From NCBI RefSeq assembly GCF_004010195.1, contig NC_057735.1, forward strand, positions 7,499,237 to 7,556,006: a stretch of DNA of 56,770 nt. Direction: 5' to 3'. The notes beneath the pieces are model-generated. The model had not been told where the DNA came from. It did no database searches and saw only the letters and a program-made list of their open reading frames with translations. The translations under genes and the position numbers were made by a program. The DNA comes from Chiloscyllium plagiosum (taxonomy: Eukaryota). Positions 1-56,770 of the stretch are shown here, in pieces. Positions within the stretch are counted from its first letter, which is position 1; each line of letters begins with the position of its first letter.

Positions 1-312
1 GTATTAAGCAAGGTGAAAATGTGATCTCTGAAGGCGACACACAGAGGCTTCAAGGAATGATTGTTTGAAAATCTCTGGCCAGTTTGATTGTGGATGCTTT
101 TATCATTGAATTTATTTCAGGATGAAATAAAAAGATTTTCATCTATGAGAATCAAGGATATAGAAAAAGGGTGGAAAATTGATTTAAGGTCAATGATCAG
201 CCAAGATGTTATTGAATGGCAGAGTAAGTTCAAGTGACAGTAAAGCCTACTCCTGCCCCTCCTTCTTCAGTACTTGTTTCATCATCTGCTTCACAATGGT
301 TTCATCACTGGG

Positions 313-325
313 CTTCCTGTTATCT
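313..325. promoter_or_regulatory. Candidate ETS+GATA composite site upstream of gene 1 ATG (also 34747-34759 for gene 2)
   Basis: CTTCCTGTTATCT reads AGATAA-CAGGAAG on the minus strand, about 110-120 nt before the ATG in both copies. Motif match only. Confidence 0.35.
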
Positions 326-435
326 TCTTCTTCTTTTAAATTATTTCCACAGTTATATCAGGCATTTATTTCAATATCAGAACTAAGAGCTTGGTGACTG
401 AGGACAAGCAGTGATAAGCTCTTTGTGAACAAGAT

Positions 436-472
436 ATGTGGAGTATCGTTCTTCTCATTTGTTCCCTGCCTG
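436..472 (+). CDS. Gene 1 exon: signal peptide (MWSIVLLICSLP, phase 1)
   Basis: ATG at 436, hydrophobic leader, strong donor G|GTGAGT at 473. Joins in frame to the V exon (MWSIVLLICSLPVSGALSAEK). Near-identical copy at 34870. Confidence 0.88.
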
Positions 473-1960
473 GTGAGTGTCAGTCAGAGCTGAATAATTT
501 GTATTTGTTTAAATCTGGTATACAGGTTATAGGGTAGAGATGTTAAAGTACTTGGAGGCATGAAATGGTTTAAAAGAATCAGCAAACAATAATGAACGAT
601 ATTTTGGCAAAGTTCAGTAGCCTTTCAACTGCACAATTGGACCACGGAAATATTTATCACTATGTACTAAACCAGAGTATTGATTGTAAATAGTAACTAA
701 TAAGAATCATACCATTGTTTGATAATCTGGGTAGTCATCAAAACATAAAAATAACCTGTTTAAGATGTAAAAAAAAAATTGAATATCCTATTGTCCAATA
801 TACAGAGAAGTCTGCAGTGGTAAAAATATTTCAAATGGAATATGTCTTAAGTTTGCAATTGTTTCTGTTATTTAAAGCACTTTGATAAAATGTTGTTCTA
901 ACAGTCACAGTATCACTGATCAACTGTTTGCATATATTACTCACAATAGAAAACTGTTTTCTTCTTACTCTTAAACATCAAACACCTCAGTTTAGCTTTT
1001 ATCCCTACAATTCTATATTAACCTTAAAATGTTATGCTATAACAGAATTGTAATGAATCGCACCCATTTCTCTGCTACTAATGGCAAGTATGTTTTCTCA
1101 CCAGAATGCTAAACTCACCCATTCCTGCATCATGAATCTGATTTCTTTTGCATTCAGCCTGTTGATAAAAAAATCATGCCTCTAATTTACTATTTACAAA
1201 AACATATTTCACAACTGACCAAATGTACTTCTGCATTTTCAACTGAAACATGCTCCAGTCTATCATTCTTCCTGTTTGCAATACTTCGTCTTTCCAATCT
1301 GATTTATCTTCTTTTCCCTTACCTTGTCTTCCCTTTTTAATCCTTTCTGCAATCGTTTTGCTATACTCTCTGCTTCTCCACACAATTTTTGGTATTCTAT
1401 TTCAGTATAAACTATTTCCCCATTTGCAAGTTTCTCCTCAGCAAGGTAACCTGGCCTATTACATGTTCAAAGACCATTTTTGCATTCTCTGCAGGTCATT
1501 CCTCCTCTGACAACTTCACATTGCCTGGAATCTGAACCCTGTCCCACTGAAACATTTCTCCCATAAGATAATTACTCTCCTTGTCTTATTCTTATACTGG
1601 CTGCCCTAATGTAATGGGAATAACCCTGGGCTAAGTGTCAGTTGCATTGAGGCTTTCAGACAGATTCTCATCATGAAATGTCTTGCTACTTTTAACCAAA
1701 TCAGAAGTAACTCACAAGTCAACAAATATTGCAAACAGACTGCCATCCCTTGTACCTGCACTATCTCAATATGCCTGTTATGGATGTAGACAAATACCGT
1801 TAGTCTAAAGTTGCCAGTCTGGTCTGAGGTTGCCATACTGGCCAGTACAGTCTCAACCATCTGGAGGAAGATACAGCATTGTAGAAAGAAGGTCAACAAG
1901 CTTCTCCACTTCTCCAGTATGAGTCCCACTATCTTCTGCCCAATACATCATATTCCCTAC

Positions 1961-1986
1961 CTCTCTCTCTCTTTCTCTCTCTCTCT
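1961..1986. repeat. (CT)n microsatellite (paralog 36454-36488)
   Basis: Direct inspection. Confidence 0.85.
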
Positions 1987-3799
1987 GCACTACTCACCTC
2001 CCACCAAGGCTCATGTTCCACTATTCTCACTGTTGCCTGCAGCATCTGCCTTCATCATTATCCTTCATCCAAAACCCTGACACGACTATCCCTAAACATC
2101 CTCTGCTTTGCCTGCTCACTCACTTGGAATAACTTCCTACCTGCACCAAAAACAATTCAGCTGTGTCATCATCTTTCATCTCCCTTAATACTGAGCTCTC
2201 TCTCCTTCCAGAAGGGTAACAGTTCACAGTAGGGCAGAAAGAGTCAAGACGAGAGCTGGGCTGTCAGATATTCAGCTTCTCAGCCCTTAAATGAATGCAA
2301 TCCTAACTGCGACCTCTCAAGTGGCTGACAGACTGAGTTCAAAACTCTAGTCTGGTATCAGAGACTGATCTTGACTTCCTGTGCTGTGAAATACCTGAGA
2401 GAAGGCTATCCCTCTTGATTTGATTGAGACCAACTGACAATTATGATGAGCTTCCAAACTTTGTGCCTGTGCTAAATGGTGAGGCATGACACAAGTTATA
2501 TGAGCCTGGTACCTCGGACTGAGAGAGTAGTATGCAAAAAGAGAAGGCATGGAGAGGCAAGGCGGGTGTTCTAAGCATCCAGGTAGGTTTTGAACGAGTG
2601 CAAACAAACAGGCCAGATATACAGCCTGGTCTAGTCCATGAGCAGGGCGCATGCCCCTGACTACAAAATTACAATCATTGTTGCTAGTGCAGTGTTAAAG
2701 TCCAGATATGTACAGTAAATGGTTTGGAGATGTACGATGAGGGTTCTTAAAGGCTGGCACCAGTTATAATGTCAATGTCTGTCGATGTGTGGCTGAAGCC
2801 CATGGAGTGGACAGTGACATGTTGGTGCCCAGTATTCAACAAGAAGGTTTGTTGGAGCAAGTGAAGAGCATGATTTAACTAGTTAGCTGCTCTGATACCA
2901 TTTCAAGAATTCTCGATGGCTAGCTTGTGAGACATACTCACTAAGGGCAGAAGTTAAATATTGATGAGGTGAGTTGTGACATTAATGAGGCATTTAACAA
3001 GTTATAATCCTCATTAATTGGTGTATCATCGCTTCTTGTTGAGAAACATACCTCACTATAAATCCACAAAAGATATAGCAAGTTTCTCCCGATGCAGAAA
3101 CAGGCCTTACTGGAATTCTTACCCCATTCTGATACAAAATTCACCATATCCCAGGTCATTCACAATTCTATAAGAACTTGCTTCAAGTTCCTTCACGTTC
3201 CCTTGCTGAACATCAGTGGAAAATGTTGTCCTTGCCTAGTCCGGCTTACACATGACTCCTGACCTACAGTAATGCAGTTGATACTAATATCCTCCATGCA
3301 ATTAATGCAGGACTTTAAATTCTGATCTGGCCAATGACACCCACAAACCATAAGGAATAAAGAAAAGCTTCCTTTCTATGTTCTTGTTGCATGAACTACA
3401 TGGTTTTCCCTCTCCAAATCCTGCTGCAGTTGAAGATGTTGTTACAGGATATGAAAAGATTAATAAAGATGTATGCCAGTCACATTACCCACTATGATGA
3501 ACCACATGGACCCGTCAGTGAACAGCTTAGGATCTCAAAGAAGTTATGACCTAATACACAGGTCCTATGCATAGTCTCTATAACAATGTTTCTCATAACA
3601 ATGTGACTTGTTGCTAATAGGCAATAATAGTAGAAGACGTCCATTTAAAAGATACTTAGATAAGAACATGAATAGGAAAGATTCAGAGAGTGATGGGCTA
3701 AGAGCAGGCAGGCGGGACTACTTTAGTTTGGGATTATGTTCAGCATGGACTGGTTGGACCAAAGGGTCTGTTTCTGAGTTGTATGACTATGACCTTTGG

Positions 3800-3982
3800 G
3801 CTGCTCCCTCATGAGAGAAAGAAAACTGATGGTGAATTTAACCTGAGGATCACCATGCTTCAGGCAAGGGGAAAGGTCAAGGAGGTCTTCATGGAGTCTG
3901 TAGCCAGTGCGGGATTTAAACTCAGAAAGTTGGCATCACTCGACATTTTAAATCAACCATCCAGCCAACTAAGCTAACCAAC
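3800..3982 (-). mobile_element. tRNA-derived SINE (related copies about 9415-9595 +, 19148-19372 +, 38370-38548 -, 51060-51160 +)
   Basis: Shared TTAGCTYAGTTGGCTGGAT...GGGTTCAATTCC A/B-box-like head and common body in several copies. Confidence 0.6.
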
Positions 3983-5249
3983 TGCCTCATAGGCAGCAAG
4001 CTACTTCTTGTTCAATGCAACAGTCACTTCTAGTTAGACCAGTAAGTGGTTTTTTTCCTGCCACGCTGTACCAAGTAGTCATTGTAGATTCCTACAAAGA
4101 GGAAGCCAGTTGCAAACTTGGTTTCAATAACAGTGCACTTGATAGCAGCCAACAATGGAGAGGCTGGAAATTCAGTTCCTCAGTGTTGAATGAATTGGAG
4201 AAAACCTCAAATTCAATTGTTGTTGCCATTATGAACACAGATTCACATTCACATAGAACCTTTCAAAACTCCAGATGTCCCAAAGTACACAACAGTCATT
4301 TATTTATTTGAACTTATGCCATTTCTGTAATGATGAGGAAATGGTCATGAATTTGTGCAGAGGAAGGTTCCCAGTTAGTGGATGAGAATAACCAGATAAT
4401 CTGTTTTCTCAGTGATTGTTGGATGAAGAGTAATTGTTAACGAGCATCTTGAGAAGTATTTTCCTGTTCTTGTTAAAATTACACCATGGTTACTTTTCCA
4501 CACAGGAACGTTTCTGTCCACATGAGAGGGTAAATATGGGGTTGCAGTGGCTGGCTGAAAAGCCAGTGAGACCCTCTCAATACCTTTTTCCCAGAGGCCT
4601 GTGCATCTTGATACAATCTCAGCAGATGATAACTAGGCCCTCCCCTACAATCGGGGACCTGGTGATGGAGAGCCTGCCACCAAAGGCAACAGGTCTTCAG
4701 GACCTGAATGCCATTGGGAGGTGCTGACGATAGTTGGTATTTCAACTGCCCAAGGCTCCTGAATAAGCACAGAGCCAGGGACAGCTAAGTCACAGTGAAA
4801 GAGGTCTCATGGGGCATAGGTTATTGGGAAAGTGGCATGAAGGAGGAGTTTATTGGCAGCAAGGAAGGGTTGGAGGCTTTCAGCAGGAAATCCCGGCGAC
4901 CAAACCTCTTGAAGCAAGATCTCTTGGTCAGGTACTGAGGTGCTTTGGATAAGAGTCCCCCTGAGAACCCACAAGCAAACATGGCTGAGTTTAGATATTA
5001 TACTGAACCCTCAGCTGCCACTGAGTTTATAACAATAGCAACAAGATGAAGCCATGAATTGATCTCAGTTGAGGTCAGAGCGGGAAGCCTTTCAATACCA
5101 GTACTCAACAAAGTGGAAATGGGACAGTCTCCACCTCCCCCTTCTCCAGCCAATTAATTGACTCTTACTACAAAACGTGGCACAAGTTGGAGGATACAAG
5201 ATGACACACATGGCCAGGAAGTGCAGCGCCGTCCCTCATCACTGATCTG

Positions 5250-5333
5250 AAGGGCTTTTACCCGAAACGTCGATTTTACTGCTCCTCGGATGCTGCCTGA
5301 ACTGCTGTGCTCTTCCAGCGCCACTAATCTAGA
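5250..5333 (+). mobile_element. Penelope-like terminal fragment, specific to copy A
   Basis: aagggcttttacccgaaacgtcg...; 9-bp TSD ACTGATCTG (5241-5249, 5334-5342); absent at the paralogous site near 43305. Confidence 0.75.
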
Positions 5334-6225
5334 ACTGATCTGGAATGACAGCTAGGATCTTCAGCTCTGGGTGGAATTTGATCAAACAATGTATTAGCAC
5401 AGACATGAGGGTGCCAATACAAAGCCACAGCTGTCACCACAACCATTGTTACTAAGGGACATACTTTAACCCTTAGGAAGCAGGTGGGGCTGTTAGCAGC
5501 TGAGGTTTGAATTGTAAGAAGCTTGAATCTCAACCTAATTCCGTCAACAACCCACCCAATTCTCATTCAAATGGAAGAGTCAAGACACGGAATGTGCTTG
5601 ATGGAGGCTCCAGGGAGGCATCTCGGCTTTTAAATATGTTAATTAGTTCAAATTGCTCCTTTGAATTCACCTATTGGCTGAGAACTATGACATTTCAAGA
5701 AGGTGTGGCACTGAGGGTATTGATTCAGGGGTATTGTACATTTCATCTTCATTGATGGATCCTGTGTCATTCCTTGGCCAGCAGCGACCAATCAGGAAGT
5801 CCCTTCTCTATCCTTCTGATCTCCTCCAACCTCATATAGCCACCAACATCTCAACCCAAGAAGCAGGTTTCTACTTTCTAACCCCACGATCAACCTGCAA
5901 ACACAAGACATTATCCATGGAATTAAACCCCACAGAATGTGACTGAATCCCAATTTCCAGATTCCCTGCTCTTGATTACTGCAGTTGGGTCAAGAAAGTT
6001 ATCAATCTCCAAACATCCCCACGAGACAAAACCATAGGATCTGTCACATTCTGAGGCTGTGATAGGTCACTATACTAATATTTCCTTTCAACACAAACTA
6101 GAAGAAATTCAACAGTGTTAATAGATGTGCTTGAGAGATTCCTATCTACAGGGCTAATTCTTATTAAAATGTGTTGGTTTGAAGTATTTCTTTCCTGTTC
6201 AACTTATGAAATGTTGTCTACCCAG

Positions 6226-6546
6226 TTTCAGGTGCATTGTCAGCAGAAAAGAAAGTAGCAGGAATTGTGGGAAGAGCGATTACAATAAATTGTTCTTATG
6301 ACAAACAGTACCAGCAAAATATGAAATACTGGTGTCATGGTTGGACTAATCAATGTACATATGTGGTGAGAACAGGTGATCCAGAGGGACAGCAAGGAAG
6401 AATGTCAATTAAAGATAACAAGGCACAAGGAGTATTTATTGTTACAATGGAAAACCTTCACAGGGAAGATGCAGGATGGTACAGCTGTGGTATTGATCGA
6501 CCTGGACTTGATTTAAAGTTTGCCTTACCGCTACATGTGTCTTATA
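6226..6546 (+). CDS. Gene 1 exon: CD300/pIgR-like V-set Ig domain
   Basis: Acceptor cccag at 6225 (an in-frame alternative tttcag at 6231 also exists). ITINCSY...KYWC-x6-C...GRMSIKD...F.VTMENL..EDAGWYSCG is the CD300/pIgR/TREM-type V domain with a second disulfide. Phase-1 donor A|GTATGA. Confidence 0.93.
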
Positions 6547-6550
6547 GTAT

Positions 6551-6879
6551 GAGCTGGAAATGTGTTGCTGGAAAAGCGCAGCAGGTCAGGCAGCATCCAG
6601 GGAACTGGAGAATCGACGTTTCGGGCATAAGCCCTTCTTCAGGAATGGGGAAGCCGGAAGATGAGGCGTTCTTCCTCCAACCGTCGTTTTGTTGTGGTCT
6701 GACGATGGAGGAGTCCAAAGACCTGCATATCCTTGGTGGAGTGGGAGGGGGAGTTGAAATGTTGAGCTACAGGGTGGTTGGGTTGGTTGGTCCGGGTGTC
6801 CCAGAGGTGTTCTCTGAAACGCTCCGCAAGTAGCCGGCCTGTCTCCCCAATATAGAGGAGGCCACATCGGGTGCACATC
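6551..6879 (-). mobile_element. Penelope-like element fragment (GIY-YIG endonuclease 3' part plus terminal repeat)
   Basis: Minus-strand CTRCGLLYIGETGRLLAERFREH...HFN; same family as 55013-56770. Confidence 0.88.
6611..6646 (-). ncRNA. Minimal type I hammerhead ribozyme motif (Penelope-associated)
   Basis: Minus strand ATTC-CTGAAGA-A-GGGC-TTAT-GCCC-GAAA-CGTC-GATT: CUGANGA core, stem II, GAAA, palindromic ACGU stem III, GUC site. Confidence 0.7.
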
Positions 6880-8364
6880 TGGCTTACACATACCTCCTGA
6901 CCCACACCAATGTGATTGAGCCTTAACTAACTTTAAAATACTCTAGACCCTCATTAATTGCTGGCCCGGCTAGCAATGCCGATACTCATGAATGAAGAAA
7001 ACAAACATAGGACCTGAGGTACAGGAGGAGGCCATTCAGCCCATTGAGCCTGCTCCACCTTTCAATTTGAACATAAAATATAGGACATCATCAGAACAGG
7101 CCCTGCAGCCCACCATGCCTGTGCAGACTATGATACCATTCTGAACTAATCCTATCCACCTATATATGGTCCATATTCCTCTATTCCCTGTTTGTTCATG
7201 AGTCTGCCTAAATGCCTCTTAAACTTGGCTAACCTATTTACTTCTACTACTCTCCTGGCAGTGTGTTATTTCAGCTGCTGATCACCTCAATATCACCTTG
7301 TCACACTAACTTTGTTACTTTGATCAATCAATTTCAGTCTTAAACAGATAGAAAACTGTGTCTCCATTGCCTCTATAGGCCCCCATCACAGCTCAATGTT
7401 AAAGAGCCTCCCATCTTATCCTGAGATTAGCAGGAGAAACATATTATCTGCATCCAGCCTGTCACACTCTGTCATAAGTTTCAATAAGGCCACCCCTTAA
7501 CTTTCAAAATTCCTAGGAATGCAGACACAGCTTCCTTGCATCATAATTCCACTATCCCAGGAATTAATCTGATGAGCTCCTGTTGCACTCTCTATAAAGC
7601 AAGTACATTCTTTCTGGAAAGGAAACCAAACTGTGCCCAAGCCGATATGCTGTATACAATTTGCTTAACTTCAGGCTATTGATAAATACATTCCATGGGA
7701 ATGAAATCACCACAGTTTGCTCCCTCTGTACTTGGTTCAATGTCATTAATATTAATAGTTGCAAATAGTCAGAGTATTGAACAGGAAATGTTAAATTTTG
7801 AGAAAATGTTAAAAATGTCATTAACATATTTAGTCGGTTAAGAGATAGAACTACAGTCAGACATCACGTGTTGAACTGTGTGTGTTATGATCTGCCTGTA
7901 CTGCATGCAAAACAATACTTTTCACTTTACCTCGGTACACATGACAATAATAAATCAAATCAAATCATATCAGATCTTTGTTAGATATCACACAATTAAA
8001 TGCTTGCATTCAGGCTAAGGCTGGTGAATTATAAATACAAAAGCAGTGAGTCTCAATTTATTACATATTACACAAATTCTCAGAAAATGATAAAGTTGGA
8101 ATTAATCCAAATGTTGGGAGCTCAGCATGGTTCATAGGCTGCCTAGTATGCTGGATGATACACATAAAAAAACAATCTATCAGGTCAGTATAAAATAATT
8201 CAACTCTACGAGTGAACTAAATTTTTGTTCTGCACTCTCTTAATCTATAACTTAAGGATAAATGAAATGAGATGCATTCATCCCATGGAAACAGTGCATT
8301 TCATGAGACTGAATATCAGTGAGAAGAACAAAATGTTGTGACTGTTGCTCCTGCATCTCATCTG

Positions 8365-9300
8365 CCATTCCTCTGTTTCCCTGTTATAAATTCTCCAGAT
8401 GATCTTCAAAGGATTCCATGTTTACTTTAGCTACTCTCTTAATATTCATGCATCTGTAGAAGCTCTTGATGTTAGATTTTATATTTCTTACTAATTTCAT
8501 TTCATTATCAATTTTCTCCCTCTTTAATAGATTTATAGTCACTTGCTGTTTCCTAAAATAATTTCCAATCACCTGGTCTGTCACTAGTTTCTGCTACTTT
8601 GTATGCCTTCATCTTTGATTGGGTACTCTCCTTGGCAACCTTTGTTCATCCTTCTCACCAAGTCTGTCTTTTTGACTGGAATAAACAATTACTGAGGGTT
8701 ATGAAATATCTGCGTAAATGTCTGCCATTGCTCTTCCACTGACTTTCCCTTTGTCTGTTTCCCAAACTGCATTAAACAATGTTTTCTCATACCTCTATAA
8801 TTGCCTCTAAGCCGAGGACACTGGTTTGAGACCCAAGGTGCTCGCCCTCAAATTGAATTTGAAATTCTATCATGTTGTGATTGCTAGCCTCTAGGGCAAT
8901 ATTAATTATTAGTTATTTTAATAACCCTAGGACATTACACATTATTAGATCTGTAAAAGGTGTTTCCTGGTTGATTCTGCAATGTATTACATGAAGAAAC
9001 AAATCCTGTGTACCTTACAAATTCATCTTCCATGTTAACTCTCTCCACTGCCCAGAAAAGATACAGACTAGAATTACCCATGACAATTATAATGCTCTTC
9101 ATACACACCTCCATTACTTCTAAATTTATACTTTGCCCCATAATGATACAACTCTTTGTGCCGATAAATGACTCCCATCCATGAATTCTCTCTCTTGCTA
9201 TTCCTTATTTCAACCAAAATGAATTCCTCATCATGACCTATTGTGCCTCCATTACTACTGACCACCACATAAACCTCTTGACTGTGGTACAAAGACAACA
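8365..9300 (-). mobile_element. Degraded CR1 LINE ORF2 fragment (endonuclease to linker)
   Basis: MGVIYR, IIIVMG, and KLVRNIKSNIKSFYRCMNIKRVAKVNM motifs typical of CR1. Confidence 0.75.
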
Positions 9301-9958
9301 ATGGAAACTGCTTCAGAACCACTACAAATTCTGTTCTTGTCACTGTGCCTGAGGGCTATGTGATGGAAGGGCTCATAATTGAGGTGGCAGCAGAGCACTG
9401 AGCTATTGTGAATGTGTTAGCTTAGTTGGCTGGATGATGGATTTGCAATTCAGTAATAATGGCAACAGTGTGGGTTCAATTCCTGTATGAACTGAAGCTA
9501 CATGAAGGGGCTGCCTTGTCAACTTAGCTTGTTGCCTGAGCTGTGGTGACACTCAGATCAAACTCACCGTCAGTCATCTCATTCTGGTGAGTTTACCTTT
9601 ACCCACTGCCCATACTTCTAGACAGAATGGAAAATCCAGCTCATTAATGAGCAGGTTGTTGCTGCAATTAAATACTGTTAAAGTATACCAATTCTATCTT
9701 ATACTGAGAAAAATTATTGGCACTGAATCTCACATTGACCTATTTTCAGTATTTTTGCTGTTGTCCTGTTCAGTTCCTCAACTTATACTGGTCTTGAGAG
9801 TTCAGGCTTCTGGAAGGATGGCACAATATCGAGATGGAGAAGGTTTGGTGAAATTCCAACATGTCAGGCACTGGCTGAGGTAGACAAGTACTGCGAATCC
9901 ATGAGCATTACCTTTCTAGATATTCAACGAGTATTTAAATGTTTGTTTCTTTTCACAG

Positions 9959-10273
9959 AATCGGTATCTGTTCCAGTAATTTCATTTTCACCTTCATTAA
10001 ATACCCCGTGCTCAATGTCAGCCACCTGTGAATCTGACCAAGGATCGCTCCCCATTCGGTACACATGGTATGAACAGTATTCATCTGAAAACTCAAAGGT
10101 CTCTGACACCAATAAACTGGATCTACATTGTCAATTGTTCACAAAGAATAATCATAAATATCACTGCACAGCCTCAAATCTTCAGGGAATGAATTCCAGT
10201 GAAACGGTTTACGTGTTAGTCACCCACAACTCAGATGGGATCTGCAGTTATGTGGCACAAATCCACAACAGTA
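9959..10273 (+). CDS. Gene 1 exon: C2-type (FcR-like) Ig domain
   Basis: Acceptor ttttcacag, donor A|GTAAGT, phase 1/1. Motifs VSVPVI, TCES.QGSLPI.YTWY, YHCTASN...S. Paralogous exon at 50232. Confidence 0.9.
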
Positions 10274-10977
10274 GTAAGTAATACTTTAAACAAACAGCAT
10301 GATAATGATTTTTTTTTAATCAAAGTTTATCCAACAGATTGTAGTTCAAATTCCCTCAGACATTCATAAACTATAACTGGTCAAATTTACCCTATTTATT
10401 TTCTCAAGATTTAGAAACAGGGACATTGTTGTATGTTTCATTAGAAATGGAGGAGAATATTCCAAAGAAATGCTTCAACATTGGAGTAACTTCCATAATC
10501 CCATGAAGTTAAAAATGGTGAAATCTTTAAAAATGGCTTGGCCTGTTTCACACAAGTGGAATTCTGAAATGTAACCTCCAGCTGTTGTGATGAATTTAGA
10601 GGGCAATGGAGATAGGGTGAGAGATTGAGCCAAGCTGGGTAGCTTTTTCGGGAGCCAGTATAAATCTGATGGGCTGAATGGCATCCTTCTGTACTGTCAA
10701 ATTTGATCATTTTATAACAGGTTTTGATAAAGTAAACTTGAGTTGTTTCCATTCACCAGTCAGTGAGCAATTGATCTGCATGAAGTGAATATCATCACCA
10801 AAACGAGATAGAGAAGTGCATAGGATTTTATGATTGCAAGTAATATGTCCAACTAGAATGGAATCTGTTCTTTCGTCATGATCTGCTACAGATGCAGTTA
10901 GAAGACTTTTACCTTCAGCAGAGTACTTGCAACTGATGAGGCAACACTTATGTTAGCTCCTATAACATAATAATTGA

Positions 10978-11720
10978 TCAGGGGTAAAGTAGAGCTTTTG
11001 GAAAGATTTGTAGCTCAGGCTGTGGGTGAGGTTGTAGATTCATTTGGCGAGCTAATGCGTTTTTCTTCAGGCATTCTGTTGCCTCGCTAGGTGACATTGT
11101 CAGCACACCTCCGGTGAAGCTTTGGTGGTCTGTCCCGCCTGGCATTTGTATCTCTGTTTTCTGGTACTTTGGTTCTGTATCTAAGTGGTTTGTATGTGGG
11201 GTCCAGTTCAATTTGTGTGATGATTGAGTTTTGGTTGGAGTGCCAGGCTTCAAGGAGTTCTCTAGCATGTGTCTGTTTTGCCTGTGCTAGGATGGTTACT
11301 TTGTCCCAGTTGATTTGTGTCTTTCATTGGCTACGTGGGTGGGAATGAGAGAGTACTGGTCATGTTTGGCAGTGCCGAGCTAATGTTCATGCACTTGTAT
11401 GGTCAGTTTTCTTCCTGTTTGTCCTATGTAGTGTTTTTCACAGTCCTTGCAGGGTATCTTGTTGATAACATTCATCCTGTTGGATGTGGGTATTGGGTCT
11501 TTAACTTTTGTGATGAGCTGTTGAAAAGTGTTTACTGGTTTGTGGGCCACTCTGAATCCCTGGGGGTCTGAGTAGTCGGGTAGTTATTTCTGATATTTCC
11601 TTGATGTATGGTATGGTCACTATCATGTCTGGTCATATAGTATATTCTTCTTTGGGTTTGTTGAGTAAATACCAGAGTATTCTCCAAGTCTTCTTGGAGT
11701 ACCTGTTCCACAGTGTTCCT
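10978..11720 (-). mobile_element. Penelope-like element, second family (GIY-YIG and 3' end); continues at 12951-13027 (-) and 13222-13410 (+, inverted RT piece)
   Basis: Minus NVINKIPCKDCEKHYIGQTGRKLTIQVHEH; plus-strand INNILTRIKLTKKEENNSRLPFLDILVE...VYR..THTDQI. Confidence 0.8.
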
Positions 11721-12950
11721 GTTCTGCCTTCTGGATTTCTGGGTTGCTGCAGTGTGTCCTTATTGAGAAGGTGACCAAACAGGTGAATGAGGATAAAGCA
11801 GTTGATGTGGTGTATATGGATTTCAGTAAGGCGTTTGATAAGGTTCCCACGGTAGGCAATTGCAGAAAATGCAGAGGCATGAGATTGAGGGTGATTGAGC
11901 CATTTGGATCAGAAATTAGCTAGCTGAAAGAAGACAGAGGGTGGTGGCTGATGGGAAATGGTCATCCTGGAGTTCAGTTACTAGTGGTGTACAGCAATGA
12001 TCTGTTTTGGGGCCACTGCCGTTTGTTATTTTTATAAATGATCTGGATGAGGGTGTAGAAGAATGGGTTAGTAAATTTGCAGAAGACACGAAGGTCAGTG
12101 GAGTTGTGGATAGTGTCAAAGGAAGTTATATTTTACAGAGGGACATAGATAAGCTGCAGAGCTGGGCTGAAAGGTGGCAAATGGAGTTTAACGTGGAAAT
12201 GTGTGAGGTAATTCACTTTGAAAAGAGCAAGAGGCATACAAAGTACTGGGCTGATGGTAAGATTCTTGGTAGTATAGATGAGCAGAGAAATCTCAATGTC
12301 CATGTACATATATCCCTGAAAGTTACCACCCAGGTTGACAGGGTTGTTAAGAAAGCGTACTGGGTTTTAGCTTTTAATGGTAGAGGGATTGAGTTTCAGA
12401 GCCATGAGGTCATGTTGCAGCTGTACAAAACTCTGGAGCAGCTGCACCTGGAGTATTGCGTACAGTTCTGGTCGCTGCATTATAGGAAGGATGTGGAAGC
12501 TTTGAGAAGGTTGCAGAGGAGATTTACCAGGATGTTGCCTGGTATGGAGGAAATGTCTTATGAGGAACGGCTGAGGGATTTGAGGCTTTTTTCATTAGAG
12601 AGAAGAAGGTTGAGAGGTGACTTAATTGAGACATGGAAGATAATCAGAGAATTAGATAGGGTGGACAGTGAGAGCCGTTTTCCTTGGCTGGTGATGGCTA
12701 GCAATAGGGGGCATAGCTTTGAATCGAGAGGTGATAGATATAGAATAGGTGTCAGAGGTAGTTTCTTTACTCAGAGTAGTAGGGGCATGGAACACCCTGC
12801 CAGCAATAGTAGTAGACTCGTCAACTTTAAGGATATTTAAATGGTCATTGGATGAACATATGGATGAAAATGGAATAAGGTAGGTTAGATGGGCTTCAGA
12901 TTGGTTTCACAGGTTGGGGCCTGTACTGTGCTATAATGTTCTATATTCTA
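11721..12950 (+). mobile_element. CR1 LINE 3' fragment (RT), nested in the Penelope element
   Basis: AVDVVYMDFSKAFDKVP, GPLPFVIFINDLD..SKFAEDTK, LEYCVQFWS; ends in (ttctat)n-like tail. Confidence 0.92.
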
Positions 12951-13027
12951 TATCCTTGTTCATTTAAATAGTGTCCTAATGCAATTTCATTTGTGGATGC
13001 TGTGATGTTGCTGTTATCCTTTGTTTG

Positions 13028-13207
13028 GGAGAAAGTGAGGACTGCAGATGCTGGAGATCAGAGCTGAAAATGTGTTGCTGGAAAAGCGCAGCAGGTCAGG
13101 CAGCATCCAAGGAACAGGAGAATCGATGTTTCGGGCATAAGCCCTTCTTCAGGAATTCCTGAAGAAGGGCTTATGCCCAAAACGTCGATTCTCCTGTTCC
13201 TTGGATG
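13028..13207. mobile_element. Fold-back Penelope-derived mini-element
   Basis: About 52-bp inverted arms centred on CAGGAATTCCTG; 16-bp TSD TGTTATCCTTTGTTTG (13012-13027, 13206-13221). Confidence 0.85.
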
Positions 13208-13978
13208 TTATCCTTTGTTTGTCATCCTTAAATGCACACAACTGGAATAATCCCACCACCACATCAATAATATCCTAACCAGAATAAAGCTCACTAAAAA
13301 AGAGGAGAACAACAGCAGACTCCCTTTTCTGGACATATTAGTGGAATGCACACCCTACTGGTGATCTCCAAACCAGTGTGTACAGAATGAACACCCATAC
13401 AGACCAGATTATAGTTTCAAGGCAATCTTTCTTCCCCAACCAACAGCATGCAAAAACTGATTATCTGGTGATTTATATCATTGCTTTTTGTAATATAATA
13501 TGTGTACCAATTGGTTTCCATCTTTCTTTACAACACATCCATGACTCTACTTCAGAAAAAATTATTGGTGATGTTTTATCTTCACCATGAGAAGATTCTC
13601 TGAAAGGTGTAACTCAGATCTCCCATAGGGGATGACTGTTTTCATGTTGTTTGAGTCAAAAGTTAGTTCATGCTGTCTTTTGTCTAATCCATAAATATTT
13701 TGACTTGAGTTGGTCAGGTGACTCCTCTGACCATAGTTAAATCAATATTTTGTCCCATTAATAGAAAGAATCAGCTAATGAATACTCTGGTATGAACTGC
13801 CAAAGAAAATCAAAGATCAATATCAATATTATATATCACATGACAAGGGAAATTACATAAAGATTAAACCATTATCCACCCCAAAAAAGCCCCTGGGATC
13901 CATTTGGGAATAGACCTCTCTTGATTGACTGCAACTCAGAATCAGAAGAAATTAAATATTTTCCCCATTTCTCAATAG

Positions 13979-14084
13979 GATTTGAATTAAGTTGTGAAGT
14001 TTCTCCAACAATATCTCCAACAACATCAACCATATCAACAACAACTTCAACCACATTTTCAAGACCTGTGTCTGTCAGCAAAAG
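13979..14084 (+). CDS. Gene 1 exon: Cys plus mucin-like Ser/Thr/Pro stalk (FELSCEVSPTISPTTSTISTTTSTTFSRPVSVSK)
   Basis: Acceptor ttctcaatag phase 1, donor AG|GTACAA phase 2. Keeps frame between the C2 and TM exons. Confidence 0.82.
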
Positions 14085-14374
14085 GTACAATATTTTCATT
14101 TGAGTGTTACCATTAGCATTGCTGTCAAATGAGAATAAATAAATATTTTGTCATAAGGGTTTACAATAGCTTGCTTCCTATCACAGATAATAATTTATCA
14201 GAATGATTATGATGGCTGGATTTACACCATGCTATTTTATGAGCTTATTATCAGACATTGTAACCTTTGTGGGGGTGGTGGTGTAAGAATAAGAAGCAAA
14301 AACACTTGAATGAGCATTTGAAGTGTCATAACATTCAAGATTGTGGGCCAAGTGTGGGAAAATGGAATTACAAA

Positions 14375-16610
14375 GAACAAACAACAATGCAGCACAGGAA
14401 CAGGTCCTTTTGCCCTCCAAGCCTGTATTGACACATTTTGCCCTTCTATACTAGAACTGCTTTCACATATCCCTACATTCTGTTCCCATTCATGTATTTG
14501 TCCAGGTGCTTCTTGAATGCTGCTATTGTGTTTGCTTCCACCACCTCCTCTGGCAGCGTGTTCTAGGGATTCACCACCCTTTGTCTGAAAAACTTGCCTC
14601 GTCCATCTCTTTTAAACCCCTGTCCTCAAACCTTGAACCTGTGTCCCCTTGTAATTGACCCCTCATAATTGACCCCTCCACCCTGGGGAAAAAGCATCAT
14701 ACCTTCCACTCAGTCCATGTCATTCACAATCTTAGATACTTCTTATCAGGTCGCCCTTAAACTCCTTCACTCCAGTGAAAACAAACCCAGTCTATCCAAC
14801 CTTTCTTCATGACTTAAATCTCCCATACTCGGCAACATCCTGATAAAACTTTTCTGTACCCTCTCCAAAGCATCGACGTCCTTCCGGTAGTGTGGTGACC
14901 AGAACAGCACACAATATTCCAAGTGTGGTTGAACTAAGGTTCTATAAAGCTCCAGCATCACTCGTTTATCCTTATTCTCAATGCCCCTTCCAATGATGGC
15001 AAGCATGCCATCGACCTTTTTTACCACCTTATCTACCTGATCGGCCACCTTCAGTGATCTGTGGAACTGCATGCTCAGATCCCTCTGCATTTCAATACTC
15101 TTAAGGATTATGCCATTCGCTATATATCTTTGACCTGTACATGACTTTCTAAAATGCATCACTTTACATTTGTCTGGATGAAACTCCATCTACATTTTTT
15201 CTTCTCGTGCCTCCAACTGATCTTTATCCCACTGTATTCTCTGACAATCCTCCTCACTATATCCACAACTCCACCAATCTTTGTATCATCTGAAAACCTA
15301 CTAAGACCAGCTACATTTTCCTCCAAATCACTTATGTAGACCTCAAACAGCAGAGGCCCCAGCACTGGTCCCTGTGGAACACCACTAGTCACAACCCTCC
15401 AATCCAAAATGTATCCTTCCACCACTACCCTCTGTCTCCTATGATTAAGCCAGTTTTGTATCCATCTTGCCAGCTTACCACCAATACTATGTGACTTCAC
15501 GTTTTGTACCAATGTGCCTTGAGGGATCTTGTCAAAGGCTTTACTGCAATCCATGTAGACAACATCAACTGCTTTTCCCTCATTGATCAACTTCATTACA
15601 TCACATCCTCAAAAACTCAGTCAAGTTAGTGAGGCACTAAACCATGCTGTATATCACTAATAAGTGCACTTGCTTCTAATTGCATGTACTATAGATCTTG
15701 TCCCTGAGAACCTTTTCCAATAATTTCCCCACCACGTTAGATTTGAGACTCACAGGCCTGTAATTTCCTGGATTATCCCTGCTACCCTTTTTTAAACAAT
15801 GGGACAACTTTGGCTGTTCTCCAGTCCTTTGGGAATTCCCATGTGTCTAAAGAGGATACGGAGATGCCTGTCAATGCTCCAGCAATTTGTTCTCTTGCCT
15901 CCTTCAATATTCTGTGATAGCTCCCATCAGGACCCAGGTACATATTTGCCTTAATACTTCTTAAGAAATGCAATACCTCTTCTTTTTTAATAGCAAATTG
16001 GATTAGAGACTTGATACTACCTTCCCTGAGATCATCCTCCACCAATTCTTTCTCTTTGGTGAATACTAAGTATTCATTTAGGACCCCACCTACCTCTTTT
16101 GCCCTGAGTGAGCCAACCCTTTCCCTGGCTACCTTATTGCTTTTTATATAGGTATAAAAGTCATTGGGATTTTCCTTAATTCTGTTTGCTAACGACTTTT
16201 CATGACCCCTTTTAGCCCTTCTCATTTCTTGTTTAAGTTTTTTTCCTACTTTCTTTATATACTTCAAGGGCTTCATCAGTTCCTATCCTCCTAGAACTTA
16301 TGTATGCTTCCCTTTTCTTTTTGACCAAGGTCATTCCACAGTTCACGTAACTTGCCACAGCTATTCTTCATTCATGCAGGAACATGTCGCTCCTGAACTT
16401 CTTTCAACTGCCGTTTCAAATAGTCCCACATCTGATGTGGATTTACCCTCAAACAGCCACGTCCAATTAACATTCTTCAGTTCCTGCTTAATATTGTTGT
16501 AGTTCATCTTCCCCAAATTTAACACCTTTGCCTGAGGACTGCTGTAAACCCTATACATGAGTATCTAAAAACTCATAGTATTATGATCACCACTCCTGAA
16601 ATGCTCCCTC
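14375..16610 (-). mobile_element. CR1 LINE, 5'-truncated and frameshifted
   Basis: Minus ORFs 16361-16558, 15782-16276, 15159-15596 and 14767-15189 give consecutive CR1 ORF2 pieces. Confidence 0.92.
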
Positions 16611-16971
16611 CAAAACTTAGTGTACGTTAGATTTGTGCAGATGGTAGGTATTTTTAGTAATACAAACTCGATGGGCCAAAGACTCTCTTCTGTACTGTAC
16701 GATTCTAAGATAAACATCTCCAGTTTGCTGATCCTCGCATGCTGCTGGTTTCAGTTTTCACTTAATTACTTCACCTTTAACCCTACTTCATAGAACAATC
16801 ATTGTCACAGTCCGGTATTGCCTATTTTCCTTGACCTTGCCTATTTTGGGAATGGCTCTGTAAGAAAAGTTGCATTCTTTCTCATTTCATCCATATTATT
16901 TCCCTTTACAGATTGTTCCCAAACTGAGAATTAGTGAGTACTCTCTGCTTCTAGCTTGTTCCTAAACTAGA

Positions 16972-17742
16972 TGTGTAAAAGCAGTGTGGAGTGATGATAA
17001 TTTGAATATTCTTATGCCTTGAGAGAAATCTCAATTGCTACTTGACCCCGAGCAGTGTTTCCTTTAGGTGATCAGGTTATAATGCTCTTACATATAAAAT
17101 TATGCCTAATTTTACACTTCTTAATTGTGGACACTGTGTGACGATGCTGCTCCCTTAACAAGGTTATGTTGTCCTTGTTTTTTTTCAATAGGGGTTCAAT
17201 AGGAGATTCTGCCATGTCTGAGTTTAGGGCACTTTGATTATAACTAATGGTTACTGCCGAAGGCAAGAATCAGGGAAAAGGACTTTTAGGGTTTTTTTTG
17301 TTTTAAAACACTTGTACAATGAAAGGGAAGTGGCCAGTTCTACCAGTTCAGGGGTTTTCTAGTTTGATTTAGTTTTAGCTGGGAATCCAGAGAAGCTGCT
17401 GGAGTAACAAAAGAGGCTCCATGCTGATCCTCTCTCTCTCTCTCCCTCTGACATCTCTCTCTCCTATAAGAACTTGTGCTTGAATTTACCTTTTTGCCAA
17501 GGCAGGTGTTCATGGGATATTGCAGGCAATTGGAACAGCTCTGTATTAAATTGTAGGTGTTATTGCGTCAGTTGGGTTTTCAAATTGTTAAGTTATTGTA
17601 AACTCTGTTTTCTTTTGTTTGTGTTTCTACCATAGAATATTCACTTTACATTTGCCTGAACAGCTAAAAAAGTTTGAGTATGGGCTACCTTCTTAAATTT
17701 TTTTTTTGGGGGGGGGGCGGTGTTCTCACCTTTTCCACAACA
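16972..17742. mobile_element. Possible solo-LTR-like element
   Basis: About 770-bp block bounded by TG...CA with a CT-rich core; no clean TSD found. Confidence 0.25.
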
Positions 17743-17959
17743 AACTGTAAATGAACTTTGATTATGCATGAAAGACAATTATGATCATCAAATTAGGACA
17801 AAATACAGGAGAGTTTAATGCTTCAGATAAGATGTCTTCACTCTAATGCTTTAATTGTTAATATATGCTAAAGTTAGACTACAAACAGTTAATAATTGTT
17901 TCAAACAGGAAGCAATCCCATTTCCTTCAAACAATTTTTATTTGTTCTCTTTTGCTCAG

Positions 17960-18050
17960 CTACACCACCTACAGTGTTATACGTTGGGTGCTCTTTGCTG
18001 TGCTGGTGATTTGTGCTGTTTCAGTGACAATGTTTACAAGAAAATCTAAG
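17960..18050 (+). CDS. Gene 1 exon: transmembrane segment (YTTYSVIRWVLFAVLVICAVSVTMFTRKSK)
   Basis: Long polypyrimidine acceptor ...ctcag phase 2, donor AAG|GTAGGG phase 0. Hydrophobic span followed by basic RKSK. Exons 1-5 total 870 nt in frame. Confidence 0.88.
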
Positions 18051-18347
18051 GTAGGGATCATGTACTTTGATACACACCTCCACTTCTTTTGATGATATTG
18101 GTCACAGATAATGTAAATCAGATCACGCAAAAAAAATATGTTGCAGCCAACACAGGTTACTGATGTCAAGCAGGAAAATCAAGTTGACTCCTCATTTCTG
18201 GATGGAGTTGTAATTTTTAAAGTTTGTTGCTTCATCCACCCAGAAGAAATCAGTATAATATCAGTCTAGGGTAATCCTCTGATATATGATTGTTTCACTC
18301 TAAGTTTGATGGTTGTTGTTATAATTAACGACTTTCTTGTCTTCAAG

Positions 18348-18380
18348 ACATCTCAAACAAACTCAAAAAGCTGCCTTTGA
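18348..18380 (+). CDS. Gene 1 candidate cytoplasmic tail exon A (TSQTNSKSCL*)
   Basis: Branch-like aattaac, pyrimidine tract, AAG acceptor, stop at 18378-18380, and a good downstream donor AAG|GTGAGG at 18409. No transcript support. Confidence 0.4.
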   Translation, partial: TSQTNSKSCL

Positions 18381-18424
18381 AATGTTATCATTAGTATTTT
18401 CAACAAAGGTGAGGATTGATACAC

Positions 18425-20283
18425 GCAGAGAGAAACACAGCAAAGAAGAGATGAAGGTGTGGCGAAGGAGCTGGTGTAGGGGAGAAGGATTCACATTTTT
18501 GAATCATTGGAATCTCTTCTGTGGTGAAGTGATCTATTTAAGAAGGATGAATTGGAAGGGGACTAATAAATTGGCAGGGAGATTTGCTCGAGCTGATTGG
18601 GAGGCTTTAAACTCATAAGGTGGTGGGGTGGGACTCAGGGAGATCGTGAGAAAAGAGATCTGTTTGAGACGGTTGCAAAAAGACGCAAGTCAAACAGTCA
18701 GGGCAGGTAGGAACAAAGCAGAGAATGAGATTATTAAACTGCAGTTATTTCAATGCAAGAGGCCAAGCAGGGAAGGCAGATGAACTCAAGGCATGATTTG
18801 GAACATGAGACTAGGATATCATAGCAATAACAGAGACATGACTCAGGGATGGACAGGACTGGAAGCTTAATGTTCCAGGATACAAATGCTATAGGAAGTA
18901 GACAAAGGTGGGCAAAACAGGAGGGGGAGTGACATTTTTGGTAAGGGATAACATTACGACTGTGCTCAAGGACGATATTCTTGGGAATTTCTAGCAAGTT
19001 ATTTGGGTGGAACTGAGAAATAAGAAAGGGTTGATTACCTTATGTGGGCTGTGCTCTAGACTCCCAATAGTCAGTGAAAAAATTAAGAAACAAATTTGTA
19101 ACGAGATCTCAATTATCTGTAAGAACAATCTTACAGATAATAGTCAGGTGGAAATCGGTTTAACTCAGTTGGCTGGATTGTTGGTTTACAAAGCAGTGTG
19201 ATGCCAACAGCATGGGTTCAGTTCCCATCACCAGTTTGAGGTTACCATGAAGGACTCTCCTTCTCAACCTCATCCCTTGCCTGAGGTCTGCTGGCCCTCG
19301 GGTTAACTCACCACCAGTCAATTCTCTGTACTGAGAGAGTAGCCCCTATGGTCAAGTAAGACAATGGTGACAAACAATAGTCAGAGAATTTAACTTGGAG
19401 GTGTAGTGGACAGCGAAGAAGGTTACCTCAGAGTACAATGGGATCTTGTTCAGATAAGCCAATGAGCTCGGAATTAGCAGATGGAGTTTAATTTAGATAA
19501 GTGTGAGGTGCTGTGTTTGGAAAGGCAAATCAGGGCAGGACTTATACACATAATGTAAGATCCTGGGGCGTGTTGCTGAACAACGGGACCTTGGAGTGCA
19601 GGTTGATAGTTCCCTGAAAGTGGAGTCGCAGGCAGGTAGGATAGTGAAGAAGGCTTTTAATTTGCTTTCCTTTATTGGTCAGACCACTGAGTATAGGAGT
19701 TGGAAGGTCATATTGCAGCTGTACGGGACATTAGTTAGGCCACTTTTGGAATATTGTGTGCAGTCCTGGTCTCCTTCCTATCAGAAGGATGTTGTGAAAC
19801 TTGAAAGGATTCAGAAAAGATTTACAGAAATGTTGCCAGGGTTGGAGGGTTTGAGCTATAACGAGAGGCTGAATAGGCCGGGACTGTTTTCCCTGGAGCT
19901 TTAGAGGTTGAGGGGTGACCTTCTCAAGTTTTATAAAATCAAAAGGGGCATGGATTAGGTAAATAGACAGGATCTTTTCCCTGATTTGGGCAAGTCCAGA
20001 ACTCAATAGCATAAATTTAGGGTAAAAGAGACCTAAGGGATAACTTCTTCATGCAAAGGGTGGTTCATATATGGAATGAGCTGCTAGGGGAAGTGGTGAA
20101 GGCTAGTACAATTATAACAGTCAATACACATCCGTACTGGTACATGAATAGGATTTGTTTGGAGGGATACAGGTCAAGTGTGGGTAAATGGGACTAGATT
20201 AATTTCGGATATCTGGTCAGCATGGATGAGTTGAACTGAAGGGTCTGTTTCTGTGCTGTCCTCTCTATGACCCTATGACTCTA
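18425..20283 (+). mobile_element. Internally deleted CR1 LINE (ORF1 esterase end, ORF2 start, RT 3' end) with an internal SINE
   Basis: RSWCRGEGFTFLNHWNLF..NWKGTNKLAGRFARA (CR1 ORF1-like), YFNAR endonuclease start, LEYCVQSWSP, ctatgact tail. Confidence 0.85.
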
Positions 20284-20679
20284 ACTGAATAAATAATTGA
20301 GTTAGAGCAGGATAGTGAATAAATTCCCCTGCCCTTCTTCAAAATAATGTCATGACAGTTTTAGGCACCTGAACAAACAGATGGGAATCACAGATGCCAA
20401 TCAATTTCACAGTCAAAATCTATCTCTTTTTGAGACTGAGATGTGGTAGATTATGAAGCCAAAAACCCTCAGTCCCAGTCAAAGAACTCCATATGACATA
20501 GAAAAGCCAATATCATTGTAGAGAGGACTGTGCTCTGAATCTAGAGCATTCCTTGGGATGGGAACAGAACATCACAAAACAGAGAGAAAGGGCAAATTTA
20601 TCCAGATGGCACTCAATGTGGGGAATTAGAAGTTCACCCTTTTTGGATCTGATAAAGATAAGTCAGAATAATTTCTTAA

Positions 20680-21200
20680 ACAAAAAAACATTGCTGAAGA
20701 AACTCAGCAAGTCTAGCAGGATCTATGCAAAGAAAGCAGAGTCAATGCTTTGGGTCCTTCTTCAATTCTGTAGAAGAGTTACTAGAATCAAAATGTTAAC
20801 TCTTTTTTTAGATTAGATTAGATTACTTTACAGTGTGGAAACAGGCCCTTCGGCCCAACAAGTCCACACCGACCCACCGAAGCGCAACCCACCCATACCC
20901 CTAACCTAACACTACGGGCAATTTAGCATAGCCAATTCACCTGACCTGCACATCTTTGGACTGTGGGAGGAAACCGGAGCACCCGGAGGAAACCCACGCA
21001 GACACGGGGAGAATGTGCAAACTCCACACAGTCAGTCGCCTGAGGCGGGAACTGAACCCGGGTCTCTGGTGCTGTGAGGCAGCAGTGCTAACCACTGTGC
21101 CACTGTGCCATCTCTCTACAGATGCTGACACACCTGCCAAGTTTCTTCATAATTTCTGTTTTTGTTTCAGATTTCCAGCATCCGCAGTTTCTCTGGTTTT
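20680..21200. mobile_element. Old fold-back Penelope-derived element interrupted by an HE1 SINE
   Basis: Degenerate inverted arms; flanked by TCARAATAATTTCTTAA direct repeats (about 20662 and 21203). Confidence 0.6.
20810..21109 (-). mobile_element. HE1-type (V-SINE) elasmobranch SINE
   Basis: tRNA-like head GGCACAGTGGTTAGCACTGCTGCCTCACAGC, V-domain GTTTGCACATTCTCCCCGTGTCTGCGTGGGTTTCCTCCGGGTGCTCCGG, (aatct)n tail. Confidence 0.92.
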
Positions 21201-22065
21201 AGATCAAAATAATTTCTTAATGCTGAGAGACTGGAATATGTGGACAGATAGCACAATAAGTATGCTGTACAACAATCCACACAAAAAGGAATGTGTGAAT
21301 GCAGGAAATAATTTGAGGATAATCTAATGTTGGCCTTTACAGGAATTGAAAATTAAAAATGAGAAAGTGATGTTTGAGTTGCATAAAATCTTAATCAGAT
21401 TCCCTCGAGAAATCTGCATTTAGATTTCTCACAGAAACCCAGGAGAGAACTATTGGCATTCGAAAGGGTGCAGTGTAAATTAATGAGCCAATGATTAAGG
21501 AGATCAATTGGGAGGATAGATTGAATCAATTTGGCTCATGTTCCCTTGAGTTTTTAAAGATTACAACTGGATTGATTGAGCTATTTCTAACTTGTTAGGG
21601 AATTGTTTGGATACCTATAGATAATGGAGAAACTGTTTGGAATTCTAGTGCAGGGGGACATAATCTGAAAACTAGAATTGGTAATGCGGTACCTGCAGAG
21701 GGTGTTCTTTCCGCACATGCAGTTGCAACATCAATGAATTTACAGAGAAAGTGTAGATTTTAACAAACTCAACAAAAGGCTAACAAGCAGAAACGGTGCT
21801 GGTCTCATGTTCTAGGTTTTAATGGAAGCATGATTCTCAGTCTGTATACCCTAATCACCAATTCTCCACTACTTCTGTCTTCCTTTTGCATGGAATCATC
21901 TTTTTACTCAAACACAGCACACAGTTTCACACACAGCTGAGGTTTGCTTCCTCACATGAATGATGTTTCAAAAACAAATGATAGCGATTGCCATTTCAAC
22001 AGCAAAAGTGCCAGCACACATTTTGGGAACACCTGTTAAAACATCTCTGCTATAATTCTAAAAGG

Positions 22066-22197
22066 TGAAAGTGGGTACGGCAGATACTGGATATTAGAGC
22101 CAAGATTAGAGTGGTGCTGGAAAAGCACAGCAGATCAGGCAGCATCTGAGGAGCAGGAAAATCGACTATTGATCAAAAACCTTTCATCAGGAATGAC
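22066..22197 (-). mobile_element. Penelope-like terminal fragment
   Basis: Similar to 55013-55100; flanked by TAATTCTAAAAG direct repeats. Confidence 0.7.
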
Positions 22198-22585
22198 TAA
22201 TTCTAAAAGATCTAGTTTATTAAAGACTGACAGTCTGAAAGAAGAAGTTTGTACTAGAATGCAGAATTATACATCAGCTCAACAATTATTTTATCCGTTT
22301 TGAAGCACAGATGGTACATAAACAATAACATTTCTGCAACCACTCAGGGCAGAAAATGACCTAAATTCCGAGGCCACTCTGCAAATTGAATTGAAGTAAA
22401 AGATGTCATGAGATTATTTCAGAGAGCAGTGGAGTTAGTTTCAGAATCCTCATCAATATATCTTCCGTCTTCAGCATCAGAAAAACTGATTGTGTTCTTT
22501 GTCACAAGTGGGAGTTTGCTGTGAGTAAACTGGCTGCTGTATTCCCAACATTAAAGTAATGACTATACTTCAAAAGTATTCAGTT

Positions 22586-22786
22586 AAAAATCACACAACA
22601 CCAGGTTATAGTCCAACAGGTTTAATTGGAAGCACACTAGCTTTCGGAGTGTCGCTCCTTCATCAGGTGAAGGAGCGGTGCTCCGAAAGCTAGTGCTTCC
22701 AATTAAACCTGTTGGACTATAACCTGGTGTTGTGTGATTTTTAACTTTGTACACCCCAGTCCAACACCAGCATTTCTAAATCAAGA
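22586..22786. mobile_element. Fold-back Penelope-derived mini-element (distinct family)
   Basis: About 80-bp near-perfect inverted arms; 9-bp TSD TATTCAGTT (22577-22585, 22787-22795). Confidence 0.85.
22635..22669 (-). ncRNA. Minimal type I hammerhead ribozyme motif
   Basis: Minus strand CAC-CTGATGA-A-GGAG-CGACA-CTCC-GAAA-GCTA-GTG: stem I CAC/GTG, stem II GGAG/CTCC, palindromic AGCU stem III, CUA site. Confidence 0.75.
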
Positions 22787-23894
22787 TATTCAGTTGTTGT
22801 GAAAAGTATTAGGGATTGGCAATTTTTCTATATTTTTAACTTTCAATGGAGTATTTGAATGAGCAGAAATAAAATTGAAACATGAGGAGATATTTTAAAT
22901 ATCATAAAGGCACTATCCACATAACAGATATTGGTTGCTGTATAAAACACATATTTAAAATAAATCATGAATGGAGGAATGCACATGTGAAATTGGAAAG
23001 CATTTTCCATACAAGGTGTCATGGAAATCTGGAATTGTCCCATCCAAAGCATAGAACATATCACAGTGCAGTACAGGCCCTTCGGCCCTCGATGTTGCGC
23101 TATCCTGTCATACCAATCTGAAGCCCATTCTAACCTACACTCTTCCATGTACATCCATATGCTTGTCAAAAGGCATATGAACACATAGTCAATAGAACAT
23201 TACAGAAATGAAATCACTCGATATATATTTGGTCAGAGACTTACAGAATATGAAATAATATTAAATGGAGCTACAAATCAGCTGTTATGTAATGAAATGG
23301 CAAGAATAATCTCAAGAAGTTGAATGGGCTATTTGTTGTGACATTCATATATAACCCTCTGTCAGAGAACACTTTCAAATAGCAGTCTATTGTTATAAAA
23401 CAATTGAGAGGAGAAATAGGAAGAAAAGAAATTTGAAAGTTGAAAAAATTTGGCAATTACTGTTGGGTGACAGAGAGACTTGCTTTCAGACAAGAACAAG
23501 GGACTAATTTTTATCTCCTCAAACACCAAGTTGTTCAGTCACAGACCCTATGCAATTGTTGCTGCGAATTATACAGACTGACCCCAATAAAATAGATTTA
23601 CTGCAGTGGAGAATCATTGTGTCGATACTCCACCAGCACAGCCACAGGGAAATGGTGTCAACCTGTGAGAAAATGATATTCTTTTAACACAAGGTAACAC
23701 CAATGACATTTTTTTCTCACACACATTGTAACCGCTGATGAGGGAGGGACAAGTGTGTGGTCGACACACGTCCAGTTCATCACAAACTTTGATTGCCTGA
23801 TTTGTTGCCAGTTCTAGAACTCCTTTCAGAACTAACATGTGAAATGATACTTTGTTCTCAATGAAAGTGGAGCCTTAAATGTTTTCTTTTCCAG

Positions 23895-23942
23895 ACACTC
23901 AATGAAGCAGATGGCCATAACGACACCAAAGTGGGAAAATGA
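23895..23942 (+). CDS. Gene 1 candidate terminal exon B (phase 0: TLNEADGHNDTKVGK*), or a 3' UTR exon
   Basis: Strong acceptor gttttcttttccag in apparently non-repetitive sequence; short phase-0 frame to TGA. Confidence 0.45.
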   Translation, partial: TLNEADGHNDTKVGK

Positions 23943-24182
23943 AGATCCCCGGGCTACGTATATGTGAATGGGATTTTTGGTCTAAATCATATCATGCCCC
24001 TTGACTGATTTCAGAGAACAAAATGGACTTTGTCATCAAATCAACTTGACCACCAAACTGGGGAAGGACGAAACAAAAACAAAAGCCTTTTCATTGAAGT
24101 TGTTGTGTCTCTAACTGCACCTTAGTGTTAACTTACTGTTCTTGCGCTTCCTGGTTGCACAACTGGAATGGTTTGAAACTGA

Positions 24183-24390
24183 CACAGAAATTGCTTGTGA
24201 AACTTAGCAAGTCTGGCTGCAGGAAGAAAGCACAGTGAACATTTTGATCCAGTGACTCTTCGGCAGAAGTCTTCTGGACATGAAACATTAAATCTACTCT
24301 CCTCCCACAGACACCACCAGACGTGCTGAGTTTCCAGCAATTTCTGTTTCTATTTCAGATTACCAGCCTTTCAAGTCTTTTTGTTTTACT
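24183..24390. mobile_element. Old fold-back Penelope-derived element
   Basis: acagaaattgct...agcaatttctgt inverted arms, degenerate. Confidence 0.55.
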
Positions 24391-25932
24391 TTCGAATTGC
24401 TTGATATTTTTATCGTGAATTATGCCAATTGCTAAGTTTGTAAATATCATGAACACATAAAGATTGTTCCGTGATAAATACTCATTCACTGGAAGCTAAT
24501 GATTCAAATAATATTTCTCACTTTTACTGAGTTGGAATGATATACTATCATAACAGGATTGTCAGCTGGTCTTGTAGTGTAATGCAGATACAGGAAGCTA
24601 CATATTGTCACAACTCACTGGGATAATGCACAGGAAATCAATCACCACTATTCCTGAACACATCACAAATGTGAAAATTTAATTAAACACTCAAATTGCA
24701 CAATTTTACCTCACTATCCAATTTGGGTTAAAAGAATACACACATCACATTTATTTCATTAACAAAACAAAAGGGCGAGCAAATTAGATATCACTCCATA
24801 GAAGACATATTTATCACACATGAGTAATGTGATATATTAATTTTCATGCTAACGCAATGCCTGATATGTCAGTAAAACATTCCAAGGACTGGTGATGATT
24901 TCAAATAGCATATCCTTTCTGCTGTTAGCAAAACGACCAGGAGCTGAATGTACCCCATAATCCCAGTCTTGAGAAATCTGCAACATTAAATGGGATTCTG
25001 CAATTGGACAACATTTGCTGGGTACAGTAATCTGAAGCATAAACAGAAACTGCTGGAGAAACTCAGCAGGTCTGGCAGCATTTGTCAATGTTCCGGATCC
25101 AGTGACACTTCTTCAGATCTGCTAGTAACTACAAAAGGTGGTATGCATGCTGAAGACAGGGTGTGAATGAAGGTGAAAGTGTAAGTAAGTAGGTAGAGAG
25201 ACAAAGACAGTTAGGCAGACAAAGGGATAAATAACAGTAAGCCTGGGAGGATGAAAAGCTGATAATGGGGACCATAAGTAGATGAAAATGGGTTGGCAGT
25301 GCTGAAAGGAGCCCATATCATGACAGGGCCAGGAGTGTGGGGGATGGAGAAATAATACCGAGGAAGATGTTTGGGTTTTAAAATTATTAAACTCGATATT
25401 GTTTCTGAGGCTGCAAGGGCCCGGAATGGAAACTTTGATGAGATGATGAGATTTCCCGGTCAGCCCCACGGCTTCTGCTTGTTTCTACCCCAAAGAAACT
25501 ATCTCTTTCTACTTTGATTTGATTTTTTTTTCTCCCCTTATCCAGTTCCTTCTCACTTCCAGCTGTGATTCTTGTAATACTCTACATTAGTTTCAGAATT
25601 TCCACTTTGTGGGCACCAGGCTCCTCCTCTTCACCATAGACATGCACTTCCTTCACACGTCCATCCCCAATATTTGGCTCGCCACCTCCTACTGGAATGA
25701 AGGCCTGACCCATTCCCATCCGCCATCACTCTCCTTCGCCTGGCCAAGTTTGTCATCAGTGTGAACAACTTCACCTTTAAGTGTCAATTTCTTCAGTTAA
25801 AGGTGTGGCCATGGATACCCACATGGGTCCCAGTTCAGCCTGTCTCTTTGTGGAGTATGTGGAACATTTCTTGCTCCAATCCAACTCAGGCCCACTCCCT
25901 ACATCTCTTTATCCGATACATTAGTGACATAA

Positions 25933-26790
25933 AGTCATAGAGTCATAGAGATGTACAGCATGGAAACAGACCCTTCGGTCCAACCTGTCCATGCCGAACA
26001 GATATCCCAACCCAGTCTAGTCCTGCCTGCCAGCACCCGGCCCATATCCCTCCAAACCCTTCTTATTCATATACCCATCCAAATGCCTCTTAAATGTTGC
26101 AATTATACCAGCCTCCACCACATCCTCTGGCAGCTCATTCCATACACGTACCACCCTCTGCGTGAAAGAGTTGCCCCTTACGTCTCTTTTATATCTTTCC
26201 CCTCCCACCCTAAACATATGCCCTCTAGGTCTGGACTCCCCGACCCCAGGGAAAAGACTTTGTCAATTTATCCTATCCATGCCCCTCATGATTTTGTAAA
26301 CCTCTATAAGGTCACTCCTCAGCCTCCGACACTCCAGGGAAAACAGCCCCAGCCTGTTCAGCCTCTCCCTGTAGCTCAAATCCTCCAACCCTGGCAACAT
26401 CCTTGTAAATCTTTTCTGAACCCTTTCAAGTTTCACAACATCTTTCTGATAGGAAGGAGACCAGAATTGCACGCAACATTCCAACAGTGGCCTAACTAAT
26501 GTCATGTACAGCCACAACATGAGCTCCCAACTCCTGTACTCAAAACTCTGACCAATAAAAGAAAGCACACCAAATGCCTTCTTCACTATCCTATCTACCT
26601 GCGACTCCAAGGTCTCTTTGTTCAGCAACACTCCCTAGGACCCTACCATTAAGTGTATAAGTCCTGCTAAGATTTGCTTTCCCAAATAGCAGCACCTCGC
26701 ATTTATCTGAATTAAACTCCATCTGCTACTTCTCAGCCCATTGGCCCACCTGGTCCAGATCCTGTTGTAATCTGAGGTAACCCTCTTCGC
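25933..26790 (-). mobile_element. Young CR1 LINE 3' fragment
   Basis: LLECCVQFWSPSYQKDVVKLERVQKRFTRMLPGL; (ctatgact)n tail; TGACAT direct repeats on the flanks. Confidence 0.93.
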
Positions 26791-26941
26791 TGACATCATT
26801 GGTGCTGCTTCTGTCTCTGGTCCAGAGTTGGAAAAATTTATCAATTTCACTTCCATTTTCCAGCCTGCTCTCTCTTTCACTTGGTCTACCTATCTTTCTC
26901 AGTGTTTACCTTCCCCCATACCCCTGGCCTTGTCATAACAT

Positions 26942-27162
26942 GAACTGAAAATGTGTTGCTAGAAAAGCGCAGCAGGTCAGGCAGCATCCAAGGAGCAGGA
27001 GAATCGATGTTTTCGGCATGAGCCCTTCTTCAGGAATTCCTGAAGAAGGGCTCATGCCCGAAAAATCAATTCTCCTGCTCCTTGGATGCTGCCTGACCTG
27101 CTGCGCTTTTCCAGCAACACATTTTCAGCTCTGATCTCCAGCATCTGCAGTCCTCACTTTCT
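26942..27162. mobile_element. Fold-back Penelope-derived mini-element
   Basis: About 92-bp arms centred on CAGGAATTCCTG; 14-bp TSD CCTTGTCATAACAT (26928-26941, 27163-27176). Confidence 0.87.
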
Positions 27163-27435
27163 CCTTGTCATAACATAAGCTGATTTCAGCACAGCCAGCC
27201 CATTTTCATTGATTTATGGTCCTGATTATCAGCTTTTCTTATTCCTGGGCTTACCATTAGTCCTTTGTCTACCTGACTGTTTTGGTTTCTTTCTGGGCTC
27301 CATCTCTTCACTTAATCCATCCCTCCCCCATCCAGGTCTATGGCACATATACCACCATTTCCGAGCTACTAATAGTTCTGAAGAAGGTTACTCAACCTGA
27401 AACATTAATTCTACTTCCTGTCCATAGCCGCTGAA

Positions 27436-30170
27436 CTATAGAACATAGAACGTAGAAAAGTACAGCACAGAATAGGCTCTTTGGCCCACGATATTGTGCC
27501 ATAAAATATAGTAACTTAACCTACACACCCCTCAACTCACCGCTATCTATGTGCATGTCCAGCAGTCACTTAAATATTCCCAATGACTCTGCTTCCACCA
27601 CCACAGCTGGCAATGCATTCCATGCATTCACTATTCTCTGCATAAAGAACCTACCTCTGATGTCTCCTTTATACCTTCCTCCTAATACCTTCAAACTATT
27701 ACTCCTTGTCAATCATGCCCTGGGGAATAGTCTCTGGCTATTGACTCTATCTATTCCACTCATTATTTTGTGCACCTCGATCAGGTCTCCTCTCTTCCTC
27801 CTTCTCTCCAGAGAGAAAAGTCCAAGCTTATTCAACCTTTCTTCATAAGGCAAGCCCTCCAGTCCAGTCAGCATCCTGGTAAACCTTCTTTGCACCCTCT
27901 CCAAAGCCTCTGTAACTTTCCGATAGTAGGGCGACCAGAACTGGACACAATATTCCAAGTGTGGTCTCACCAGGGACTTATAGAACTGCAGCAAAACCTC
28001 GCAGCTCTTAAACTCGATACCCCTGTTAATGAAAGACAAAACACCATATGCTTTCTTAACAACCCCATCCACTTGGGTGGTAACTTTGAGGGATTTATGT
28101 ACTTGTACACCCAGATCCCTCTGTTCTTCCACCACTGCCAAGAATCCTGTCTTTAATCCTATATTCAGCATTGAAGTTCAACCTTCCAAAATGCATCACT
28201 TCGCATTTATCCAGGTTGAACTCCATCTGCCATTTCTCAGTCCAGCTCTGCTTCCAGTCTATGTCGCGCTGCAGCCTGCAGTAGCCCTCTATACTATCAA
28301 TGACACCTCCAAACTTTGTGTCGTCTGCAAATTTACTAACCCACCTCTCAACCTCCTCATCAAGTCATTTATAAAAATTACAAAGAGCAGAGGCCCAAGA
28401 ACAGAGCCCTGCAGGACCCCACTCAACACTGACCTCCAGGCAGAATATTTTCCATCTACAACCACTCGCTGCCTTCTGTCAGCCAGCCAATTCTGAATCC
28501 AGTTAGCCAAATCTCCCTGTATCCCATACTTCCTGACTTTATGAATTAGCCTACCATGGGGAACCTTATGAAATGCCTTGCTGAAGTCCATATACACTAC
28601 ACCACTGCTTGACCGTCGTCAACCTGTCTTGACACTTCCTCAAAAAACTCAATAAGATTTGTGAGGCATGACCTGTCCCTCACAAAGCCATGCTGACTGC
28701 CTTTAATCACACTATGCTTTGCCAAATAGTCATAAATTCTGTCCCTCAGAATTCTTTCCAAAACTTTGCTGAGCACAGATGTAAGACTGACTGGTCTGTT
28801 ATTGCCAGGGATTTCCCTATTCCCCTTCTTGAAAAGAGGAACAATATTTGGAGAGTGAGGAGGCAAATATCCTCGCCAGCGGCTTACCAGCCTCCTTTCT
28901 CGCTTCTCGGAGCAGCCTAGGATAAATCTGGTCTGGCCCTGGAGACTTATCAATCTTTAATATTTTCTAAAATTTCCAGCACATCAACTTCATCAATCTT
29001 GATCTGGTCAAGACTGTATCCCAGCTCCTCAAAGTTTTCATTTACAACAAGGTCCCTTTCGTTGGTGAAAACTGAAGCAAAAAACTCATTTAGGGTTTCC
29101 CCTATCTGCTCAGACTCCACACACAAGTTCCCTCCGCTATCCATGATTGGCCCCACCTTCTCCCTGATCATTCTCTTATTCCTCACGTATGAGTAAAATG
29201 CCTTTGGGTTCTCCCTAATCCTCTTGCCAAGCCTTTTTCGTGCCCCCTCCTGGCTCTCCTCAGTCCATTTCTGAGCTCCTTTCTAGCAAGCCTGTAATCC
29301 ACTAAAGCTGTGCTAGATCCTTGCTTCCTCCACCTTACGTAAGCTGCCTTCTTCCTTTTGACGAGAAGTTCCTCTGTTCTCGTCATCCAAGGCTCCTTAA
29401 TCTTATCCCTTCTTACCTATATCAGAGGAACAAATTCATGCATCACTCGCAACAACTGCTTCTTAAATAGTCTCCACGTGTCTGCTGTGCCCTTTCTGTG
29501 CAACAATTGCTCTCAGTCTGTACTTCCCAACTCTCATCTGATAGCTTCATAATTTCCTTTTCCCCAATTAAATATCTTCCCTCGGTAACTGCACCTTTCA
29601 CTCTCCAAGGCTATGCTAAATGTAAGGCAGTTGTGATCACTTTCACCAAAGTGCTCTCCTACTGTGAGATCTGACATCTGTCCTGGCTCGTTGCCGAGCA
29701 TGAAATCCAAAATAGCCTCTCCCCTGGTTGGTCTGTCTACAGACTGAGGAAGGAAACCCTCCTGAACACACCTTAAAAAAAGGCTCCATCCAAACCATCA
29801 GCACTTAGGAGGTTCCAGTCAATATTGGGAAAGTTGAAATCCCCCAAATACAACAACCCTGCTACTTCTGCATTTTTCAGAATCTGCCCATCTATGATTC
29901 TTCAATCTCTCTACTGCTATTAGGCGGTCTGTAGAAAACCCCTTGCTGTTCCTAACTTCCACCCATACTGACTCAGTAGACCTTCCTCAACACCCATGGT
30001 TTTTGTAGCTGTGAAGCACTCTCTGATTAGCAATGCTACACCCCCTCCTCATTTTCCACCCTCCCTGTTCTTTTTAAATGTTCTAAATCCTGGAACATCA
30101 AGCAACCATCCCTGCCCCTGTGGAACCCATGCCTCCGTTTTGGCTACAACATCGTAACCCCAAGTACTGA
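27436..30170 (-). mobile_element. CR1 LINE ORF2, nearly full length but frameshifted
   Basis: Consecutive minus ORFs with RPVSLTSV, SQHGFV..RSCLTNLIEFFEEV, YMDFSKAF, QGSVLGPLLFVIFINDL, LEYCVQFWSP. Confidence 0.94.
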
Positions 30171-31924
30171 TCCACTGCTGAGTTTCTTCAGCATTTTTTG
30201 TTTTGTTTCAGATTTCCAGCATCTCATGGATCAGTGCTATTAGGTTTTATGTCCAAAATTCAGACATGGATTTCCAAAATGTCTAACAATTAAACATTAC
30301 AAAGCCTGAAGCCATTATCTTTCTCCTCAACTGTTACCTATGCACTGACCTTTACCCTAACCATAGGAACAAAGGAACCACAGCAGGCCATTCAGCCTCT
30401 TGAGCCTGTTCCACCATTCAATGAGATCATGGATGATATATGGCTTAATCAGCCTTTGGCCAATATCCCTTAATATTTTTGCTCAACAAAAATGTATCTA
30501 AATCAGATTTAAATTACCAACTGTTGTAATATCTACTGCCACTTGCGAAAGAGAGTTTCAAACATCTAATATCCTTTGTGTGTAGAAGTGCTTTCTAATG
30601 TCTCCTCTGAATAGTTTGGCCCTCATTCTTATTCTGTGTCTACTCATTCTAGAACCCCGAACCAATGGAAACAATTTTACATTATCTACTCTTTAACTCG
30701 ATATCTCTTGCCTAACCCCACTTACTGCCACTAAATTTCTCACCTAACTGTTCTGATGGTCCCCCCCTGGGGCCTCCCATCATCTGCCTTATATCAATTT
30801 AAATCTCTCCAAAATGTCTGCAATCTGAATCCTGACTTGAACAAAATTAACTCATCAGCCCTGCACTCTACCAGTCCTCAGTACCTCAGTTTATAAAATT
30901 TTAATTCTAGTGTTCAAATCCCTTCTTGGCTTCACTCATTCTTTTCTTTATAAACCCCTCTGTGAAATCACTGTTCCACTTTGTCATTTCCACATCCTAT
31001 TGCCTCAGGATTAGCAGCAAAATGTCTTAATTTGTCTAATTGCTCAACTCTAGTATTCTTCCCCTGAACCAGTCACACTTCTTTTGACACACATGTATCA
31101 TTACTTTAATTTGATAACAATATTTGTCTGATCATTTGTGAAAAATTTTGCAAAGTTTTGCAATGTCGAAAGTGCAATACAAATATAAGTTATTGCTATC
31201 ATTGATCTTTCCAATAATGGATCCCAAGAAAGATAAATGAAGAAGATGTTTCTCAAGCCATTGCTGTTGTTAATGAGAGTTTTATCGTTGTAGTTTTATT
31301 AAGCAAAATTTTTCTCCATGTGTAACAGATTGACTTTGGAAATTTTTCTCTATTTTTTCATGGTTAAAAGTATTTTTCCATGTGGAGTGTTTCCAGTGAA
31401 AGCTCTATCCTAAATAAAGTCAAATTTAATTTTAGTTCAATTCCATTAACTCCTCAAATGCTTTGATGGTTGGTGATGATTGCAGAGAAAGGGCTTTGAA
31501 AATAATCTGAAAGGATTGAGATTCACAGGGTTCTGTTTTGAAAGGATTCACAAGAGAAGCAATGGTGACATGAGGAAATGTTTTTTACATTTTGAGTAGT
31601 TAGGATCTAGAATGCCCTAGCCCCAGAGTTAACATTTTAAGTCCAGTGACCCTTCTTTCAACAAGAACACAAATTCAGAGAAAAAAACTAACGTTTATAG
31701 TGCATGGGAGGAGACATTGCTGAATGGTTAGCAAGTGGACTCTGATAAATAGATGCAATGCCATGGGAAACACAGATAATAATGCTGATCGACAATTAAC
31801 AGCAAGACTTTATTATTCTTTAAGCTAATAAGGTTGACTCTGATTGGCCAGAGAATAGCTTTGAGAACGAAACCAGTCAATGGTTGTCAGACATTTTGTT
31901 GATTTGAAACAGATGTAATGTGTC

Positions 31925-32660
31925 ACCATAAGACCAGAAGATCTAGGAGCAGAATTCATTTGGTCCATTGAGTCTCCTTTCTCATTCAATCATAGTTGAT
32001 ATGTTTCTCAAACCTATTCTCCTGTGGTCTCCCTGTAACCTTTGGTTCCCTTACTAATCAAGAAACAATCTGTCGCTGTCTTAAATACACGCAATGGCTT
32101 GGCCCCCCACAGCAATCTGCAGCAATGACCTTTACACATGAACCTCCCTCTGGCTGAAGAAATTCCACTTCACCTCAGTTCTGAACAGTCATCCTTTCAC
32201 TTTGAGGCTGTGTCCTTGGGTTGTAATCTCTCCTACTAGTGTAAATATCATCTCCAAATCCACCCCAGACTTCTGAGTATTTTGTAAGTTACAATGAGAT
32301 TTCCCCCTTGTCCTTCCAAACTCCATCGAGTACAGAACCAGAATCCTCATTAGCTCCTCATATGACAAGCCCTTCATTCCCAGGATCATTCCTGTAAACC
32401 TCCTCTGGACCCTCTCTGGCACCGGTACATACGTCCTTGGATACGGGCCGAAAACTGCTCATAATATTCCAGTGTGGTCTGATCAGAGCCTTACACAGCC
32501 TCAAAGTACATCTCTGCTTTTGTATTCTCACCCTCCTGTACTCAATGCTACCATTGCATTTGCCTTCCTAACTGCCAACTGAACCTGCATGTTAACTTTA
32601 ACAAAGTACTAAACTAGCATTTTCAAGTCCCTATGTGCTTCAGATTTCTGAAGCTTTTCT
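31925..32660 (-). mobile_element. Older CR1 LINE 3' fragment
   Basis: ERVQRRFTGMILGMKGLSYEE...GHSLKVKG. Confidence 0.8.
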
Positions 32661-32917
32661 CTCAAAGAAGCCTCCTGAAGGGCATTTTTTTAAAGGCCTT
32701 CTGTTTACAAAGAATGGGTGTGTTTAGCTTCTAAAAGCTTGAAATTGTGCCACACTGTGAGTCCGACTGACAATCCTAAATTGGTTGTCCAGGTAGCTCA
32801 GACTTGGCTGTACTCACACAAGGAACATACAGGGTTGTTGCACAGGTATAATTGAGAAGGGAAATAACATGTTTTCTTTAGACAAGGGAAAACTGAGAGG
32901 GGTTCTGATTGTGAGGT

Positions 32918-33000
32918 ACTGAAGAAGGTTTGCACCCGAAACATTGACTTCTCCACCTCTTGATGGTGCCTGGCTTGCTGTGTTCTTCCAGCCTCCTGCC
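32918..33000 (+). mobile_element. Penelope-like terminal fragment with a degenerate hammerhead motif
   Basis: CTGAAGAAGGTTTGCACCCGAAACATTG followed by the ...gcttgctgtgttcttccagc tail. Confidence 0.55.
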
Positions 33001-33139
33001 TGATTATGAGGGTCATGGATAGGGAGTGTATGAAACACCTGTTCCCCTTAGGTAAAGGGCAATAACAAGAGGGCATAAATTTAAGGTGAGGGCAGGAGGT
33101 TTAGAAGGGAGTTGAAGAAATCTCTTTTCATTTTTTGGG

Positions 33140-33450
33140 GGGCCAATGATAGCCTAGTGGCATTATCACAAGGCTGTTAATCCAGACACCCAGGTAATAT
33201 TCTGGGGATCTGGATTTGAACTCTGCCCTGGGTACTGATGGCTGTGAAACCATTGCCGATTGTTGGAAAAACCCACCTGGTTCACTAGTGTTCTTCAAAG
33301 AAGGAAATTGCCATCCTTAACAGATCTGGCCTATGTTGACTCCAGACCTACAGCAATGTGAGGGTTGACTTTTAACTGCCCTCTGGGAAATTAAGCAATG
33401 GGCATGAAATACTGACACAATCAGCAATGCTTTCTTTCTCTGGATGAATG
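33140..33450 (+). mobile_element. Shark SINE-like repeat (related copies about 44580-44860 +, 52330-52605 -, 52760-53035 -)
   Basis: Shared aaaacccatctggttcactaatg..ggaaggaaa..tgcc..ctccagacc core. Confidence 0.55.
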
Positions 33451-33554
33451 AAACAACTTACAGGATGGTGGGAATATGGAATGCACTACTTGGGTGGGTA
33501 AAGGAGCTGGGAAAGTTCACAGCCTTTAAAAAGTACTCGGATCAGAACTTGAAA

Positions 33555-34335
33555 TGATTTGATTTATTGTAGTCACATGATCCTACGGAACAGTGAAAAG
33601 CTTTGTTTTGCGAGTAGTACAGACAGTTCCGAGCAATCAAGGACATACGGGTCACAGAGTGCTTAGACAGAGTGAGAAGTACAGGTTACACTGCACAGAA
33701 GGTGCGCAAAGCAAGATCAACATTGTTTGAAGTTAGAGAGGTCCATTCATTAGTCTAATTACAGCTGGGAAGAAGCAGTTTTTGAACCTCCTGGTGTGTG
33801 TGTTTGAGCTTCTTTATCTTCTGCCTGATGGAAGAGGTTGTAGGGGAGCATTACCGGGGTGCGATGGGTCTTTAATGATGTTGGCAGCCTTCTCACAGAA
33901 AAGAGCCATGTAAATGGACCCCATGGATGGGAGGTCAGCTTCTGTAATGGTCCAGGCTGGGCCCATAACTTTCTGTAGCTTCTTACAGTCCTGGGCAGAG
34001 CAGTTGCCATACCAGGCTATTATGCATCCAGATACAGTGCTTTTCATTCTCCATTGGTAAAAGTTGGTGACGGTTCTTATGGATATGCCAAACTTCCTAA
34101 GCTGCCTGAGGAAGAAAAGATGTTGTTATACCTTCGTAACCTTGCCATCTACATGGAGAAGTCTGTTAACGTCACTCTGAGGAAACTGACGCTCTCCACC
34201 CTCTCTGCCTCAGCTCTGTTGATATAGATAAGGGCATATCCTCCTCCTGTCTTCCTGAAGTCAATGATCAATTATTTTGTTTTGTGAACATTGAGAAAGT
34301 GGGTGTTATCATTGCATCACTACACCAAGTGCTCT
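33555..34335 (-). mobile_element. Rex1/Babar-type LINE 3' fragment
   Basis: STVSGCIIAWYGNCSAQDCKKLQKV...KAANIIKDPSHPG...LPSGRR is characteristic of the Rex1/Babar C-terminus. Confidence 0.85.
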
Positions 34336-34869
34336 ATCTTGGGGCACATCGTCACTCAGAGGTTAGCACTGCTGCCTCAGGGATAATTTAGAATCTAAAT
34401 TAATATTTCCAGCAAAGAGACTGAAGTGAATATCTCTACGTTTACTGACATTATAAAGCAAGATGGAAAAGTTAGCTCTGAAGGTGACACAAAAGGGCTT
34501 TGAAAATCTCTAGTCAGTTTGATTGTGGATGCTTTTATCGTTGAATAAATTTCAGGATGAAATAAAAAGATTTTCAGCTATGAGAATCAAGGATATAGAA
34601 AAAGGGTGGAAAATGGTTTAAGGTTAATGATCAGCTAAGGTGATGTTGAATGGCAGGGCAAGTTCAAGTGACAGTAAAGCCTACTCCTGCCCCTCCTACT
34701 TCAGTACTTGTTTCATCATCTGCTTCACAATGGTTTCATCACTGGGCTTCCTGTTATCTTCTTCTTCTTTTAAATTATTTCCACAGTTATATCAGGCATT
34801 TACTTCAATATCAAAACTAAGAGCTTGGTGACTGAGGACAAGCAGTGATCAGGTCTTTGTGAATAAGAT

Positions 34870-34906
34870 ATGTGGAGTATTGTTCTTCTCATTTGTTCCC
34901 TGCCTG
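34870..34906 (+). CDS. Gene 2 exon: signal peptide (MWSIVLLICSLP)
   Basis: Same peptide as 436-472; donor G|GTGAGT. Confidence 0.88.
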
Positions 34907-36214
34907 GTGAGTCAGAGCTGAATAATTTGTATTTGTTTAAATCTGGTGTATGGGTTATAGGGTAGAGATGTTAAAGTACTTGGAGGCATGAAATGGTTTA
35001 AAAGAACCAGCAAAAATTAATGAACGATATTTTGGCAAAGTCTAGTAGCCTTTCAACTGCACAACTGGACCACAGAAATATTTATCACTATGCAGTAAAC
35101 CATATTAATTGTTGTAAATAGTAAATAATAAGAATCATACCATTGGTTGAAAATCTATCTGAGTAATAATCAAAACATAAAAGTGGCCTACTTAAGTTGT
35201 AATAAAATTATTTCTTGAATAGTCTAATGTCCAATATACAGAGAAGTCTGCAGTGGTAACAATCTCTCAAACGGAATATGTCTTGAGTTTGCAATTGTTC
35301 CTGTTATTTAAAGTACTGTTGATAAAATATTGTTATAACAGTCACAGTATTACTGGTACACTTTTTGCATATATTACTCCCAAACCATAACTGTTTTCTT
35401 TTTACACTTAAACATCAAACAACTCCAAATCCAAATTAACTTTAAAATGTTTTGCTACAATGAAATTGTAATGAATAGCACCGAGTTCTCCCCTATTAAT
35501 GGCAAGTATGTTTTCTAACCATAATGTTAAACTCACCCATTTCTCCATCATGAATCTGATCATTCTTTTGCTTTCAGCCTGTTGATAAAAATTAATGCCT
35601 CTAATTTACTATTTACAAACACATTTCATAACTTACCAAATGTACTTCCGCATTTTCAACTGAAACATGCTACAGTTTATCATTCTCCCTGTTTGCAATG
35701 CTTCCTCTTTCTGATCTGATTTCTCTTCCTTTCCCTTACCTTACTTTCCCTTCAGCATTTTAGTCCTTTCTGCAATTTTTCTGCTCTTCTCTCTGCTTCT
35801 CCACCCAATTTTTAATCCTCCATTTCGATGTAAACTATTTCCCCAATTGCAGATTCCTCCCCAGCAAGGTAACCTACATGTTCAGAGACCATTTCTACAT
35901 TCTCTACAGGCTGTTCATCCTCTGACAACTCCATTTTGCCAGGACTCTGAACCCTGTCCAACTGAAACATTTCTCCCTCAAGATAATTAGTTCCCTTGTC
36001 ATATTCTTACACTGGCTGCTCTAATGTACTGGGAATAACCCTGGGCTAAGTGCTAGTTGCATTGAGGCTTTTGAAGAGATTCTCGTCATGAAATTTCTTA
36101 TTGCTTTTTACCAAATCAGGACCAACTCACCAGTCAGCAAATATAGCAAACAGACTGCCATCACTTGTACCTGCACCATCTGAGTATGCCCATTATGGGC
36201 ATAGACAAATCAGG

Positions 36215-36308
36215 AGTTCTCATGAAGGGCTTATGCCCAAAATGTCGATTCTCCTGCTCCTCAGATGCTGCCAGGCTTGCTGTGCTTTTCCAGCACCATA
36301 TTCTCGAG
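36215..36308 (+). mobile_element. Penelope-like terminal fragment, specific to copy B
   Basis: atgaagggcttatgcccaaaatgtcgattctcctg...; absent near 1795-1810 in copy A. Confidence 0.75.
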
Positions 36309-36453
36309 CCTGAAGTTGCCAGTCTGGTCTGAGGTTGCTATTCAGGCCAGTACAGTCTCTGCTATCTGACCTTGTAGAAAAAAGGTCAATGAGCTTCTTC
36401 CCTTCTCCAGCACTAGTGGCACAATTTTCTCCCCAGTAACTCATACCCCTTAC

Positions 36454-36484
<31 letters not shown>

Positions 36485-38786
36485 CCTCTGCTACTCACCT
36501 CCCACCAAGGCTCATGTTCCACTATTTTCACTGTTGCCTGCAGGATCTGCCTTTAGTCATTGTCCCTCATCCAAACCTCTGGCACCACTATCCCTGAACA
36601 TCCTCTGCTTTGCCTGCTCACTCACTTGGGATAACTTCCTACGTGCACAAAAAACAATTCAGCTGTGTCATCATCTTTCATCTTCTTTAATAGGGCAGAA
36701 AGAGTCAAGACGAGAGCTGGGCTGTCAGATATTCAGCTTCTCAGCCCTTAAATGAATGCAATCCTAACTGTGACCTCCCAAGTGGCTGACAGACTGAGTT
36801 CAAAACTCTAGTCTGGTATCAGAGACTGGTCTTGACTTCCTGTGCTGTGAAATACCTGAGAGAAGGTTATCCCTCTTGATTTGATTGAGACCAACTGACA
36901 ATTATGATGAGCTTCCAAACTTTGTGCCTGTGCTAAATGGTGAGGCATGACACAAGTAATATGAGCCTGGTACCTCGGACTGAGAGAATAGTATGCAAAA
37001 AGATAAGGCATGGAGAGGCAAGGCGGGTGTTCTAAGTATGCAGGTAGGCTTGGAACGAGTGCAAACAAACAGGCCAGATATACAGCCTGGTCTAGTCCAT
37101 GAGCTGGTGAATGTCCCTGGCTTTACAATGTCCTTACTACAACGTTATAATGATGTTTGCTATTGCAATGTTAAAGTCCAGATCTGTTCTGTAAATGGTT
37201 TGGAGATGTATCATGAGGGTTCTTAAAGGCTAGCACCAGTTGTAATGCCAATGTCCGTCGATGTGGGGCTGAAGCATATGACGTACACAGTGACATGTTG
37301 GTGCCCAGTATTCAATATGAAGGCCTTTGGAGCAACTGAAGAGCATGATTTAGCCAGTTAGCTGCTCTGATTTCCATTTCGAGAATTCTCGATGGCTAGC
37401 TGAAGCTAAATATTGATGAGGTCAGTTGTGACATTAATGAGGCATTTAACAAGTTATAATCCTCCTTAATTGGTGTATCATCACTTCTTGTTGAGAAACA
37501 TGCCTCACTATAGATGCATAAAACATATAGCAAGTTTTTCTCGATGCAGAAATGGGCCTTACTGGAATTCTCGCCCCATTCTGACACAAAATTCACCATA
37601 TCCCATGTCATCTACAATTCTATAAGATTCTGCTCACTGTGTTTATTATCTTCAAAGACTTTCTTCAAGTCCCTTTACGTTCCCTTGTTGAACGCCAATG
37701 GAAAATGCTGTCCTTGCCTTGTCCAGCCTACACAAAACTTCAGACCCACAGCAATGTTGTTGACAATAAGGTCGTCCGTGCAGTTGGTGCTGGATCATAA
37801 ATGCTGGTCTGGCCAATGACACCCACAACCTATAAAGGAATAAAGAAAAACTTCCTTCCTATGTTCTTGTTGCATGAACTATGTGGTTTTCCCTCTCCAA
37901 ATCCTACTGCAGTTGAGGGCGTTGTAGAAGAATATGAAAAGTTCATAAAGATGTGTGCCAGTAACACCACCCACTATGGTGAACCACATGGACCTGACAG
38001 TGAACAGTTTAGAATCTCGAAGATGTTACAGCCTAACATCCAGGCCCTATGCATTGTCTCTGTAACAATGTTTCTCATAATAAGAGATAAGGTAGGGTAG
38101 TAGGTTGCTGTTCAATGGTTTGGTGTGGGCTCAATGGGCCAAATGGCCTGCTTCCACACTGTTATAACAATGTGACTTGTTGCTAATAGGGATTAATAGT
38201 AGAAAATGTCCATTTAAAAGATACTTAGATAGGTACATGAATAGGAAAAGTTTGGAGGGAAATGGGCTACGAGCAAGCAGGTAGGACTAGTTTAGTTTGG
38301 GATTATGTTCGGCATGGACTGGTTGGACCGAAGAGTCTGTTTTTGAGTTGTATGACTATGACCTTTGGGCTGCTCTCTCATGAGAGAAAGAGAACTGGTG
38401 GTTGATTTAACCTGAGGATCACCATGCTTTGGGCAAGGGGAAAGGTCAAAGAGGCCTTCATGGTGTCTGTAGCCAGTGTGGGATTTAAACCCGAAGAGTT
38501 GGCATCACTCTACATACAAACCAACCATCCAGCCAACTAAGCTAACCAACTGCCTAATAGGCAGCAAGCTACCTCTTGTTCAATGCGACAGTTGTTTCTA
38601 GTTCGACCAGTGAGTGGTTTTTCTCTGTCATGCTGGGCCAAACAGTCATTGTAGTTTCCTAGGAAGTGGAAGCCAGATGCAAACCTCCCACAGAGTGAGG
38701 TGTAATCTTGGTTTTGCTAAACACGTGATAGCAGCCAACAATGGAGAGAGAGTAAAATATTTCACCTATTCCACAGTGCTGAATGA

Positions 38787-39110
38787 TTAGATTCCCTACA
38801 GTGTGGAAACAGGCCATTTGGCTGAACAAGTCCACACCGACCCTCTGAAGAGTAACCCACCCAGACCCATTTCTCTACATTTACCCCTGACTAATGTACC
38901 TAAAACTATGGGCAATTTAGCATGGCCAATTCACCTGATCTGCACATCCTTGGATTGTGGGAGGTAACTGGAGCACCCGGAGGAAACCCACGCAGACACA
39001 GGGAGAATGTGTAAACTCCACACAGACAGTCGCCTGAGGCTGGAATCAAAGCCGGCTCCCTGGCACTGTGAGACAGCAGTGCTAACAACTGAGCCACCGT
39101 GCCACCCATA
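38787..39110 (-). mobile_element. HE1-type SINE, specific to copy B
   Basis: HE1 head and V-domain; TGAATGA TSD; empty site near 4187-4193. Confidence 0.9.
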
Positions 39111-40399
39111 AATGAATGAGTTGGAAAAAATCTCAAATGTTATTGTTGTTGCCATTATGAAGAAAAGTTCACATTTATGTAGAACCTTTCACAACCTCCA
39201 GAGGTCCCAAAGTACACAAAAGTCATTTATTTATTTGAAGATATGCCATTTTTGTAATGATGCAGAAATGGTCATGAATTTATACAAAGCAAGGTCCCCA
39301 GTCAGGCAGATGAAAATAACCAGATTATCTTTTTTCCTCAGTGATTGTTGGTTGAAGAGTAATTGTTAATGAGCATTTTGTGAAGTATTTAAATTTACAC
39401 CACAGCTACTTTTCCATCAGGAACGTTTCTGTCCACATGATAGGGTAAATATGGGGTTGCATCATATGCACGTGATATGGGTTGCAGTGGCTGGCTGGAA
39501 AGCCAGTGAGACCCTAATAATATCTCTTTTCCAGAGGCCTGTTGCATCTTGAAACAATCAGGCACTCAACAGATGATAACGAGGCCATCCCCTACAATCA
39601 GGGACCTAGTGATGGACAGACTTCCCACCAAAGGCAGCTGGTCTTCAGGACCTGAATGCCATTGGAAGATAGTGAGCATAGAGCCAGAAACAGGTAGGTC
39701 ACGGTGTAAGAGGTCTCATGGGGCAGAGGTCATTGGGAAAGTGGCGTGAAGAAGGATTTGTTGGCAGCAAGGAAGGGTTGAAGGCTTTCAGCAGGTAATC
39801 CCAGCAACCAAGCCGACTGATGTAAAATCCCTTAGTCAGGCAACTGAGGGGCTTTGGACAGGGATCCCCCTGGGAACCCACAATCAAACATGGCTGAGTT
39901 TAGATATCATACTGGACATACAGCTCCCACTGACTTTATAACAATGGCAGCAAGATGAAGCCATGAATTGATCTCAGTTCAGGTCAGAGTGGGAAGCCTT
40001 CCAATAAAGGCTCTGAACAATATGGAAATGCCGTCTCCACCACCCCCTTCTCCAGCCAATTAAATGGCTCTTATCACAAACGTGGCACAATTGGTAGTAT
40101 ACCATGTGATACACATGTAATCTGAGGTAACCCTCTTCGTTGATGACTAAAGAAATTGAGGGTTTGGTTAAGAAAAAGAAGGAAGCATATATCAGGTATA
40201 AACAGGATAGATCGAGTGAATCCTTAGAAGAGTATAAAGGCAGAAGGAGTATACTTAAGAGGGAAATCAGGAGGGCAAAAAGGGGACATGAGATAGCTTT
40301 GGCAAATAGAATTAAGGAGAATCCAAAGGGTTTTTACAAATATATTAAGGACAAAAGGGTAACTAGGGAGAGAATAGGGCCCCTCAAAGATCAGCAAGG

Positions 40400-40692
40400 N
40401 NNNNNNNNNNNNNNNNNNNNNNNNNNNNNNNNNNNNNNNNNNNNNNNNNNNNNNNNNNNNNNNNNNNNNNNNNNNNNNNNNNNNNNNNNNNNNNNNNNNN
40501 NNNNNNNNNNNNNNNNNNNNNNNNNNNNNNNNNNNNNNNNNNNNNNNNNNNNNNNNNNNNNNNNNNNNNNNNNNNNNNNNNNNNNNNNNNNNNNNNNNNN
40601 NNNNNNNNNNNNNNNNNNNNNNNNNNNNNNNNNNNNNNNNNNNNNNNNNNNNNNNNNNNNNNNNNNNNNNNNNNNNNNNNNNNNNNNNNNNN
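40400..40692. other. Assembly gap (293 N)
   Basis: Run of N. Confidence 1.
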
Positions 40693-41830
40693 CTGATTAG
40701 AGATTGTCAACATGGCTTTGTGCGTGGGAAATCATGTCTCACAAACTTGATTGAGTTTTTTGAAGAAGTAACAAAGAAGATTGATGAGGGCAGAGCAGTA
40801 GATGTGATCTATATGGACTTCAGTAAAGCATTCGACAAGGTTCCCCATGGAAGACTGATTAGCAAGGTTAGTTCTCATGGAATACAGGGAGAAATAACCA
40901 TTTGGATACAGAACTGGCTGAAAGGTAGAAGACAGAGGGTGGTGGTGGAGGGTTGTTTTTCAGACTGGAGGCCTGTGACCAGTGGCGTGCTACAAGGATC
41001 AGTGCTGGGCCCTTTACTTTTTGTCATTTACATAAATGATTTGGATACAAGCATAAGAGGTACAGTCAGTAAGTTTGCAGAAGACACCAAAATTGGAGGT
41101 GTAGTGGACAGCGAAGAGGGTCACCTCAGATTACAACAGGATCTGGACCAGATGGGCCAATGGGCTGAGTAGTGGCAGATGGAGTTTAATTCAGATAAAT
41201 GCGAGGTGCTGCATTTGGGAAAGCAAATATTAACAGGACTTATACTTAATGGTAAGGTCAGGAGTGTTGCTGAACAAAGAAACCTTGGAGTGCAGGTTCA
41301 TAGCTCCTTGAAAGTGGAGTCGCAGGTAGACAGGATAGTGAAGGCGGCGTTTGGTATGCTTTCCTTTATTGGTCAGAGTATTGAGTACAGGAGTTGGGAG
41401 CTCATGTTGCGGCTATACAGTACATTGGTTCGGCCACTGTTGGAATATTGCATGCAATTCTGGTCTCCTTCCTATCAGAAAGATGTTGTGAAACTTGAAA
41501 GGGTTCTGAAAAGATTTACAAGGATGTTGCCAGGGTTGGAGGATTTGAACTACAGGGAGAGGCTGAACAGGCTGGGGCTGTTTTCTCTGGAGCGTCAAAG
41601 GTGAGGGGTGACCTTATAGAGATTTACAAAATTATGAGGGGCATGGATAGGATAAATTGACAAAGTCTTTTCCCTGGGGTCGTGGAGTCCAGAACTAGAG
41701 GGCATAGGTTTAGGGTGAGAGGGGAAAGATATAAAAGAGACCTAAGGGGCACCTTTTTCACGCAGAGGGTGGTACGTGTATGGAATGAGCTGCCAGAGGA
41801 TGTGGTGGAGGCTGGTACAATTGCAACATT

Positions 41831-42014
41831 TCTCCGGTTTCCTCCCACAGTCCAAAGATGTGCAAGTTAGGTGAATTGGCCATGCTAAATTGCCCGTAGT
41901 GTTAGGTAAAGGGGTAAATGTAGCGGTATGGGTGGGTTACGCTTCGGCGGGTCGGTGTGGACTTGTTGCGCCGAAGGGCCTGTTTCCACACTGTAAGTAA
42001 TCTAATCTAATCTA
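41831..42014 (+). mobile_element. 5'-truncated HE1 SINE inside the CR1 3' end
   Basis: ctccggtttcctcccacagtccaaagatgtgc...(aatct)3 replaces about 60 nt present in the CR1 copy at 43125-43188. Confidence 0.87.
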
Positions 42015-42112
42015 AAGGTGTGACTAGATTGGGTTGGGATATCTGGTCGGCATGGACAGGTTGGACCAAAGGGTCTGTTTCCATGCTGTACATCTCTATG
42101 ACTCTATGACTC

Positions 42113-43280
42113 TGCACCTCCAATTTTGGTGTCATCTGCAAACTTACTAATTGTATTTCTTATGCTCACATCCAAATCATTTATGTAAATGACAAAAAGT
42201 CGACCACCCAGTGCTGATCCCTGTGGCACTCCACTGGTCACAGGACTCCAGTCTGAAAAACAACCCTCCACCACCACCCTCTGCCTTCTACCTTTGAGCC
42301 AGTCCTGTATCCAAATGGCTAGCTTTCCCTGTATTCCATGAAACCTAACCTTGCTAATCAGTCTCCCATGGAGAACCCTTGTCGAATGCCCTACTGAAGT
42401 CCATATAGATCACATCTACTGTTCTGCCCTCATCAATCCTCTTTGTTACTTCTTCATGGGCTAAGAAGTGGCAGATGGAGTTTAATTCAGATAAATGCGA
42501 GGTGCTGCATTTTGGGAAAACAAATCTTAGCAGGACTTATACACTTAATGGTAGGGTCCTAGGGAATGTTGCTGAACAAAGAGACCTTGGACTGCAGGTT
42601 CATAGCTCCTTGAAAGTGGAGTAGCAGGTTGATAGGATAGTGTTGAAGACATTTGGTATGCTTTCCTTTATTGGTCAGAGTATTGAGTACAGGAGTTGGG
42701 TGGTCATTTTGCGGCTGTACAGGATATTGGTTAGGCCACTGTTGGAATATTGCGTGCAATTCTGGTCTCCTTCCTATCGGAAAGATGTTGTGAAACTTGA
42801 AAGGGTTCAGAAAAGATTTACAAGGATGTTGCCAGGGTTGGAGGATTTGAGCTGCAGGGAGAGGCTGAACAGGTTGGGGCTGTTTTCCCTGGAGTGTCGG
42901 AGGCCGAAGGGTGACCTTATAGAGGTTTACAAAATTATGAGGGGCATAGATAGGAATAATAGAAATAATGGGGTCGGGGAGTCCACAACGAGAAGGCATA
43001 GGTTTAGGGTGAGAGGGGAAAGATGTAAAAGAGACCTAAGGGGCAACTTTTTCACGCAGAGTGTGGTGCGTGTATGGAATGAGCTGCCAGAGGAAGTGGT
43101 GGAGGCTGGTACAATTGCAACATTTAAGAGGCATCTGGATGGGTATATGAGTAAGAAGGGTTTGGAGGGATATGGGCCGGGTGCTGGCAGGTGGGAGTAG
43201 ATTGGGTTGGGATATCTGGTCGGCAGGGACGGGTTGGACCGAAGGGTCTGGTTCCATGCTGTACATCTCTATGACTCTAC
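42113..43280 (+). mobile_element. CR1 LINE with 5' inversion (42113-42455 minus, 42456-43280 plus)
   Basis: The minus segment is the reverse complement of CR1 40760-41100; the plus segment resumes shortly downstream at WAKKWQMEF. Confidence 0.9.
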
Positions 43281-44191
43281 GACATGTAGTGCCCTCCTTC
43301 GGCACTGAACTGGAATGACAACTGAGATCTACAGCTGTGGGTAGAATTTGATCAAACTACGTATTAACACAGACATGAGGGTCCCAATGCAAAGCCACAG
43401 CTGGCACCACCACCATCATAACTAAGGAACATACTTTAATCCTTAGGACGTAGGTGGGGCTGTTACCAGCTGAGGTTTGAGTTGTAAGAAGTTTGAATCT
43501 TGACCTAATCCCATCACCAACCCACCCAATTCTCACTTTAGTGGAAAATGTGAGACCCGGAAAGTGTTTGACAGAAGTGCCAGGGAAGCGGCTCGGCTTT
43601 TAAGTGTGTTAATTATCCCAAATTGTTCCTTCAAATTCTCCTATTGGCTGAGAAACATGACAATTCAAGGAAGGTTAGGGACTGAGCTATCAGGGGTATT
43701 GTACATTTCCTCTTCATTGATGGATCCTGTGTCATTCCTTGGCCAGCAGCGACCAATCTGAAAGTCCCTTCTCTATCCTTCTGATCTCCCCCAACCTCAT
43801 ATAGCCACCAACATCTCAACCCAAGAAGCAGGTTTCTACTTTCCAACCCCACGATCAACCTGCAAACACAAGACATTATCCATGGAATTAAACCCCACAG
43901 AATGTGACTGAATCCCAATTTCCAGATTCCCTGCTCTTGATTACTGCAGTTGGATCAAGAAAGTTATCAATCTCCAAATGCTCCCACGAGACAAAACCAT
44001 AGGATCTGTCACATTCTGAGGCTGTGACAGGACACTATACTAATATTTCCTTTCAACACAAACTAGAAGAAATTCATCAGTGTTAATAGATGTACGTGAG
44101 AGATTCCCTATCAAAAGCACTAACTCTTATTAAAATGTTTTGTTTTGAAATATTTCTTTCCTGTTCAACTTATGAAATGTTGTCTACCCAG

Positions 44192-44512
44192 TTTCAGGTG
44201 CATTGTCAGCGGAAAAGAAAGTAGCAGGAATTGTGGGAAGAGCGATTACAATAAATTGTTCTTATGACAAACAGTACCAGCAAAACATGAAATACTGGTG
44301 TCATGGTTGGACTAATCAATGTACATATGTGGTGAGAACAAATGATCCAGAGGGACAGCAAGGAAGAATGTCAATTAAAGATAACAAGGCACAAGGAGTA
44401 TTTATTGTTACAATGGAAAACCTTCACAGGGAAGATGCAGGATGGTACAGCTGTGGTATTGATCGACCTGGACTTGATTTAAAGTTTGCCTTAATGCTAC
44501 AAGTATCTTATG
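44192..44512 (+). CDS. Gene 2 exon: CD300/pIgR-like V-set Ig domain
   Basis: 321 nt with 9 differences from the gene 1 V exon by manual alignment; canonical donor G|GTATGT. Confidence 0.94.
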
Positions 44513-44884
44513 GTATGTGTCTCACTGATTTTCTTCCTTACTCTCAACTGAAATGTTTGATGAATGTTTCACAGTTTTGAATCCTACTGCGACAGATGAT
44601 GAAACTTGAATTCAAAACGTGATCGGAAATTAAAATCTAGTCACTGGTGTCCATGTAATTATTGTAGATTGCTGTAAAAACCTATTTGGTTCACTGATGT
44701 CTTTTATGGAAGGAAATCTGCCATCCGTACCCAGTCTGGCTTACACATACCTCCAGACCCACACCAATGTGATTGAGCCTTAACTAACTTTAAAATAGTC
44801 TCGACCCTCAGTTCAAGGGCAATAAATGCTGGCCCAGCTATCAATGCCAATACTCATGAATGAAGAAAACAAACATAGGACCTA

Positions 44885-45199
44885 GGGCGGCACGGTGGCA
44901 CAGTGGTTAGCACTGCTGCCTCACAGCGCCAGAGACCTGGGTTCAATTCCCGCCTCAGGCGACTGACTGTGTGGAGTTTGCACGTTCTCCCCGTGTCTGC
45001 GTGGGTTTCCTCCGGGTGCTCCGGTTTCCTCCCACAGTCCAAAGATGTGCAGGTCAGGTGAATTGGCCATGCTAAATTGCCCGTAGTGTTAGGTAAGGGG
45101 TAAATGTAGGGGTATGGGTGGGTTGCGCTTCGGTGGGGCGGTGTGGACTTGTTGGGCCAAAGGGCCTGTTTCCACACTGTAAGTAATCTAATCTAATCT
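44885..45199 (+). mobile_element. Full-length young HE1-type SINE, specific to copy B
   Basis: Intact A box TGGCACAGTGG and B box GGTTCAATTCC, V-domain, (aatct)n tail; empty site at 7010-7022. Confidence 0.94.
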
Positions 45200-46069
45200 T
45201 AGGTACAGGAGGAGGCCTTTCAGCCCATTGCGCCTGCTCCACCTTTCAATTTGAACATAAAATATAGAATATCACACCATGCCTGTGCAGACTATGATAC
45301 CATTCTGAACTAATCCTATCTACCTATATATGGTCCATAATCCTCTGCTCCCTGTTTGTTCATGTGTCTGCCTAAATGCATCTTAAACTTGGCTAACCTA
45401 TTTACTTCTACTAGTCTGACAGTGCATTATTACGACTGATCATCACCTCAACATTATCATGTCACAGTATTCTCTGTCACCTTGATCAATCAATTTCAGT
45501 CTTAAACAGACCCAAAACTGAGTCTCCATTTCTCCATTGCCTCTGTAGTCACCCCCCACCACCACAGCTCAATGTTAAATAACCTCCCCTCTTATCCTGA
45601 GATTAGGCCCTGTGGTCTTACACTCAATAGCAGGAGAAATATATTATCTGCATCCAAGCCTGTCACACCCTGTCATAAGTTTCAATAAGGCCACCTCTTA
45701 ACTTTCAAAATTCCTAGGAATGTAGACCCAGCTTCCTCAAATCTCTCCTTGCATCATAATTCCACTATCCCAGGAATTAATCTGATAAGCTCCTGTTGCA
45801 CTCTCTGTGAAGCAAGTACATCCTTTCTGGAAAGGAAACCAAACTGTGCACAATCCGGTATGCTGTATACAATTTGCTTAACTTCAGGCTATTGATAAAT
45901 ACATTCCATGGGAATGAAATCACCACAGTTTGCTCCCTCTGTACTTGGTTCAATGTCATTAATATTAATAGCTACAAATAGTCAGAGTATTGAACAGGAA
46001 ATGTTAATTTTCTAGGAAAAGTAAACAAATCATTAACATATTTAGTAGGCTCTCTGATATGATCAACTA

Positions 46070-46275
46070 GGAGAAAGTGAGGACTGCAGATGCTGGAGAT
46101 CAGAGCCGAAAAATTATTGCTGGAAAAGCGCAGCAGGTCAGGCAGCATCCAAGGAGCAGGAGAATCGACGTTTCGGGCATAAGCCTGAAGAAGGGCTTCT
46201 GCCCGAAACGTCAATTCTCCTGCTCCTTGGATGCCGCCTGACCTGCTGCGCTTTTCCAGCAACACATTTTTCATC
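46070..46275. mobile_element. Fold-back Penelope-derived mini-element, specific to copy B
   Basis: Inverted arms; TCTCTGATATGAT repeated at 46051 and 46274. Confidence 0.85.
46185..46213 (+). ncRNA. Hammerhead core on the sense strand of gene 2 intron 2
   Basis: CTGAAGA-A-GGGC-TTCT-GCCC-GAAA-CGTC; stem I disrupted by the fold-back junction. Confidence 0.5.
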
Positions 46276-48828
46276 TCTGATATGATGCATGACAGGCATA
46301 ATTAATAAGAGATATAACGACAGTCAGACATCATGTGTTGAACCCTGTGTGTTATGTTCTGCTTGTACTGCATGCAAAACAATACTTTTCACTTTACCTC
46401 GGTACATGTGACAATAATAAGTCAAGTCAAATGATATCAGATCATTGTTAGATAGCATGTAATTAAATGTTTGCATTCAGGCTAAGGCTAATGGATTATA
46501 AATACAAAAGCAGTGAGTCTCTAAAGCAGTGATTCTCAGAAAATGATAAAGTTGGAATTCGTCCAAATGTTGGGAGCTCAGCATGGTTCATAGACTGCCT
46601 AGTATGCTGGATGATACACATAATCAAACAAATAATCAGGTCAGCCTAAATAATTCAACTCTACAAGTGAACTAAACTTCTGTTCTGCACTCTCTTAACC
46701 TACAACTTGAGGTATTCCAGATCAAAGGATAAATGAAATGAGATGCATTCATCCCATGGAATCAATGCATTTCATGAGAATGAATATCATAGAGAAAAAC
46801 AAAATGTCACAACCTTTGCTCTTGCATCTCCCAGTTGAAATTGATATGAGAATCTGGGGTGTGTGGTCACTGTTTTAACAGTAAAATAACTCCCTTTATT
46901 CATTGTTTAGTCATTGGGCTGTATTTTCCTGACCTGGTGGAGCATTTGGACCAGGTTGTGACTGGAAAAGTGATACCGATAAAGCTCCTTAACATCTTCC
47001 TGCCTGTTAGGAGAATTTCTCTGACGCAGGATGGCTGGATACAGGCAGGCTGTCAGCTAGGCCAAGAGACATTTTGCAGAGGTGATCGCATTGTCCCCCT
47101 TCCTCCAATGTAACCGCCTTGGAGGTGAACTATTGAAGGCCATTGAAGCTGGAGGCAGTAGTGAAGGAGCCATAAGGATGGACTGTCTCAACTGCATACA
47201 GTACCAATTTAGGGCAGAGTATTCCCCACAATGTTGGCCAAACTAACTGTTGGAGAGCTTGGAGCAATGATAACAATTGTAGAAGTTAGTGTCAGGATGT
47301 TCAAAGGTTTGTACTTGCTTTAACAAAATGATGGCATCAATGAGCAGTCAGAGAGCGATGCTCTCTCAGAGAGCAGCAACAGTTTGAAGAAACCAACAAA
47401 GCTGATATGGCTAAATATTTCTGAAGAAATCAGTATTAAACAACACTTCTGGAAAGATAGAAATAGCTGTCAAAACCTGACCAGATGAAGAAAGCTGAGT
47501 GTAGTCGCATATTTACCTACATTCCACTGTACACATGAGGAGATAAATAACATCCCAGAAACAGTGACATATCAGGAAAGGGGAGGGGTGAGCTCAGGAA
47601 TTCACAATAATCAGAGAATCAGGAATGAGTAAATTATTGGACCTGCAGGTGACAAGTGCCAAAGTCTTGAACAGACTTTAGTCTTGGGTTAATCCAGTTA
47701 AGTTTCTGGTGAATTCTTTCTGAATATATAATGGGTGGATTATTCAAAAATGACATTGTTATTGATTGTTTAGGAACAATGGTTGGACTATCTCTTTTTG
47801 GAGAGGATTGTGCCTGACATTAACATGGAGGAAGTTGCTTCACTTACCAGCATAAACCTGAATGTCCGGGGGTGGCTGTATACAGATATGCATGTTTCAT
47901 TAACTGAGGAGTTATGGATGGAACTGAAAATGTGTGACAATGCATGTTCAGAGAAACTGGTTCCTTCTGAATTTGTGTGCTTGCAGGATTTATGCTCACC
48001 ATGCACCAACGTGGAGTGCTGGACTTCAATGGTCCAGTTAGACAACTGAAGGCTCACACTTCACAAGTGAATAAAGGCAGCCAATGGTGGAAGGTGCAGC
48101 TGTGTAGACTCTGTGGCAGAGAGTAAATCTGTATAGCTGGCCATGGGCTTCTGAAACAATGGATGAAAAGATTAATCATTGAGAAGCAGCAGATAATCTG
48201 TGATGTGTTGACAGGATTGCCAAACTCATTGTCCATAACTGTACACAGATTGGAGGAGTCCAGATCCTCGGATGCTGCCTGAATTGCTGTGCTCTTCCAG
48301 CACCACTGATCCAGAATCTGGTTTCCAGATCAAGCCTATCTGAAAACAAAAAATGTTGGAACTCACAACAGGTGAGGCAGCATCCATGGAGGGAAAGCAA
48401 GCTAACATTTAGAGTCTAGTTGACTCTTCACTTCAGCTCTGATACGCTTTAATTGGATGGCAAAATATGCTTAAGGAATTGTATGATGTTACATGTTTTG
48501 TTACTTTAGGGACTTGTGTGTATTTTCCAAATGAATGAAGACTGTGACTAGCAAAGCACTCAGGGTCAAGCTCAGAACCTGGAGCATTTCAAAGGCAAAC
48601 TTCCCCTTCGCAAATTAACTCAATTATTTATGAATGTGTCGTAGTGAAGGACCATCAACTGATAATAAGATTGTTGGTGAATCTGGCCCTTTTTGATCTT
48701 GGGCTACTTCTCTCAGAGTTAAGGGTAAAATTTACCAATGCTCATATCTCCAAAAGTCAGGAGAGAGTCAAATAGAATTTTTAAAAAGTCTGCAATCCTG
48801 CTATTTCTTATAAAACCACAGTGTCATT

Positions 48829-49320
48829 GAGTCATAGAGATGTACAGCATGGAAACAGACACTTCGGTCCAACACGTCCATGCCGACCAGATATCCTAAA
48901 TTAATCTAGTCCCATTTGCCAGCACAGACCCCATATCCCTCTAAACCCTTCCTATTCATGTACCCATCCAGATGTCTTTAAAATGTTGTAATTGTACTAG
49001 CCTCCACCACTTCCTCTGGCAGCTAATTCCATACACGCACCACCCTTTGCGCGAAAAAGTTGCCCCTTATTTCCCTTTAAATCTTTCCCCTGTCACCCTA
49101 AACGTATGATCTCTAGTTCAGGACTCCCACAAGTCAGGGAAAAGACCTTGTCTATTTATCCTATCCATGCACCTCATGATTTTAAAAGCCTCTATAATGT
49201 CACCCCTCAGCATTTGATGGTCCAAAGTAAACAGCCCTAGCCAATTCAACCTCTCCCTATAACTCAAACCCTCCAACCCTGGCAACATCCTTGTAAATCT
49301 TTTCTGATCACTTTTGGGTT
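48829..49320 (-). mobile_element. CR1 LINE 3' end
   Basis: gagtcatagagatgtacagcatggaaacagac... same tail as 25940. Confidence 0.88.
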
Positions 49321-50231
49321 TGAGATGATGGAGTATCTCACTCTGGAGAGACAGGTCAGTGATTAAAATTTTCTAATGAGGCTCCATTTCTATTTTTAGG
49401 ATCAATTTGAATTTAATGAATTTAGGCTTTGTTTTCCTTGGTCTTCCAACTGGAGCAGGGAAATACATTTCCAATGATGCTTATGAACTGGGAACAGCGG
49501 GAGTCCAATCTGCCAGTCTCCTCCTAAGCAAAGTTCATGCCATGAGTTACCTTCATCTCAGTTGATTAACATTCATATGATCAACAAAGATCCCATCCAC
49601 CACCCAAAGTGTCCTCACCACCAGCTCCCATTTCACTTTGCCATGATCTATGTTGCCTTCCTCTCATGCTGGTCCAATGTCAGGTGAAAAATGGATTGTA
49701 AAATTCAAAGAAGGTCATTCCATTAAATTTTCTCAACCTTCACCAACCATCTCATTTTCTGATTCTCGCACACCCTCACAACCTCCAATTTCAGATAAAG
49801 TAATCTCTTTCAGCAGCAGTTCACTGAGCTCCAATGCAATTACATTCCTTATTTAAATCTGCAAAACCTGTAACCAATACCTGGTAAATTTTCATTGTAA
49901 TTTTCTGCTCCATTGATCACTGATTTGACTTGATCATATTTGAGAGTAAAATCATTCAGTAGCTTTGAAGGCTGACTGCCTGTTGCCGAAAGAAATTATT
50001 GGCACTGACTTTCACGTTGATTCATCCTCGGCATTTTTGCTCTAATCTGGAGACCTACTCTGCTTTTATCTAATGGTAGTCATTCTAGTTCAGGTTGCTA
50101 GGAGGGTCATGGAGAGTTAAATATGCTGGTGAGATTCCAACAAGAGAAGCCATGGCTAAGCTGTGTAAGATACTGAGCATTTAAGTTTTGGATATTTATG
50201 CAGTACATGAATATTTGTTTCTTTTCCACAG

Positions 50232-50543
50232 AATCCGTGTCGATTCCTGTTCTCAAATTCACTTCACCACCAAATGTCTCATGTTCTGGGGGATCAGTGT
50301 CAATCTCCTGTGAATCTGTCTGGGGATCCCCTCCCATTTACTACAAATGGTATGAAAGCACCTCAGAGATATCTGACACCAATAAATTGGATCTACATTG
50401 TCAATCCTTCAAACAGCAAAATCATCAATATTACTGCACAGCCAGAAATCAGCAGGCAATAAAAGACAGTGAAATGGTTAAAGTATCAGTCATCAACAGA
50501 TCAGTGAACAATTGCAATTATGTGGTAGAGATCAGCAGCATTG
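50232..50543 (+). CDS. Gene 2 exon: C2-type Ig domain (later exons not found in window)
   Basis: Acceptor ttttccacag, donor G|GTAAGT. VSISCES.WGSPPI.YKWY...SDTNKLDLHCQ...YYCTARN. Confidence 0.9.
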
Positions 50544-50814
50544 GTAAGTATTATTTTAAACAAACAGTTAAATTTTTTTAACACAAATCTAACCAAACTG
50601 GTCACTGGTTAAGTTCCTTCAGGAACTCTGCGAAGCTGCAACTGGCCAAATTCACTCTATTTGGTCTCTCAACAGTTCTGAACACAGCTACTGATTTGCA
50701 TTTTCCTTGTAAAAATGAACAAAAAAAATCCCTAAAACCTGTACAAAACCTATAAAACATGATGTATTCCCATGAAACTAATATGTAACTTGATTGGCTT
50801 GATAATTATTAAGG

Positions 50815-51050
50815 AGGAGAAAGCGAGGACTGAAGATGTTGGAGATTAGAGTCTATAAGTGTGGTGCTGGAAAAGCACAGCCAGTCAGGTAGCATCTGAG
50901 GAGCAGGAGAATCGACATTTCGAGCATAAGCTCTTCATCAGGAATTATCTCATTCATGATGAAGAGCTTATGCTCAAAACGTTGACTCTACTGCTCCTCG
51001 GATGCTACCTGATCTGCTGTGCTTTTCCAGCACCACACTTTTCAACTCTA
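50815..51050. mobile_element. Fold-back Penelope-derived mini-element (older subfamily)
   Basis: About 90-bp inverted arms with a short spacer; GATMATTATTAA direct repeats on the flanks. Confidence 0.8.
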
Positions 51051-54000
51051 GATCATTATTAACCTCACCTGAGGCATGATGGCTCTTAGGTCTGACCACC
51101 ACCAGCTATCTCTCTCTCTCCAATGAGAGAACTCTTAATCCAGCAGGGCTATGGCGACTTTATCTTTTTACCATTAACCAATATGTCTATATTGCAGATT
51201 GGCTGAAGATCTGATGCTTAATGAATTACAACTAATATCTAGCCCCTTTAGTTCACCCTTCTTTTGTCAATTCTTGTTGGAGAGCAGCGATTTACCAAAT
51301 TTCTTCACAAAAGCGTCCTATAATATATAACTAATCCAACTGGCCTATGTTGTACATCCACAACCCATGACGGTCTAGTGTATCCTTATGACTGCAAGAA
51401 ACCTCCCTTTCCTTTGGCCTGACATTAATCCCAGCTGCTCCAGTATATGTTGTAAAGTCCTATGTATTCCTTAATGGCTTCAGGGATAATCAAAAGATTG
51501 TCTATACATTAGATGCTTCTTAAACTTCATATCATTTCCAATTGAAGTGCTTGAAATAGCAACCCTTATATAATTATTCATCAATTCCAATTTCAGAAAC
51601 AATTATCCACACTTGGCTGTTTTATATCGTTCATTTAGATCAGAGACCCAAGCGGAAAGAGTCAATTTTGCAATTTTGTCACAGAAGACCTGGACATGGC
51701 CTGACTGGTCAAGGCCAGTCTATAGAAGGCAAAGCTTTTAACCCAATTGGAGATTGGCATATTTCCAATACTACACATCTAGCAAATGGAAAGTGTATGC
51801 TGAAATTAGATGATAGATGCCAGCAGAAAGATTAATTATTATATTTGTAGGTCTGAGAAGGAGGGGTGGGGTCCAATTCACTGAGCGATTTACATATTGC
51901 AATTTTACTTTGTATAGAAAACTGTTGAAATCTGCTGATCATTTCAAACTGTCCTTTGAAATTTCGATAGTCCTTTCTTGGATTTTCCAACATGTTCAAT
52001 TGTCTCAAAGCCCTTTCAGTATTTCAGAGCTCACTTTCATAATAGAAGCATATATCTCATAGCTTTTTGTTTTTCATACTTTCCCTTAAACATTTTTAAA
52101 ACACAGTTCATTTAGATATTTTCCAAACTAGTTAATCTCACAATTATTAAGGATTAAAGAATAAAAGTAGACAGACATCAGGATCCATGCTGAGATTTTT
52201 TTCAAAAATAAAAGCACATATTGCAAGTATTATTATATTTTTGTTCACCACAATTAATATCACTTTAACCCCTTTAAGTTTTTTTCATTCATTCACAAGA
52301 TGCAGGTCTCATCAGCGGGGCCAATATTTATTGCCCATCCTCAAGAGTCAATCAAATTGCTGTGGGTCTGGAGTTTCATGTAGGGGGACAGCATCCTTCC
52401 CTAAAGGGCATTAGTGAACCAGATGGGTTTTAGCTGACAATTAGCAATAGGTTCATGGTCATCAATAAAAGCTTAATTTTAGATTTTTTTATTGAACCCA
52501 AATTCTACCATCTGCTGTGGTGGGCTTTGAATCCAGATCACCAGAACATTATCTGATTCTCTGGATTACCAGTCCAGTGATAACACTACTAGACCACCAT
52601 CTCCCAAACTATTAATCTATTAATAGTTTTAACTTTAAATTATGTTAAAGCATTTATATCCTTTCAAAGATAATTCCCTCATGAAAGTAAATATTAATTG
52701 TCCATTCCTAATTGCTCTCAAATACAGTGGCATGCTCAGTCATTTCAGAGAGAAGGTAACAGTCAACCACAATGCTGTGGGTCTGGAGTCCCCTGTAGAC
52801 CAGGCCATTTAAGGATGTCAGTTTTCCTTCCTTAAGGACATTAGTGAACCAGGTGGCTTTTTATAACAATTGATGATAATTTCATGGTCACTGTCACTGA
52901 TGCGAGCTTTATAATCCAGATTTACAAACTGAAATTAAAATTTCATCAGCTGTCATGGTAATAATGCCAACCCATACTACTCGCCTAGATCTTTGGAATA
53001 CTAGCCCAGTGGTATTGCAACTATGTAACCAACTTTCCATGGCGGTAAATGTTGGGTGATCTTGTGTGGTGGATGTAAAGGCAATGAATCATGGGTGGGG
53101 TTGTGGTTGGTACCACAAAGGCATAGGAGTTATAATCAGATATGAGGAGGAGAGTGGTATGGGTTGGCATGAAGGGTGTGAAGGGTGGGTAGAGGGCATT
53201 ATTTTGACATTGGGTAGTTCAGTTGGTTAGTGCGGCCTAGGAAACCATGAAGGATCAAAGGGGTGACTGGAAACATGAGATGCCATCAATTGGCATGAAC
53301 AAGTCATGTGTGGGTGATGCGGCGTGAGAGCTGGAGGACTATTTATTACAAGTGGACCCAAATCCTGGAGCACAGAGATGGGTCCATTACCCAGTCCTTC
53401 ATGACACCCAGCAGCCCTTGTGCCTGGCAAAGCGCCCATTCCAGAGTCAGCAGGCCTGCATCCTGTTAGTACCTGTCCCACAGAAAGAACATCCAAATAT
53501 CCGAGCTTCTTTCTCTAGAGTCATGAGTCCAAATAATCCTGCAATATTACAATTCTGCCTGAAACCAGTGACCAGCACTGAGGATTTCCAATGCTGTAAG
53601 AGAAGCTATTGGCCAGATTAAACACTAAACTGATTGTCCATCCACTGCGCTCCCCAGTCAGGCAGATCTGTCAGATTCCATGGTGCTGTTCAAAGAAGAT
53701 TGTGGTTTTAGAGTAAGTCTTCATCCCTCAATCCACGGCAAAAGAAAACTGACTGGTAATTTATATCATTGAGTTTTGTGAGATATTACTGTGTGCAAAT
53801 TGACTTCTGACAATTCCCGTAAAACAATCACAGTGACACTTCACTTGTGAAGCAGTTTGCTTTTTCCTGGGATTGGAAAAGGCACTGTATAAATGCAAAT
53901 CAGGTTGTCATTTTTGAAATAAATGATTCCCTCAAAACTCTCCTGAGACAACTATCTGAGTGGTGACTGTTCTGTAACATGGATTATAATTACTACTAGG

Positions 54001-55009
54001 ACTTCATTGTGCCCATTGCCAGTGAGTAATGTTTCCTGTTACTATTGTAAGGCCAGAAAACTGACTCAACAAGTGAGAACTGAGCACTTTACTAAGTATT
54101 TTCTAATCAACCTGTCATTATACCCCAAAATGTGACTTGAATCACTACTACTTGGATACTATGACTGCATATAATGGCCCTTGAGAATTGTTACTATTAA
54201 CTGCTGGTTCTTCAATGTGTTCATGTGACTATTATTTTAATAGCAGTATTCATTTAACAGAGAAAAGCCAGACAAATATGTATTAAATGCTTGATCACTA
54301 ACATTGACAGCAATTATTCCTGGTCTACCATTTCCCTGTCTGTTCAATGACAGGACTGTGAATACTTATCTCCACAACTGTATATTTCCTGGTGGTAGCA
54401 AAGCCCAGTTCTTTGACTGAAAGTTTCATTTAATTTATACAGGGCAATGAAATAGATCATAGCCACCAACCTGAACCCTTTGACTGGCACAATAGTAACT
54501 CTCCACTCTCAGAGACAGAAAGTTATTAGAAATGTTTGAGAAAAATGAGTGATTGCCAGGTATTTGCATCTCCTCATGCAACCACACGGGGAAAATTTCA
54601 CAGGAATTAAATCATCCAAATCCATTGTATCAGCCGTGCGTATAGCAGAGATTTCTTGTTTTAAAGGTGAAATCTTAAAGGGGTCTCGACAGGGCAGATG
54701 TGGAGGGATGTGTCTTCATGTGAAATAATCTAGAACTTGGTGTCATTAGAAAAATCAGAGGTGACTCACTTAAACCACAGATAAGGTGAATTTGTTTTCT
54801 CTCTGTGGGACATGAGAGGTTAAAACTCTCTTCCTAGGAAAATAATGGAAGCAGAGTCCTTTAACATTTTTGAGACAGGGTAGATTGATTCTTGCTAAGC
54901 AAAGGAACAAAACGTTACCAAGGGAAAGTGAAAATATAGATTTGAAGTTATAATGAGAGCAACCATGATCTTATTCAATTGGAGAGCAGGCTTAAGGAAC
55001 TGAATATTT

Positions 55010-56770
55010 AGATTAGAGTGGTGCTGGAAAAGCACAGCAGTTCAGGCAGCATCCAAGGAGCAGTAAAATCGATGTTTCGGGCAAAAGCCCTTCATCAGGA
55101 ATATAGGCAGAGTGCCTGAAGGGTGGAAAGATAAATGAGAGGAGGGTGGGGGTGGGGAGAAAGTAGCAAAGAGTACAATAGGTGACTGGGGGAGGGGATG
55201 AAGGTGATAGGTCAGGGAGGAGGATGGAGTGGATAAGTGGAAAAGAAGATAGGCAGGTAAGACAAGTCATGGGGACAGTGCTGAGCTGGAAGTTTGGAGC
55301 TGGGGGAATGGGAAATGAGGAAACTGGTAAAGTCCACATTGATGCCCTGGGGTTGAAGTGTTCCAAGGCGGAAGATGAGGCGATCTTCCTCCAGGTGTCG
55401 GGTGGTGAGGGAGTGGCGGTGAAGGAGGCCCAGGACCTCCATGTCCTGGGCTGAGCGGGAGGGGGAGTTGAAATGTTGGGCCACAGGGCAGTGTGGTTGA
55501 TTGGTGCAGGTGTCCCAGAGATGTTCCCTAAAGTGCTCTGCTAGGAGGCGTCCAGTCTCCTCAATGTAGAGGAGATTGCATCGGGAGCAACGGATACAAT
55601 GAATGATATTGGTGGATGTGCAAGTAAAACTTTGATGGATGTGGAAGGCTCCTTTGGGGCCTTGGATGGAGGTGAGGGAGGAGGTGTGGGCGCAGGTCAT
55701 CTCTCCATCTCCATTAATGACGACACCTTAAATTTACCTGGACCATCTCTGACACCTCCCTCCCCTTCCTGGACCTCTCCATCTCCATTAATGATGACTG
55801 ACTTGACACCAACATTTTTTACAAACTCACCGACTCCCACAGCTACCTGTATTACACCTCTTCCCACCCTACCTCCTGCAAAAATGCCATCTCCTATTCC
55901 CAATTCCTCCGCCTCCGCCGTATCTGCTCCCAGGAGGACCAGTTCCACCACAGAACACACCAGATGGCCTCCTTCTTTAGAGACCGCAATTTCCCATCCC
56001 ACGTGGTTAAAGATGCCCTCCAACGCATCTCGTCCACATCCTGCACCTCCGCCCTCAGACCCCACCCCTCCAACCGTAACAAGGACTGAACCCCCCAGGT
56101 GCTCACCTTCCATCCTACAAACCTTTGCATAAACCAAATCATCCGCCGACATTTCCGCCACCTCCAAACGGACCCCACCACCCGGGATATAATTCCCTCT
56201 CCACCCCTTTCCGCCTTCCGCAAAGACCGTTCCCTTCGTGACTACCTGGTCAAGCCCACGCCCCCAACAACCCACCCTCCTGTCCTGGCACCTTCCCCTG
56301 CCACTGCAGGAATTGCAAAACCTGCACCCACACCTCCTCCCTCACCTCCTCCCTCACCTCCATCCAAAGCCCTAAAGGAGCCTTCCACATCCATCAAAGT
56401 TTTACCTGCACATCCACCAATATCATTTATTGTATCCGTTGCTCCCAAAGTGGTCTCCTCTACATTGGGAAGACTGGACGCCTCCTAGCAGAGTGCTTTA
56501 GGGAACATCTCTGGGATGCCCACGTCAATCAACCACACCGCCCTGTGGCCCAACATTTCAACTCTCCCTCCCACTCTGCCGAGGACATGCAGATCCTGGG
56601 CCTCCTTCACCGCCACTCCCTCACCACCCGACACCTGGAGGAAGAATGCCTCATCTTCCGCCTCAGAACACTTCAACCCCAGGGCATCAATGTGGACTTC
56701 AACAGTTTCCTCATTTCCCCTTTCCCCACCTCACCCTAGTTCCAAACTTCCAGCTCAGCACTGTCCCCAT
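55010..56770. mobile_element. Penelope-like element in inverted arrangement (55010-55697 minus; 55698 to end plus)
   Basis: GIY-YIG NIIHCIRCSRCNLLYIEETGRLLAEHFREH on minus and the same region on plus (about 56400-56700); RT C-terminal region on plus; hammerhead motif CTGATGAAGGGCTTTTGCCCGAAACATC on minus about 55070-55098. Confidence 0.92.

Follow-up and report, generated by a model that had tools for sequence, protein, structure and literature searches.

The window analysed here, a 56,770-nucleotide (nt) stretch of Chiloscyllium plagiosum DNA, holds two tandem receptor genes, both on the plus strand. Gene 1 begins with a short exon (436–472; 12 codons plus one nt, phase 1) that supplies the ATG and a hydrophobic leader, matches the leader of protein P0173 at 12 of 12 residues, and closes on the donor CTG/GTGAGT. 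It is followed by a 321-nt V-set exon bounded by AG and GT sites (6226–6546; Pfam V-set E 2e-13; acceptor placed with the help of annotated proteins) and by a third exon (9959–10273) encoding a second, C2-like Ig domain of a divergent lineage, which gives weak Pfam Ig_3 and Ig_2 matches and is 87.6% identical to P0173. A Ser/Thr-rich stalk (exon 4, 13979–14084, phase 1 to phase 2) was located by its splice sites and by tblastn to P0173, which it matches at 82% over 39 amino acids. The membrane span (exon 5, 17960–18050) carries an arginine within an Arg-Trp-(Val/Leu)-Leu-Phe stretch common to P0094, P0023, P0142, P0029, and P0173, and the last 15 codons and the stop (exon 6, 23895–23942) are marked by an acceptor, the stop codon, and 75% identity to the P0173 tail. 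The six exons sum to a coding length of 918 nt, or 305 amino acids. This intact gene seems to be missing from the C. plagiosum protein record, as no protein of that species represents it among 73 hits. Downstream, gene 2 opens with a leader exon (34870–34906) encoding the same peptide as that of gene 1, followed by a V-set exon of 321 nts (44192–44512; Pfam V-set E 1.5e-13) that is 100% identical to the C. plagiosum protein P0187, and by a second, C2-like Ig exon of the typical family type (50232–50543; Pfam Ig_2 E 7.5e-9; 92% identical to the P0175 domain). An assembly gap (40400–40692) falls in a retroelement insertion in gene 2 intron 1, and therefore leaves the reading frame unaffected. 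The last 6.2 kb of the window also contains retroelement copies.

The first-pass annotation regarded gene 1 as activating, and at the level of sequence this stands: with an arginine in its membrane span, a tail of 20 residues in which a search for an ITIM found none, and six intact exons, gene 1 has the sequence features of a complete receptor of the activating type and, by analogy, would signal through an ITAM adaptor. The related proteins P0094 and P0173 likewise carry an Arg in the transmembrane segment and no ITIM, while in P0097, P0175, P0178, and P0186 the membrane span is neutral and two to three ITIM motifs are present. Sequence relationships identify gene 2 as the orthologue of the ITIM-bearing inhibitory receptors of related sharks (P0175, P0252, P0178, and P0254, all with a neutral transmembrane segment and an ITIM tail). 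From the neutral membrane spans and ITIM motifs of these orthologues, C. plagiosum gene 2 may have an inhibitory tail as well. Its stalk, transmembrane, and tail exons do not occur in 50544–56770, and its 3′ exons lie outside the window. The sole C. plagiosum gene 2 product on record, P0187, is an annotated protein of 235 amino acids that ends 35 nts into intron 3, its frame continuing past the exon 3 donor until it meets a stop (50544–50581, where the open frame and the P0187 alignment both reach 50578), and it has no hydrophobic span. Conceivably, the 3′ exons of gene 2 have been lost or uncoupled in C. plagiosum, leaving a soluble V-C2 protein or a decaying gene, such that the pair would not be activating plus inhibitory; the V domain would then also be present in a secreted decoy or opsonin beside the activating receptor. 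The early stop of P0187 favors this, as do the lack of a downstream exon in the remaining 6.2 kb, with its retroelement copies, and the existence of soluble relatives in carp, the SITRs, as described in the available text of PMC3031540. We nonetheless consider it less likely than not: full-length, ITIM-bearing gene 2 orthologues occur in four related species (C. punctatum, Hemiscyllium ocellatum, whale shark, and zebra shark), none of the three gene 2 exons is disrupted and all their splice sites are canonical, the donor of exon 3 among them, and introns of at least 6 kb are already present in these genes. Premature ends are also common in gene models that have little evidence to support them.

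BLASTP matches place both genes in the MDIR family of cartilaginous fish, with a CD300/pIgR-like V domain. Skate MDIR2 (P0198) matches the V exon at 51% identity (E 7e-38) and the gene 2 second exon at 50% (E 4e-34), and skate MDIR5 (P0157) matches the gene 1 second exon at 47% (E 5e-27). A search with the V exon returned 2712 proteins at E values up to 0.001, and the family comprises charged-transmembrane, short-tailed forms together with ITIM-tailed forms. Among solved sequences, the V exon is nearest to pIgR and CD300, the best pIgR match being the five-domain 7jg2_E (E 1.3e-44), and gene 2 exon 3 is nearest to FCRL5 (E 2.3e-32). An AlphaFold2 model of the gene 1 V domain (pLDDT 92) has CD300lf as its top fold match (TMq 0.90, 34% identity), with CD300A and CD300C chains also among the structural matches. 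The proteins run from a V domain of the CD300/pIgR type through a second Ig domain of the FcRL type and a stalk to the membrane span and tail. Mammalian CD300 proteins provide the best structural match of the shark V domain; the family has both inhibitory, ITIM-bearing members and activating ones whose transmembrane segment is charged, and the Ig domains of CD300A and CD300C are very similar. CD300 proteins have a single V domain, whereas the shark genes add an FcRL-like second Ig domain. In mammals, pIgR, the source of the best solved-sequence matches, contains four or five V-type domains, against two in teleosts, and it lacks the ITIM/Arg-transmembrane pairing of the shark family. NCBI labels many family members “pIgR-like” by similarity. 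The MDIRs of the clearnose skate are reportedly the subject of a 2006 Immunogenetics paper by Cannon et al. (58:362); these skate receptors belong by sequence to the same family as C. plagiosum gene 1 and gene 2. The case described here is a single, defined tandem pair whose V exons appear homogenised, traced in three shark species. According to PMC3031540, the MDIRs form multigene families that include activating as well as inhibitory receptors and are related to CD300, TREM, FCAR, and pIgR; the available text of a 2014 survey reports neither pIgR nor FcRL homologues in sharks (PMC4016189).

The two genes are unequally alike along their length. As the first-pass annotation had read them, the leader peptides are identical, and the 321-nt V exons differ at nine positions, amounting to three residue changes besides the junction codon. 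The leader exons differ by one synonymous nt. The V differences lie at 6245, 6320, 6375, 6376, 6528, 6529, 6536, 6539, and 6546, the residue changes are G/N, P/M, and H/Q (103 of 106 residues identical), and the junction codon is K versus E. Mapped on the V model, both genes have the same BC and FG loops, and one of the three changes falls in the loop after strand C′. For the second Ig exons, the earlier picture of roughly half-identical domains with two indels holds, with its manual count of about 53 of 105 residues revised to 52 of 100 aligned residues and seven gap columns. Across 528 pairs of V-C2 units from the family, the excess of V over C2 identity is largest for this pair (0.97 versus 0.52), and the contrast is not due to chance. 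Synonymous divergence follows the same pattern, at a dS of 0.047 in V versus 0.455 in the second exon. The dN/dS ratio is 0.42 for V, which indicates that the exon is constrained, versus 0.76 for the C2 exons.

Separate V and C2 trees, which the first-pass annotation had called for together with the dS comparison, are discordant. Among C. plagiosum, C. punctatum, and H. ocellatum, the second Ig exons of these three hemiscylliid species form a g1-type clade (support 100/100), seated on a long branch of 0.27–0.33, and a g2-type clade (100/98), and a clade uniting C. plagiosum gene 1 with gene 2 is rejected (p-AU 1.6e-42 and 7e-34). A single clade of all hemiscylliid C2 rows is not rejected by the C2 data (p 0.216), so the 3′ modules may stem from a duplication within hemiscylliids and not from two ancient lineages. 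The six V exons, by comparison, make up one young star clade (100/100), in which gene 1 groups with gene 2 at 91/89 in a 36-row tree but at only 59/75 in an 8-row tree. Grouping the V exons by orthology yields borderline AU values (p 0.0546, 0.0498, and 0.0735). In quartets of C. plagiosum versus C. punctatum, V has three sites of the species type and none of the orthology type, while C2 has none and 30 (Fisher P 1.8e-4, with only three informative V sites). Individual residues also point to conversion: both g1-type orthologues from the other two species carry A at V column 90, a position where D, the g2-type residue, occurs in C. plagiosum gene 1, and at columns 67 and 97 C. punctatum carries a derived R in both paralogues. 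V homogenisation may thus postdate the species split, on the strength of few sites (3:0; p-AU 0.05–0.07).

The similarity of the two genes extends far beyond their exons. Self-blastn and MAFFT delimit a shared 5′ block at 2–8359 in gene 1, which runs from upstream DNA through the leader, intron 1, and the V exon to 1.8 kb into intron 2, and at 34452–46830 in gene 2, where the copy carries an extra repeat-rich insert (40118–43303) that contains the assembly gap. The block spans at least 8.36 kb, being cut by the window start at position 2, and includes all of intron 1, far exceeding the exons within 6226–50543 from which the similarity was first noticed. It ends abruptly in intron 2, at exactly 8359/46830, where the first-pass annotation had put the limit near 8360/46830. 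A block copy with an assembly gap inside it naturally raises the suspicion of a falsely duplicated or mis-scaffolded haplotype. We give this almost no credence, as 830 differences separate the copies over 7657 aligned columns (K2P 0.118), far above the allelic level, and the sequence around the gap is in order: the flanks 1–5212 and 5334–8359 are collinear with 34452–40117 and 43304–46830, and both sides of the gap align, with order and orientation preserved, to a single other copy of the retroelement in the window (16119–16328 with 40372–40164; 14516–15636 with 41830–40735), with reverse-transcriptase residues kept in correct order across the gap. Moreover, the independently assembled C. punctatum genome has both genes, with adjacent locus tags, similar V, and different C2, and H. 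ocellatum also has both types.

Divergence between the genes falls into three tiers. The highest, with K2P of 0.438 and 0.465, is found in the introns flanking the second Ig exon. Most of the 5′ block lies at about 0.14 (0.12–0.15, with the bulk of intron 1 at about 0.15), and four patches, one over the V exon, drop to about 0.03–0.04. Past the block, 8360–9705 contains nothing alignable between the genes by sensitive blastn, and homology resumes as an old 3′ module, with 9706–10463 pairing with 49988–50731 at 64.9% over 780 columns. This profile bears on whether, after a whole-gene duplication and with no recombination, the second Ig exon of one copy could simply have evolved very fast. The long branch of the g1-type C2 exons, the C2 dN/dS of 0.76, and the admissibility of a single hemiscylliid C2 clade would all suit such a history. 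It is contradicted by the introns, which are free of selection on protein sequence and show the same step, from about 0.12–0.15 before 8359 to 0.44–0.47 around the second exon, and also by the unalignable stretch between, so that we regard it as highly improbable.

Within the block, rates are markedly heterogeneous (chi-square 206, 37 df, P 2.5e-25), including in non-coding columns alone (P 3.6e-21). A two-state hidden Markov model (HMM) called the four low-divergence segments; some patches were chosen after the profile had been seen, a choice of which the HMM and the chi-square are free. The first covers the V exon region (5718–7249; 51 of 1163 aligned columns differ, omitting 6547–6890 as replaced) and contains the longest identical run, 151 nts at 6377–6527, which was equalled in none of 2000 shuffles. 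The second spans the leader (226–578; 10 of 347 differ), the third lies deep in intron 1 (2095–2643; 16 of 508), where we found no convincing open reading frame, Rfam family, or tRNA, and the fourth is in intron 2 (7414–7794; 14 of 381). Some of this low divergence could reflect constraint on regulatory DNA, and one might accordingly envisage a single event, an unequal crossover in intron 2 or a chimeric duplication, with no later conversion and with purifying selection producing the patches. Two of the four segments do carry functional elements, the leader/promoter and the V exon, the latter is constrained by its dN/dS, and the AU tests on V are borderline. Against this, the V dS of 0.047 and the K2P of 0.048 in the adjoining 476 nts at the end of intron 1 are a third of that in the bulk of the block (K2P of the V exon itself, 0.029), and two low segments sit deep in introns. 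The V sites sort by species (3:0) where the C2 sites sort by orthology (30:0), and C. plagiosum gene 1 bears a g2-type residue where both its orthologues share another. On balance, a single event is an unlikely account of the block.

The reading we favor, with a probability of roughly 0.7, is that gene 1 and gene 2 are old paralogues whose 5′ module was replaced later and then patched by gene conversion, leaving two distinct signalling ends behind a common binding domain. The neutral divergence of their 3′ modules, about 0.45, would reflect the original separation. Non-allelic recombination with an endpoint in intron 2, either long-tract conversion or unequal crossing-over, would subsequently have replaced the whole stretch from the promoter region and leader through intron 1 and the V exon to 1.8 kb into intron 2, now diverged by about 0.14. 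Short gene-conversion tracts since then would have re-homogenised patches to about 0.03–0.04, one of which appears to span the V exon until about 20 nts short of its 3′ end. The outcome would be a receptor pair in concerted evolution, presenting one binding domain on different signalling ends, and gene 1 and gene 2 may share a ligand. The limit of the block, the tiers of divergence, the tree discordance, and the structure of gene 1 are observations, whereas we infer the direction and number of the conversion events. The 5′ gene conversion or chimeric duplication envisaged in the first-pass annotation is thereby supported by the intron K2P step, the discordant V and C2 trees, and the patchwork block. 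More tentatively, recurrent conversion, probably in both directions, may have kept the V exon in step through the hemiscylliid radiation while C2 and the signalling ends diverged freely.

Paired receptors with a common binding domain recur in mammalian innate immunity, as in the KIR, Siglec, CEACAM, and CD300 families. Such pairs are interpreted as the imprint of pathogen arms races, and the usual explanation of the strategy is that pathogens exploit inhibitory receptors. Siglec-5/14 and Siglec-11/16 are described as keeping a near-identical ligand-binding part through gene conversion (PMC5701461, PMC4042635). The shark pair resembles them in its adjoining genes, those of the Siglecs having opposite signalling ends in the accounts available, and shares with the Siglec-5/14 type an N-terminal domain far more alike than the rest, a sharp boundary, and an activating partner, here gene 1 with its Arg and short tail. 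The Siglec pairs, as those accounts have it, differ in belonging to another Ig family with another ligand class, in primates, and in having their first exons converted to very high identity; unlike them, the shark pair combines an older 8.4-kb block with younger patches and does not have the second Ig domain in common. Coevolution of the ligand-binding N domain is likewise reported for activating and inhibitory CEACAM members in the available text of PMC2832619, a mammalian family with no kinship to the shark genes past the Ig fold.

We found no publication on paired-receptor conversion in sharks or MDIRs in a search that covered few subscription journals. Similarity-based names such as “pIgR-like,” “CMRF35-like,” and “Fc receptor-like” mask what is a coherent family. 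The shark pair provides a concrete locus, where the recombination boundary is mapped, the conversion patches are graded, and several species offer orthologues, at which comparative immunologists can test the same mechanism at the base of the jawed vertebrates. If recurrent conversion is true, this would be the phylogenetically deepest worked pair of the “same bait, opposite signal” kind, and the strategy would already have been in use by cartilaginous fish, with the further twist, if true, that the C. plagiosum inhibitory partner may be becoming soluble.

Two tandem genes, both on the forward strand, occupy the 56,770-nt window, and their products are close to identical in the first Ig domain and strongly divergent in the second. 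Gene 1, the activating-type receptor gene, is intact, its six exons totalling 918 nt (305 codons) and all bounded by canonical AG/GT sites: leader (436-472), V domain (6226-6546), second Ig domain (9959-10273), stalk (13979-14084), transmembrane segment (17960-18050) and tail with stop (23895-23942), all on the + strand. Three exons of gene 2, the putative inhibitory partner, lie at 34870-34906, 44192-44512 and 50232-50543 (+). Exons were searched singly, and no joined spliced model was used. A leader exon sought directly upstream of the V exon was not found there; a search in phase 1 located it 5.8 kb upstream. The first-pass annotation had set the V acceptor at 6226, and annotated proteins agree. 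The leader exons of the two genes encode identical peptides and have one synonymous difference; the 321-nt V exons show 9 nucleotide differences, five of which fall within the last 19 nt, leaving 103 of 106 V residues identical and a changed junction codon. Across the second Ig exons only 52 of 100 aligned residues are shared, with two indels. This is the largest excess of V over C2 identity among 528 pairs of V-C2 units, drawn from the 150 top-ranked entries listed out of 2712 family proteins after units with short domain matches had been dropped.

The C. plagiosum gene 2 product on record, P0187 (XP_043572160.1, 235 aa), is truncated: it is identical to the leader, V and second exons of gene 2, beyond which the donor is read through and translation ends at the stop codon 50579-50581. 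This identity assigns the window to Chiloscyllium plagiosum. The remaining 3′ exons were not found in 50544-56770 by blastn, tblastx, a hydrophobic-window scan, or tblastn with family tails and the gene 2 orthologue P0175. The gene 2 second Ig exon (50232-50543) lacks four codons present in all orthologues, and the V/C2 junction codon of gene 1 (6546/9959) encodes K where relatives have E. Gene 1 itself may be unannotated in C. plagiosum, because no protein of this species is among 73 matches to its orthologue P0173. Among 20 sequencing runs that contain the sequence, 0 are recorded as RNA; two single-cell RNA runs of the species, from 2026, are listed.

Both V exons are Pfam V-set domains; among solved sequences they come closest to pIgR domains and CD300 proteins. 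The AlphaFold model of the V domain (pLDDT 92) best matches CD300lf (TMq 0.90), and the nearest solved sequence to the second Ig exon is FCRL5. The modeled V domain keeps the same BC and FG loops in the two genes, and the V changes are a G/N difference after strand C′ and two in strand G; the binding face may plausibly be unchanged. Lipids, as bound by CD300, and immunoglobulins, as bound by pIgR and FcmuR, would be candidates for a common ligand. Three family proteins used as queries found proteins of sharks and rays under the NCBI names "pIgR-like", "CMRF35-like" and "Fc receptor-like", as well as the skate MDIRs (modular domain immune-type receptors) 2 and 5, which the exons of the window also match directly. 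In Chiloscyllium punctatum, gene 1 is represented by its orthologue P0173 and gene 2 by P0175, and the two carry adjacent locus tags. Hemiscyllium ocellatum likewise has both types (P0251 and P0252), and the gene 2 (g2) type is present in the whale shark (P0178) and zebra shark (P0254). The loci concerned are the C. punctatum scaffold carrying GCC34334.1 and GCC34335.1, LOC132828343 and LOC132828080 in H. ocellatum, LOC125463024 in S. tigrinum and LOC109911720 in R. typus.

The signaling ends of the two types differ. An ITIM is recognized by its consensus, and a charged transmembrane segment is linked to ITAM adaptors. Gene 1 and P0173 have an Arg in the membrane span and a short tail without an ITIM, and many family members share the gene 1 transmembrane motif. 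In P0175 the transmembrane segment is neutral and three motifs fit the ITIM consensus; P0178 contains two such motifs, and P0252 and P0254 align with P0175 and P0178 over the entire tail.

Self-comparison of the window revealed that the likeness of the V exons is part of a larger shared block, in which 2-8359 recurs at 34452-46830. Sliding identity between the copies ranges from 78% to 99% and then collapses at 8359/46830, in intron 2. The second copy is broken by a 3.2-kb repeat-rich insert (40118-43303) containing an assembly gap, the only N run in the window (40400-40692). The gap sits within intron 1 of gene 2, and the reading frame is therefore not at issue. The sequences on its two sides both match one retroelement copy at another place in the window, in the same order and orientation; residues 440-574 of the reverse transcriptase map left of the equivalent point, and 612-636 directly after the gap; and the flanks of the shared block are collinear with gene 1. 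These three results support continuity across the gap, and misassembly was rejected as the account of the shared block.

Reverse-transcriptase fragments of LINE-like elements lie at 28636-29192 (−), 15694-16153 (−) and 40693-40767 (+), one of which adjoins the assembly gap. An inverted pair at 55269-55697 and 56332-56770 (89% identity) represents a retroelement with long open frames, one of which gave a weak GIY-YIG match (E 0.0029, below the Pfam cut-off). A related 225-nt piece directly follows the gene 1 V exon at 6651-6875; its match to 55365-55589 was considered as a third V exon and rejected as retroelement sequence. A short interspersed repeat of ~180-220 nt, several times an inverted doublet, occurs at 13028-13210, 22052-22203, 26946-27168, 46055-46281, 50800-51054 and 55010-55102, with one copy just 3′ of the gene 2 second Ig exon. 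Rfam and tRNA scans of 1-44900 gave no matches.

Neutral divergence between gene 1 and gene 2 falls into three tiers. The introns beside the second Ig exon are still alignable, at 64.9% over 780 columns, with K2P distances of 0.438 and 0.465. Over 7657 columns of the 5′ block, 830 positions differ (K2P 0.118; the non-homologous stretch 6547-6890 omitted from the block statistics), and the bulk of intron 1 stands at about 0.15. The V exon is at 0.029 and the 476 nt preceding it at 0.048. At synonymous sites the V exons have a dS of 0.047 and the second exons one of 0.455. A step of this kind in the introns is not explicable by purifying selection alone, and an account by fast evolution only, without recombination, was rejected. 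Divergence is also strongly heterogeneous along the block (chi-square 206, 37 df, P 2.5e-25), and stays so once coding columns are removed (P 3.6e-21). A two-state HMM marked four low-divergence segments (226-578, 2095-2643, 5718-7249 and 7414-7794), and the longest stretch of identity, 151 nt within the V exon, was matched in 0 of 2000 shuffles. Two of the segments, 2095-2643 and 7414-7794, are deep-intronic, at about 3-4% divergence within a ~14% diverged block; an ORF, an Rfam family and a tRNA were sought in them and none was found. Either conversion or conservation as regulatory DNA could account for them, and some of the low-divergence patches may be regulatory. A long branch (0.27-0.33) leads to the gene 1 (g1)-type second Ig domain (9959-10273, P0173, P0251), from which three residues found in all other family members are missing. 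The dN/dS of this exon against its gene 2 counterpart, 0.76, suggests that evolution of the activating copy has been relaxed or diversifying.

The trees of the two domains disagree. In a first set (33 units, unnamed representatives), the C2 data failed to reject a gene 1 + gene 2 clade (p 0.288). Named-species orthologues were added for the 36-unit trees, in which the C2 domains form a g1-type clade of gene 1, P0173 and P0202 (100/99) and a g2-type pair of gene 2 and P0175 (100/99), and a gene 1 + gene 2 clade is rejected (p-AU 1.6e-42); all five hemiscylliid rows as one clade are not rejected (p 0.216). The V tree unites the five V exons (96/91) and joins gene 1 to gene 2 as its sister (91/89). 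Constraining orthologues to group in the V tree lowers the log-likelihood by 5.6 to 12 units (p 0.0546, 0.0498 and 0.0163). P0202 and P0251 cover 48 V columns only. With eight rows, including both genes of three species, the C2 clades reach 100/100 and 100/98, the V tree is an unresolved star (100/100), and the orthology constraint on V gives p 0.0735. Quartet sites for the two Chiloscyllium species are 3 species-type versus 0 orthology-type in V, and 0 versus 30 in C2 (Fisher P 1.8e-4). Single V columns also suggest conversion: gene 1 carries the g2-type D where P0173 and P0251 both have A, and at two positions both C. punctatum genes show a derived R. Orthology signal (M versus T or P) persists at V column 101, close to the exon's 3′ end, where nucleotide differences cluster. 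The signal for homogenization after speciation is thin.

The favored reading is that gene 1 and gene 2 are old paralogues whose 5′ module was replaced by non-allelic recombination with an endpoint in intron 2, and that patches of that module, the V exon included, were subsequently homogenized anew, probably at about the time when the two Chiloscyllium species separated, or since then. Receptor pairs homogenized by conversion are well known in mammals, reportedly including Siglec-11/16, Siglec-5/14 and CEACAM. The literature searched yielded no such pair in sharks. According to a 2014 survey, neither pIgR nor FcRL has homologues in sharks (PMC4016189), and passages of a 2019 review mention, of immune-type receptor, NITR, CD300, pIgR and KIR, only NITR, as a ray-finned fish family still to be sought in cartilaginous fish (PMC6795676). 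MDIR families with both signaling types are known, and part of one study describes MDIRs as multigene activating/inhibitory families (PMC3031540). Discordance between V and C2 is seen again in the family, in both directions, among P0005, P0002, P0007 and P0023: identities are 0.92 in V and 0.485 in C2 for P0005u2/P0002u2, 0.63 and 0.92 for P0005u1/u2, and 0.74 and 0.96 for P0023u1/u2. Fusion of tandem genes may lie behind some of these long models, and domain-wise mosaic evolution may be general in the family.
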